From Asterias rubens (Eukaryota): 64,000 nucleotides of DNA. The stretch spans positions 1,240,001-1,304,000 of the forward strand of contig NC_047080.1 in the NCBI RefSeq assembly GCF_902459465.1, given 5' to 3'. Below the pieces are notes generated by a model, which ran no database searches, was not told the origin of the DNA, and saw only the letters and a program-made list of their open reading frames with translations. Both the position numbers and the translations under genes were made by a program. Positions 1 through 64,000 of the stretch are shown here, in pieces. The first letter of the stretch is position 1. Every line of letters starts with the position of its first letter.

Positions 1-123
1 AAAGAGTTGACAATAACCATTTCCATTTAACCAACAACAAATTAGGCTTTTCATGCAACTGTTGCTTTCCATTTGTATTTTACTGGGTACATTTTTTATT
101 TGTTTGGTTTTCCTTCTTAAAGG

Positions 124-2915
124 AACAACTTCGTCACAGTGTAAGGTGTGGTAACCCTGAGTGCAGAGAAGCTGTCCTTTTAAACCCAGGTAAGCAAAGT
201 ATACCGTTGAGCAATATTAACACAACACAGATGTGACCTCTGACGTCATCACTCGAAAACCATAACATAATTCGCGCACATACTGCCGGGTAAAACCTTT
301 GTGTTTTGGCAGCCAGCTAGAAAGTGTATGCAATATTACCATGACTACGCATCTTTTTGCCCGGTGAAATATGACGTGTACAGTGTTTTGTCGACAGAGG
401 GCGGTATAAGCATAGGTCACATTGTCTATATAAACAAATTTATAGAGATTAATGTGGACAGTTGTGTCACCATTCACAAGATGGGCAGTTGAGTTGTCTT
501 AAATGGTTTCTCAGTGTCCGAGAGTAGGAGTGTTTAACATGATGGTATGAATTTATTGAGAATAAATGTAGAATATATATCTTCCTATTTTACTCTCACA
601 GATGGCAGTGTCAAGAAGTGCAGTCAGTGTACATTTGATGGTTTCCCTCCTGATTTCTCCGAGCAGCTGAAACTAGTGGAACAGCAATGCATGGCTAAAC
701 TATCAGCAGCTGAAGAGATTATGTCATTTGGAAATATCCTCTTTGTATAATTTTACTCTGTTTATTCTTAGATACTTTCCCTCTGCTTCTATAAACATGT
801 TTTATTAAAACCCTAACCAAATAAATCCAAAATCTTGTGCTTAAATTTTATTAGTACTATACCCAAAATACCCATTCTTAAATCCAAAGCATATCTCCAA
901 TCAAAGTCCATACATTTTTGACATTTTATAGTGGCTAGAGCAGTCCAGCTATGGATTTCACCAAACTCATCCTAACCTAGGATTAATCTTAGGGCGAGTC
1001 CCAGCCCCGCACTCTAGCATGCAAACCTTAAGATTAATCCTAAGTCTCGTCCTAACTCAAGATAGAATTTATCCTAGGGCTTCGTGAAAATCGGCTGCAG
1101 GTCACAGCCTTGTGACAGGTTTTTATTTAGAGTGTTTAAAGAGTAGGCTTTGAAAACGGCTGCTGGATCCTTCAAAGTTCTTGTTGTTATTTTGTAAGAT
1201 ATGATCTATTACCTCCAAACCACCCTCTGTCAGCCTTAATCCAGGCTTAGTCAATAACATCAAGAGTCCAACGATTTGGGCATTAAGGGGCGTTCCAAGA
1301 AGGTATCTACCCAATGACACAAGGGTTAAAGTTAATGGGTTTGGGGTTGTGTCTTTTGGTTTTGTTCTTCAACTGAATTTCCTTAACTTTACATTTCACA
1401 TTGGCCGAAGATTCTTCAACTGAGTGAGCAGTGTTTAACCCTACAGAAGGGTATACTCCACCCATACCATCACCTGGTACTAGAGACACTCCACTATGCA
1501 ATGGATGCATGTATTCATCTTGAGAAATGGGAGCTAGCTCTTGAGTACGGGCTACGATCTATTGAACATATTGAGTAAGTTTCAAAAGCGTTCTCCTTAT
1601 TTCCAAGAAAGAAATATTGCAAGAATCCATCGGGTAACAATATGATAATATCTGTCTTTGAAATATAGTAAAGTAGACTGTGTACTGCTGGCTTTGCTTT
1701 CATGATAAGATTGTGGGTTCTGCAAATAGTTGGCTTTGAGATGTATATTATATGATCACTCTGGATCTTATCAATTATACTAATTAAAATTGAGATAATT
1801 GAATTGGATTTTGTTGCCTTTTTCAGTTTTCATTGCCCAGGTAACAATCCAAATGCTGCCATCCAGCTGATGAGAGTTGGGAAACTACAACAATACTTGA
1901 AAATGATCCCAGAAGCGACAAAGAATCTACAGAAAGTAAGAATGATGACCAATTTCTTATGTAAAAATCAAAACAATTTCATGCTGTGATGTTGACAAAT
2001 CTATAACAGTTTTTTTCAATATAATTTTGTTGGCTGATAGAGAACAGTTGAATGCATTTTGTAATACAAAGGACACCCTCTTCAGTCCATATTGTAGCAG
2101 GTTGCCTTACTTTTTCTTTCTCGCTACTTTCACATATTCATTGTAGCACTGTCCTAGTGCCTTCTTCAATGGCATTACTTTTCCAGTTTCCCACATGTAC
2201 ATGTTAACAATAAAGACTTCTTAATACAATTTTGAACCACAGCCTATTCTATAAAAAGTGTGAGTAGCAAGTGTGATGAAAGTTTTGCAGTTTTGGGTTT
2301 AACAATGACAAGTTAGTAGAGGGGAACTTGAACCTGGTGACCTCCAGATAAACGTTCCAGAACTTTACCAACTGAGCTTTCAGTGGTCTCTCTATTTCTC
2401 TATTTTGTCAACATCTATGTTCAGGAGTGCCAGTCAGAAGCCATTCAACGTGAAATGTTTCAATGTTAAGTAAATACTGTATGTTTTCTTGAGAAAATAA
2501 AAGATTGGAATGATTTGACTTTATTAAAACATTGTCAGTATGATAAGTTTGTATTTGTTTGTTTTTTTAGGCAGAGAATATAATGCTGATCACCCATGGT
2601 TCAGACCATCCTCTGTTTGCCAGTCTAAAGGAGATGCTGGCGGCTTGTGCGATCGAGAAAAGACAGACGTGTAGACTTGAATCAATAGAAGAAGCAGAAC
2701 CTGACCTCGAAGTTGAACACTTAAACAAATCTATGGAAATTGTGGAGATTACAGATAAGAGTGAGGATGCCTCTCAGGACACTGAAAGTGGACTAAAGGA
2801 TAGTAACGGGGGTGTCTTGAAAAGGGATGATGCAAATGCTTCACAACAATTAAAGGAAAGTGCTGCAAAAAGTACTGATAATGATTCTGCAAAGGTCAGC
2901 AATGACAACACATGA
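124..2915 (+). CDS. SMYD3: SET and MYND domain protein, SMYD3-like (3' part only; 5' exons lie outside the window)
   Basis: Exons 124-189, 602-733, 1400-1574, 1827-1935, 2571-2915. Translation includes LETLHYAMDACIHLEKWELALEYG, PGNNPNAAIQLMRVGKLQ and AENIMLITHGSDHPL, matching the SMYD3 C-terminal TPR-like domain. Intron 734-1399 is AT-AC. Exon 124-189 has a frame problem (see findings). Confidence 0.85.
951..1095. mobile_element. Palindromic MITE remnant rich in CCTAA/TTAGG motifs
   Basis: Internal inverted repeat ctaggattaatcttagg...ccttaagattaatcctaag; ends ggatttcac...gtgaaaatc resemble the elements at 10253 and 20427. Confidence 0.55.
2290..2400 (-). mobile_element. tRNA-derived SINE head remnant
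   Basis: Reverse strand reads agctcagttggta...ggttcaagttccc (A-box and B-box like) without a complete cloverleaf. Confidence 0.45.
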
Positions 2916-4983
2916 AGAAATTGCCTCAAGTAAGCTGAACTTAAAAGTAACTTTTATCCTTCTAAGATGTTTTTGTGTGTTTCCTTAGGTGTAAATACGA
3001 TTCTCTCATCTGCAAGATGTATATCTTACAGTTAACTGACTTTGTAAATCATGTTGCGGATTTTTTTTTTTTTTTGAGGAAGCAACACTGGTTACATTTG
3101 GAGTTCTTTTTTATGTACATGTTTGAAGAAAAGATAAAAGTTACTTTGAAATTGAATAACCAATACATAACTTCAAGTGTCGTGTACGAAACTCATGCAA
3201 CTACAAGAAAATTTACCTTCTGACTTATAGTTGTAATCATGAATACCTAAACATTCACAACAATTAAAGGAAAGTGATAATTTAGTATGCTGCATGGTAA
3301 TAGTGCTAACTAGTTAGAATGTCTTTTTTGCTGGCTTATGAAATAAGTTGGAATACAGCTGGTTTATAAAAGTAATCACAAAGAAAATTGCATTTTTTGT
3401 ATGTGTTCCTGTTGTTCTCCCATTCCTGGCTGATGGATAAGTATTTTGAGATCTAGCAAATTTTATAAATTATGAAAAGTTTGTTCTTTTTCCTTTATGG
3501 TCAGTCGCCAGGGGCCAGGTGAGAAATCATTTTAGTGCAAAACGCATTGAAAGTATATACTGTATTCACAAGAAAAGTGTATAATAAATAATACCTACAA
3601 AAAATAACATTTGGTAAAAATGTGTGGAAGTTGTATTCAATTTTGGAGAACTATGTTTTTTTACACTGCCGAATTCTTACCCTTTTGTCTTGGAACAAAA
3701 AGACAGACCCTCTGAGAAACATATTTTCCACAAGGTTATTTGTAATTCGGTCGCAAAAAGTATAAAATCTTATAAAACCTTGCACAGTTTTGCATTTTTT
3801 GTATTTTATACATTTGGCAGTGATTTGATTTTTTTAAAATCACATTAATGATATTTGATTTGAAACCATTACAGCACCTCATTGTTCACAATGATGTGAT
3901 TTTGAAAGAGAAATTAAAAGCAAATGTGAAAATGGTTTTGTTTTGTAGATATTTGTAAAGTTTTGAATCGTACATATCAATGCATGGTTTATTATCGTAT
4001 TGATATTGAAGTATAAATACTATTTTTATATATACTGAAAATATTTGTAAAAAGAACAATTTTCTTGAGCATTATAGCAGTAAATGAAAAGATTGACAAA
4101 AAGAGTCAATATCGAATGCATGTAAAATATTAATCCCGTGAAATAAGTTTTTGTTTTTTTCCTCTTTTCATATTTTTGTATCATATAGGGTTGATAAACA
4201 AGAATAAAGCAAAGTATTTTCTGTGCGATATTTTTTCTATTCTTCATAGTCATTTATTATGTCTATATGTTTTATACTAGCATGAAGTGAACCCCTCCAT
4301 ATCCCCAAAATAATTTCGTTCATAAACGTTAGTTTGAAATTCATAGCTCTTAGTTTATCTTGGTTGCTTTTCCTTTTGAAAGTGCCACAAATAGTTGTCA
4401 GGAGGGGAAGAAAATATGTACACATAAAACTGCCGTCGGTCGATATTGTTCGCACACCGAATGAAATAGTCGTTGGGCGCATGGGTCTGATATGGTTTGG
4501 TTTTTTTAAATTTGGGCAGAACATCGTTGCAGAAAAGGATAATACTGCAACGCTTACACACGTGAATGGAGGTATTGTAAAAATAATTAGTGTGTTATAT
4601 TTTATTTGTCATTAAGGGCTGTCGTCTCCCCCTGGGCTTGACTATTTTTATTTTGTACAAAATATCAAAATATAAAAAATTACATCGTTTCAATTATGTT
4701 GCATCTAATTCGTGAGAAATATTACATGCAACTTATAATATATAAAAAAAGGCCAGTAAATTTCTTGTATTTACGAAAAAACAACCACCCACTTTATTAT
4801 TTATTGATCGTTATTTGTGTTATGAATGATTTATTTTTATGCCCACTCGAAACTTTAGTTATAGTTATTACTTTGTATACTTTATAAAAAATATACGGAA
4901 ATACATAGTTGTGCTTGTGGCAAACATGATTGATACAAAGTTGTGGCATGGGGGAATTTATTCCTGCATGGTTGTGGGTGGTC

Positions 4984-5000
4984 TGGCCGGAAAATGGCAG
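4984..5000 (+). promoter_or_regulatory. Putative core promoter of the zinc-finger gene (ETS plus YY1-like motif)
   Basis: ccggaaaatggcag combines CCGGAA and AAAATGGC; it is followed by a donor at 5189 (cag|gtgaga) and an acceptor at 5305. Confidence 0.35.
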
Positions 5001-5024
5001 AGCTGATTTTGACATCCCTGGCAG

Positions 5025-5094
5025 TAGTTGCGATAATCGTAACCCTCCATCCTCCGACCGTCGGGAGGATGGAGGGTTACGATTATCGCAACTA
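5025..5094. mobile_element. 70-bp almost fully palindromic mini-element with target-site duplication
   Basis: Arms tagttgcgataatcgtaaccctccatcctcc(c)gac, near-perfect; flanked by direct repeat ccctggcag at 5016-5024 and 5095-5103. Confidence 0.8.
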
Positions 5095-5434
5095 CCCTGG
5101 CAGTGGCTTAACAATATACTTGTTTTTGAAAGTTAAATGCACTCAATCTGTTAAAGATTTTATTTTAAGATAATGTCTACCTGACCAGGTGAGAATTGGG
5201 TAGCAAACTTAGCTGACACTTGTTTAGTGACACCCATAATCATAATGCATTTCATTTAATTAAATGTTCTCATTCCTACTGTTTTGTTGTTGTTGCTATT
5301 TTCAGGGTTCAACTTGTAGCTAGGGAGTTCCTCCCTCCTGACCTGACTTGACCTGACCTCATCTAGTGTTGTAAAAAGGAGCTGCTCAATTGTTTCATCA
5401 GGATTGAGATGAACAAAGATTTTTCTGCATCAAG

Positions 5435-7560
5435 ATGCGGTTTATTGAGAATCCTGAGTTAAGAGAATGGGTGAAAGAAAACTTGTGCAGGACAGTCTTT
5501 CAAAAGGTTAGTTGATTAAAAAAAAGAGTTTTCTAAATTGTCTCTTGTACCTCTCCAGACATGTTCAGCTTATTTCATCTTTTTCCCCCAAAGAATGACG
5601 TTGAAAACTAGGGGTTTAGGGCTAAGAGTTAAGTTTGATGTAAAATTGTATACAATGGTACACCGGTACAGACTGCCTTCACAGCACAAGTTAGCTCTAC
5701 CTACAATTTTATAGTTTTGGTTGGTTTTTGTGGGGGGGTTTTCAGGAAAATATAGGGATTTGAAAACTAAAAATTTGTACGTTTGTGTGTTTTTTTACTT
5801 TCTAATTACAGGCACATGAGTTGGCTGTGCAAACTGGTTGTGAAGTACTGGTCAAACTACAGGATGGAGCTAACCAATCCGGCCAGTATTATGCCACCAG
5901 GGCCCTTCATCTTTTGTACAAAGGGAAAGGATTGACCAAGCAACCATGGGAGGTGACAGTATCAGGGATCACTGGACTTCCAGAAACCGTCTTGGTGGAC
6001 AAAAGCAGCCAAAGTGATGGATGGAAGGAGGATGGGGGTTCTAAGGAGGATGCAGTGGAGGTTGTGTCGGAAGAGATGACCTCATCTTCATTAAACTTGG
6101 GGGACTACCAAGTAACATCTGCTTCAAGTGTCCTCAATGGTCAAAGTGTTTGCTGTGTGGATAATGCCCAAGCTGTAACTAGAACTGAAGAGAGTATAAA
6201 GGGATCTGTTATTGTGAAAGAGGAACATGAACTTGGACAGTTTGCAGAGCCCTGCTCCTCGTCAATCCATTCACATAACCATGATTTTGGAATATTTAGA
6301 GTACTTTCAGAAAACAAGGGAAGCTTTCCTGATCAGTATCAACCAAATGATGAGTTGAACTCTCTTTGTGATTATAACGGTAATGATAATGAAAGTGGTC
6401 TGACTTTAGCCAAGTCTGATGATACAATGAATCAAACTCTGTTCCAAAGTCAAATTTGTGCAGCCTCTGTAGGAACAGATCAAAACCAAACTGAGATTCA
6501 TTGTGAGGAAACTGAAACAGTAGTGCCAACTCCTAGGCCATACAAGTGTGGAATCTGTAGCAAGACATTTGGTAGTATCCAGATACTGAGCCGGCATGCC
6601 CAGATAAACCATGGAATGGACAGGCAAATGAGTTTCTTCTGTGATGTGTGCGGGCAGAGCTACAAGTTGGCACAACATTTACAGCGCCATATGCACATGC
6701 ATCGCACTGTGATGCCTTACATTTGTTCTGTATGCCATAAGGGTTTCTTCAATGGGACAAGCTTGATCAAACATGAGAAGGTTCACCAAAAATTCAGTGA
6801 CAAGGTTTGCACAGTATTTCACTGCCAGATCTGTCTAAAATATTTTCCGCAGGTGTCTGAGCTGGATGAACATGCAAAGCAGGTTCATGGAAGCCGAAGA
6901 TGTGCTTCGGGTGCTCCATCATCTCAGCATGCTTTCCCCACACCAACAACTGATGAAATCACAGAAGGAGACACTCAAGATGTTTTAGAAGAAACCTTTC
7001 AAAATGATAACTTTCTCTCCGACACAACTGCCCTGCCTGGCGGTAGTTTAAGACCAGTGTCTCCACAAGTCATTCTTGACTCCTCCGAGAATTCTGGCTC
7101 TCCACATTCCAAAACAGAACATAGCAAAAAGAAAGATGACAACCAAGAAACTACCCCTGGTAGCCCCATCAGCAGCATCGCTGATACTTTCAGCAATGCC
7201 CCAAACACAAACTCAGGGATTCGTCTGGCCTTTAAAAGAAACATTGGACTGATATCAAGCGGGAGTCAATCCTCCAACTTGTTCAGATTGAATAGACATA
7301 ATTGCAATATCTGTGGGAAGAGTTACAAGTACAACTTCTCTTTAAAGGAACATCTTCTCACTCATGCCAGTGTGCCTCAGTTTTCTTGTAAGATTTGTGG
7401 AACTAAGTTTACCCGAAGACGTCAGTTAAGAGATCACATGTTCCGACACAGTGGATTGTACCCCTACCATTGTGAGATTTGTGGCAAGGGATGTATTCGG
7501 CCATCTACACTGAAAAGACACCAGACAGAACGTCATCGGATGCTCAATGAGGAACTTTAA
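5435..7560 (+). CDS. C2H2 zinc-finger protein (7 fingers, 4+3) with N-terminal degenerate MADS-box-like domain, about 606 aa
   Basis: Coding exons 5435-5506 (MRFIENPELREWVKENLCRTVFQK) and 5812-7560, joined in phase 0 by a GT-AG intron. Seven CxxC-x12-HxxxH(H) units; acidic low-complexity linker. Confidence 0.9.
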
Positions 7561-7753
7561 TTACAATCATTGTCAAACTCTTCTCTTGTTGTTAAACTCG
7601 ATGGGCTCAGGTTTTGTTCTTTTTAGTATAGATCTTTATCATGCTGCCTCCATCTTGGTCATGTTCCTTGTATCGAATAACAATAATGAATGCTAATAAT
7701 CGTTATGCAAATAGGAACCAGACTCTTTTGTTCTTCAAGCCTCGGAATTGTTA

Positions 7754-7880
7754 GGCCAAGTCGAAACGGCGACTTCGGCTACAACTACGGCTAGATCGCA
7801 CACGTCTGCTATTCTTCAACACTGGTAGACGCGCTGATCTAGACGTAGCTGTAGCCGAAGTCGTCGTTTCGGACACGGCC
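7754..7880. mobile_element. PIF/Harbinger-like (Tourist-type) MITE just 3' of the zinc-finger stop codon
   Basis: Long inverted repeat ggccaagtcgaaacggcgacttcggctac...gtagccgaagtcgtcgtttcggacacggcc flanked by TTA on both sides (7751-7753, 7881-7883). Confidence 0.75.
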
Positions 7881-9759
7881 TTACATTGATATTAATGGGG
7901 ACATTGCAAGATGGCTGCACCATGGTAAAGGTCTATTGGGAACAAGATCCTAGTGTGTGATTTCATCTTTGAAGGGTCAAATGCTAGCATGAAAGTGCAC
8001 TCACAGGTATTATAAAAATCATTGTTGCATTTTAGTCTAAAATCCTACTTAATATTATGGAGTCATATATTTGGTAAAACTAAATCTGAAAACAGTGCTG
8101 AAAATGGTGCATGGTTTGTCACATGTACACTGCGCTATTCTGTCAGCTCTACAAATCCTGTGAAAGACATTCAATAATTGTTTTTTAATTTAATGCAAAC
8201 AACCCCTAGGACCAGATGATACGATTTTTTTTTTTATTTATTCACAAATGTGTGTGACAGTTTATCAGACAGGTAATGAAAAATTTACTCAAAAGTTTTA
8301 CATCTTTTCCAACATTATTAAGCTATTTAACAAAATGGGCATTTATGATTGCGAATAAAAGAGTAGTAACTCGGTCTTTGGGGCGGTTAAAGCCTTGCAG
8401 GTTCGTGGGTGTGTGATAAAGGACATTGACCTTCACCTCTGTCCTTTATTGCACCACCACTACTCTCCCAGTTTTAAGCAACCAGTTGTGACCTTGATGC
8501 CACTCTTTTAGTCTCTTGTTTATTTATTTATGTATTTATCAATGTATGTATTAATCAACAGTTTTTTTTTCAGTATTATCAGCTTGTTTCTGATTGGATA
8601 GTTCGCTGTTATCAAAAGAGATTGTACGGGTAGTAATTTATCTGTTTCGGGGGGGGGGGGGGGGCCGGCTCCCTTCTTTTTTTTCTTTTACTTGAGGACT
8701 GAAATGCAGGGTTCTCAACAATTACATAAAGGTGAAAAAAGTGGGGTTTGGGGTTTTAAATTTCTTCCTTTCTTTTTTTTCGGGTGGGAGGGGGGTGGGT
8801 TGGGGTAATTTTGGGTTACAGAAGTTCTCTCTAACTTGTCACTGGGAAAAGCTTTGTAACTGACCAAATTATAAGTGTAGTGCAGCATTATAATTTCTTC
8901 TTTCTTGTCCTCTCTATGCTGTTTTCATTGTTTGGCACACTATGGTCTTGTCTTATGACTGGCTCACACACAACTCTCTGTGTATGATGTCACTCTTCCC
9001 ACCACAAACAAAAGTTCAATGGGTTTACAACAAGGCCAAGGTAGAATTTCTTAAACCAATAAGTGCAGTATTATAAAGTAATGGATTATGTAGCCATCAT
9101 TTGAATTGGAAATTAATTTGAAAATGAATAAATTAATATATTATACAAAGGTCTCAATTTGTATTGTGGGTTTCTTTTCAATGTAAATACACTAAGAGAA
9201 AATGTATTATATTGGCACACAGGCACTAGTAGTGCTAATGTGATGGCATGAAATATTGTATAGTGTGGTTTTAAACAAAATGAGTAAATACTGTTAATAA
9301 TACAAGTTGTCACACAGAAAAACATGTGTATGCTTTTTATCTAACAAACATCAAATATACAAAACACAACTCAAGATCTTTGCCCCCCCCCCTTAAATGT
9401 CTGGTTACCCCATTGAGCAAAAGTGGCCTTGACTTTTCGATTGGAAAGTGTCTCTGTCCTTACTCTATGGTGTGCCAAAGTGGGACTTGTATGAATCGGT
9501 GTGCCATAGTCATTAGCAATAATACCTACAGCATGTCTGCTGTATTATGGTGACATTACAGTGGAAAACAGACTTGTGTGGTGTTAAGCTACAGTTATAG
9601 TGGCATTTTGACCTTTGGGGTATGGTGTGCGAGTGCCGTGATCGAGCATTGGTAGAAACACTGTACCACGCGCAGGTGTACGGTATACTGCCAAGCTCTA
9701 AAATACCATCCAGTCAGAATTCAAGTCCAAAGGTAACCATTCCTTTAGCAGTGAGCAAG

Positions 9760-12700
9760 ATGTTCTTCAAGGGCTCAACAACTTGTCTTCTGTTTCTTAG
9801 CTTAGTCTGTGTCCAGATCCACATTTCACATGAGGAGCTGAGTACGGACGTGGACGAGGCCAGAGAGTTTTTGGCAAACTATGGAGCCACGGCTAAGGTG
9901 GTGTACTTTGCAAGTTATCTGGCTACCTGGTCATACTCTACTAACATCACCGATTATAACCAGCAAAAAGATGTATGTATTCTTATTTATTCGTTCAAAA
10001 TGTGTTTTTTACAGATCACAGACTGTCCCTTGCTGTACTATAAGACCATGAAACCCTTGATAAATGTTCATAAAAGAGCTATATAGAGCTTTTATTCCTG
10101 GTCGGGGTTGACTGACAGGCACGTTAGATACAAATCTGACATTAGAGATCGCACTGTCTGATTTTTTAAAACTTGTCATATTATATAAAAACTTGTTCAG
10201 CTGCTATTGTACCTCTTGAATGCATGCATGACACAGTTTCCAATTTGACCAGGGGTGGATTTCACAAAGGTAGTTCTAACTAAGAGATAGGACCAGTCCT
10301 AAGTTAGGACCAGTAACTCATCCTAACTTAGGACCAGTCTTATCTCTTAGCATTGCCTAGGACTAGTCCTAAGTTAGGACTACCTTTGTGAAATCCACCC
10401 CAGTCTTGCCTATCAGAAAGTTCATGGAATGCAAGGTCATGTTGACCTATTCAGTCTTGGTTGGCAAACTGGTTTATGGGCAGTTGTGGTTGTGTCGGTG
10501 TGTGCCAGTGCATTATCAATCGTGAAAATGGGTGGGATAGCTAGTTCGCACTTATGAATCTTCATATACTGAGTTGATGGGTTTTAAATGAGAAAATAAA
10601 TTGTTCGGGTTAATTTTTCAGTTGGAAGCCGGACTAGTCGCAGCCGCCTTCGACAGGGAAGCCTATGAGAACGCCACCAAATTTGACGAGACAGGTTTTC
10701 CAGATGACATTAAGAGACAACTTAAGAAACTCAAAGACATTGGATCTGCTGCATTGGAGCCTAGCAAAGTTGAAAGGGTAAGATATATTGCATTAACTAC
10801 GTGGGTTTTTGTATACTTGTTTTCAACTTCATCTCCTATTAAAATTGTGATCAGAACCCGGGACTAACTTTCAGGGTCCGGGCAGGCATTATTTCCACAC
10901 AAAAAGGATTTCCCCTTTCATTTTGTGTCAAGGGCAAAAGAGCAAGGTCGCTTGACTTTATTCGGACAAAGTGAAACTCAAGTCCAATCAAAATGGACAA
11001 GAAAAAGTGGGGCGATTTCAACTGGTGTTGTTTCACTTCTCAAAAAATTGCTTCAACTGTACCGTAATTTAGTGTTCACTTTCTCAATGGTATCTGTTTT
11101 TTATAGTACAATGAATTGACCAGCACCATGTCTGGAAATTACGGCTCTGCTTCGGTATGTCGACCGGATAATTCAAATGAATGCCTACAGATAGAACCCG
11201 GTATGCCCACAGTAACTAATACTTCCTTTATATAATTATTAATTTTTGTATAATTTAAAGGCAGTGGACACTGTTGGTAATTACTCAAAATAATTATTAG
11301 TATAGAACCTTTCTTCATGACGAGTAATGGGGAGAGGTTGATGGTCTTAAACATTGTGAGAAACGGCTCCCTCTGAAGTGCCATAGTTTTCGAGAAGAAG
11401 TAATTTTCCACGAATTTGATTTCGAGACCTCAGATTTAGAACTTGAGGTCTCTAAATCAACCATCTAAACGCACACAACTTCGTGTGACAGGGGTGTTTT
11501 TCTTCTTCATTATTATCTCGCAAGTTCGATGACCGATTGAGCTCAAATTTTCACAGGTTTGTTATTTTATGCATATGTTGAGATACAGCAACTGTGAACG
11601 CTAGTCTTTGACAATTACCAATAGTGTCCACTGCCTTTAACAACAATGGGTCACATTGGGAACTTTCCATAACACGTGTTTTCAAATTTTAATTGCATGA
11701 TGCTTTCTTATCAGGTTTGGGTAAAGTCATGGCTACCTCTGAAGACTGGGAAGAGCTATTGTGGGCCTGGCAAGGATTCCGAGATGAAGTCGGGATACCA
11801 AACAAACCACTCTACAGAGAGTATGTGGCACTGGCCAATGAAGCTTCTCGTCTCAACGGTACGTTTAGGCCGCGTCCAAAATGGCCGTTATGGCTACGGC
11901 TACTGTTGCTCAGGATATTATAGTCCTAGCGGCCTTATACTTTCGTATTATACTACAGTATCTGTGTACAGAGGAAGGGCTACTCAGGAGGTTGCTTTTA
12001 CATGTACATGTAGTTCAAAGCCCGCGGTGACTCGAAGTAAAGGAAGAAATGTTCACTCTAGACTTATATGAAGAGCATTTTGCAGAGCACTGCTAGCTTT
12101 ATTATAATGATCTCCGTTGCTGTTTTGGGGGCAACGATGACACTAAATATCCACCGGGAAAGTAAGGTATCTTGCAATGATATAATTGATTTATGCACAC
12201 AATTGCGATTTACTAAAATAATGTGTATTTCATTCTAGGTTTTTCTGACATGGGCGATTACTGGAGATCTGAGTACGGGGGTGATACCATTGCGCAAGCG
12301 TATGAGCTTTATAATCAGATCCTACCATTGTACAAGCAGCTTCATGCCTACGTCAGACGCATCATGAATACCAAACACAGCGATCACGTGGATCTAACTG
12401 GACGTATCCCAGGCAACCTACTCGGTGGATATGGCTAACATTTTTATTTTCATCATAAAGAACATAATATGTTTGTAAAGTAAAAGATGTCCAATTATCC
12501 ATCTCAGTTGAAGCATTTCAACGAACTAAATAAAATGATTCGTTGTGCTATCTTGTGCAATAATGTATCATTGCTGCACAAAGTATACCGTAACCGGTAT
12601 TAATCTAACCTATTTAGGTTCCCGATAGGCGACATTTTTCAAGCAACAACTGGGTTCGGCTTAGAGCCGTAACCAGCCTTTTTCTCGCAAGGTATTTTAA

Positions 12701-15700
12701 TGTTGAGATCTTGACAAGTCACGCGGAAATTATGTTCTGAATAAACGAAATCACAAACAAGGAATATTTCCTTTAGCCTATAATAAATGTGTCATTTACA
12801 ATCCATCTAGCTTGCGATTTATTTTTATTAAGGGCACTTTTGTGAACTATTGTTTGAAGTGAACTTATCTGCTTTGTTTACAGGAGACATGTGGGGTCGC
12901 TTCTGGGGCAACATCTACAAACAAGTTGTTCCTTATCAAGACGCCCCAAATATTGACGCCACGGACTCCCTTAGGGCAAAGGTAGTGATTGTAGCATTAA
13001 TAATACCCTCTTGGGATAGGTTCCAATAAGAGTATGGTAAGACCCCAATTAAGATATATAAAATGAGCGATAAAGTCTTCACATTTTGCTGGCTGTTTAC
13101 AACGGGAAGTCATTCTATAGCTGAAGTTCGGCTTACACGCAAAAGGACAGTAAAAGGTTTTGTTTCTTTTTCTTTTTAGAATATCACTCCACTCCAGATG
13201 TTTCAAATGGGCGATGACTTCTTTGCTTCTTGCGGATTGTCGAGAGTTAATGAAAAATTCTGGATTAATTCCATGATCGAAAAGCCAACAGACGGCAGGC
13301 AAGTCGTGTGCCACCCATCAGCCTGGGATATGCAGAGTGGCGATGATTTTAGGCAAGTAACCGGGCATTTGTAATACCGGTGTTTGGTTCACCTGCAAAC
13401 TATTCGAAATGAACAATTAAAGGTCCTCGGACAAGAAATCTACAAACTCCCCGGTATTGTCCCGATGGGCTGAGTCATCATCTGACCCTAACAAGGAAAG
13501 ATGGGACTTTGACTCAAATTCGGAATTTTGACCCATTTTTGGTCCATTTCGACGGTCATTTGACACAGTGACGGGTTACACTGACCCAGTATAGGGTCAT
13601 GCCCATGGTACCCAGATGCGCGTCATTCTGACCCGAATTGTTGTAGAGTTAATAAAGGAATAAAAAGTGTCACAACACTGACCATTTATTGGCCTAGTGT
13701 AACTCTAAAAGGATAACCTTTGTAAAGGATTTTCATTGTTCTTGTTCAGTATAGGATCAAGATGTGTACAGAGGTTACAATGGAGTATTTTCAAATCATC
13801 CACCATGAGCTTGGGCACACTCAATATGGTATGCAGTATAACGATCTGCCTTTCTTGTTCCATGACGGAGCAAACGGGGCCTTCCACGAGGCCGTGGGCG
13901 AAGTGATGTCATTGTCCGTTTCCACGCCTGCGCACTTGTCCCATCCGGATATCGATCTCTTGGACGCCGCAGGGACTGATTTTGGCAAAGGTAAAGTTAT
14001 TTAAAACCAATGTGTGTTAGCACGTATATTATGTAGGCCCACTTTCCAAATCAAAGCTCTCACGAAAAAAATAAGAGTGCAGGCCGTGCAACAAAAACCC
14101 TCGCCTACGGCTCGGGCCTTTATCACACAGCCTGCCGGTTTTAAACGGCCGTTTAAGGATCGTCACTACCCTTTGATTTCCCTTATTTATTGTTTTCGGT
14201 GTTAAATTTGCATCGGGGAAAAAAACGTTTTGTTTTAGGCCCTACCCACGCGTGTTTGAATTTGTAAGGCATCCATTTCATAAATAACATTAACGAGAGA
14301 TACTTTTGTTTATGATATTAAATAAGTATTGATGTTGTCAGAATTTTAAAGTTGAAATAAAACACTACCGAAAACCTCATTTCAAAAACATTGTATAACC
14401 TTTTAGAGACGGATATCAACTTTCTACTGAAGACAGCGTTGAATACAATTGGTACCCTGCCCTTCAGCCTCGCTTTGGATCAATGGCGATGGGATGTATT
14501 CGCTGGTAACGTCACTGAGGATAAATGGATGGAAAGATGGTGGCAACTCAAGTGAGTCGAGTGTTCTGATCTTCTTGAATGTTCTTATATTTAGTAAAAT
14601 CATTCGGTCCGTAATAAAGCGATTTCCCTCGACATTGCACTGTGTGTTTGAGGAAAATAACAAAATAGGTTTTTGCTAATAAAACAGTTGCTTGCAGTGT
14701 AGGGCCTACGCACTTGTCCACCATAATACATTAACTGACATAAACTGTTGAAGTTTGGGATCGACCGGCTATCTGGGTCACAATAAAATAGTGGGGGAAA
14801 ACGATTACACATTTTTGCATAACATCGATTTACAACAAAATTAGTAAAACGCTGACAATAAAACGGGAAATTAGTTTGATTTACTTCTCATCAAATATTT
14901 CAGAATATAAAGGAATGTTTTGTTCTATCATCATCATTTACCGTGTAGGTTTTATGTAAATGTTTTGTTCTAACCAATTCTGTAATTTCCTTAAAGCCTC
15001 TTGGTTATTATGTTTCATTATCCAGGCAGGACCTTAGTGGTGTAAAGGCTCCAGTGACACGGACAGAGAATGACTTCGATCCTGGTGCAAAGTACCACTT
15101 TCTGGTCGATTACCCGTTCATTGGGTAAAACAGCAGTTAATGTTTTATTAAATAATAGTTTGGATGAAATATTGGCAGACCTCAAATCTTAAAACCCTCC
15201 CAATTTTGGCAGAGCCTTCTGACCTCCCCTAAGTTCAATCATCCAAAAGGGGTTAGGTTGGTTTGTTAAATGTCACCATTGAAGGTTTTCTTCATTCGCT
15301 TTTCTCAAACACTAACATCTGCCTAACTTATCAATACTAAGTCAGCACTACAGGAATATCTAAGGTTTGTTTCTACGATTACAGTGTGGGGGAATTTAAC
15401 GGGGTAAATGTTTCATGATTCTGTAAAACGTTTGGAACTAAAAGTGGGTGAATTTTTATGAATGTCATTTTCTTCTTTTCTTAAAAGCTATTTCATCCGT
15501 ACGATCATCCAGTTCCAGTTCCAGAAAGCGATGTGTGACGCAGCGGGACATACGGGACCTCTACATCGATGTGACTTCTACAAGTCGCAGGAGGCAGGAC
15601 AGAAACTCAAGTAAACCATCATTATTTTCCCCCACATTTTCAAATATTCTAATCATTCAGTCTTTGACCCATCCATGGAATAAAATAACTTGTATTTGGT

Positions 15701-16321
15701 TGTAATTTTGTGTTGGGTTTAAATATTTATCTTAACAATAAATGATTTTTAATAATTATTTTCAGAGCTATGCTGAGTTTGGGATCAAGCAAGCCCTGGC
15801 CAGATGCAATGGAAGCCATTACAGGTCAAAGGTTAATGACAGCAGACGCCATCAACGCCTACTTTGCGCCATTGAAGACATGGCTCGAAGAGACCAACGA
15901 GAAGAATGGAGAGAAAATTGGATGGGAGACTCAGGGTAAGTTGTCAGTCAATCCCTTTAATTTTCAAGACGTTACAATGTTTTATGCACTGCATTCACTT
16001 GTTCGTCGAATTTGTTTTTATTTTGCTAGCCATAGTAGGACGATATCTCGAGTCAAACCTGGGCTAGTGTTTTGCTATCATGTTAAAACTACCAGTGTCA
16101 AATGTTTTTAATTTGTTTTTACAACTTCAAATTGTTAAAAGCAAATGCAACCGTCCACGTGCACAGATTATTATTCAAATCGTTCGTTCAAACCGTCAAT
16201 GCTTTGTACTCTGTTGGCTTTCACAGATCCTGGTACGGATTCAGCTAATTCCGAAGCGACGATGTCGCTGTTTTTGCTGCTACTGTGTTTGGTAGTAGCT
16301 ACACGGTTCATCCGAAAATAG
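9760..16321 (+). CDS. ACE2-like: Single-domain M2 family peptidase, copy A (ACE/ACE2 family), 643 aa, signal peptide and GPI-like tail
   Basis: 13 exons: 9760-9972, 10622-10777, 11107-11200, 11715-11858, 12239-12424, 12884-12981, 13180-13352, 13755-13990, 14407-14551, 15026-15124, 15488-15610, 15766-15935, 16227-16321; phases all consistent. HELGH zinc motif plus FHEAVGE third ligand intact. Confidence 0.93.
10253..10400. mobile_element. Harbinger-like MITE with CAG target-site duplication
   Basis: TIR gggtggatttcacaaaggtagt...actacctttgtgaaatccaccc; CAG at 10250-10252 and 10401-10403; second copy at 20427. Confidence 0.8.
11259..11636. mobile_element. Kolobok-like MITE (TTAA TSD), copy 1
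   Basis: TTAA|aggcagtggacac...gtgtccactgcct|TTAA; near-identical copies at 27376, 54066 and 60414. Confidence 0.85.
13400..13650. repeat. Dispersed gaccc/gggtc-rich non-autonomous element family
   Basis: Repeated tgaccc/gggtca motifs; similar blocks at about 31020-31410, 34990-35150 and 46090-46290. Boundaries approximate. Confidence 0.45.
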
Positions 16322-17288
16322 TTGGTATACACTCAATGGAAATATCGGGGTCGGTCCTTAGATTTAACATAAGTCATAGAGGTACTCTGATCAAATCTCC
16401 GATGTTTACCGAAACAAGTTCGGTGAGCCAGCAAGCACTCTTCCATTTAAATGTAAGAACTTATATGAAGTCTTAAATTTACAAACAATTATTAAACTTG
16501 AAGGAGACATAATGGTTTGAACAAAGAGAACATGATTAGTAAAGGAAACATGGTACTGATATTAAAGGTGAATGTATTTTATTCAAAATTAAGAAGAGAA
16601 GTACTTATAGTTTTAAACTGTTCACTGTCCAATACGATCAGCACACTCTATTCGACTTGGGAAAAAAAGCGATCCTGATTCAAAAGCTTAGATTCATCTT
16701 AACCTGTGTACCAATCCTAATTGCTGAGCAAAGTGTGACATGACAATAGAAATAACTTTGTGGTGATATTGTCAACCCAACAAAACAATCTTATTTTGTT
16801 TCCCATTTTCTGACGCTTTTTTGTTTATTCTCGAAATAATTTGTTTCTCTTATGAGGTTTGAAGCTTGGTTCGAATGTGTTTTAAAAAGATATAATGTGA
16901 TAAAACGATAGATCTTCAAGGACTTGCCTGTAGCAAGTCCAATCCAGTTTGAGCTGCCCTAATTACCACTGAATATAACTGTGTTATTCACTAGACATCT
17001 TTAAGTTACCTTTAAGTTTAAACTGAACATAACGGATTATACAATGATTTTCTGCGATGCTTTGAATTGCATTGTAAAATATTTTAGTTACGCATGTGAT
17101 GGCTGAATTCCGCAAACCATGTCCTTTTGTAATAATTGATTTGAAAACAGTTGCACAAATAAGTTTAGTTAGTAACAAGTTTCCCCCCAGAGAAAATTTT
17201 AAATATGACATCACGTATCCATGGCAACAGATTTTGAAATGTCCATATCACCTGTTGATGAACCTGTACAGGTAGCGCCCTCTATAGG

Positions 17289-20200
17289 TCACCTTTTGCC
17301 AGATGATATGATCTCGCCAATTCTACCCAGAATGCTGGCAAGGAGGTCAAATGTGTACTTGGCAGACTGGAGGACCTAAGAAAAAAGTTAAACTAAATTA
17401 TTACTTGAGAAAATAAAGTTAGCTGTAGCAAACTGCTTATCAACCAAAATGACCTACGGTACAAAAGCAAACAATATAACTTATAAGTGCAATGGGTTCT
17501 TTTGTATCATGAGAACAACTGAAATAATAGTTCCCAGGTTTAAATTGTGGAAACACTCTTTTGTTTTGTAAACCGTAAGACGATACACAGGAAACTTTAG
17601 AGTGTACGCCAAGTAAGTTAAATGCTTACCTTGTATTGCTCTGCAGGGGGCATCTGAGGTAGATCCTGACCTCCAACATTTAGTTTCACCGTCATCTGTT
17701 TTTTCTCTGATACAGCTGTAATCAGAAACACATTTGTTGATCAGGAATGCTATATGAAACCTAGTTAGGGTTAGGGTAGGTCCAAACAATTGAACACAAA
17801 CTAGACTTGTTCAGTCTAATGAGAGCCTACCTTGTCGTACTTCTGCCTGAGTTGCTTTCATCTTAAGATCATAATGAGCCTTGGACATATCTAGGCATGT
17901 ATGAAGAGGTTGGAGGTAGGTGGTCTGTAGCCAGTCTACCCGGGACCAGATTCCAGTTGCATTCTTATCTGGTGTGTCTCGTAGAAACAAGTAGCGAAGG
18001 AAATTCAAGGCACCCATATGCCTACAAACAAATCAGAAGGAAACATTTTTATCTGAAGAATTCGCATGTCATTAATTGAAAGCAACCTTTCTGAATCCAT
18101 CGAAATTGTATTTGTGATATTGAACTCAAAAGATGAAACAAAATACACTATGAGTTATTTTAGAAGAGCAGCCATTTTGATTTATTAAACTTTAACCATG
18201 TCTTATATATTGGCATCAGCAGTGGCTTTGGCTAGAACATGTAGTAATACAGTAAACTCCTATTCTTCATTGTAGTCATTACAGCCAAAATACGTAGCCG
18301 CAGCCATTGTCATTTGAAGTAGTACAACTCCATTAAATTAAATAATCTGTTTGAGGAAATCCTGTGAATTTGAATGTCTTTACTGGCTGAATATAATCCC
18401 GGTTTTCAAATAATGAAAACAATATAAAAGTATTGTGTACTTACTTGTCTGCTTCATGCAGTAAATCCGACTGGATTCCTTCGTCCAACTTGAAGATGAT
18501 TGTGAACAATTTATGAATGTGGCATCCACCAAACCATTCATTGCTCGATTCACTCTGAAATGAAACCATGTTACTGTTACTCACAACTGCAAGATGGACC
18601 ACAATTATGTACAATAATTTTCAAAGATGTGCCATCTTATACGGTGAGGTTTGCGGTAACACCATGTAAGTACTATCTCTAAATGAGTTGGGGCGGTTCT
18701 AAAAAGAACCGTTGGTTTTAACTTGATGTTTCAATCAGTATGCTCTGATTGTCTTCTGGAGAAAACAAAATAATTAACAAATAAATTTATCCAACCAAAA
18801 GTATCAAAAATGAGGCTGGGAGGAAAAAAATAGTCTGGTCCCTTTGTAGGAAATGGTTATCAACCATCTTGATCATATTGTGTACTAGAAACCGGACTGG
18901 AATTATGTAGTTTACATTTTCTGATTATTGATTGCTGTACAAGAGAATGAACGTATGTATGTATGAATGATGTCCATTCATTTTAGCAGCTCATATTTGT
19001 ATAAAATAAATTTCTATAAGTCAAGAGGATTCCAAGTACTGACTTCCAGTAATTATTTGTACCTGCAATGAGCAGTGGACATAATCTTTGATTTTCCCGA
19101 TGAGCATTCCTCGTACACCTGAATGTTCGGAGCTTAGTAGGAGGGATCGTAGTATGTGGTAACGACCTTTCCAATTAAAACAATCTATGTAGGAAGGCAG
19201 GATGGAGACAGCTTTTCTTCTCTGATGAAAAAAAAGATGACGGGTAAGAATGAGTTGTTAAAATAGAATTGTTAAATCTCTGACAAAACTTTGCATTTTT
19301 CTTCTGCAAATAGATATTTGACATTAACCAATTTCCCCAACATTATTTAATATTATTTTGAGATAAAGATTTATAGTGATCATATGTATTTTGTTTGAGT
19401 AATAAACAGAAACAAAAGTTGCAAAATAACCTTCTAGGTTATACTGAGCCAACTTCTCATTTCACGATGGATGACTAGAACAACATTTTGTCGTCTAGTT
19501 ACTGAATCACAATTTATTTATTTGTGTTCAATTTATAATCATAGATGTTAAATCAATGTTTGTAAATAAGAGATTGGCTCTTGCTATCTTGGTATTTATA
19601 TCCCCTTGTGTGAGCTTTGCCAAGTTCCCTCGTCGAAAGATTATAAAAACAAGCAAACAAACAAACACTGTCTGATGAAACACCTGTTGTTTAAACACCT
19701 GTAAATACTTACAATTGACTTTGAAGGGCACATGACCATGATTTGTACTAAACACTGTGGGACAAGTAGCAAGTTCTGCCTTGTGTCAATGAGGCTGGAA
19801 TCCAGTGATTGATCATCTAGACTCTTCACCAGCGACGAAAGAAGCTCCTACACCAAAATAAATTTGTAAGTTTGTAAATGTTGCATACTAAGAAAATAAT
19901 ACTTGTCAAGACTCATAACTCGGCTAAACATCAACATTGATATCTCTGAAACAACTTTGAAGTTGAACTTGGTTTGCAGATGGACAAAATTGACCTAGGT
20001 TTTTCTCCCACATCTAAAGCTGAAACTTCCTTCCTTGTCTTCCCTCCAATGGCTTCTTAGCTAGTATAGTGAATAAGTTTGCTTTTTTGAGAATCCTTGA
20101 CTTCAATGAAATGAAAGATTTATCAGACAGTAAATACTTACAAGGCCCTTAAAGATAATAGATTCCTCCGGTCGTCTCAGCATTCCCTCAACATATGGCA

Positions 20201-23200
20201 TTATCATCTCCAGCATATAGACTGCACTGCAGAGAAACAACATAGAATTCATCGATCAACAGTTCACAGAATGTGAATATGAGGGCACAGAAAAAGATCA
20301 ACAACTGCAGAATTTTGAAATTAGGATTTGAAACTTTGCATAGTGGAAGTATATCTAAGAGATGTTTGCAGTAACACCATGTGAAGTCGTGTTTGTTCTG
20401 AAAAGAACCGGTGGTTAACGACCCAGGGGTGGATTTCACAAAGGTAGTCCTAATTTAGGACTAGTCCTAGGCAATGCTAAGAGATGGGACTGGTCCTAAG
20501 TTAGGACCAGTCCACAAAGGTAGTCCTAACTTAGGACTAGTCCTAGGCAATGCTAAGAGATAGGACTGGTCCTAAGTTAGGACCAGTAACTCATCCTAAC
20601 TTAGGACAGTCCAATCTCTTAGCATTGCCTAGGACTAGTCCTAAGTTAGGACTACCTTTGTGAAATCCACCCCTGGATATGCAAACCACCACTTCTTTTC
20701 AGAACCAACACTACTCAAAAAGAGATATCCACATGGTGTTACTTCAAACCTCCTTCATTTTTAAAAGTTATTAGAGTAGATTGATTTCATACCTGTATAT
20801 ACTTGGCATACGGTTTGTCTCATATCCCTCTACTAGGAGCATATAAGCAAAGCAGCCAAGACCAAGAACAGGGAGGGTCTTAACTTCATCCTCCTCCTCC
20901 TCCCCATCATCCTGATCATCTTGCTTTTTCTTCTTTGCTTTTCTTAGATGCTGCTCTTCTAATGTGTCTAGATTCAGAGCATGTTGGTTGGCGTATAGAA
21001 GCAGGCTCATGAAACTGCATCCCATGGAATCTAAAAAGAACTGTTCAACATTGATTGCTATTTGAGAAGTTTCCATCCATGCTATCTTTCTACTCATACA
21101 CAAGGTCGGTGTACACATTCTTAGTGAATATCCTTAAGTCAGAATATCATAAGAGGTTATTGACCAGTGTCCAGTTTGATAGAGTTGTTTAAGCAAAAAC
21201 TATACCGCTTAAACCATTTCTGCTAAACAAAAGATTGCCCATGTCCGAGCTATGGCTACTGCTTGTATACACGAGCAGTATAAATTGTATATTATATACA
21301 TTGTGCAATGTTGTTACCCTCAGCTTTACAAAGTAGGCAATGATTTTCCCCTTTGTTCCAAGTAACTCACCATACACTGTTCAGCAGAGGTCTTGCTTAT
21401 TGAGTGCTCCTCATTTCTGAGCGCAAGTCTTTCTCGAGCTTCTTCATCCATTCCTTCCAATTCATTCATTTCCTCTTTCTCATCTTCATCTGCATCATCA
21501 CTGTACTTGAACTCCATCTCAACGAGAGGATGCTCGAGAAGATTCAACACACTGTCAACAAAAATTATCCTTTGAAATGTTTTTTTTTCCAACACATGCA
21601 CAAAGAACGCGATGGTCTGCTGACTCATTCAGAAAGAAGATACCCAATTGTTTCGTACTATAGGAACATCTCCTGCAAGTTTTACGGAAACACAATCTTG
21701 GGGTCAACAAGTGTTTATAGACTGATCGACCACAGTGAGAGAATATTTCACAAGAAATTTGAAAAGCCAGCTTTTAATAGAATATTTGTTTAAATTGTAC
21801 ACTCACAATTTCATTATCTCTGTTCTTGTGCCTTCAATTTCAGTAATTTCCTGAAAAGAAAAAAAACAGTTTTTTAGAAAATATATAAATTGGCAAACAC
21901 AACATTAACACACTCAAAAGCTTTTTGTCTAAAGTCAGCTCCAAGGTCTTTACAGCTGTTTTCCTGAGGGTCTGCTTCTGATCTTACTTTGGCCTTCCCT
22001 AGGATCAACCCTTGGGTCTGCCAAGGGGTTTGTTGAGGATTCTGACAAGCCATTCTCACCTTTAAAGTGTACCTTTCAATTTCCTTCTTGTCAAACACCT
22101 GCTGAACATCCCAAACTATTGGCATAAGGAACTCCAACAGCCCCACCAAGGTTGTCTCAACCTTTGAGAAGTCTGGATCTTGGCTTAGTAGTCTCCTCTC
22201 CATTACACCCATTCCATTGACGCTGGGTACCTTCAGGACCTCCATATGGGTATACAGGGTGGATAGTAACTGTTTGTAGTACAGAGGTTTGGACAGGCCC
22301 AGACGTCTCATTACTTCAAAAGTGAAAATACAAAACTTGTTGTTCAATTATTTTAGAGTGACTACTTCAATCAACTCAACAAGAATTTTTAAATTTTGCC
22401 TTCTTTAACAATGGAAAAGCACTGACAATACAAACTGTCTGAAAAGATTTACAAATAAACTTACTGCAACATTCACTTTTGCAAATTATTACTTACAATT
22501 CAATATAATATTCACTCTTTTAACCCTCCAATTGTTTGACTGTTAAATACCATCCACTATAGTTCTTTAAAATAGATAATTTATTAAATCAATTGATGAA
22601 TGTATCTACACAGTTTACACAGTAAATTCTGTACACAATTGTGCCTACATGCACAGCCTGTAGAGTTGAATGGTTTAACCACTTCCTCCATGGTTTAACA
22701 GTGGAGGAGCTATTCAGATTCTGAACTAAGAACACTGAGCTATGCAGAATTGAAATTCAAAAGCTCCAAACACAGCCAGCCTTGTAACAACTGCTATTGC
22801 CATTGTGATGGTACGGTTATCTTTTAGTCAGTTTGCTGGGCTTAAAAGGAGTGTTGAGTAAGTTACCTGTCTGCAATGGTCTCAAGAAATCAACAACAGT
22901 GTCTAGGAATCGATTCACCTGTTCCAACAATCCAATGAACATCTCTTTGGGACTACCAAGCTGTACGGGGGAAAATAAATCAAAACAAATAACAACTTTG
23001 AATGTCATTTGGAGAAGCAAAGTCGTTACATTGTATAGAACCGAAACTCACACAGTTTCAGCAGTTTCTGCGAAGGGCAGGTACAGCCTAAAGTTGTTTA
23101 AGTCCTTGCTCACCCTTTCTTATTCATCCAAACAACTAGTGAACAAGAAACTCACAGAAATTCATGTCAAAATTTAGGCTTCCAAAACAATATGATTCGC

Positions 23201-25101
23201 ACTTGTATAAGTCAATTTCCATCAGCAATACCCTAAGCTGCAGGGCTAACATAATCACAGGAGTTAAAAGATTCACAACAATGTGAGACTTTTAGCACGC
23301 TTGGTGGCAGCAGACTTACCAGGTAACATCCATTGTTCTCGGTCATTTGCGCGCGCTCAGAACTACGCAAACAATAGACATTTACCTGGTAAGTTTGCTG
23401 CCACCTGGTGTCCCAAAGTCTCCCATTATGACTTGCTGGACATCTTATGATTTACAATACCTCTGCAAGACGGGTGATTATCTCAATGCAGTTTCTATAC
23501 ATCTCATCATTCTGTTCTTTCTCAGATAGATGAGGACAAACAAGAGGTAGAAGATCCCATGCTATGTACTCCACCAAACCCTGAAGATCAAGGAATCATT
23601 GAAAACAAAAGTACAACAAGATTTATGATTTAATCTATGTTCAATTTGCATCGGGGTTAAAGAATAGTCATTTGGGTTTTTATCCATTATGCACTGTTGT
23701 GTTTTAGCACTGTATACTCAGTTCTTACACGAGTTCTGTGGAAAAAAATTAATGATGCATCGAGATAAAGAGTTTTATTGTTTATTAATTAAGCGCTGTA
23801 CACTCAGTACTTTCCTGAGTTCTGTGAAAAAAATCCACAGGCATATCACTTGGGCCCCTGGTTGGGGACTCAAACCACGACCTACATGTATGTCAGGCTG
23901 GAGCAGATGTCTTACCTAGTATTCAAACTGCCTCTAGCCACCAAGCCAGCTCAAGTCTAGCTGTAAGGACATCTGAGACATGGCAGCCATATGCCTGTGA
24001 ATATTTTTCACAGGACGCAGGGAAAGTACCAAGTATACAGTGGTACATGCAGTGAAGGTCAAAACTCAAAATAGGAAGATATAGGAGCCAAGTATAAACA
24101 AATTACTTTCTTACAAATACATAGTGTACTGACCTTAAATTCTTCATCACAGATGATATCCTTGAGTTTATGAGAATTTCCTTGATCCATACACTCCTTG
24201 ACGGACGATAAGACGATGAATGTGTCTTCATGGCGGCTTTTCAATGACTGCACAGACAACCCTCTCTAGAAAGTGACAAAAAACAAAACATCATTTTTAC
24301 TCCATGTGGAATTGTTATAAAAACATGGGCTCCATGGGTGCAACATTCCTTTCAACAGAACAAAACCCAAAACTAAGAAGTAAGATAATAATCTTCTTAC
24401 AATACTTTTATGTTTAAATTGTTTCAGTTTCTTAAACTAATAAATATCCTCTAGAGTCCAAGAGTTGTCTACAAAAAACAAGGATGCTAAAAGAAATCAA
24501 AATAAAACTCTTCTTAATTTTTTTAGTAAAACTTTACTTTCTTTTCTTTTACTAAAAAAAAAGTATATATACATGTATAGGGCCTAACTGATGTATGCCG
24601 ATTTATTAATGTTCTTATCTAATAGTGTCTGAGTCTGACTGCTAAATCAAACTGAAACTGTTATTTTTTAAAGCAAAGTTTTACTTTCTTTTCTTTACTA
24701 AAATCTAAATTCTAAAAAAGTATTATAATAGTTATACTGTATCTGCCGATTTATATTAATGTTCTCATCTTGTGTCTGACTGCTATGTATTGTTATTAAT
24801 GTCTATAAAAAGCTAGTAGTACTAACACAACAGCACAGTTTGATGATTATAAATATAATGCATGTTCTTTGGTGGATTCTGTGTATGTATGATTATGAAT
24901 CAAAATGTATTCGTCCGTCCGGAATCTGGGCAACATGTCTATTTTAGTGCTATACACAATGAGATGAGAGCGATGGTTACAACTTGAATAACTCTACATC
25001 ACCTGATAAATTATGCCACTTTGTAATAGAAAATACCAAACAGCGATCCGTTAAATAACGTCAAAATAACTTACGAAACCTTCGACGGAATTCGTCAACA
25101 T
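17289..25101 (-). CDS. GLMN: Glomulin (FKBP-associated protein, RBX1 inhibitor), about 650 aa
   Basis: 15 exons (plus-strand coordinates): 25075-25101, 24134-24265, 23461-23580, 22867-22960, 22060-22313, 21807-21850, 21371-21551, 20793-21040, 20142-20226, 19713-19847, 19063-19221, 18445-18554, 17831-18021, 17630-17715, 17289-17375. Motifs LGSPKEMFIGLLE, PEESIIFKGL, EHSGVRG, MGALNFLRYL, LDMSKAHY and YTFDLLASILGRI match vertebrate glomulin. Confidence 0.92.
20427..20672. mobile_element. Harbinger-like MITE, same family as 10253, with a 76-bp internal tandem duplication
   Basis: Same TIR; flanks CAG and CTG; unit starting cacaaaggtagtcc occurs at 20437 and 20513. Confidence 0.8.
23303..23405. 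mobile_element. Short palindromic MITE in a GLMN intron
   Basis: ggtggcagcagacttaccaggtaa...ttacctggtaagtttgctgccacc inverted repeat. Confidence 0.7.
23820..23950 (-). mobile_element. tRNA-derived SINE remnant
   Basis: Reverse strand reads ggcttggtggctagagg...ggtcgtggtttgagtcccc (A-box and B-box like). Confidence 0.45.
24525..24790. repeat. Degenerate tandem duplication (about 145-bp period) in GLMN intron 1
   Basis: ttttactttcttttctttactaaaa...tgccgattta(ta)ttaatgttct...tctgactgcta occurs twice. Confidence 0.6.
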
Positions 25102-25598
25102 GTTGACAATCGCAGTTGTACCGAATTAAGTCAATTGAGGGCGCCCTTCTCGGATTTTGAGGCTGGAGCAAGCTCGAGCTGTCACGAGCTAGCTGAGCGC
25201 GTCGGGGGGGTGACCCCGCCCACCTCCCTGAAACCATGGAGCAATAGTTTATTGCTCCATGCTGAAACCATAGTATGGCCTAACATTTAGTTATGATCCT
25301 GAGGAAACCGAACAGCCTTTATATTTGCAGAACTATCCATGTGACAGGGAGTTCAGCCACAAGGCCTACTAAAACATGCTAAAACTAAATCATGAGCTGC
25401 AATAATTACCACCTCATCTTCCTAGATGGTGATGAGGCGTAGCCAACATGAAGATGAAGCAGACGGGCGCCAGCATGAATTTTTCTAGACTTGTGATCCT
25501 TCCAGCAATTACACTGAGTGATACCTACCACTGTAATTTGGGGGGGGGGGGGGCTGCGAAATTGAAGCCATCATCAGGCAAAACAGTCACGTGTTCAA

Positions 25599-25900
25599 GT
25601 GGTTAGACTGCAGAACTTGCAATCACAAGAATGTGGGTTCGAATCCCCCAGCTAATCGCTGATTTCACAATGACTAGAATAATATATTGTCGTCTAGTTA
25701 CTGAAACACAATTTCTTGATTTGTGCACTTCATAATCATAGACGTTAAACCAATAATAGTATGAGAGAGATTGGCTGTTGTCAACTTGGTGTTTATATCC
25801 CCTTGTGGGAGTTTGCCGAGTTCCCTTGATGGGAAGATCATCTATTACACACCAAAACCAACTGAAACCCAATACTTTTACCCTCCGCTGTGTCACAGTT
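25599..25900 (+). mobile_element. tRNA-derived SINE
   Basis: gtggttagactgc...gggttcgaatcccc head; body gatgactag...gtcgtctagttactgaa also present at about 19470-19620. Confidence 0.55.
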
Positions 25901-26088
25901 ACTTTTTGACCTCACACCAAGTCTGCTTTTCATTAAAAGCTTTGGGACCAGATGATCATTATTAAAAAATTACTGGTGTGGAAAATTTAATTATGGCACC
26001 ATTGAGATACGAAAGACGAATGTGTGTGCGCAGGCTCTTATGACAGCAATAAACTTGTGTAAAGTTCAGGTGGTTGTTATGTAGCCTG

Positions 26089-26229
26089 TAGACTTGTGGA
26101 CATGTCGTTTAATGTTCGTGCAGCAGCAGTAGACCAGTACGGGACCAGAAGTCTTGCGAGCACGGTTTCGGGTTACAGGAGGAGCTGTTTACACTGCGAT
26201 AAACATTTAACGACATGTTCACAAGTCTA
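26089..26229. mobile_element. MITE with tagacttgtggaca TIR (related copy at 28248-28494)
   Basis: tagacttgtggacatgtcgtttaatg...catttaacgacatgttcacaagtcta. Confidence 0.65.
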
Positions 26230-26390
26230 GGTCTGTGTCAATTGAACAGAAAACGACTATACCAGATACCCGCATGATCATGAGCACTATGCAAATAAAC
26301 ACATTGTCGGACAAAGTCACAACCTAACCCAACATCTGGCAGCTTCGATTTTAGGAGTCGGGGAAGGTTCCATACTCGGGAGCCAACAAG

Positions 26391-29300
26391 ATGTTTTCCT
26401 ACTATTACTGTACTTATATCCTCTTTATTTGTGTAGCCTCTTTACAAGTCAACCTATCACTTGGAGATGAGGAGCTTATAACGGACATTGATGAGGCGAG
26501 GGCGTTTTTATCCCGCTACGAAGAAAGTGCCAAAGTGGTATACTATGCCAGCTCTCTGGCTAGTTGGAAATTCAACACAAATATCACCGATTACAATCAG
26601 CAAAAAGATGTAAGTAAACACACGCATTGATTGTTACATTTTGACAGTGTAGGACTAGACCTATAGTTTACTGCTGGTACAGACCCGGGGAATTCGGCCT
26701 ATAGTCTATGTCAATCTAAAAGCATGTTGTATGTTGTACGAAAGTTTGGAACCTCCCTATCATCTTCTGACCCAATGGTGCCCGGTTCAAGGCGTCAAAC
26801 ATCCTTTAAATGAGCAGTCAATGTTGCATTTCTTTAAATGAGCAGTCAATGTTGCGTTTCTTGTTCATAATACGCACGGTACTTTAAAATTGGCCCTTTT
26901 TTGATACTTGAATATTTTCGAAATTTATTTTGTTTGGGAGGGTCTACTGGCTTCAAGAGACATTTGCATTTTCCTTCCTCCATGTTTGCATGAAAATTTG
27001 ATGTGACAATCAATTTTACAACTATCGGGGCATGTGCACACATACATTGGTAAAACAAAATAGTCGAAAACGGAAATTTTTAATTAAAGCGACTTCAAGA
27101 GACTTTTGCATGCAAATTTGATGTTTAAAATTATATCAAGTTCCCTATAACCAGGACGTATGTATACAAACATTACTGGGGGAAAAAAGAGGCGAAATGT
27201 ACTCTTTTGATATGTTGTTTTGGAGGATGTGAACAGAATTTTGCAAAAGAAAAATCGTTTCTGTTTCTGTTGCAATTTTGTCAAGGTCAAACCATAGATT
27301 GACTAGACGTCTATGCCAGAATACACATAGGGATCGAGCCTACCTGTTCTTTTAAAAAATTTCTGATTGACTTAAAGGTAGTGGACACTATTGGTAATTA
27401 CTCAAAATAATTATCATCATAAAACCTTTCTTGATTACGAGTAATGGGGAGAGGTTGATAGTATAAAACATTGTGAGAAACAGCTCCCTCTAAAGTGACG
27501 TAGTTTTCGAGAAAGAAGTAATTTTCCACGAATTTTATTTCGAGACCTCAAGTTTAGAACTTGAGGTCTCGAAATCAACCATCTAAACGCACACAACTTC
27601 GTGTAACAAGGGTGTTTTTTCTTTCATTATTATCTCGCAACATCTACCACCGATTGAGCTCAAATTTTAACAGGTTTGTTATTTCATGCATATGTTGAGA
27701 TACACCAAGTGAGAAGACTGGTGTATGACATTTACCAATAGTGTCCACTGTCTTTACTGAATATTTAGTATGAATGAAAACAAATTCATAACTCAATAAT
27801 AATATGTAAATTGTTGTATTCTAACTCCATTTGAAACGAGGATTGGCTTTAAAGGCACTGGACACCTTAGGTTAATGCCAGAGGCCAGTATTCACTTGGT
27901 GTATTCCAACTTGCAGACAATAACAAACCTGTGAAAGTTTGGGTTCAATCGTTCATCGGAATTGCAAGAGAATTTTGAAAGAATGACACCCTTGGTGCAC
28001 AAATTTGTGTGCTTTCAAGTGCGTAAGAAAAGGCTTGAAGTCTTTTCTTAGAAATTACCTTTCTCAAAAGCTACATTAAAGAGTAGGGAGATGTTATGCT
28101 ATCAGCAGCTCTCCATTGCTCGATACCAAGTAAGTTTTTACAGTTTTGTTCACTAATACCAATAGTGTTCACAGTGCATTAAAGGCAATTTGGCTTCTGT
28201 GTCCTTGCTCTATGCTGTGACACATGACGAAAAAGTTAGGCATGAACTAGAGTTGTGGACAATATTCGTGAAAGGTCACACGCGGTGAGAAAGTCGAGTT
28301 GTGGAGGTGCTCTCGCGAGATCACTGCTCTCGCGCGAACTGCTGGTTACCCGATTATCTGCTCCTCACTCATCATCAACGGGAGTAGAAGTCAGACAACC
28401 AGCAGTTCGCATGAGAGCAGTGATCTCGCGAGGGCACGCCACAACTTGACTATTTCCACCGAGTGGGACCATTAACGACTTGTCCACAAGTCTAGGCAAG
28501 ACCCAGTCCAAAAGGTGGCTCATGTTACCCTGGACCTTCCCCTCCCAATTTATGATCGAAATAATTCATTCTCGAAATAATTCATTCCTCTCGATGATAA
28601 TCATGAAGTATCATTCTGATTCATGGGTCATTATGTCAAACTTGATCAAACAAAACCAAAATAAGCGATCTCTTATGTAAATAGCGCCTACCAAGTTGTG
28701 CTGTTTGCACAATCCCGACTACCTTTTTAGTTGAAATTAAAGGGAAGTCACGTGAAAGATAATGCAGTATATGACGCACCAAAAGGTCGCAACCGCATTA
28801 AATCAACAAATTCACGACTATTATCTTATCTATCGTGTTTTTATGGTCGAAACTAAAGGATTTCATGATAATAAAGTTCGGGTACTTGCATATCACTTAT
28901 CGACACTTGAGAATTTTAAATTGAAGTGAAATAATTTATTGCCACTTCATTCCAACGCCTCCCCTCCGATCCCCATACTGCCCACAAATTGTATTATGAA
29001 TAATATTTTCATTTATATTATATCCCTCCCTTTTCCTGAGTGTACCCCTGAGATTCGGTTTCAGCCATAAGTAAATAATGACATTAATTTGTTGTCAAGG
29101 CTTGAACAAAACAATCGTTTATATTCTTCCAAGCTTGAAGCCAGTCTCGTGTCAGCCGCTTTCGGAAAAGAAGCTTACGACAATGCCACCAGATTCGACG
29201 AGACTGGTTTTCCAGAAGACATCAAGAGACAGTTCCAGAAACTCAAAGACATTGGATCTGATGCACTGGAGCCTAGCAAAGTTGAAGAGGTAAAGATTAA

Positions 29301-32300
29301 TTTCTTGCCCACTTATTTACACCTTTTTGAAACCTAATTGCAGAATGTTCACTTTCCTTACTTTTGTTTCGTATTTAGTACAACCAGGTCATTAGCAAAA
29401 TGACCGACAACTATGGCAAAGGTACGGTGTGTAGACCGAATGATGCAAGCGACTGTCTTCAAATTGAGCCGGGTAAGCCTGTACTAGTGCAGCTCACTTT
29501 TTCCATTTTTCTTGAAACTCGAAACACACTTTTGTGATGACGGTTCTAATGATTTAAATTTTGGACTTTGTGCCTCACGATTTGGTAAAGTCGAACTTAT
29601 AAAAAAAAATTAAAGTACATGTAATACGTATGTCCTGTAGCTATAGCTTACCGGGCCGTTGTTTATACCCATGTTCACCGTCATTAAGTTGTGTTTGTCC
29701 CATTCTGCAATGTTTTTTTGTTTTTTCAGGTTTGGGTAAAATCATGGCTTCTTCCGAAGACTGGGATGAGCTATTGTGGGCCTGGCAAGGATTCCGAGAT
29801 GAAGTCGGGATACCAAACAAACCACTCTACAAAGAGTATGTGGCACTGGCCAATGAAGCTGCTCGTCTAAATGGTAGGGTACCTACAGTCAGTGTGCTTT
29901 AAAATTTCTCATAATTTATTTTATTACAGTTTAATGCTTTGCTGGTAATAAAGAGAATTAACACACTATTAGCAATCTCCGTTCACACGATGGTCGGCCA
30001 ACTATATGGATTTAATAAAATGATCAAATAATATTGAATTTTTCTCGATCTCACTGGATACTATGGAGTATTGTGTACCTGTGCTTTCAGCCAGTAAAGG
30101 ACTGTCCTATGCCTATTCATGCCTTACCAAACATAGGCCTATATCATAGTCTGCTTAACTGAATACGTTTCAATTCTCGTCTTTTCTCCAGGATATGCTG
30201 ATATGGGCGAGTACTGGAGATCCGATTACGAGAGTGAAACCATCATTGCGCAGTCGTATGAGCTTTATAATCAGATCCTACCATTATACAAGCAGCTTCA
30301 TGCCTACGTCAGACGCATCATGAATACCAAACACAGCGATCACGTGGATCTAACTGGACGTATCCCATCCAACCTACTCGGTGGGTTGATTTATTACCTC
30401 AAGTTTGCCTTCAGATGCAAAATAGGCATATTATAAACAAAAGTCATTAAAAAAAATATAGGCCAATGACGATATTTGTAAGAAAATAACCCCACTGATT
30501 ATTATAGTATTATGACGCACAAAGAAACGACCGTCATCATCACAAACACCTTGGTTCATAATATGAATTAGGGTAAAAGGAAAACTGTGTGTTATATCAT
30601 GGAGGTAGCAAAAGTGTATGTGTATGGAGGTAGGAAAAGTGTTTGTGCGCATTTTGGGCGACGTGATAATACATCACAGATATGGTTTTGTTTTAAGAAA
30701 TTCCAAAGTCTGAAACTTTACCCGTTATATCTTGTATGCCATTTATACTGCTAAGCTGTATTTCATGACTAAACTGCTGCAATTTTATTACAGGAGACAT
30801 GTGGGGTCGCTTCTGGGGCAATATCTACAAACAAGTTGTTCCTTATCCAGACGCCCCAAATATTGACGTAACCGATGCTATGATTGAAAAGGTAAATAAA
30901 AGTAGCCAAGTGCCTTGAACTCAAGTTGGTTATGTTCCAAACTATTTGCCGAATAAAAACTGGTTGAACTGTTTGAGAACCGATCGCAAACCTATTGCAA
31001 TATTTTCGGAAACTACTTTACATTTCACCCTGCACTCCCAGGTCAGCTGACCCAACTAGGGTCACGATGTGCCTTTTGCATTTTTTGGTCAGGCTGCCCT
31101 GGAAACTGGTTTTAAAGGTAGAATTAAACTCGTAGTTAACGTCTTTTTTAGCCATTTCTGGGTCATTTTGACAGATTCTGCGTCATACTGCCCTGGGGTC
31201 CCGGAATTTTGGTCATTGTGCCGGGCGGTGTCCCGAAATTCTGTCCACCTGAGATTTATGCCCCTCGGCGAAAATGTACGTGGCCTGATGGAGGAGAATT
31301 CAAAAGAGGGCGCATTCAAAAGAGGTTTGTACACATGTCTCGACATCAGAATGGGGTCCGAATCTCCGGGGGGGGGGGGGGTTCTTGCCACACCGGGAGT
31401 GTTATAGTGTGGCCAACAGCATGAATTGATTCGATGGTTGGGGCAATAAACCGAGTCGACATGAAATCTAAAATCTGTGTTTTATACTAAAGGGGTTAAC
31501 TCCCTTGGAGATGTTCGAAATGGGTGACGATTTCTTCGCTTCCTGTGGCCTGATACGAGTCAATGATGCCTTCTGGAATAATTCTATGATTGTTAAACCT
31601 ACTGATGGCAGGGAGGCTGTTTGTCACCCAACAGCCTGGGATATGGGCAACGGTGAAGATTTTAGGCAAGTGAACAATGTATACTTGGTTCATGCTTGAT
31701 TCTTTAGCACCTCTCATAGAATCGAATAATGTGCCAAACAAGATTTTTGTAAACAAAGGCATTTTTTCAAAGCAGTCAAACAGCTGATCAGGCCGAACAG
31801 AGTTGCTCATCATACGAATGACATGTTCCTGTTTGTCTGAAAAAAATGTGATTAAATAATATCCCCAAATCGATATTCAAAGTTCTTTTAAACTATGTAC
31901 TTTTTTTAATGCGTTTTTTTGTTTTTGTTTTCAACTATAGAAAGTTTCACAATTTTTTTGTATAATAAATTAAAAAAATAATTAGGTCTAACCAGGTTTA
32001 ATAAGTGATTTTTTTACGCCTTCATTGTAGAATTAAGATGTGTACCGAGGTCAACATGGAGTATTTTCAAACCATCCATCATGAGCTTGGCCACATACAA
32101 TATTACATGCAATATAAAGATATCCCATTGCTCTTCCACGGTGGTGCCAATGGGGCCTTCCACGAGGCCGTAGGCGAAGTGATGACACTGTCTATTTCTA
32201 CGCCTGCGCACTTGTCCCATCCTGACGTCGCACTTCTTCCCCCAGGGACTGGTGCAGATAAAGGTAAATAATGACATTATTATAACTTCAAAGCCGGAAA

Positions 32301-34958
32301 CAAATCTCTCAGAAAATGTTATTGTTGAGCAGAAAAAAATGTGTTTGTCAACTGGGCCTATTATGTTATTTATGTACACGATTCTTAAGTAAGCAAGTTG
32401 CAATACACGGTGTGACCTGTGACATCACATGTTTACAAGAGAGCCACAGAGCCTGGACTTCCTGCAGGCACGATTTGTACACAGCTCAAACATAAAATCT
32501 TATATTATATGGAGATTGCACTGTCTAATTCTTATCAACTTTTGATGAAAGGGGCTCATCTCAAAAATTGTCAAGCTTTTACTTTCAGGATTTTATGTGG
32601 AAATATGACACATGTCAACTTTCCCATTACCCACAGGGCCATTGTAGTATACTGCCTGCCAGAATACTCAAAGAATGCAACAAGTTCACACTTATTGTAA
32701 ACAAGGTTCACATGGTCTATACTCTCAGCAAACCTTTTGTGCCCATTACCTGCTCATGGAAATTGAAATAAATACAATTTTGCATGAATACGAAAATAAG
32801 TCACTACAATTTACTAACGTCGATCACTCTATAAAGTACACAGAGTGGGGATTTCTTTTAGATAAAAAGCTGACACGTTTATTTTCCTTAAAATACATTC
32901 AGAGACTGATATCAACTTTCTACTGAAGACAGCGTTGAATACAATTGGTACCCTGCCCTTTAGCATCGCTTTGGATCAATGGCGATGGGATGTATTCGCT
33001 GGTAACATCACTGAGGATAAATGGATGGAAAGATGGTGGCAACTAAAGTAAGTTGAGTTTTCTGAAAACAACTTTATGCAACTGTCATCCATTTTCGTTT
33101 TGAGCAAAGTAGGTGGAAGGTTGCAATAGCTTATTCAAAACTTTGTTATTTATTGGTGTATTGACTATCTTGTCATACTTTCTCCAGGCATGATCTTGTT
33201 GGTGTAAAGGCTCCAGTGACACGGACTGAGAATGATTTCGATGCCGGTGCAATGTACCACATCGTCGTCGCTTACCCGTTCCTTGGGTAAGTATAAGCTG
33301 CGTCTATAGCCCTTTTTGAAATCACGGCTTTGGCTTTGGTTCCGGCTTTAGGCTCCGTTCTCTCGTCTGAAGCCATGCGCGTATACGCAAAGCACGTACA
33401 ACTGTCAAAACAACCACACGGGGCCAAGCTAGCCTATGCCGAATCTGGAGCCGTAGTCGTTGATTTGTAAAGGGTGTATGATTTATAGTTTGGTAGTTCT
33501 GTAGGCCAGTGGTGTGAGCTTATATTTAAATAAATTTTATCCTACAGGTATTTCATCCGTACGGTCATCCAGTTCCAGTTTCAGAAAGCATTGTGTGACG
33601 CAGCGGGACATACGGGACCTTTACATCGATGTGACTTCTACAAGTCGCAGGAGGCAGGCCAGAAACTCGAGTAAGAATGTATACGGTTGTTTATACTAAA
33701 CAAGTTGCTATTACTGCAACCGCAGTAGGTATATTGCTATAGCCTCAGCATTGTCTCTGTCGGGTAATGACGTCATTACTATTTTTTAACATAGTAATTT
33801 ATATTGCATATTTGTTGTTTTTTAAGTTGTTGATTTAACTTGTTTTTTTTTTAGAGCTATGCTTAAGTTGGGAACGAGCAAGCCCTGGCCAGATGCAATG
33901 GAAGCCATTACAGGTCAAAGGTTAATGACAGCAGACGCCATCAACGCCTACTTTGCGCCATTGAAGACATGGCTCGAAGAGACCAACGAGAAGAATGGAG
34001 AGAAAATTGGATGGGAGACTCAGGGTAAGTTTAGGTCCCGGTCAACATTACATGGTTTTTAAAAATTAAGTGTTCATATAACGCACTAACCTTTGCATTT
34101 TACCATTTTTGTGTTGCTGATCTTTTGTTTGCCCTTTTTAGAACGAGTAATGTAAACGCTGACAAGAGTGTTAGTGGGTAATGTGAACTGCTTTTGTGGG
34201 TTTTGTGAAGGTTTGCATGATTTGAAACACAATAAAATACGTTTTTAATATTCCTATCACAGTATCAACTTTGTTTTATGGAATCCTTTGGCACGGTGTC
34301 AGTGGAACCTGTCGATCGTTGGACCTCTGTGTCTGGCGGTGCTTAATAAGTAAAGCACGAAAATAAGCATGGAACCTGTTTGTGAATTTGCCATTATATT
34401 TACTCAATCCATTTCCTTTTAACAAAAATTGTTTGCACTTTATTTTTACGTGTATGCTGCACATGGCATGGTTAACTATCCACTTCTATTTTCCCACTCT
34501 GGTACGCTTATATCAGCTTCACACTCGTCAAACCACGTGCATGCAATTGTTTTTCAAATTTTCCAACTGAATGGTAATCTATCAATAGCGCTTATGCATG
34601 AAGCGCCTCCTTTAAATAAAATATACCGCAAATCATCTCAGGAAACCGAGTACAGTTAGAATAAACTCAGCTGCCCAAATGTATGCCATGTTTTAAAGCT
34701 GTGTACGACCGTGGTTCTCCGTTTGTATCTTGGACTCGAATTTCACCCAGAATCCTTTGCACGCCGATCATGCGCAATGGGACATGTGGGTAATTTCTCT
34801 CTTAAGTACACGCACGGTTCCTTTTTTTAACTGTCTAAAACAAGATGTTGTTTTTGCTATACACAGAACCTGACGCTGGGGATGGTGCTTATTTACTACC
34901 TGGTGTATCCATGCTGTTGCTGGTCTTATGTCTGATAGCTACACGGTTACAAATGTAA
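26391..34958 (+). CDS. ACE2-like: Single-domain M2 family peptidase, copy B (ACE/ACE2 family), signal peptide and GPI-like tail
   Basis: 13 exons at the same positions as copy A: 26391-26609, 29134-29289, 29379-29472, 29730-29873, 30192-30380, 30794-30891, 31493-31665, 32031-32263, 32903-33047, 33188-33286, 33548-33670, 33855-34024, 34867-34958. HELGH and FHEAVGE intact. Confidence 0.93.
27376..27753. mobile_element. Kolobok-like MITE, copy 2
   Basis: ttaa|aggtagtggacactattggtaattactc...caatagtgtccactgtct. Confidence 0.85.
27853..28178. mobile_element. Diverged Kolobok-like element (related subfamily)
   Basis: ttaa|aggcactggacac...gtgttcacagtgca|ttaa. Confidence 0.5.
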
Positions 34959-36461
34959 AGCGAATGTGGGGCCAATAGTTTGATAAGGCTCTACACTTAT
35001 CACTTCTACTAAGGGTTGATCCGGGTCCCGTGGGCCTGACACACTTCTGGATCACGTGACTCCGAAAATGGGTCAAAATTGACCCAGAATGGGTCAGGTC
35101 CCATACGACCCGGGATCCGGTCAATTCTTAACAGGGAATTCTAGAGTATATCTTACCAGATACAGTTGCGGGAACAAAATTGAGCCAGTGATGCAATCTT
35201 GTAACTTCATTTATTTTAATCATTTTAGTCATTGTTGCTCCTCATTTTATCTACATGCCAATTAAATCTTAAGATGACTGTGTTTGAACTACAATAATGT
35301 ACACGAATTGGTTTTGACTTTGTTTTGGAAGCATACCTCATTTATTTCCCCAAATGATGCTAGTTCAGTGTATCAGTGTGCATCTACCGTTAGTTTTAGC
35401 TTCATGGCAAACACAGCTCCCCTACCATTAGTTGATTCCAATATCTGTTACATGATACTCGAGCCCGTAGAGGGCGTGCACAACAGCTCGCCCGTGTTTT
35501 ATTTCTATGGTGTAAAACTAATTTTGAATAACACAGGACTCCTATATCCGACTAAGGCCACAATACAAAATAAGTCCAACTGTTAGTAGATGATCACAAC
35601 ATAATAATTAATAAAAATTAGGAACTTTTAGTTTTAGATTTGTCACAATAGTAGTGTCACAACCCTAAAACGACTCATGGTCACATTGCTGCATGCTGAG
35701 CATAGTATGCTTTTAGCTGTTCAGATTTAATACACTAATCAATATTGCAAACTAATTATTAGACGGTCCGATTAAATGACTGATGTATTCATTTAACACA
35801 TTTAATCTTGGCTGTTATTTAACATGTAGTTTGCCTATAGTATAGCACATTATAGAGCCACCTAGTCGCCTATTAGCTCCGTTGCGCATTGAACTTTAAT
35901 AAAAATGGAATAGAACTATTTACCATTACAATGTAGTAAACAGTTCAAAATGTAGATTAGATTCACTTAGTGCACATGATTGGAATAGCTACATCGGGTA
36001 TACTTCCATCGATGTAGAATGCATGGAGCGCTAGTCAACACCGGCTACACGGATAAAAACAAACCCATCGGGGAAAGAAACGTACAACCAACGCGGCAAA
36101 CTTAAAACAGTGTGTTTCACTGAACCCTATGCTCATCAACCAAACGGTGCAAATGTAAAGTATAACTTTGAAATTTGGAACTTCCGTTCAATTGAATACA
36201 CAATCTGAGAAACGTTTCTGCAAGAAGCGTTTCTCATATTATTTTGTTTTTAATCCCTTACTCTAAAACCACAATTCCTTTGAAGAGAAACTTTTCTCAA
36301 AATGTTATACATTATCATCAGCTGCGGTGCTTCTTATATAAATGGAACCTATTATGGCGATTCATTGTAGCAATTACCAAAGGTACAGTCCCTTTAAGCT
36401 TGATCTGTAAGTTTCCCGTTTCGGATGAATACTGAATGCTGTATTAATTCTCCACATGAGT

Positions 36462-39400
36462 TCATCTGAATCTGAGGAATGGATACAGTTTAGGTCTCGT
36501 ACATCGTCGTCTTCTTTTCGCCATGGGGAACTTGATTAGAGGAGGCAGGCGGTCCTTCCAGTCACCCTGATCATTAAGAAAGAAAACGAGGTTAGAAAGA
36601 TATATCATAATTATGCAAATACATGGTTTCTGTCATCACACTACAGAAAGGTTTACATGCTTATGTTTTCCTATTATCAATATTCACACATATTGTTTTA
36701 CTACAGTAGAAAATGGTTGAATTATTACGAGCTTTTGTAAGTGTTGGAATACATTAAAAACTGATGTTTTCATGACCTTGATAACTTATGCACGCATTTA
36801 CCGTTTAATTTGTTTAGGCTATCTGTAGTGCTAGGATTGCCCTAAGGAGGAATTGGGATGAAAATGTGAATTATTTGACACTCGACAAGAACACCAACTT
36901 TCAAAAAAAAATATCTGACTGAAACGCAGATCCTCCCAATCGATTTGCAGTAATATTATTGGTTAAACGTGACTCACATGGAATGGTTGCCCAGACGACC
37001 TGAGGCACTCCATGTCTATTGGCGCCTGATCTATGACGTATTGCCATAGCAATTTGACACTCGGTGTCCAAGTGATACTTTGAAATTGCCTGGCCACTGC
37101 TGCCGGAGAGAGGTCTTCAGAACGTTTGTTGTTTTTACCCCTGGTGAGTTCACAAAAACCAATCGGTTATTATCAAGTTTTTTAATTATTGTTACGTTGT
37201 TACACTTGCCTTTACATCAAGTTCTTGATTTACGTAAAAGTTTTAGTGTTAATTTATTTAAAATTACGTTAAGGATGACTAGTGGGTGTAACACAATAAT
37301 ATTGTCCAGAACCGTCCATGTTAAAGGAGTTCCTAATTGAATTTTCTTACCCATTTACGAATGTGAAGAACGCATCCAGTGCTGTATTGGAAACAGTACT
37401 TTTGCAAACCTCCAGACCACTGCTTGGATAGTAGTGCATGTAGTTAACACACATCTCGTCTTGTATCCCGAATCCACCCTGGTGCAATACACATAATATA
37501 AGTGAGAGTTTAGCCTAGAATGATTTAGTCTGGCTACAGACTCACTGTGATCATGACGACAGTGCACCTTTAAGCAGATGGGTGATGAGGACATGTTTTT
37601 TTTCTTTCTCAGAGAGCCTTAAATAATCTCGTTTGTAAATCATGCTGTACTAAATTTACAAAGGTTCGGTAATGATGCCGATTATCATGAAAATGTAATA
37701 AGCTCTTACACACTTAATTGTTTTAAGTGAGAATTCATTGCTGAAAAAAGGCTAAATCATAGGATCCACATTAATTGTTATGAGATAAGTTAATAGTGGC
37801 ATTTTCACCTGTTGGTAACCCTTTACACTCAATATCCTCAGTATAGAAGAAGATGAAGAGCAAGATTTATGTATAAGTTTGACAAAATAACGGCTGAACT
37901 TCTTTACCTAGCTGATATCAAAAGTTTGAATTCAGACAAAAGTCTAAAAATACTAAAAATCTCTTCCCTGTTAATATTATTATTATATTAAGGCGTTATC
38001 CTGAGCTCACCAGTGTTGTGTTTCTTCGTGATGATGTATCATACCTACATGTTGTAATCAGAGCATCTCCCTACGGTAAAAACCAGAAACAATACAAAGA
38101 TTACAAACCCACCCAAATCTCATTCATAGTACATCTAAATTTAGATCGATAAAACGGCATGTTCTAAGTTGACATTTGTCCTACGGTCATCGATTTCACA
38201 CTTGCTGGTGGATGTTGATATAAATCGGTTGCTATGGTTACACACGCACTTACAAACCCATCCCTAGAGAAGTTACAGTTTCTACGGAGTGCGTTTGCGA
38301 TTCAGGCTGAGAAAGTGAATTAATATTGAATTAAAGAGTTACCTCATTACAAGATGTGAATTAAGGAAGAAATATAACGATTTCTTGAACCAGTCCAATT
38401 CTCCTAAGGTCATTCTATACATAAATTTCTCTCGATTCCCCCTAAGTTTGTTTCTTATAAATACTAAAGTATAGTCAAAGGCAGCTTACCGGGTAAACAG
38501 TGACATCTTCTTTGAGTAAACGAATTTCCTGAACAAAGAGGATAAACACATCTTATAAACTTATTAAGAAAATTTAACTTATGCAAATTTATTTGATTTT
38601 AAAGGGAAATTTTGCGATTGGAATTTTTTGGGGAAAGTAGTTTATTCCATCCTCTAGTAAGTTCTAGGTTTATTTGAGTGTCTGTGTTAATTGAATTTAA
38701 TAATTATTTTTAAGTGGAAACATTGGTTTTGGATTGGAGGTTTGGGGGAAAGCAGTTAATTTGTCATCCTTTGGTAAGTTCTTTATGGTTTATTTGAGTA
38801 TGATATATTTTACCTGAAACATTGAGTCGTAATGGTTATCTCTATTGAGTTCAGGTATCTCTACTCCATTTCGGACATGTTTGGTCCAGACCCCGGTGCC
38901 GCTAAGATGTGTGTGAAGCTGGGACGCAAACACATGGATACCTTCTCTGGGAATTCCCTAAAGAAAATTTGCAAACACATTTAAAAGTTGCCATCCTGTA
39001 AGAAGGTGATTTCAAGTTTCTTTGGACTATTCTGATGCAAAAGGAGCCAAGGCGGAAGGGCATTCATGCAGCAAGTGACTTCAGTGGCATGTTTTAATGT
39101 TTTGACCGACTTGTCCACCGCATAATGTCTTGCGTATTGTTGTAACAAAATTGACTACTCTAGAATTATGAAGTTTAGTTGTCAATACTTATAACTTTAC
39201 AGTGGATTAGTCTTCTTTATTCAGTGATGGCTTCTTGAGTTCTTAAGTTGATTTGGCGAGTACAATGTACATCCAGGATGTTATAAAAGTATGACGCAAA
39301 TTACGTGTGGTTAAGGGTTTATTCGAAACCACGTCTTTGCTTTGGAGTTCGGCTTTTTAGTGCGAGGTTTCATACAGTCAGACGGGGTCTAGGCCTGAGC

Positions 39401-42400
39401 CTGTAAGCCTAAGCCATGGTTTCGAACATGCATGCAGTTCACAAACCTGGTGAGTGCAGTCTGGGGCACAGTATCCAGTGAGATAAAAACTATTAGATGT
39501 AGGAGGTACGGAGAGGTTTGGTGAGTAGGTGGCTCCAACTTCTAAGATACCGGCATCGTGAGGTCTTAGAAATGGCGTGTAGTGAAACCGGATTCCAGAG
39601 CTGTCCAACACCCCTAAATGAGCAAAAATGAGTAGAATTTTGTCATTTCATCAATAAACATTTGAGTGAATCGTTGCTTTGTGTTGGCCAAAATATTATT
39701 TTACAACGGTTTAAGTGGTTTGTGCTTGTGTGTGATCAGTTTGATAATTTTCTTCCTCCATGGAAGGGGTGCAGTCCGTAGGAAAGACCTTTTGATTGAC
39801 AACATGGATAAGATTAAGAAACAAAAAGGACGTCTGTTTTTCGCCTATTACTAAGATATATCTGAGCCCGTTAATTGACTTACGACCGTAGGCCTTATCT
39901 TCAACATGCCTTCTACTTTACCACCCCCCCCCCTTTATAAATCACCCTTGCCCCGCCCCTTATCTACCTTCTCTGTGTCTGAGGTTATTGTAATGAACTT
40001 GGAGCATGACGTAACTGGACTTCCCAGATCCACCAATCGGCACGCCGGCCTCTTTCGGGTACGAAAATGCCTGCCATATATGAGAGATAACTGCTATTAC
40101 TCCATCGTCATCATAACCATTTCAAAAACTTTGTTACATCTTGGAAATTGACTTTATATTGTTTTAAATTGTTTATTTTTATGTAGGCCTTTATTAACTC
40201 AGGTTCGTTATGGAGTTCCGCAAAAAGAACTATCATGTAGGTTTGTTTGTAAATAGACTCTGTGTTAGGCCGTATCCGAACTGTCGACATCTAGGACTGG
40301 TGTTAAGGGTATTGCTAAGGACCATATTAAGCTAAGGACGTCATATACTGCAACCATGGAGGTAGAAATAGACTACCTCCATGCTGCAACGCACGTGACG
40401 CAAAAAGTAAATCCATAGCTAGCCGTAGCTTCATCAACCGCCCATTGGCACGACATTATGCTGGACCTACCCACCCCCTAAAAACATCTTTAAGTGGTCA
40501 TTAAAATGGGCCGGAAATTTAGAAAAACGCAAGGGGTAATTTCAGCATTGTTATCCAATTTGGGTCAAAAAATTTAACAATCACAATGGGTAAGTCCACA
40601 TTTTTGTCTAATTTGGGCCCCAAATTTTCTTTTTAAACAAGCGTTGAGATGCAATCGAGTGGTGTTAGATTATGTTTTGCTCACCGTTGCACCCATTGCC
40701 CATGCGCCAATGACTCTCTTACATGGCTCCAGCTCAGACGGTTGATCTTCATCCTCGCACTCACCGTTGTAGTCTGGTACGTCGACCCCTTCTGGAACGA
40801 CACAATGGAATACCTCCATGTGGTGGACGACATCTTCGTTGCCAGGGGTGACCACTGACTCGTACTAAATATATACCACGATTTAATCACATGTAAACGA
40901 TTAAGAACGTATTTTGGGGGGAGTTGGAAGGTGAAAGGCTTTATTAAAAATGGAGGTCGACCCCTCAACATGACTGCTCGTCGGTTAAGACAACCAACAT
41001 GAACATTAATCATTGCTATAGTTCTTGCGGCCAATTTTTGCAAGGTTGACCAAGTCTTCTTCAACGAATGTGCTATATTTCTTGCAGATTGCTTGCATTT
41101 AAATGTTTGTTTAATTTTTAATATAGCATTTAATAGGCATACCTTAATGATGTGATGAATATCTTCAACATCCGGGAACTTTCTCACTCTGCACCAATAC
41201 GTAGTTACTTGGTTAGGTATTTCGGTCTGAATGAAATTATAAATAAATTTCATATCAATTAATTTGATTTAAACATTTTATTGTTTACTTTTTACATACA
41301 GTGCACTCCATTTACACTGACATCAAAGAGATTTTATGCAACTCAAAATTGTACTATTTCTTTTTGCGTTTTGAAATGATTGATCTACAAAATATTGTGT
41401 TCATCAAACATCGTTGCCTGATAATTTCTTCTCAGCATTGATAAAATAATCATCGTATTCTATCTGGGAGTCTTAAGTTACATGTCTGCCTGCAGCATAT
41501 TATTTCACTCTGTCGGTTCTCGTTCTCTGTTTTTCTATTTATCTTATTCTTGGTCTCAAGCAGTGTTTTTTCTAAAGTGGTAACATCTGACAGGTGATAT
41601 CAATGCACGTGTACAGTGATGTCCACAAAGGCACGAAGCAAGGATAGATGTTTCTATGAAGGTTTCATTTTAGTGGAGGCTGATGCTAGAAAAAAACAAT
41701 TTCAGAGGTACATCTTATCCGAAACGGAGCGTCTTCAAGGACAAGTGACTGCTCCAGACAATAGGGCAATAATGTTTCAAGATGTTTTATGCGGTATTGG
41801 ACCATCGATTGATACATTCTCAAGTGTTCGCTAAATCAACTGGTTTGATAGTGATTATTCTTTGTTCGTGATGTCCATAAATTACTGTAGTTTTTCATTA
41901 AATTCTTGGGATGCACTTAGGATGTACAGGCGCATCACCTTCTAAGATCTTGGCAGTTTGAAATTGATTATTTTCTGTGGGACAAAAATATTTTAGGGAG
42001 AATGTAAAACAAGGAAGCTCTCTCAAACGCTTGTGATCATCCGATAAAAAGAGATAATCTGTTTGCAAATTGTTATTGAATTAATGATTGGTATGTTGCG
42101 GCTCAATTTCGGTAAATGGCAGCTTTTTCATAAGATGTAATGTTAATTTTCTAGAACGGGTTAGCCCTTGTATAATACAAGTTCTACTTACAAAATATAG
42201 AACGGGTTAGCCCTTGTATAATACAAGTTCTACTTACATTGTGCATGGTAATATCTGCAGATTTGACATCTGACGGTACAGGCGGTGCTCGTCTTTTACT
42301 CTTTAGAAGCTGGACCCGCCGACTAGCTAGATCAGCATAATCTGGATTGATAAGTCCCGATGAGATCGTGGAGTGGTTCCCCCGGAGATAGATTAAATCC

Positions 42401-44955
42401 ACGGTCCCACCCTTGCAATGATACAAACCATAAAAAAGCATATAAAAGCTACTTTATATAAAACAAACTGTGATTTTCACGTTAATTACACAATTTTATG
42501 TGGACGCGTACCCCTACTCGTTCCCCGCATGTCAATTGAAGTGTGTTGACACAAGAGTCGCAAAGTATGGATCGTTCTTATGTTATTATAAGAACCATGT
42601 CATAAAAGAACATGTTGTTTCTTGGCTAAGAAAAAGAACTGTAATTGACGTTACAATTACAGAACTTTCTATGGGCCCATATAAACATTGAAGTGTGATT
42701 TTGACGCACAGGAAAGTTAGAAAGTTTACATGGATCATTTTTTATATAATTTTAAAACCGTTCTCAAATGCATAATTACATCAATTTGATAGTCATGGCG
42801 ATCACACGTGTCAAACTGTCGTCTGAAGTCGATCTCAAGATGCGCGGGTGATTGGTCGTAGAGCCCACCTCCTGTCACTCTCGATCCCAGGATAAAATAG
42901 TCATCGTTCCCGCCATCTTTAAACATCACACCTTTGCTGTTGGTATACGCTTCCTTCCAACAACAAAATAAAACAATGGATTACAAACTGCCTTTAATGT
43001 CAAAAACAAACACAGTGTTTTTGATCTTCCAACCTCAGTTAGAATAACGTGAAACAATGGATGAAAAAACACATTGTGGTGAATTGCCTGTTCTAGTATG
43101 AGACTCAAATAAATTTGTTTTCTTGTATTTTGGGTTCCATTAGGCATTTGTTTATCTTAAAAAAAAAAAAAGAGGGTCTATAATCTGAAGCTTGGCTTCA
43201 TCTTGTACCTTAAAATTAAACAAAAATTATTCAACATCATCAGTTTGATTATCCATAAAATTGTGATATTTTTACATCACAGTGTAGCCTAACCTTAGAT
43301 TTATAAAATGATGTTGTCCATAATTATATTAAAGCGCATGATTTCAACTCTTTGGTATAGTTAACACGTTACTTTCAAAAAGTAATTGCAAAATTCGCTA
43401 AAATAAATCATGACATTTTCCTTCTGAAATTATGCCGTTGACCCGAAGCAAGGTATGTGATATGTGAGATTCGGTAACTCGCGAATCGATCGCTTCGTGC
43501 GAGTGTTGCTAGTTTATTTAGGCCGTCTGCCAAGTCTTCTGGCCGGGGTCATATCGGCAAAGATACGGCCAAGATATTAATTTTTGCGTTAAGGGTTCAT
43601 TTATACTTGGAAAAACCAAAAATAATATAAAGTATTGAAGTTCTAACCTGAAATACTTGTGATTAAGGTGTTCAACTTTGTGAAACGTTTATTTGAATGA
43701 CTTTAATATGCGGCACAGTCATTTTAACAAAACAACACATACTGTGAGATTTGTTTCGTAAAAGTTAAAACAACATTCCAAAATTCCAGAAGGAAAATAA
43801 TTGTTAACACGAACACTGTCACAAATTTATTTCTTCTTTTTTTGGGGGGGGGGGGGGGGGGGAGGTAATTCAGTCAAATGTAAAATCATACATTTGTTTC
43901 TTTATCAAACTGTAAAATCGCAAATTCATTTTTGGATGGGGTTTCAATATATGATTATTTTGAGCTCAGATCGAAAGAAAAATTATGCATATATTATAGG
44001 GTAGCCTATAAACACCTAAATATCTAATGTTTTAAGTTAAACTAAAACTATTTCAACGGGGAAACGGTTAGTCGGTTTAGGCATACAGAAAGGACTTCGG
44101 GAAGTTGACTATCGACAACTGAACCTTCAGTAGCGTCAGTACAGATCGATTTAACACCCAGTCTGTTGGGGCCCGTTTGCTTCAGGCACGGGGGTGAGGG
44201 GGGGGGGGGGGGCATTAAGTCATGATGCCTGAGCCATAGTGAGGAAAAATGAAAAGGGACTGTCAGTTTTACGGGAGATCCAGAGAGTAGCGAAAGCCCC
44301 TCTGGGTTTCAGAAGGTCTAAATTAAGTCAGTATTTCTGTGACGGCAGGGCATGTGATGAAGTCAATCGTACAGGTCGAATGACTATAGTCACACTATGG
44401 TCACGGTAAGGGCCTACGGTTTATTTCTAAGGAACAGAGAAGCGATATTTGTAAATATTGTCATCTAGTTTCACTCTGGTTACGTCGTTGATAACTTCTA
44501 ATTAGAACTTGATAATTCTTGGCAGTATGCCTCTGAAAAGCGTATGACGTGTGTATTTTAGGAGGGAAATTGCATCACAATTTCAGACAGTGTTTACAAA
44601 GTAGTCAGTTGGAAGGCAATTATAAACTTACCGTTACTTTCAAAATGCCACGTGGAAAGCAAAACACCACAAGATCTGCCTTAACCAGTGATCCATCAGG
44701 TGACATACCGAAAGCGAACCATTCTCTGTTGTTTCGCAGTCGACTCCCTCCGTTTATCAGCGGGACACTCAGCCTAAAGTCGACCGTCTCTTTCTCAAAA
44801 TCGACGGCCCAAGATAAATCGGCCGCACGGTCGCTACCCTCCCCTTCCGGAACGAGTAAAACGTGGTACGGGAGGTTAGAGTGCTGGTAACCGTCTGTCA
44901 TAGATAGTAAAAATCCATGTACAAAACAAAGACAAACCAAGTTTGTGCTTATCAT
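36462..44955 (-). CDS. DBH: Copper type II ascorbate-dependent monooxygenase, dopamine/tyramine beta-hydroxylase-like, 614 aa
   Basis: 13 exons: 44632-44955, 42780-42953, 42238-42411, 41143-41226, 40685-40864, 39968-40070, 39447-39613, 38814-38957, 38490-38528, 38011-38070, 37351-37478, 36978-37140, 36462-36566; phases consistent. Signal/anchor then DOMON domain; CuH ligands VVHHMEV and QVHYNN; CuM ligands SQLHTHL and DEMC. Confidence 0.93.
42152..42238. repeat. 46-bp-period tandem duplication that copies the DBH exon 3 donor site
   Basis: tagaacgggttagcccttgtataatacaagttctacttaca at 42152-42192 and 42198-42238. Confidence 0.9.
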
Positions 44956-46329
44956 CTTTGAAATCAGTCTCGAAAAAGCGGTTCAATGTGATTTTTTTTC
45001 TAAATAATGATGTTGCGACTGCCATGCACCGCCCTAAATACAAGAAATCAGTTTGCTCCGATGTGAATTCGTGAATGTAGCTTTAGTGCAGTTAACTTCA
45101 TTCTTAATTTCCTTTTTTATCATGTGGTCACTCTAGTCACGTGTGCCGTCCGTAGTATGAAATCAGTGATCTTCGATCGTTTTCATTAGTCCAGAAAATA
45201 TACGTCATCACGAGGCGAAGACTATACGCCCATCTAATTGGGGACGGCAGGATAAAGGGGCTAGGTTACTTGCGAGATGCGTCAATGGGGAATTTCGAAC
45301 GAATTGAAACTCACTTCAAGATACTTTTATGAAATAGTTGGTTAATATTAATGACACTGGTATATTCTTGGGTCCATTCTTAGTTTATTGTGAACGCGCA
45401 CCTTACGATTGCAACGCCGGGGGTACTAAAAGATGATACTAAATTTAGGGCCGGATATAAAACAACAATAATTTCAAATTATTTACATTATCTACATTAT
45501 TTTTCAATAATGAATGCAGGTGATTTGACAAAGATAGTCAAATAAGTGGATCTGGTTGGTTCTTGTGTTCTTTACAAGGAATCAGGCATACGTCTAGAGA
45601 CCAACAGTTTGTTTCGTCATTCGATATTTATAAGCAACATTATTTTCGATAAATCTATTGATCACCTGAACGAGGCGTGAATTCGTAAGTTACTGCAATC
45701 ACTGTTTATAGTTTCTGACGACATAACCTTGGCTGCCATTAAAGATTCTTTAACTACTATTCAATGATTGTGGACGTTGTATGTCGGAGTAATTATAAAC
45801 CGTCCTTCGTGATGCATATTATTCCCGGCCCATGACTGACGTGACCGCCTCGCCAATTTACTTGCAATTCACTGTGGCCTGAGATTCTCTACATCAAGCA
45901 TTAAAGACCTGGGCTTAATGAATTCGCCAGGAGATTGTCAATTACTAAGGTGACTTGATTAATTAATTATGTGATTAGTGACAATGGTAATTTTAATCAA
46001 TATTGTTTGTCGCGTGTTTGTGCATAAATTATAATTATGATTACTTGGTTTGTAATAATCCGAACAACCGAAATTGAAATTTAAAAGCCATGTCTCACAA
46101 ACACGCGTGGGTCAGAATCGACCTGGATCACGGGTCCCGGGGTCTGATGGGTCAAGCTGACCCGGGAAAACGATGACCACTCGGATTGTCCGTACGGTGG
46201 TCAGTTTCACTCATTTATATGCTCATTTTGACATGGACTCTGGGACCAAAATGGGCCAGGTCCCTGCCAAGGGACCCATAGGAGGTTTTTATTACGTATA
46301 TACAGCAACATCGTTTTAAACTCCAGGGT

Positions 46330-46550
46330 ACTATTACAGAATCACCAAAGAGTCTCTCCCCTTGTCACATGGGCTGGACACCAGAGCATGAAAGGAGAAA
46401 CAGGGGCAACAGAAGCTCAGCTATACAGATGTAGTTGCTAGGGACATCGGGGTGCTTTCAGCTGATCTTTCCAACCTAATGAGAGATCGACAGGGATGGG
46501 CAAGCCTAATTATGATTCCGGACCTCGGTCGACTATAGAGAGAGGGAGAG
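46330..46550 (+). mobile_element. LINE 3' end remnant, RTE-like (second copy at about 53140-53315)
   Basis: Shared ccagagcatg...agctcagctatacagat...gccagggacatc...gtcgacta...gagggaga block in two places; degenerate RTE-type C-terminal coding pattern. Confidence 0.5.
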
Positions 46551-47583
46551 ATAAATTATTATAACTTTGTTGTGACATACAACTTGTGGTCAGACTTCTT
46601 GTTTTTAAGGGTATTGGCAACTCGTTCATGAGTCCGGCTTGTTTTAATAGATTGCAGGTATAAGGTAAGCAACTGTGAATGGTTGTTTTGAACTTCAAGT
46701 TGACGAAAACACTTTCGAATAAGGCCTGATATTGAGTGTCGATTGAAACTATTTTATTGTATTGATTACCGCTTCTATAATTGATTGTCACTCAATCGTT
46801 TCACAATTATTTATCAGGACTGCCAACACTCTTGTTTTGATTCATCGTGTTCAGCCGACATTGTTTCGGTTCTAGAGATTCTTCAGACAAACTGACGCTG
46901 AGCCATCGTCCACAGTCCTGTATTGAATCTTAAGCGATACTTTATATTGAAGGCAAATATTAATTTCCTGAATGAGTTGCACTACATGGTACACGAATCC
47001 GACAGGAAATATTACATCCCTGTAACTCTTCACTAAACTAGCCTGCGGTCGTCTTGGCGGCCAGGTGCTGCCTCCAGCTCGACATGTTTGTTTAGAAGTC
47101 TCAAATTATTTTTGCAATAAAACAGAGAAGGGGGTAATTAAGTCTTGGAATGAATGGAAACCTTAGACTGCCAGCAACTGATTTGTTAGCAAAAAAACAA
47201 TTATGTAGTATTCCGTTAAGTATCTATTTGAGGTTTACCCTGAGGATCTATCTCCCCATGCTGTAGACACCCCCCCCCCCCCCCCCCAATAAAGCCCGTA
47301 ATTGTTAGTGAGCGCCCTCTGTTGACTAAACATGTTTTTCATCTTGAGACATGTCCCCAGTCGTCATTGCACTGAATTGAAACGTGTATGTTACGCGAGT
47401 CTGGTGTGCACACATGCTGTTATGTCATCTCCTTTGCCTATGCAATCGTTGCTTGTAGATGTTGTAATAATTATAACCAAAGATAGATATAACGTAAATC
47501 GATCTGCCGGTAGGTACTTTTTGTAAAGTTGTCTAATCCAGTTGTGGATTTGCCCAGGATAGCTCTTCCAGAGAGAAGTCGTC

Positions 47584-50500
47584 ATGGCAGAAGATGCAAG
47601 GGTCGTAATAATCACTGGTGCCAACTCGTGAGTATTAATTTATTAATTGATTGCCTCAATTAAGAGAGCAGAAAAGGGGGGAGTGTTCTTACTCGATAAA
47701 AATGAATCTGTGTTTGCCTTCACAGCTTGTACTACTAAAATCTGCGCACGGTCGGGGAACAATCGACACATCGCGGCATTAGCGGTAAAAGAGCGGTAGT
47801 TGAGAAAATTCACACTCAAAATTCACTTGATTTTTACTCAAAATCTTTGATACCTATTTGAACGATTCCAAGTGTAGTGCTATCTGCAACTTCTGAAGCA
47901 TTAGATCGGTAAGTTTCATGATGCAGAACGTTGCAGATGGTTTTTCAAGGAAGCGAAAGGTTTTGATATCAGTGGTGCTGGGGCCAAGGATACGGAGTGG
48001 ATTGGACCGATTTATGGGGCTACACTGTCACCATTACAGTAATGGTGACAGTGATGAGACCGATGTTACAGCTCAACAAGGTGGGCTAGGGCGCTAGGCT
48101 CTGCGAGTGTGAGGTCTGTGAACCTTGAATGGCCTTCTCTACAACTTGAAGTTTAACTTCAAGTGACAGGAATACCAAAATCGCCTTCAAATGATGTACA
48201 AAATAAGATGCAAGTTGGTTGACATCCCGGTCCCCCGGCCCGGAGCCCATATCTGTCACATTCCACCACATCATCAACAAGAGGTCATGGCTAGCTCCCG
48301 ATTCACATTCCCATACACCAGCTCACTAGTTCAGTGTACGCCAGCTCTTATACTTACTTCCCACGCACCATCCGGGACTGGAAAGACCTCCCTGTTGATC
48401 CTTCTGTGTACCCGTCCCTTGACGCCTTCAAACTGGTGTTAAGGGACCCCTGGCTGAAGTAACCTCATCTCCAGCTTTTACTCGCACCTTTACATAATTC
48501 TAACTGCACCTGACACAACTCCTGTTGTCTAAGCCAACCTATGCACTCGCACGCAGTTTGTACATCTTCAATCATTTGAAGGCTGCACTTTACTACAAAG
48601 AAGAAGAAGAAGAAGAGCTCACAAAGAAACCCTCAAATTAATGCCTTTCAATGAATGGGCATTATTGGACCAGGTTTTTTTTATGTGGGTGTGGCTCAAA
48701 GTAGAATTACAACACCCTAAGTACGATAGACAATGAGTGTTGAAAACTTACTTGGCATACTTTGTTTAATTTGTTGCAGAGGTATTGGTCTGAGTTTTGC
48801 CGATCGTCTCTTGGCCATTGATCCAACAATAATCTTATGCCTCGCCTGTCGGAACCCAAGTAGAGCAGACACGGCGAGAAAAACGCTTCTAGACAACCAT
48901 CCAGATGCAAAGATAGAACTTGTACGATTAGACACGAGTGACATCAAAGGAATATACGATACTGCAAAGAGTATTAAAAGAAAGTTAGTGTTTTGAAAAT
49001 GATAGGCCTACTCTACCAGACAAAAACTGCAACTTTGCATCCTCACATTATGACCCAAAACTACATCTTATTTACCCAGATAACACAATTACTTTATTTT
49101 GTTTAAAGTGAGTGAAAAACACATGTCTTTGCCTTGTTGCCCATTATACTCTCTCAAATGGGAAAGAGCATTGCAATCTCAACAATTGATTTCAAACTTT
49201 TGAGAAACATTTGCTCTGTAAGAGTTATCAAAATAGAACATTCTCAGAGGTCACTTACAAACTCCCCACCCCAACAAACTCTTCCTGCCTCATTATTACT
49301 TCTCTTTCTTCACCCTGTGGCTCTGCTTCTTCTGTCTGCTCTGTGCTCTTTACTAGCAATAAATTCTCACCTAACTGCTTGCTTTTTTAAATTTATTTTC
49401 TTTTATTGTCTAATTGTCTAATTAGATACACAAGATTGGACTTTCTATATCTGAATGCTGGTATAATGCCGGTTACACATTTGAACTGGAAGAACATGTT
49501 CAAAGCAATCTTCACTCCGTAAGTAAATCTTTTCATTTTTTTTTTCATTTTTCAGCTGCTGATCAGCTTAGGTTCCACCTTTTGGATTTCCTAGCTGTGT
49601 CATTAAACATTTAAAACACAGTAAAGGCCGGTTTATAGTCGGTCGCGCGATGGTTGCGCGATGGAAATCTTGCGCGCAATCCTGAGATTGTGGCCTAAAA
49701 CCCGTGTATTTTTATGATCGCGCATCAAGATTTCCACCCGACCGACTATAACTCGGCCTTCAAGTAGACTACAAAGTCATTTTGTGCCCAATACTTTCTT
49801 TTTTTTCTTTACAAGTTGTAGTGTTATGCCTGATCTTTTGAATGTTTATTTTACTATTTAGAAAACATAATTATGACCATGATTGCTCCTTGAGAAGTTT
49901 GTGTACTGTTTTTAAACTCAATCAATCAAACTAATTATTTTCTGCAGAGGAAAATCTTCCACATTTTATTAAATGTGGATCTTCATGCCTGTGACTAAAC
50001 AAAGACTGTGTTTCTGCTGCCCTGTATCTTTGTCACTGTACTGTAGCCCTTCAAAATAGAAAATAGGCTGTAAGGTTTTAATAACGTAAAAATTACCATT
50101 TGCAAAATGAAAATGGCCTACTCCTGTTGTCTAAGATGAAATTCCAGACTTGTATTTTTGTTAGCAATAAATGGTGCAATATCCGAGAGTTGAATTTTGA
50201 AACTATCTGCTGGTACCAGATACATAAAGGAATATCAAAAATATAAGCTACTGTAAAATAATAAAATATATATATGTATTGTATTGGGCACAATTATTTT
50301 TTAAACCCTTCTGACTGGCTGGTCGTTCCATATCATCCACAAAATGATTTCAAATCACAGCTGTATTATGCCAGCCAGCTGTAATGTGATATCATGTGAT
50401 TTATGCATCACAGTACACTGATTGTTTTGTGTATTTGCTTTACAAATATTATACACAACATATGTTGGTTAATGGTTTTAAATTTCTCTCTGGCAAAGAA

Positions 50501-53500
50501 TATGGAAAGTAGGAGGATGTTTAATTTGCATTTTACCTTTATTACACATCAGTGTGGGTAAAACACAACAAATGGGCTCGTAGCTGTGCTTTTCTTTATA
50601 ACATTTCATTATCTGCTCTCCTATTAGACTAAAAATCACCCCATCAACTAAACTAGATCAACACTTAAGTGACCGTCACAAAGGTTGACTTTTTTCCCAT
50701 CAAAAAAGATAATATTTGATAATAATTTAGTAGAGTTGTTTGACCTGCATGGACTCCAATTGTTTATTTATTTAAAGAAACAACTTGATCCGAAATATAA
50801 CTGATAGGCCTACACGAATAAAAGTACAAATTTGCTTTATTGCTGAAAAATGTGCCACTGAGATTTTAATTGGATGATCCGGGGGAAAAAAATGTTGTTA
50901 AATACAATATGACCTTTAATTTTCGAACTGTTTGTGTGTAAATTTATACATAAACTATATGGCAGCTGACTTTTTTCATATAATTTGTCTGTCAAACATT
51001 GATTTATATTGCAAACAATCATGTTTAGGCCTATTCTTGTAAATTCAATAAGTGGAAGTTCAAGCATTACAAAGTACAGCTTTTTGTTCTGGGGAATATA
51101 ATACTAATTTGAATTTCTGTTTCAGAACCCAATTATTTGAGATGCTGACCACAGGGGAGGGTTTATTGAATCTTCAAGATGACATGACCAATGATGGCCT
51201 TAAGACAATATTCTCAACAAACATCTTCGGCCATTTTGTTCTGGTAAGACTTTGGAATTCGCCTGCCGTTTTTGTCTATGCTACAATCTAGACTGTTTGT
51301 AAGAGGATTATCTATTCCTCACAGCTTTTCTGTATCATCATCTTAAATTTGTCCTTCTTGCAGCCCAATACCTTTAATTTTTGAGTTTAGTTTTGTTTTG
51401 GCTTTACACTGGCACAAAAATATACAAATCAATAATTAAAGCAACAAATAAGCTACATAGATAAAATACCTAGCCCAAGAGTGGCAATCAGGAACAGGTG
51501 CTCAGCACCTCTACAAAGCTGTTCTGCCACTATATAAAATATTGTTTGGGGTGAACTTGATTACACAAATTAAGATGATACAGTCAAATACATTTTTAGA
51601 ATTTTGTATTTCATAACTTTAAACAGTTTTTCGCAAAGCAGAGTATAGGAGTTAAAATGATCGTGTTGCTCATGTTTGGGGGTCAAACGAGTGCCAATCA
51701 TCCAGTCCATATGAAATATTTTCATGGAACACTTTTAAAGTTGACAAAATATAATTTGTTGACCCCTTTGTTAATTTGATTGCCTTTAAAGTGCACCCAA
51801 TTCATTACAATGCATTTAACCATTATTTAACTGTTTTTACTATAAAAACAAACCATTCTTTTATTACAAATACTCATTATTAAACCAAAAGGAGTAGTTT
51901 AAAAATTTTGTATTTTTGATCAAAGTGAATGAGTTTAATCTTCTAAAAACCAACAATGTAATCTAAACTTAAAATACACCTTTGATTTTTGTTGATTTAT
52001 CAGATAAAGGAATTGGAAGATCTTTTATTTGAATCAAGAGGACGGATCGTATGGACATCTTCCAGCAATGCAGACCAATCAAACTTCAGCCTCCAAGATG
52101 TACAACACAAACATGGGTATGGGGATATCTTTCTATTAAAAGTAATTACAGAAATATTTAAAAAATTGTTCAATTCAACAAGTTTTCACTGTAGCTCTAG
52201 AAGCAAACAAACAAAATAACAAAGGTAAGTATGTGGACCATTCAACAATGCTATTCTATGAATGCATTTACAATTGACTGTAAAAATCATTACGGATTTT
52301 TTTTTTCTTTCTCATTCCATATGTTGTGCTTTCATCTTGGTACTTGTATATTTTTTCTTTTAGGGCTGGTACAATTAATTGATTACACGCTTAACTGAAA
52401 ACAAACCTATTTCTAAATTTCCTTTTTGGTTAGACCAAGCCAAAAGTTTTAAATTGTGGTGTGTATGTTGTTGTATTTTTAAGGCTTTCTATGAAACCTC
52501 ATATAGAATAAATGAAACCTCATATAAAATAAATAAAAACAATAATTAATTAATATGTAAAAGTCTGTAATTTGTCTATAGTTCTCAGGGATACAGCTCA
52601 TCAAAGTACGCCATTGATATTCTAAATGTAGCACTGAATGAGCAGTACAACCAGCATGATGTCTATAGCCATTTAGTGTCTCCAGGAGTTGTGGCTACAA
52701 ACATTACCAGCACCTTTTTTCCAGCTTGGATGTGGTCGATGTTCTATCCGATATTTCTGCTGGTAAGTCGCGCTTAAATTCATTTGGTGCTTCAAACTAG
52801 ACGGAAATGCTTATTAGATTGTGTACAGTTGAGTAACTCATAATTATGACTGAACAGTATGGCAAAAAACCTAAAAGATGTTGCCCAAGACTAGCAGGAC
52901 ACTCAAACAGAAACAACAATGAATCTGTCTATCAGCTTTACACCAGGGGCCAATTTCATAGAGCTGCTTAAGCACGAAAATAGCTTGCTTATTTTACACA
53001 TGTTACTAGCCAAAATTCCATGCCATATTCTTTGCTTGTGACTGGTATTGAGCTGTTGTTTACTTAGCATAACAATTGAATAGTGTCTTGGCCAGTTATC
53101 TGATTTTCTGCTTAAGAAGCTCTATGAAATTGGGCCCAGGTCACCGGAACATGGAGGAAGAAATAGGGGAGACAAATAGCTCAGCTACACAGATTTAGTT
53201 GCCAGGGACATCAAGATGCTTCCAACTGAGCTCCCAACTTTAAATTATGAGGGATAGACATGAATGGGCAAATCTTAACATGATTCTGACCTCAGTCGAC
53301 TAGACAGAGGGAGACTACATCATGTAAATAATGCAGATGACTCTTAAACTAATTGTTCAAAGGGAAATTAAATTTGCATTATTCAGTTCATTGTCAATAA
53401 AATTGGTTTTTGATTAACTTTTTGTTACCATGTAGATTCGTGTATTTGCTCCAAGATTTGTCATTGAGCCACATTTAGGAGCAGAGTCAATGGTAAATAT

Positions 53501-54748
53501 GATTTTACTGATTTTGTTTTTCTTTGTACTGTTTAATAATAAAACGGAAATTGGTACACAAGAGACAATAATATTCCCTGCAACCCAAGAGCTGATTTTC
53601 CTGGACGTTTGCCTCATAAATTACGCTTTGAATTTACAAAAGCAAAACACTCTTTTAGCTGTTGGCCAATGATGTCCCCCAATATTGAAATTTCTCTCTC
53701 ATTAAAACTACATGGTTTTAACTTTTCAGTCCTAAATGTTGTTTTGTAAATATCTTTGTTTTTTCTTTTAGGTTTGGGTATTTGAGGAGGATAGAATCTG
53801 CATTCGTCCAGATCGCAAATACACAAGTTATAGCTCGGTATTAGGACATAGCTACGTTGTACCCGAAGAGGTAAATCATTTGCCAACTCAATAAATTTTG
53901 TTTGTTTGCTCTAAATAGACTCGGTAAAATATTTCGAGACGAACACAACTGTCATTCATTTACTTTACTCATGAACTCAGTTTATTAGTTTTCCACGGCT
54001 TGAATATTAAACTTTACTGCAGACCTAAGGCCAGTTGTTTTACAGTCAGGCCAATAAATGTTTAAAGGCAGTGGACACTATTGGTAATTACTCAAAATAA
54101 TTAATAGCATAAAAACTTACTTGGTATCGAGTAATAGGAGAGGTTGATAGTACAAAAAACTGTGAAAAACGGCTTCCCCTGAAGTGATGTAGTTTTCGAG
54201 AAAGAAGTAATTTTCCATGAATTTTATTTCGAGACCTCAAGCACACAACTTCGTGTGAAAAGGGTTTTTTTTCTTTCATTATTATTCGCAACGTCATCGT
54301 CCAATTGAGCTCAAATTTTCACAGGTTTGTTATTTTGTGCATATGTTGAGATACACTAAGTGAGAAGACTGGTCTTTGTCAATTACCAATACATGTAGTG
54401 TCTAGTGTCTTTAACCAGAAAAGTCTGGCCGTCTTGTGTTTTTCAATTGAATATCAATTCATGTATCTCATTTTCTGTCCATTACAAAAATGTCTTGTCC
54501 AGTAAACATTGTGAACTACATGCCCTGTGGGATTTTTGTCCCCAAATCAAGCCTCGTTATCTTGTTTAGTACAATGCAAATTCTCCTGATCCTCACAAGA
54601 CCTTGTTTGTTTTTACCATCTTTGTTTATAGGTTGAATATGAATCAAAGGCCCCTATACAGTTATACAGCCAACTTGACAAACTCTATAAGATGTTTACG
54701 GATAAGTACACAGGAGGAGACAACAGAAGTGACAGCGAATATATTTAA
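47584..54748 (+). CDS. HSD17B7: 3-keto-steroid reductase / 17-beta-hydroxysteroid dehydrogenase 7 (SDR family), 341 aa
   Basis: 9 exons: 47584-47627, 48780-48983, 49426-49518, 51126-51243, 52004-52116, 52582-52762, 53436-53492, 53772-53870, 54632-54748. Motifs TGANSGIG, LCLACRN, LDFLYLNAGIMP, TNIFGHF, IVWTSS and catalytic YSSSK. Confidence 0.93.
48060..48615 (+). mobile_element. CR1/L2-clade LINE 3' fragment in HSD17B7 intron 1
   Basis: Degenerate MMYKI..LVDIP and YFPRTIRDWKDLP motifs, ending in an (AAG)n tail at 48599-48615. Confidence 0.65.
49624..49760. mobile_element. Palindromic MITE
   Basis: aaggccggtttatagtcggtcg...cgaccgactataactcggcctt. Confidence 0.7.
52947..53136. mobile_element. 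Harbinger-like MITE with CAG flanks
   Basis: cag|gggccaatttcatagagct...agctctatgaaattgggcc|cag. Confidence 0.7.
54066..54410. mobile_element. Kolobok-like MITE, copy 3
   Basis: ttaa|aggcagtggacactattgg...tagtgtct|ttaa. Confidence 0.85.
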
Positions 54749-55488
54749 AATAATAGGAATGGACAAAACTAAAGCGTATATTTGTTATCAAATGGGGCGT
54801 CACATCTGTGGGTTTATGGAAGAGTAAACTCGATTGTTTACAAGAATTTGATCAAATGAAATGTTTGTGTTTTAAACAAAGAAAATAAAAGGTTACAGAT
54901 ATTTTACACATGATAACTTGTTACCATGGAATTAAATCAGGCAACAGTTTTGGTGTGGTTTTATCTCTTGTTTTTTTTCTCGTTTTGTTTTCTTCTCAAT
55001 ATTATTCAATATAATGAATTGATATACTCACCTCCTTATTACTCGAGTAGTAAAGATATTGGACTAAAATTAAGCCATTGCCAAGTCAAAAATTATTAAA
55101 TATTAATTGATATGTCAAGGCAAAACACTTGATTTTTATATAATCAGGTTTGACTGGTTTGAAAGGAAGCTATTGGGAATCAGTGCCTTTTTATCTTCAA
55201 TTATGAAGTATTTTGTAAAATTTTACCATTTGTAGATGTGAGAATTTAAGTCTCTCTACAGACTTATTTTATAAATTAATATCATAATAATGCTATAACC
55301 AAAAATGGAACGTTCATGTTACTATTTAAATATCTAACAATTTATAATGTGCAATGTAAATCATAAATTCTTAAATTGTTTTAGCCATTCTTGTCTTCCA
55401 GTGACTTACGTAACAAAAGTATGTATTCCTTAGAATCCATAACCAGTATTCTTATTTATGAAAATGATAATTTTAGTCTGCATGGGAA

Positions 55489-55687
55489 TACACCGATCCA
55501 TTAGGCCCCGCCCACGGCGCACGTATGAGCAAGAACACGTGAGCTTCTCCAATGCCATTCTGCACAACTCTGACGCACGCCGAGCATATGGGCATGCATG
55601 TCGGACCTTATAGTGTCGGAATTTTGGTTGTGCAATGGGTTGTGATTGGTCAATACGCAATGGGGTGGAGCTTAATGGATCGGTCTA
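55489..55687. mobile_element. MITE between the HSD17B7 and torsin 3' ends
   Basis: accgatccattaggccccgccc...ggggtggagcttaatggatcggt inverted repeat. Confidence 0.65.
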
Positions 55688-56159
55688 TTGCATACCAGTT
55701 GTTCTTCCAGGCAACCAATTTACAGGCAACCAGTTCCAGGCAATCTTCACAATGGAAAGGCACTCACATTTGAATGTTCGCATATTATTTAGGATCTTAA
55801 GACATTATTTTTTGAGAGGTACTCCTGTGCTACCAAAGTGGTCCTGTAGCATGCACTGCAAGTTGCCTGAAAAAGTTGCCTCGTGTAACAAGGCCATAGC
55901 ACATGGATCTGGTAAACAGCTGAAAATTTGGTTTCTCCAAACAATTATTCCTTTCTCTGATAAATGTTTGCATTCTTTTATTCTAATAAGTGATTTTCAT
56001 TAAGAGAGGCTATCATCAAATTATAACTATTCAAGTTGGTGCTTTAATTCAAACTGAGTATATTTTGCCAATCAAATTGCACCAATTTAGCAGGTAATTT
56101 TTTAGGGTTTTGTGAGTTTGGTTTTGATACTGAAGATTGTGTTTGGAATTAAAAGTGTT

Positions 56160-58291
56160 TTAAAACGACTTCTTAAATTCAAATAGTGGTTTTGTCTTCT
56201 CTTTGTGGATTAAACCGACTTTACTTGAAACCTTCTTACAGCCAGAAACTGAAAACATTGGCCAATCTTCTGGGATGTAAGTCATCTGATCTGCCACCCA
56301 CTCTAATCGCTCCTCTGTGATTGTTAAGTTGTTTCTACTTAGGCTTTGTTTTGCACACTCTTTAATGTGAGATCTTTCAAGGGGGAGGAAGGGGATACGA
56401 ATGAAGGCCCCTGGTGGTAACCATGTCCAGAATGGGTCCTGCTTGTCGAGGCTTGCTACAAGGTGCTTCCAGGGTTCCTGCCAATTAGGGTGTGGGAGTG
56501 TCAGAGACTGACGATCTTGTCCTCGCTTCATATTCACTACGAGGAAATCACTGATGGATTGCGAACCAATCAATGTCATAATAATGATGACTTTGAGATG
56601 TTGAGACTGCGCTGGCGAGTCTTGGGTGTCGAGCTGTGAGAGAGTTTGGCCGAGTGTTTGAATCAAATCCTGGGGAATGTCATCTCGAAGCTCATCAAAG
56701 ATGAAAAAAGAAATGCAGCATCTTTTGTCCTCTTGCATAGGTCTGTTTACCCAATCTTGAAGAATCTTCATGTATATTTCTTTCGACTGAGTTGTCTCTG
56801 ATCTTAAAAACAAATCAACACTCAATAGGTTAATGCAAGGCTCTTTCTTAGTATTACTCGAGATGCTCTCTGCTAGTATGTCCGCAGTAAAGCTCTTACC
56901 TACTCCAGAACTGCCATGGAAGAACATAATAAGAGGTTTGTTGCTACCAGATTCTCCAGATGCATCCAGGGTGTCCAAGATAAAATTCATTGCAACAGGC
57001 TGCCCAACAAGATTTCTTTGAAGTTCATTTTTGACATGAGAAATGTTTATCTTTTGACACTTTTCACTAGTACTAAAGAAAGGCACAAGGCAACCAGATG
57101 GTGACTTTGAGCACCAAACCAGTATTGTTATTGCAAGCAGAAACAACACAATGATGCATGTGAGAAAGCAGCAACAAGTTCCTAGGATACCACGAGACAG
57201 TGTCTCTTCAGGGTGGTCTTGCTCTAAGATGCCGCTGTAACGATCCGCTTTGCTAAGATTCCTTCCCGGTTTACCATCTTTCCTGGTTTTTCGTTGGCCT
57301 CGATTGCGAACTGTGGGGTCAAGAGAACCAGGATCAGCTATTTCAGTGCTTCCAGGGGTGCCACTGTGAAGTTTATCAGGAGTATATTTTCCTCTGCTAT
57401 TTTGAATTCTCATTTCTGGTGATGTCTGTGTTACTAACGAGACATTCTGATCTCTACCCAGTCCGCCTCGCGGTGACAGAGTTGCGGCTTTTCTCTCTGA
57501 ACCTACTCCTCCACCTCTTGTGTCAGCAAAAGATTTGTACTTTGAGGGACTTGGAGATCCTCTTCTTGAACTTGTGCTCTGGGTCTCATCTGATGGTAAG
57601 GAGTAGCAACGCGTCTCCTGAAGACAGACTGTCTTTTGTCCTGAAGGAGAGTAGAAGACAAGAGCTCTGGACTGACGATATACTGAGGAATCAGGAGACT
57701 GGCCATTTGGCAGAACAATGTCTCTGGTTGTTGGTGAAGTACTCAAACTCTGCAATGAAAAACAGGGACAAAAATTTGTTGTATAAATTAAATGCAATGC
57801 TAAACTTCTTTTTTAATTTTTGTTTTATTATGAATCTAACACGATTGCCACAACATTTCCTGATGAAAAAACTTTGTTGGAAATTGAATTCACCTCAGGA
57901 TTTCTAAACCCTCCCCACCCCCAACAAAATATAAATAAAAACGTCAACAGGCAATGAGAGGCCACAGATTTTGTTAGCTTAGAATTATATACTCCTTGAA
58001 CGATGACTGAGGTTCGTTCTGCTGTCATCTCCACGTGTAAATGATTGCTGAACAAAACTCATAAAATCATAGTTTTAACTTTAAGTTTTAGGAGTAAGAA
58101 TTGTAGTTCTCCCTTACCCCTGGCTTGTTTTGGTTGTCATTGTGCCATGTGAGAGCCAAGCATTCGTTTGGTGGACTGCCTTGTGCTGATGAAGGTAGCA
58201 TGAGAACCGGGGAGTTTGGCATGTCCCTCTCTTCAAGTGCCTGCACTGGTGGAGGTGTGTTCCTTGGACTGCGATCGTATGGGAGAAACAT
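56160..58291 (-). CDS. TOR4A: Torsin-family AAA+ ATPase with long N-terminal low-complexity region and transmembrane helix (torsin-4A-like), about 587 aa
   Basis: Coding exons 58118-58291 and 56160-57749 (phase 0). TM ILGTCCCFLTCIIVLFLLAITILVWC; Walker A HGSSGVGKS; Walker B FFIFDE; PFLPLE and C-terminal SGCKKV torsin motifs. The start codon is inferred. Confidence 0.82.
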
Positions 58292-60001
58292 ATTGGTGAT
58301 GAACACTTCTGAAAGATAACCAAACAAAAGTCACAAATTGTGCATGATATTTGTTTAACTTTCACAAATTATTGGTAATCTTCAATAGTTTGAATCTACA
58401 ACAACTATGGAGGTAAAATTCCCTTCCACGCAACCATGCATGGAGGCTGGAAAGAACCTCCATGAACCAGCACGCGCAGCACAGACAAAGTCCACACGGG
58501 GACGTACACATGATGACAGATGACTGAGCTGAGTAAATTATAGACAGTTAATAAAACTTTAAAAAGTTTTGAGACTAGCTAAATTATTGGTTGACACTTG
58601 ACTTGACAATGCTTGATACGTCTAATCTATCTAACGCCTACGCGGTTAAATTAACGTTTCATGGTTTACAGTTACACAGTAACTCAGGCACTCCAGACCG
58701 TTTGAAAACACTAAACTTTTATAATAGTATCAATCTTAAACAACTTAATAAATTTTTTTCATAAACAATTATGATAGTTACCGTCAATGCAGAAAGGATG
58801 AAAACACCGGTTTTCCCCGTGTGGACTTCGCAAACTTCGCTAACCTACTATCTGTTAAAAGTTAGGGCGCCCTCTTTGAAGTCAATCAATTATCGAGCAT
58901 TGGCAGTTTTATGTCTTTATTGACAAAAAAAATAAAACAGTCGTTGGGTTGCTGCTGTCATAAACAATGTGGTTGCCCGGCAGCGTTACGGTATCGTGAA
59001 TTTGGATGACAAGTTTTTACAGAATATCCACCTTTGACGTGTTGTTTTCCGATTTATATGAAGGTTAGTTCTGAGATTATATGTCATAGTAAAGTTATAA
59101 CTACTTTGTATGTTTTTTTTAATGTAGTCTACGATTTTAATTGACTGACTCTGGCTGAGTCGCTGTACCGTCTCGGGCGCCATTTCTTGGCCGGGGCGGT
59201 GCGCCGCGGCGCGGCGGCGAGATGGAACGAGATGGAGGAACGAGCAACTACCGAAAAAGGTACGGGCACGGACACGGAAATGCACGGCAATGTAAACTAT
59301 GATGAAGATGTACAAGCACGAACATCGTGCAAAGGTATACTGGAAAAGATATACCGTATCCTGCCACCACATTTTCACAAACATTTTCAGAGTTTTTCAT
59401 AACGAGTGAAGTGGCAGGAAAAGGAATATCACTATCAGGATTCAGATCAGGATTATAAGTAGGATTTGAAACTTTGCATGGTGGAAATATGATGATATGG
59501 AAAGGTTTGTGGTAACACCATGTAGTGACTATCTCTACTGAGTTGGTTGGTTTTGACTCAACGTTTCGATCAGTATGATCTGATCTTTTCTCCAGAAGAC
59601 AATCAGAGCATACTGATTACTGATCGAAATGTCGAGTTGAAACCAACGGGTTCTTTTCAGAACCAGCCCAACTCATTAGAGATAGTCATTACATGGTGTT
59701 ACCGCAAACCATCCATATGATTCCTACCTCCATGATAGGATAGGATACTGATATTTTTCCATTGACCATGGGGGCCCATGACCTTTTTATAAACACAATG
59801 GAATGTTGTATATGGTTTAATGATTTATCAACTCGATTAAAACTCAATGTCTTTTTCTTCAACAGAAAGACTGAAATAAAAGTGAAACCATGGACTGCTG
59901 AAATTTTTTTTCAAAGTGAAGAGGAAGTCGACAACAGGTGCCATCCTGTACGTTTTAGATCTTCAGGCCATCCTGACTGACACAGCATCCAATCAATTAA
60001 G

Positions 60002-63000
60002 ATGGAGTTCCAACACAGTGCCAGCATGGCAAGTCTGCCGAGCATTGCTGGCTTTAGTGAACCCATAAGTGAAGCTGAAGAAATTGAAAGTGTAAGTAAA
60101 ATTCATAAGATGGATGTCGCCTACTCATAGAATTATGAGGTTCGTTCCGCTCTCATTTCCACGAACAACGATATCAAACTATTGTTTTTTTCATAGGTCA
60201 AAAGACTACAGCAGGAAGGTGATGCAGCGTTCCGCAATAAAGATTTTGCTACTGCAGCAGCATGTTACGGAGAAGCTTTAGAAATAGACACAGATAATGC
60301 ACAGCTACTGGCCAGACGAGCTGTCTCCAACATTGAGCTCAGAGAGTACGCTGAAGCAAGAAAAGATGCAGAGAATTTGATCAAGTTAAACCCTCATGTA
60401 CCTCAGGTGGGTGTCAAAATAATTATTAGCATAAAACCTTACTTGGTAACAAGTAATGGGGAGAGGTTGATAGTATAAAACATTGTGAGAAACCGCTCCC
60501 TCTGAAGTAACATAATTTTCAAGAAAGAAAGAATTTTCCATGAATTTGATTTCGAGACCTCAGAATTAGATTTTGAGGTCTCAAAATCACGCATCTGGAA
60601 GCACACAACTTCGTGTGACAAGGGTGTTTTTTTTCTTCCATTGTTATCTTGCAACTTCGACTACAAATTGAGCTCAAATTTTCACAGGTTTGTTATTTTA
60701 TGCATAATGTTGAGATACACCAAGTGAGAAGACTGGTCTTTGACAATTACCAATATTGTCCAGTGTCTTTATCCGTAATGATGTTGAATTTTTGTTAGAG
60801 TGATAAAGGATGTTAATTGCTCAAGGAAGTTAAATGTATTATTAAATGATGTTTTACTTTGCATTTTTTACAGGGACATTATCTCTTAGCTGTGAGTCTT
60901 GATAACCTGCAGTTCTATGGCTTAGCCATAAGTGCCTTCTTAAATGCCTTACATTATGATGTCAATCACCGGGATAGACTCGCAGATAATGTTGCTGTAG
61001 TCGCCGCTAATCTCTGCAACTTTCCTGAAGAGACTCTTCAGAAGTTTGTCGGTGAGTATCGATGTTTTCAGGCTCAATCAATACATGGTTGCTGCATGGA
61101 GCTATAAAAAGTTTGCATGGAGGGTTGTTGTAAGGAGGCCAGGATATTCTAGAACATTTTAAGGGGCACAAAAGGCAATGGCCAGGGGCATGGTGGCAAT
61201 TGCCTTTGTTGCCTCTGTGAAGTATCAAGCATGATGCTTCAGGCAAGTAATAATATTTGTATGTTGAAGTTTATATATGAAGCAAATACATGTATCTCTA
61301 ATTGTAAAAAATTTTTATAGCCTTTATATTTTCATAAATTATTTGGCTTGTGAGACTTGTTGAAACAAACCCCACCATAATCCCCAAAAACAAAGCTTTG
61401 AGAGGAAACACAACATAACATAATAAATCAAATTTATAAGGCGCTATTCCATCAAGGTCATAGCGCACTAGAAAGAAATTGATGTGGAAAAAGGTGAGTC
61501 TTTAGGACTTTACAAAAAGCAGATAGAGTATTTGATTCCCTAATGGCAGTTGGGAGATTGTTCCAAATCATGGGCCCATCCACACTGAAAGCCTTCCGAC
61601 CTAGAACTTTGTTTGCTCGGGGAACATTCAAGCGAGTGATGTCAAGTGTGGACCGAAGAAATCGTGGAGGAGTGATGACAGTAAAGTGGTAATATGATGA
61701 GGTGTAGTTTTGCTAAAGCATTTATAAACGAGAAGAGCAATCTTAAAACGGATTCGTTCTCTAATTGGTAGCCAATGAAGTTCCCTAAGTGATGGGGTAA
61801 TATGTTCCCTCAAGGATGTGGAACATATTAACGAGCTGCACTATTTTGTAATCTTTAAACTCTGTCCAATTCATTTCAGGGATTTTTTCTTCTTCTTCTT
61901 TTCATTTGATTTAAAGCCACTGATTACTGTTTTGATTTATTTCCCAGGGTTGTCACCTGCGGAAAAACTGCTAGAGGTTGGAGCCAACCTAAAACAAGCC
62001 AAACAGAATGTGATATGCATTGAGGTGTTACAGAGTGCCCTTGATCTAAAAACCCTAGATGAACACTGCCAACAGAGGGCGATATACAACATCGGAGCGG
62101 CACACGCTGGGAAAAAGGATTATGAATCCGCGAAAGACTACTACAAGCAGGGTCTGTCTATTGCGCTGAAACTGAAGAACCAAAGCTATGAGGCTGAAAT
62201 CTACTGTAGACTGTCTGAAGTGTATCTCCAAGATGGTAACCTGGACCAAGGAATTGTCTACTATGAGAAACTACTCTCAATCTGCAAAGACTTAGAGTTG
62301 ATAGAAAATAAAGAGGCGGAGTTTCCTGAGTATCTTGATGAAAATCTGCAACGCCTAGTTCATGAGACTCTTAGTACCGCATACAATGCAGTTAGTGATT
62401 TTCCACATGCTTTGAAGCATGCTAGAGAGAACTTAAAGGTACTTGCTGCTGATGGAACTGACGGAATTAGCAGCAGTGAACTTCTCGGGAAGGCTCACTT
62501 CACTGTGGCCTCTTTATACGAAGCCACAGGAGATTTTGAACTATCTCTTGAGAACTTTAAATCTTACCTTGCAATCACAAAAACGTCAAAAGATCGAGGA
62601 GGTATGGGGAGATCTTACGGATGCTTGGGAAGGGTCTACCATAAGTTATGTAACTATGTTCTTGCCCAGAGTCTCTATGAGCAACAACTGTTCATAGCAG
62701 AGAAATTGTCTTACCACACCATGCAGGCCACAGCTCTAAGAAGCCTTGCTAGGATTCATGAAGATTTGGGAGACTCGGACAAAGCTTTGGAGTACCTTCA
62801 ACGCTTTCTACAGATCAGCCGCAAACTTGACGAATTTGAGACCGAAATCGAAGCTTTTATTTGTATGGGTGAAGTTCATCAGGGGCAAGGAAGGCCTCAA
62901 CATGCACAACATTACTTTGAACAAGCTTTAAGTCTTGCAGAACGAGCCAAGGAGATCGACCTTGCTTACAGTAGTAGAGGTAAACTTGCCCAAGTATTAC

Positions 63001-64000
63001 TCATGTCGAGAGAAGAGAAGGATCTTGAGAAAGCTCGATTTTTAGCTGAGGAAACTGTTGCTTACTGCAGTCGAGGTCTTGAAGACAGTAAGCAAAGAAA
63101 GGAGGATCTTACATGTCTTCTTCAACAGAGTAACAGCATTGTCCAAGTTGCTCTGAAGAAACTCAAAAGACCCTTTGAGGCTCTGGAATATGCAGAGACT
63201 CAAATGAGATGTGAGTTTCTTAAGACGGTAGCGAAGAACATTGCCAGCGTTGGTGACAGTAGTGATGCCTTGGATCATTCATTGAACAGTAGTGCAACAG
63301 TTGAGGACATGTGTAAAACTGTCAACAGACAATCGGCAGTGGTTGTTTATCTGTCTCTTTGTCGTTCCTGCGTTCTCAGCTGGGTCTTAAGACCTGAAGA
63401 AGGCTGTCTAACAAGCAAAGATCAGACGATGGTAGACAATTGTCCCCAGTATGTCCAAGAACTCTTGTCTTTAGTTAGAGCTTCCTCTAACAAAGACGGA
63501 GAGTCATATGAGACCGAATACCGAGCTCTGCCCCTACAGGACTCTAAGATTCACCAATTGAAGACTTTAAATCTTGCCAAGTCTAAAAGAAAAACCATCA
63601 AGGGTATGTCTTCATCCCCTAACAGTGAAGAAGAAAAACAAAACTCACTTAAAATGTCTCCCTCAAGAAAGTTGTATGAACTTTTGTTTTCTTCAGTTGA
63701 GAGTCTACTTAAAGGGGTGAGCTCTGTTGTGATTGTCGCAGACAAAGTCTTAAGTCAAGTTCCTTTTGATGCCTTGGAAGATGAAGAAGGGGGTACATTT
63801 GGTGACAAGTTCCACCTTACCATTCTCCCTTGTATTGAAGCTCTCAAAAATGTTAAAAGCATGGAGAGAAAAGTTGATACGCAAGTGCAAACGCAAAGTA
63901 GCTCATCTCATTTGCAATCATCACCGACGCATCCCATATACTTGGATCACATGCTTAGAGTTGTCATTCCGCCCAAAGAGCGCCCCCATTCAATCATCGC
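60002..64000 (+). CDS. TTC28: TPR-repeat plus CHAT-domain protein, TTC28-like (3' end runs off the window)
   Basis: Exons 60002-60091, 60197-60406, 60874-61051 and 61948 to beyond 64000 (absent from the ORF track, presumably because no stop falls in the window; only partly translated by eye). TPRs such as GDAAFRNKDFATAAACYGEAL; CHAT start RKLYELLF...VVIVADKVLSQVPFDALED. Orthology to TTC28 is not established. Confidence 0.8.
60414..60768. mobile_element. Kolobok-like MITE, copy 4 (left TIR missing)
   Basis: Same internal sequence as 11259; begins 7 bp after the exon donor at 60407. Confidence 0.8.
61430..61830 (-). mobile_element. L2-clade LINE 3' fragment
   Basis: Reverse ORF REHITPSLRELHWLPIRERIRFKIALLVYKC, a typical L2 ORF2 C-terminus. 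Confidence 0.75.

What the first reader, a model, noticed from the sequence alone, without database searches (positions are those of the whole stretch)
5429..7560. Degenerate SRF-type MADS-box domain fused to a C2H2 zinc-finger array
Joining the short exon missing from the ORF track gives (IK)MRFIENPELREWVKENLCRTVFQKAHELAVQTGCEVLVKLQDGANQSGQYYATRAL. This aligns with SRF IKMEFIDNKLRRYTTFSKRKTGIMKKAYELSTLTGTQVLLLVASETGHVYTFATRKL without gaps through the KAxEL...TG..VL core (17 residues between FIxN and KAxEL in both). The basic DNA-contacting residues (GRxK arm, KRKxG) are lost, while the dimerisation half (KAxEL helix end and beta-hairpin) is kept. Established animal MADS proteins are SRF and MEF2, neither with zinc fingers. 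Inference: a MADS fold repurposed as a dimerisation module, analogous to BTB/ZAD/SCAN on other ZF proteins, possibly able to heterodimerise with or sequester SRF/MEF2. It may define an unrecognised transcription-factor family.
Basis: partly seen in the sequence, partly recalled or inferred. Interest (0 to 1): 0.8.

Follow-up and report, generated by a model that had tools for sequence, protein, structure and literature searches.

The report
SRF-derived MADS domain on zinc-finger protein
This starfish gene encodes a seven-finger C2H2 zinc-finger protein whose first 80 residues are a divergent SRF-type MADS domain that has lost its DNA-contacting parts and probably serves for pairing, and it belongs to an unannotated family found in echinoderms and hemichordates.

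Summary

**Gene model.** The window is Asterias rubens. The exon at 5435-5506 is spliced to 5812 in transcript contigs from three studies. The 606-aa product equals the NCBI model 'zinc finger protein 287-like'.

**Evidence that residues 1-81 are a divergent MADS domain:**
- Pfam SRF-TF is the top hit but falls below its cut-off (21.8 against 26 bits).
- A 27-member family profile finds SRF in the PDB at E 3e-4, and 16 of its 17 hits are MADS proteins.
- The AlphaFold model (pLDDT 85) matches SRF best, with TM 0.61-0.66 and VIA-align Z 7.6 against 3.7 for the best unrelated chain.
- hhalign links the family, at 96% probability, to a second starfish MADS-like family that does pass Pfam's cut-off.
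- The phase-0 intron between K and A is at the same place in the starfish SRF gene, in the paralogue and in a hemichordate member.

**What the domain has lost.** The N-terminal basic arm is absent and most basic helix residues are replaced.

**Pairing.** A homodimer model scores 0.68 against 0.00 for the best control. This could reflect the model's memory of solved MADS dimers.

**Distribution.** The family occurs in asteroids, ophiuroids, echinoids, crinoids and hemichordates. I found no paper describing it.

**Not tested.** Dimerisation and loss of DNA binding are inferences, not measurements.

The parts
5306..5434 (+). 5' untranslated part of the first coding exon. An upstream non-coding exon of about 80 nt or more lies outside the stretch laid.
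   Evidence: Transcript contigs run from about 5304 to 5504, with further unlaid letters in the 2129-nt contig of X8. An AG at 5304-5305 follows a pyrimidine run, and an in-frame TGA sits at 5405-5407.
5435..5506 (+). Coding exon 1, M1-K24. It encodes the first half of the MADS-like domain, corresponding to SRF M148-K171.
   Evidence: It ends at a GT donor in phase 0.
5507..5811 (+). Phase-0 intron of 305 nt with GT..AG ends. It lies at the same codon boundary as the intron in the A. rubens SRF MADS box.
   Evidence: The joint 5504(+2) to 5810(+2) appears in three runs. SRF ..GIMKK|AYELS.. compares with ..TVFQK|AHELA.. here.
5812..5982 (+). A25-P81. It encodes the second half of the MADS-like domain (end of helix, two strands) and a family-specific extension (helix 54-62, strand 71-74, VSGxTGLP motif).
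   Evidence: AlphaFold2 model at pLDDT 84.9, invariant columns and fold matches.
5983..6546 (+). Poorly conserved linker, about residues 82-269.
   Evidence: It is 12-21% identical to the echinoderm relatives other than the crinoid (5%), against 51-77% for the N-terminal domain (38% in the crinoid).
6547..6888 (+). C2H2 fingers 1-4 (residues 270-291, 301-321, 329-349, 362-383).
   Evidence: Pfam zf-C2H2 at 81.4 bits with 7 stretches and the regex map.
7303..7536 (+). C2H2 fingers 5-7 (residues 522-542, 550-570, 578-599). This is the best conserved finger block.
   Evidence: It is 61-82% identical to the asteroid, ophiuroid and echinoid relatives compared, and 27% to the crinoid.
7558..7560 (+). 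Stop codon TAA.
7561..8510 (+). Probable 3' UTR, interrupted in the contigs by a high-copy repeat at about 7626-7950.
   Evidence: Contigs run to 7657 and resume at 7861-8510. Depth is 4,000-65,000 over 7548-7949.

Best explanation
The gene encodes a C2H2 zinc-finger transcription-factor-like protein whose N-terminal 81 residues descend from an SRF-type MADS domain.

The domain keeps the MADS fold: a long helix, a two-stranded hairpin and a short second helix. It also keeps the parts that make the MADS dimer. It starts at the Met that corresponds to SRF M148, so it lacks the basic N-terminal arm. Most of the basic DNA-contacting helix residues are replaced.

Most likely it now works as a homodimerisation module, or a module for pairing with its paralogue. 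It would bring two finger arrays together while the fingers read the DNA. This is the role that BTB, SCAN or ZAD domains play on other finger proteins.

Shown here: the splice, the protein, the homology and the phyletic spread. Inferred: dimerisation, loss of DNA binding by the MADS part, and DNA binding by the fingers.
For: **Gene model.**

**Sequence.**
- Pfam SRF-TF is the top hit for this protein (E 1.3e-4).
- It is matched by 23 of 27 family members, with best E 3.2e-5.
- A profile of 27 members hits SRF in the PDB at E 3.2e-4, up from 0.037 with a 4-member profile. Sixteen of its 17 hits are SRF, MCM1 or MEF2.

**Bridge family.**
- Intronless starfish MADS-like ORFs pass Pfam's cut-off at 36 and 31.8 bits.
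- The same ORFs score 32.7 and 28.8 bits to the family profile.
- hhalign gives 96.1% probability, E 3.6e-9.

**Structure.**
- The AlphaFold2 model has pLDDT 84.9.
- The top 31 Foldseek PDB rows are all MADS proteins. SRF aligns at TM 0.61-0.66 and rmsd 2.3 A over 65 columns.
- An exhaustive VIA-align search gives SRF Z 7.6, MEF2A 6.1 and SEPALLATA3 5.5. The best unrelated chain scores 3.7.
- In the AlphaFold DB clusters, most of the 30 rows listed carry MADS or SRF names and none carries a rival fold name.

**Gene structure.** A phase-0 intron between K and A lies at the homologous codon in four genes: the A. rubens SRF gene, this gene, its paralogue, and Ptychodera flava P0032. The starfish MEF2 intron lies elsewhere.

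**Dimer.**
- The two-copy model scores ipSAE 0.68, with best control 0.00.
- The three runs agree in at least 89% of contacts, and partner pLDDT is at least 62.
- In the tool's calibration the mark was reached by 21 of 30 solved homodimers and 0 of 23 solved single chains.
- Strand 37-39 pairs with itself and the helices cross at residues 21-24, as in MADS dimers.

**Loss of DNA contacts.** There is no arm. Helix net charge is +1 against +8 in SRF.

**Selection.** The domain is 51-77% identical to the asteroid, ophiuroid and echinoid relatives compared, while the linkers are 10-26% identical.
Against: - The Pfam score is below the curated cut-off (21.8 against 26 bits).
- Individual Foldseek E-values are only about 0.01-0.3.
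- VIA-align Z 7.6 is in a range the tool calls common for best hits, although here it stands well above the next unrelated rows.
- The homodimer pass may reflect the model's memory of solved MADS dimers. The tool's calibration on eukaryotes without older solved relatives is weak.
- The former DNA-facing helix stretch (LREWVKE.LRK) is itself highly conserved in the family. It may therefore still bind something, possibly nucleic acid.
- Several basic residues remain (R10, K14, R/K18-19, K24).
- No experiment bears on any of this.
Confidence: 0.65

Rival explanations
1. The MADS-like domain is still a DNA-binding domain with changed specificity. On this reading the protein reads DNA with both a MADS dimer and the zinc fingers.
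For: The fold and dimer geometry are kept. The helix stretch that faces DNA in SRF is almost invariant across the family (LREWVKE.LRK). It retains R10, K14, R/K18, K19 and K24.
Against: The N-terminal arm is absent, because the protein starts at the residue equivalent to SRF M148. From established knowledge of the SRF-DNA structure, this arm makes the minor-groove contacts. By alignment, the positions of SRF S162, K163 and R164 are E, N or variable, and L. Net helix charge is +1 against +8, and acidic residues E8, E11 and E15 have been introduced.
Confidence: 0.15
2. The domain pairs mainly with other MADS proteins and modulates or sequesters them. Candidate partners are SRF, MEF2, or the other starfish MADS-like proteins found here.
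For: The dimer-forming half of the MADS domain is the best conserved part shared with SRF (KA.EL..TG..VL). The genome holds several further MADS-like genes that could be partners. From established knowledge, plant and yeast MADS proteins work through combinatorial dimers.
Against: The interface residues differ a good deal from SRF, with 26% identity overall. The homodimer is already predicted with high internal confidence.
Confidence: 0.12
3. The likeness to MADS is a chance or convergent resemblance of a small alpha/beta domain, and the domain has an unrelated origin.
For: The score is below Pfam's cut-off. Foldseek E-values exceed 0.01. Small helix-hairpin folds recur.
Against: Independent lines agree:
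- the sequence profile;
- profile-profile comparison to a family that passes the cut-off;
- fold searches in which MADS proteins fill the top ranks;
- identical intron position and phase with SRF in three lineages.
Confidence: 0.04

Closest known systems
SRF (serum response factor), type I / SRF-type MADS-box family (Pfam PF00319 SRF-TF)
   Same: - It is the best sequence and fold match.
- The alignment from M148 through KA.EL..TG..VL to ..ATR.L needs only a short gap in the hairpin loop (about two residues).
- The secondary structure has the same order of helix, two strands and helix.
- The predicted dimer has the same geometry.
- The phase-0 intron lies at the same codon boundary as in the SRF gene of the same genome.
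   Different: - There is no basic N-terminal arm.
- The basic helix residues are mostly replaced, giving net charge +1 against +8.
- The score is below Pfam's cut-off.
- The region after the hairpin is a family-specific extension, not SRF's.
- The domain sits at the very N-terminus of a protein with seven C2H2 fingers.
- The family is restricted, as far as found, to echinoderms and hemichordates.
MEF2 (type II MADS-box)
   Same: It has the same fold (Z 6.1) and a second helix right after the hairpin.
   Different: - Sequence scores are lower (E 0.03-0.1).
- MEF2 has LCDCE where this family and SRF have TG.(Q/E)V.
- The starfish MEF2 intron is at a different position, before QVTF.
N-terminal oligomerisation domains of C2H2 finger proteins (BTB/POZ, SCAN, ZAD)
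   Same: It has the same position at the N-terminus of a finger array. A self-association role is predicted. A conserved domain is separated from conserved fingers by fast-evolving linkers. The family has expanded in one lineage, with many Amphiura paralogues on one chromosome.
   Different: The fold and origin are unrelated. This is a likeness of role only, and that role is inferred.
Intronless MADS-like ORFs of A. rubens (C8:12610171, C20:10650212; relatives P0061, P0062)
   Same: These are the closest relatives of the N-terminal domain outside the family. hhalign gives 96% probability. They share ..TVF.KAHEL...TG.EVL.. and part of the extension after the hairpin.
   Different: They keep the basic SKRKR stretch and pass Pfam's cut-off. 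They have no intron in the box and no C2H2 fingers. Their C-terminal region is different and unannotated.

Membership tests
MADS-box / SRF-TF (PF00319) | Score to the Pfam model at or above the curated gathering cut-off (26 bits) | tested here: not met
   The protein scores 21.8 bits, E 1.3e-4. Of 27 family members, 23 match at E <= 1, with best E 3.2e-5; that call does not report their bit scores against the cut-off.
MADS-box / SRF-TF (PF00319) | MADS fold: long helix followed by an antiparallel two-stranded hairpin | tested here: met
   The AlphaFold2 model (pLDDT 84.9) has H7-32, E37-41 and E48-52. SRF aligns at TM 0.61-0.66 and rmsd 2.3 A and at Z 7.6 over 70 residues.
MADS-box / SRF-TF (PF00319) | Dimer through antiparallel helices and a shared four-stranded sheet | tested here: inconclusive
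   The model supports it: ipSAE 0.68 against best control 0.00, with 37-39 pairing with 37-39 and 21/24 self-contacts. This is a prediction only and could come from memory of solved MADS dimers.
MADS-box / SRF-TF (PF00319) | Basic N-terminal arm and basic helix face that contact DNA (GRxKI..., ..TFSKRK..) | tested here: not met
   The protein starts at the equivalent of SRF M148, with an in-frame stop upstream in the same exon. TFSKRK is replaced by VKENLC, and net charge is +1 against +8.
MADS-box / SRF-TF (PF00319) | Binding to CArG-type DNA sites | not testable with these tools
   This needs EMSA, PBM or DAP-seq.
SRF-type (type I) rather than MEF2-type MADS | Closer to SRF/MCM1 than to MEF2 in sequence and gene structure | tested here: met
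   SRF scores 23.6 bits, MCM1 21.1 and MEF2 about 17. The intron position and phase are identical with starfish SRF and differ from starfish MEF2.
C2H2 zinc-finger proteins (PF00096) | C-x2-C-x12-H-x3-5-H units above Pfam's cut-off | tested here: met
   The protein scores 81.4 bits against a cut-off of 25.2, with 7 stretches. Seven units are mapped.

The most novel reading that the evidence does not exclude
Ambulacrarians may have a previously unseen third branch of animal MADS proteins alongside SRF and MEF2. It would comprise this finger-fused family, the intronless basic MADS-like ORFs, and a MADS plus PHD-like gene. Its members would pair with each other, and perhaps with SRF or MEF2, in a combinatorial network like that of plant MADS proteins. 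The finger-fused members would recruit MADS partners to finger-specified sites, or titrate them.
Probability: 0.15. Interest if true: 0.8.

Novelty: new variant of a known kind. Interest (0 to 1): 0.62.

Why it matters
From established knowledge, animals are said to have two kinds of MADS-box factor, SRF and MEF2, and neither is joined to zinc fingers.

This work finds a third, SRF-derived lineage that is old enough to be shared by echinoderms and hemichordates. It has given up the DNA-contacting parts of the domain and sits at the head of C2H2 finger proteins.

It would be a clear natural case of a DNA-binding domain reused as a pairing module. It adds a new N-terminal domain type to the finger-protein repertoire. 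It also flags genes that current annotation names only 'zinc finger protein ...-like' in sea star, sea urchin and acorn worm, all model systems for developmental gene networks.

Tried and rejected
- **First AlphaFold2 run.** With only four sequences it gave pLDDT 54.5 and was not used for fold search.
- **Designed armadillo repeats.** With the 4-member profile, the top PDB rows were designed armadillo-repeat proteins (4rv1, 4hxt), through many summed weak repeats of one 26-residue stretch. They vanished with the 27-member profile and are artefacts.
- **Other weak Pfam hits.** DUF5893 (best E 0.0023, 8 of 27 members) and TPM_phosphatase matches were set aside as weak and partial.
- **Repeat proteins in the library search.** Long repeat proteins scored through many weak stretches: P0005, P0047 and P0049, the last a bacterial Calx-beta protein. 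They are not family members.
- **NRF1 fold match.** NRF1 at Z 5.8 has rmsd 11.6 A and was not taken as meaningful.
- **Own-genome search.** The family profile found only this gene and one paralogue.
- **Relatives outside Ambulacraria.** None appeared at E <= 0.001 in the 1.84-billion-protein library. This does not prove absence.
- **Literature.** Four searches gave nothing on such a family.
- **Earlier scan notes.** They held only this same finding and one unrelated bHLH note.

Full report
**What is there.**
- The window is Asterias rubens, G000:C20:1240001-1304000.
- On the + strand, a 72-nt coding exon (5435-5506) starts with ATG and ends at ..CAAAAG|GTTAGT. The long open frame resumes at ..TTACAG|GCACAT at 5812 and runs to TAA at 7558-7560.
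- The join gives a 606-aa protein that is letter for letter database protein P0001, named 'zinc finger protein 287-like [Asterias rubens]'.
- Contigs of three public runs from three studies carry the joined form. It skips 305 bases with GT..AG ends, in contigs of 1.2-2.1 kb that continue through the whole coding region to 7657.
- The same contigs start at about 5304-5306, just after an AG acceptor, and one carries about 80 further letters from an upstream exon.
- An in-frame TGA at 5405-5407 lies inside this exon.
- Pfam finds seven C2H2 fingers (81.4 bits). They lie at residues 270-383 (four fingers) and 522-599 (three fingers).

**Is the N-terminus a MADS domain? Sequence evidence.**
- Pfam SRF-TF is the best family for the first 64 residues: E 1.3e-4 and 21.8 bits, with residues 4-38 on profile positions 2-36. 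This is below the curated cut-off of 26 bits.
- Sea-star relatives from Acanthaster, A. amurensis and Patiria share a strongly conserved block of about 81 residues.
- A profile of this block, searched by HMMER against 1.84 billion representative proteins, found 53 proteins at E <= 0.001.
- The named ones come from:
  - Amphiura filiformis, with many paralogues on one chromosome;
  - Lytechinus;
  - Antedon;
  - Ptychodera, Saccoglossus and Glandiceps.
- The few long repeat proteins in the list are artefacts.
- Nearly all full-length members carry C2H2 fingers, from 1 to 11.
- Of 27 members, 23 hit SRF-TF at E <= 1, with best E 3.2e-5. No other family is hit by more than 8.
- A 27-member profile searched against all PDB sequences gives SRF at E 3.2e-4, MCM1 at 0.0019 and MEF2 proteins at 0.03-0.1. 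Sixteen of its 17 hits are MADS proteins.
- With the 4-member profile SRF stood at only 0.037. The signal grows as diversity is added, as expected for true relatives.

**A bridging family.**
- A search of the starfish genome with PF00319 found SRF (C1) and MEF2 (C11).
- It also found intronless MADS-like ORFs on C8 and C20 that pass the cut-off at 36 and 31.8 bits, and a broken copy on C11.
- These ORFs score 32.7 and 28.8 bits to the finger-family profile, more than SRF itself at 21.3 bits.
- hhalign of the two family alignments gives 96.1% probability and E 3.6e-9 over 51 columns.
- The finger family is thus tied to bona fide Pfam MADS members by an intermediate.

**Structure.**
- With the 27-sequence alignment, AlphaFold2 gives a confident model (pLDDT 84.9, pTM 0.73). 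It has helix 7-32, strands 37-41 and 48-52, helix 54-62 and strand 71-74.
- The first 31 Foldseek rows against the PDB are all SRF, MCM1 or MEF2. SRF is best at probability 1.00, TM 0.61-0.66, rmsd 2.3 A over 65 columns and 26% identity. The E-values are only 0.014-0.3.
- An exhaustive VIA-align search of 48,161 chains puts SRF first: Z 7.6, 70 residues, rmsd 3.1, with model residues 1-71 on SRF 148-219.
- MEF2A follows at Z 6.1 and SEPALLATA3 at 5.5. Unrelated chains start at 3.7.
- In AlphaFold DB clusters, the first row is a sea-urchin-type entry that is 47% identical, probably a family member inside a merged gene model. Most of the remaining rows carry MADS or SRF names, and the rest are unnamed or named for another part of the entry.
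- Language-model features also point to MADS clusters, at a score the tool treats as a lead only.

**Gene structure.**
- The starfish SRF gene has a phase-0 intron inside the box: ..TGIMKK|gt..ag|AYELST.. .
- This gene has ..RTVFQK|gt..ag|AHELAV.. at the aligned codon.
- The paralogue has ..SIFQM|..|AHKLSV.. at the same place.
- Ptychodera flava P0032 has ..RAVFKK|gt..ag|GHTLAS.., with a 58.7-kb intron.
- Fragments in the protein library that read through the donor (..IFQK followed by V) show the same boundary in other members, whose species I did not look up.
- The starfish MEF2 intron lies elsewhere, before QVTF.
- An intron falling by chance on the same codon boundary in a 57-codon domain is unlikely, at roughly 1 in 170 by my estimate. 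This line is independent of the protein comparisons and points specifically to an SRF-type origin.

**What has changed.**
- By the gap-free alignment, M1 corresponds to SRF M148. The basic arm GRVKIK is therefore gone.
- SRF's ..KLRRYTTFSKRKTGIMKK.. has net charge +8. It is replaced by ..PELREWVKENLCRTVFQK.. with net charge +1.
- The positions of SRF S162, K163 and R164 are E, N and L. In the wider family they are usually E, a variable residue and L.
- From established knowledge of the SRF-DNA structure, the arm and this basic face make the DNA contacts.
- The segment KA.EL..TG..VL and the hairpin are kept. After the hairpin there is a family-specific extension ending in VSGxTGLP.

**Pairing.**
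- A two-copy model scored ipSAE 0.68 (runs 0.71, 0.67, 0.68) against 0.00 for the best of three controls.
- The runs agree in at least 89% of contacts, and partner pLDDT is at least 62.
- In the tool's calibration the mark was reached by 21 of 30 solved homodimers and 0 of 23 solved single chains.
- The tool warns that on eukaryotes a pass can come from memory of solved relatives.
- The interface is symmetric. Strand 37-39 pairs with itself and the long helices run antiparallel with self-contacts at residues 21 and 24. From established knowledge, this is the arrangement in MADS dimers.

**Selection.**
- Against four asteroid, ophiuroid and echinoid relatives (P0002, P0006, P0013, P0023), the N-terminal domain is 51-77% identical.
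- The finger blocks are 28-60% and 61-82% identical, and the linkers only 10-26%.
- The crinoid member P0039 is lower in every block, at 38%, 36% and 27%, with linkers of 5-8%.

**Reading.**
- The best-supported account is an SRF-derived MADS domain that has been kept for its fold and pairing surface while losing its DNA contacts. It is placed at the head of a finger protein that reads DNA through its fingers.
- I put homology to MADS at about 0.9, and the dimer-module role at about 0.65.
- The main rivals are that the domain still touches DNA, or that its real partners are other MADS proteins.
- The first rival draws on the very conserved helix stretch LREWVKE.LRK with five remaining basic residues.
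- Neither rival is excluded.

**Comparison with what is known.**
- The family is not a member of PF00319 by Pfam's own threshold and lacks the DNA-contact features. By fold, profile, bridging relatives and intron it is a divergent offshoot of the SRF-type MADS lineage.
- Functionally it resembles BTB, SCAN or ZAD domains on finger proteins, by position and predicted role only.
- Four full-text searches found no description. Database names are generic, and the precomputed Pfam lists for these proteins hold only finger families.

**Surroundings.**
- The paralogue lies outside the window at C20:1202899-1203549 on the other strand, head to head, about 42 kb from this gene.
- Within the window the other long open frames belong to unrelated genes: an ACE-like exon at 9622-10086, a copper monooxygenase-like exon at 40681-41253 (-), and a torsin-like gene at 56160-57797 (-).

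Noticed in passing
outside the window: G000:C20:1202899-1203549 (-), loci L012/L015: A second family member lies head to head with this gene, about 42 kb away. It has the same K/M|A intron and C2H2 fingers. It is near-identical to the A. amurensis protein P0003 and related to Patiria P0004.
   Followed up: partly
G000:C8:12610171-12610284 (L002), C20:10650212-10650295 (L004), C11:5610139-5610246 (L007): These are intronless MADS-like ORFs that keep the basic SKRKR stretch and pass Pfam SRF-TF at 36 and 31.8 bits. The C11 copy has an internal TAG. Relatives on small ENA and JGI contigs (P0061, P0062) add a conserved C-terminal region with no Pfam hit. They are neither SRF nor MEF2.
   Followed up: partly
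G000:C15:14104607-14104684 and about 14105370 onward (L006, L019 108-185 and 871-1395): This is a further SRF-type MADS gene with an intact basic helix (..FLENKLERQKTFSKRKSGLLKK|AKALHRLTGAKVFIQVV..) and the same phase-0 intron. A Cys/His-rich stretch that looks PHD-like follows. That reading is by eye and was not tested.
   Followed up: partly
window 7548-7950: A high-copy repeat sits in the probable 3' UTR, with contig depth of 4,000-65,000. It contains a long inverted repeat at about 7755-7880. Transcript contigs break here.
   Followed up: no
window 5030-5100: A near-perfect palindrome of about 70 nt lies upstream of the gene. It is also raised in depth in one run (108 in X9), so it is probably a small repeat.
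   Followed up: no
window 5429-5434: The untranslated codons just before the start read I-K in frame, so the DNA spells IKM.FIEN as in SRF's IKMEFIEN. This could be a relic of the SRF arm or just a Kozak context. It is not conserved in the paralogue (NI) or in Ptychodera (PR).
   Followed up: partly
Amphiura filiformis proteins P0008-P0020, P0011: The family is expanded in the brittle star, with many paralogues on one 64-Mb chromosome. Most have only two fingers and varied C-terminal parts, and P0011 carries BEN domains (52 bits).
   Followed up: partly
AlphaFold DB entry A0A7M7PLQ2: This 723-aa 'Brix domain-containing protein' has the family domain at residues 461-549 (47% identity). It is probably a merged gene model hiding a family member.
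   Followed up: no
window 9622-10086 (+), 40681-41253 (-), 56160-57797 (-): The neighbouring open frames match peptidase M2 (ACE), the copper type II monooxygenase N-terminal domain, and torsin. They are unrelated to the finding.
   Followed up: no

Follow-up and report, generated by a model that had tools for sequence, protein, structure and literature searches.

The window analysed here is a 64,000-nt stretch of Asterias rubens contig NC_047080.1. Between positions 9760 and 34958, its forward (+) strand carries two intact tandem genes of 13 exons each, AstA and AstB, the products of which (643 and 644 aa, respectively) are 77% identical. The limits of this segment match the genes exactly, position 9760 being the ATG of AstA and position 34958 the stop of AstB. 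The gene models comprise the following features.

9760-16321, + strand: AstA, ACE2-type M2 peptidase, 643 aa; 13 exons from ATG to stop, spliced model against homologue P0013
9760-9972, 10622-10777, 11107-11200, 11715-11858, 12239-12424, 12884-12981, 13180-13352, + strand: AstA exons 1-7
13755-13990, 14407-14551, 15026-15124, 15488-15610, 15766-15935, 16227-16321, + strand: AstA exons 8-13
13353-13754, + strand: AstA intron 7, GC-AG type
26391-34958, + strand: AstB, ACE2-type M2 peptidase, 644 aa; 13 exons from ATG to stop, spliced model
26391-26609, 29134-29289, 29379-29472, 29730-29873, 30192-30380, 30794-30891, 31493-31665, + strand: AstB exons 1-7
32031-32263, 32903-33047, 33188-33286, 33548-33670, 33855-34024, 34867-34958, + strand: AstB exons 8-13
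31666-32030, + strand: AstB intron 7, GC-AG type

AstB is transcribed and spliced, and AstA is matched exactly by a RefSeq protein model. The AstA translation is identical at all 643 residues to RefSeq entry P0183 (angiotensin-converting enzyme-like [Asterias rubens]). For AstB, all seven joints of exons 6 to 13 were present in transcript contigs (four runs from three studies); one contig of 3810 nt spans exons 6-12 consecutively, and the joint to the tail exon (34024/34867) was present in all four runs. For intron 7 of either copy, the best exon join was a GC-AG one with a visible GC donor, and the corresponding 365-nt skip in AstB was present in 4/4 transcriptome runs. Across the aligned domain, AstB shares 99% identity with its A. 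amurensis orthologue P0176. A dN/dS ratio of 0.23 (dS 0.56) was determined for AstA versus AstB; both genes are under purifying selection. A single contig from one run suggested a candidate soluble AstB form, with an alternative donor at 34177 and a read-through stop at 34060. The alternative 3' exon of a soluble A. amurensis isoform (ending TQEQVM) was not found within 2.5 kb. An intronic repeat with heavy coverage in intron 8 of AstB gave no match in Rfam and tRNA scans.

Both proteins are full-length members of peptidase family M2. Searches with Pfam PF01401 (Peptidase_M2) gave 790 bits for P0183, with residues 29-609 covering profile positions 2-581 of 581, and 801 bits for P0176; both scores are above the curated cut-off, and this was the sole Pfam domain in either protein. 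The window itself also gave exon-by-exon Peptidase_M2 matches. The zinc and catalytic set (H374, E375, H378, E402, H345, H505, and Y515 in ACE2 numbering) is complete in AstA and AstB, H345, H505, and Y515 being the equivalents of ACE His353, His513, and Tyr523. Both copies also keep the cysteines C344/C361 and a chloride site (R169/W477/K481). The motifs around the active site map as follows.

13801-13902, + strand: AstA zinc site, HHELGH at 13801-13818 and FHEAVGE at 13882-13902 (third zinc ligand Glu and ACE2-type E406)
32077-32094 and 32158-32178, + strand: AstB zinc site, HHELGH and FHEAVGE, respectively
12883-12906 (AstA) and 30793-30816 (AstB), + strand: GDMWGRFW
12898-12900 (AstA) and 30808-30810 (AstB), + strand: Arg codon within GDMWGRFW, equivalent to ACE2 R273
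13309-13329 (AstA) and 31622-31642 (AstB), + strand: CHPSAWD and CHPTAWD, respectively
15084-15098, + strand: AstA GAKYH, Lys (AAG) at the position of ACE K511/ACE2 L503, adjoining catalytic His505
33246-33260, + strand: AstB GAMYH, Met (ATG) at the same K511/L503 position
15920-15934 (AstA) and 34009-34023 (AstB), + strand: GWETQ

A sequence-only reading of this DNA had reported the motifs GDMWGRFW, CHP(S/T)AWD, FHEAVGE, (D/A)YPF(I/L)GYFIRT, and GWETQ, and had assigned ACE2 rather than ACE residues to the specificity positions. All of these motifs were recovered on the + strand at their reported places, and every listed residue is present in both copies. The fourth motif is interrupted by intron 10, between G and YFIRT, and becomes whole only after exon joining. 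GDMWGRFW is letter-identical to residues 268-275 of human ACE2, the human ACE domains reading GDMWAQSW and GNMWAQTW; Arg273 and Phe274 within it replace ACE Gln281 and Thr282. In total, both copies match ACE2 at R273, F274, P346, T/S347, E406, K481, Y510, F512, R518, and T519. At the three dock positions of ACE (Gln281, Lys511, Tyr520), AstB carries Arg, Met, and Phe, and AstA carries Arg, Lys, and Phe. The Lys at position 503 is unique to AstA among 111 domains with the ACE2-type Arg (R-type; the tabulated count of two comprises AstA and its own RefSeq copy), and the A. amurensis orthologue of AstA has Met there. At R522/R514, where ACE and ACE2 share an Arg that contacts inhibitor and substrate, both copies carry Gly, a residue found in 15 of the 111 R-type domains, in sea-star and sea-urchin members. 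AstA and AstB differ from each other at pocket positions 347, 371, and 503. Judged by their residues, AstA and AstB are imperfect copies of the ACE2 pocket, given K503 in AstA and G514 in both. These two departures had not figured in the sequence-only reading.

The distribution of the signature was followed in a residue table of 253 M2 domains, of which 111 were R-type and 133 Q-type. The ACE2-type residues at ten positions co-vary en bloc across phyla and separate the two groups; besides the Arg, the set includes Pro/Ala346, Thr/Ser347, Glu406, Lys481, Tyr510, Arg518, and Thr519, all of which occur in AstA and AstB. All 74 bacterial homologues were Q-type, and the signature occurred neither in them nor in any of the 133 Q-type domains from animals. 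The other three M2 genes of the A. rubens genome are non-R-type (GNMWAQQW, GNMWSQSW, and GDMWSSKW), the ACE-type paralogues lying on another contig (C3) and a divergent copy on C8. The insects, spiders, molluscs, and annelids in the sample, few in number, contained no R-type domain. A representative search yielded ten more fragments with Glu at the E406 position, but these carried only echinoderm, krill, and fish names or were unnamed entries; the fish names belong to sturgeon records flagged as contaminant. Look-alikes in the ESM Atlas fell into generic M2 clusters only.

Downstream of the catalytic domain, the two genes end in a short tail exon each.

16227-16321, + strand: AstA last exon, linker, then C-terminal hydrophobic tail and stop
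34867-34958, + strand: AstB last exon, linker, then C-terminal hydrophobic tail and stop

The proteins stop 31-32 residues past GWETQ. In the tail, DSANSEA or DAGDGA is followed by 14-15 hydrophobic residues, which fits a GPI signal of small omega-site residues, a short polar spacer, and a hydrophobic stretch at or near the C-terminus. The closing 5-6 residues are partly charged, however (TRFIRK and TRLQM), and such charged ends are atypical of GPI signals. Terminal hydrophobic stretches followed by 0-6 residues also occur in echinoderm, hemichordate, and many crustacean members. Collectrin (PF16959) gave no Pfam match in P0183 or P0176, a rodent ACE2 control scoring 237 bits, and an exon-by-exon six-frame search of the whole genome, which short or divergent exons could escape, gave no match either. 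AstA and AstB also lack the transmembrane helix and cytoplasmic tail of vertebrate ACE2. The absence of collectrin and the short hydrophobic tail after GWETQ, both noted from the letters, were thus borne out. Within the sample, vertebrate ACE2 proteins, that of lamprey among them, were the only ones with a collectrin domain; the amphioxus protein lacked it.

For the M2 phylogeny, which the sequence-only reading had proposed, 9 or 12 signature columns were deleted before tree building. The R-type sequences formed one clan with a support of 100/100, and rooting on bacteria gave an R-type clade (UFBoot 100, SH-aLRT 99) comprising vertebrate ACE2, amphioxus, hemichordates, echinoderms, and crustaceans, with bacteria outside; AstA and AstB were not nested in ACE. 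Forcing all echinoderm M2 sequences into one clade was 78.8 log-likelihood units worse (AU p = 0.0004), and a forced all-arthropod clade was likewise rejected (AU p = 0.002). These values apply to an author-chosen taxon sample and to AU groups that were named after viewing the first tree. The deep branching within the ACE2 clade departs from the species tree with only moderate support. The tree supports an assignment of AstA and AstB to the ACE2 rather than the ACE lineage. The sequence-only reading had held that ACE2-like specificity either predates the chordate collectrin fusion or arose independently of it. The first alternative is favoured by the clade (100/99); an independent echinoderm origin is rejected by the constrained tree. 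The timing of the fusion also needs adjustment, since amphioxus is devoid of collectrin: judged from the sampled proteins, it looks vertebrate rather than chordate.

Compared with vertebrate ACE2 (MEROPS M02.006), AstA and AstB share the clade, zinc site, catalytic His/Tyr, pocket signature, and single chloride site (R169/W477/K481), and they are predicted to share the layout of one catalytic domain with signal peptide and membrane tether. They differ in lacking the collectrin-like neck, transmembrane, and cytoplasmic regions, in place of which they have the 31-32-residue hydrophobic-ended tail, and in Gly for Arg514, Lys for Leu503 (AstA), and HHELGH for HHEMGH. ACE-like dipeptidyl carboxypeptidases (AnCE, Acer, leech and oyster ACE) have the same M2 fold and catalytic machinery at about 45-50% identity, and most invertebrate ACEs are also single-domain proteins. 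In the ACE type, however, Q281, K511, and Y520 dock the P2' carboxylate and are accompanied by A354, D415, V/T518, S526, and the chloride-II ligand Arg522; except for the Lys in AstA, both sea-star copies have the ACE2 alternative at Q281, K511, Y520, A354, D415, V/T518, and S526. The remaining genes of the window encode a C2H2 zinc-finger protein, a DBH-like copper monooxygenase, a torsin, and a TPR-CHAT protein. None of these corresponds to a vertebrate ACE2 neighbour such as CLTRN, BMX, or PIR; thus, synteny favours neither side.

ACE2 orthologues without collectrin have already been reported from amphioxus and Ciona (Fournier et al. 2012, PMC3354321); like AstA and AstB, they consist of a single M2 domain and group with vertebrate ACE2. 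Amphioxus P0196 shares the R/F/E/R/T signature and the clade with the sea-star copies but differs in its Met512 and in a tail that is basic and not hydrophobic. The same study dated the ACE/ACE2 duplication to chordates, with echinoderms, hemichordates, and crustaceans unsampled, and put bacterial M2 enzymes with invertebrate ACE2 (PMC3354321), whereas bacteria are Q-type and outside the ACE2 clade in the present tree. In a full-text literature search that covered few subscription journals, no paper on an ACE2-type enzyme was found for echinoderms, hemichordates, or crustaceans; a paper on shrimp 'LV-ACE' is silent on ACE versus ACE2 type.

Taken together, AstA and AstB are tandem, intact genes of the ACE2 lineage; their single-domain, collectrin-less M2 products are probably surface peptidases with ACE2-like action, of which we infer the activity, anchor type, and substrates. 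Each protein would consist of a signal peptide, one catalytic domain, a short linker, and the hydrophobic tail. The tail is most likely a signal for GPI anchoring, or else a minimal membrane anchor in itself, and AstA and AstB would therefore be cell-surface ectoenzymes. Zinc is expected to be held by HExxH plus Glu, with the equivalents of His345, His505, and Tyr515 aiding catalysis. The Arg273 equivalent would fill the S2' pocket and bind the C-terminal carboxylate of the substrate, and the carboxylate dock of ACE (Gln281, Lys511, Tyr520) appears dismantled, although of its other two residues AstB has lost both and AstA only Tyr520; a structural rationale linking R273, L503, and F512 to carboxypeptidase action has been given (PMC7642307). 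With the dock dismantled and Arg273 in place, AstA and AstB should act as mono-carboxypeptidases that, like ACE2, remove a single C-terminal residue and no dipeptide, and they would ignore classical ACE inhibitors. A role on neuropeptides, as the sequence-only reading had suggested, is conjectural. This assignment rests on residue analogy because no enzymology was found in the literature for any non-vertebrate R-type M2 protein.

The departures in the pocket bear directly on this activity. With G514 in both copies and K503 regained in AstA, the S2'/S1 region could have opened again or changed its shape; the enzymes, though of the ACE2 lineage, would then have mixed mono-/dipeptidyl activity or shifted substrates, sub-functionalised between AstA and AstB. 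The rarity of both residues among R-type domains, the Met of the A. amurensis orthologue, and the divergence of two 77% identical copies at positions 347, 371, and 503 fit such a reading. Nevertheless, we regard it as unlikely: R273 and F274, held to block S2', are intact, F512 replaces Tyr520, and a lone Lys without Gln281 and Tyr520 would hardly rebuild the carboxylate dock of ACE.

It is very improbable that the two proteins are ordinary dipeptidyl carboxypeptidases derived from an echinoderm ACE paralogue that came to resemble ACE2 at a few sites by convergence. The 'ACE-like' RefSeq name of the A. rubens protein and a slightly higher phmmer score of AstA with the human ACE C-domain (631 bits versus ≤616 for any ACE2 chain) point that way, but the ACE2-clade placement survives the deletion of 9 or 12 signature columns at 100/99-100, the all-echinoderm constraint is rejected, and the ten positions vary together across phyla. 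Decay of one or both copies into a pseudoenzyme with a binding or chaperone role is scarcely credible, although tandem duplicates are prone to decay and non-catalytic functions exist in vertebrate ACE2. The frames are intact over 13 exons in both genes, all zinc and catalytic residues are kept, dN/dS is low, AstB is spliced and expressed, and AstA and AstB lack collectrin, the domain to which chaperoning by vertebrate ACE2 has been mapped.

On the family level, we lean, with some reserve, towards a bilaterian-old ACE2 lineage whose ancestor was a single-domain, probably GPI-anchored mono-carboxypeptidase that persists in echinoderms, hemichordates, amphioxus, and crustaceans. Most probably, the ACE/ACE2 split is older than the protostome-deuterostome divergence, collectrin is a later acquisition of the vertebrate stem lineage, and the duplication that gave AstA and AstB is specific to the Asterias lineage.

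ACE2 is heavily studied in human, and its pre-vertebrate history is thinly described. The advance made here is incremental, given that RefSeq already contains the genes, some of them auto-named 'ACE2-like', and that collectrin-less ACE2 has been published for amphioxus and Ciona. Echinoderms are not known to have an angiotensin system. The sea-star, hemichordate, and crustacean genes indicate that the ACE2-type pocket is old and conserved and existed in the absence of both collectrin and angiotensin; as an enzyme type, ACE2 long precedes the blood-pressure system in which it works in humans. AstA and AstB offer a natural collectrin-free ACE2 for probing ancestral substrates in tractable marine models. 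If the proposed history is true, the carboxypeptidase function of ACE2 long predates angiotensin, and the sea-star copies, already diverging in the pocket at K503 (AstA) and G514 (both), may give new specificities.

Two tandem M2 peptidase genes, AstA and AstB, were modelled with a sea-urchin homologue as guide and with GT/GC-AG junctions scored.

Genes in the window
5806-7557, + strand, C2H2 zinc-finger protein gene
9760-16321, + strand, AstA, 13 exons, 643 aa, spliced model on the sea-urchin homologue
26391-34958, + strand, AstB, 13 exons, 644 aa, spliced model on the sea-urchin homologue
40684-44982, - strand, DOMON and copper type II monooxygenase gene (DBH/MOXD-like)
56163-57812, - strand, torsin-family AAA protein gene
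60197-63998, + strand, TPR-CHAT protein gene, continuing past the window end

The Asterias rubens RefSeq protein P0183 (643 aa) matched the AstA model in every letter. Open frames were unbroken in both genes, exon phases were the same, and the two proteins were 77% identical. The dN/dS of 0.23 at a dS of 0.56 indicates that both copies are under purifying selection and that their duplication is not recent. Intron 7 is of the GC-AG type in AstA (13353-13754) and AstB (31666-32030), with the donor AG/GCAAGT conserved across the duplication. Two pairs of inverted repeats, each with near-identical arms of 28-29 bp, one in AstA intron 1 (10252-10280/10373-10401) and one intergenic (20426-20453/20645-20673), with a spacing of about 90-190 bp, look like the terminal inverted repeats of small MITE-like elements.

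All AstB splice junctions between exons 6 and 13, including that of the GC-AG intron 7 and that to the last, tail-encoding exon, were present in transcript contigs (four runs from three studies), and a single 3.8-kb contig contained exons 6-12 consecutively. One contig from one run used an alternative donor 153 nt 3' of the usual exon-12 donor (34025-34177); the read-through reaches a stop at 34060-34062, and the protein then ends in [17 protein letters not shown], lacking the hydrophobic tail. This product may be a soluble isoform; tail-less isoforms of the Patiria, Acanthaster and A. amurensis orthologues are found in RefSeq. Within AstB intron 8 (32273-32844), transcriptome contigs with many loose ends piled up to a summed depth of about 88,000, whereas the flanking exons reached 10-250. 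The element has no second copy in the window, matched neither an Rfam family nor a tRNA, and looks like a dispersed repeat with abundant transcripts.

For analysis of the active site, 253 M2 domains were aligned to one profile, using rodent ACE2 numbering, in which the motif positions equal those of human ACE2.

Residues at pocket positions, in the order ACE2, AstA, AstB, human ACE C-domain
273: R, R, R, Q
274: F, F, F, T
346: P, P, P, A
347: T, S, T, S
406: E, E, E, D
481: K, K, K, R
503: L, K, M, K
510: Y, Y, Y, V
512: F, F, F, Y
514: R, G, G, R
518: R, R, R, S
519: T, T, T, F

All motifs on which the sequence-only reading had relied were located on the + strand where it had placed them, and both copies indeed carry the ACE2 rather than the ACE residue at R273, P346, E406, Y510, F512, R518 and T519. 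The zinc ligands, H345, H505, Y515 and the C344-C361 pair are kept in both proteins, as is the ACE2 chloride site R169/W477/K481. The pocket positions co-vary as a block that separates 111 R-type domains (Arg at position 273) from 133 Q-type domains (Gln): R-type domains carry, with few exceptions, F274, E406, K481, a residue other than Lys at 503, an aromatic residue at 510, Phe or Met at 512, R518 and T519, whereas Q-type domains have the ACE alternatives. Two deviations had been overlooked in that reading. AstA has Lys503 (AAG), unique among R-type domains, with Met in AstB and in the A. amurensis AstA orthologue; both copies have Gly514, where ACE and ACE2 have Arg. Judged from sequence, a shift in specificity may result from Gly514, shared by the two proteins, and from K503 of AstA. 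According to a structural review, the replacement of Q281, K511 and Y520 by R273, L503 and F512 accounts for the change from dipeptidyl carboxypeptidase to mono-carboxypeptidase (PMC7642307).

Peptidase_M2, full-length, was the only Pfam domain of AstA and AstB. The proposed absence of a collectrin domain was borne out by Pfam analysis, in which the rodent ACE2 control gave Collectrin at 237 bits, and by a search of the whole 417.6-Mb genome with the Collectrin profile, which gave zero matches. Both N-termini have a signal-like hydrophobic segment. The short hydrophobic tail noted earlier was likewise present: GWETQ is followed by 31-32 residues, consisting of small polar residues, a hydrophobic stretch of 14-15 and a final 5-6. 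Echinoderm, hemichordate and many crustacean relatives have similar ends, often terminating exactly at the hydrophobic stretch. The tail is best read as a putative GPI-attachment signal.

The genome contains five M2 genes, and none of the three outside the window is R-type. The two paralogues on contig C3 have GNMWAQQW and GNMWSQSW, both with FHEAVGD; thus, the sea star has ACE-type as well as ACE2-type enzymes. The fifth, divergent paralogue (L003, contig C8, 8.617-8.625 Mb) has GDMWSSKW, placing Ser-Lys at 273/274; the equivalent of K511 is Ile, and FGEAIGD replaces FHEAIGD. Its carboxylate dock is neither ACE-type nor ACE2-type. The proteins P0355 (C3, 22.72 Mb) and P0358 (Acanthaster) represent a sea-star ACE-type lineage with the signature QQGDKTYRS, which, in the tree rooted on bacteria, branched below the point where all other animal sequences divide into ACE-type and ACE2-type (99/91); this may reflect either long-branch attraction or a third, old lineage of M2 enzymes.

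Trees were calculated under LG+C20+F+G4 (PMSF) after deletion of 9 or 12 signature columns, the alignment positions of the diagnostic residues. Even so, AstA and AstB fell into the ACE2 clade, and all 46 sampled R-type domains lay on one side of a single branch (UFBoot 100, SH-aLRT 100). When the tree was rooted with seven bacterial M2 sequences, the R-type clade was recovered at 100/99; it comprised vertebrate ACE2, amphioxus, hemichordates, every sampled echinoderm class and crustaceans (decapods, krill, a stomatopod, an amphipod, an ostracod, a copepod and branchiopods). Among the hexapod, chelicerate, mollusc, annelid and nemertean sequences, which were sampled shallowly, none was R-type. 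AstA and AstB were sisters, each paired with its A. amurensis orthologue, and a Patiria/Acanthaster gene was their joint sister; an older paralogue keeping Arg514 occurs in Patiria and Acanthaster and is absent from the five Asterias genes. The branching order deep in the ACE2 clade was poorly resolved. Raw similarity was slightly higher to the human ACE C-domain (631 bits) than to ACE2 (616 bits or less), consistent with the long vertebrate ACE2 stem in the tree.

The sequence-only reading had left open whether ACE2-like specificity predated the collectrin fusion or arose independently of it. The R-type clade supports the former, and an independent echinoderm origin is contradicted by rejection of an all-echinoderm M2 clade (AU p = 0.0004); an all-arthropod clade was also rejected (AU p = 0.002). 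For both tests, taxa were chosen and AU groups named post hoc, once a first tree had been seen. Since protostomes and deuterostomes occur both on the ACE-type side and in the ACE2 clade, the ACE/ACE2 duplication is most simply placed before their split. All 74 bacterial M2 homologues examined were Q-type and had the Q/K/Y dock of ACE, and those seven that were included in the tree formed their own clade outside the animal ACE2 clade, at odds with the published suggestion that the bacterial enzymes derived from invertebrate ACE2 (PMC3354321).

Both genes are present in RefSeq, where the name given by the automatic pipeline is 'ACE-like' for the A. rubens protein but 'ACE2-like' for several relatives from sea stars and acorn worms. 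Full-text literature searches found no paper on an ACE2 lineage in echinoderms, hemichordates or crustaceans. A 2012 study described ACE2 orthologues without collectrin from amphioxus and Ciona and placed the duplication in chordates (PMC3354321). AstA and AstB would trim one residue from the C-terminus of peptides that end in a free carboxylate, would probably act at the cell surface and would be unaffected by classical ACE inhibitors. Amidated peptides do not offer the free carboxylate that Arg273 would be expected to require; neuropeptide cleavage, a digestive role and other roles are equally plausible candidates. The evolutionary corollary of the two genes is of modest interest.
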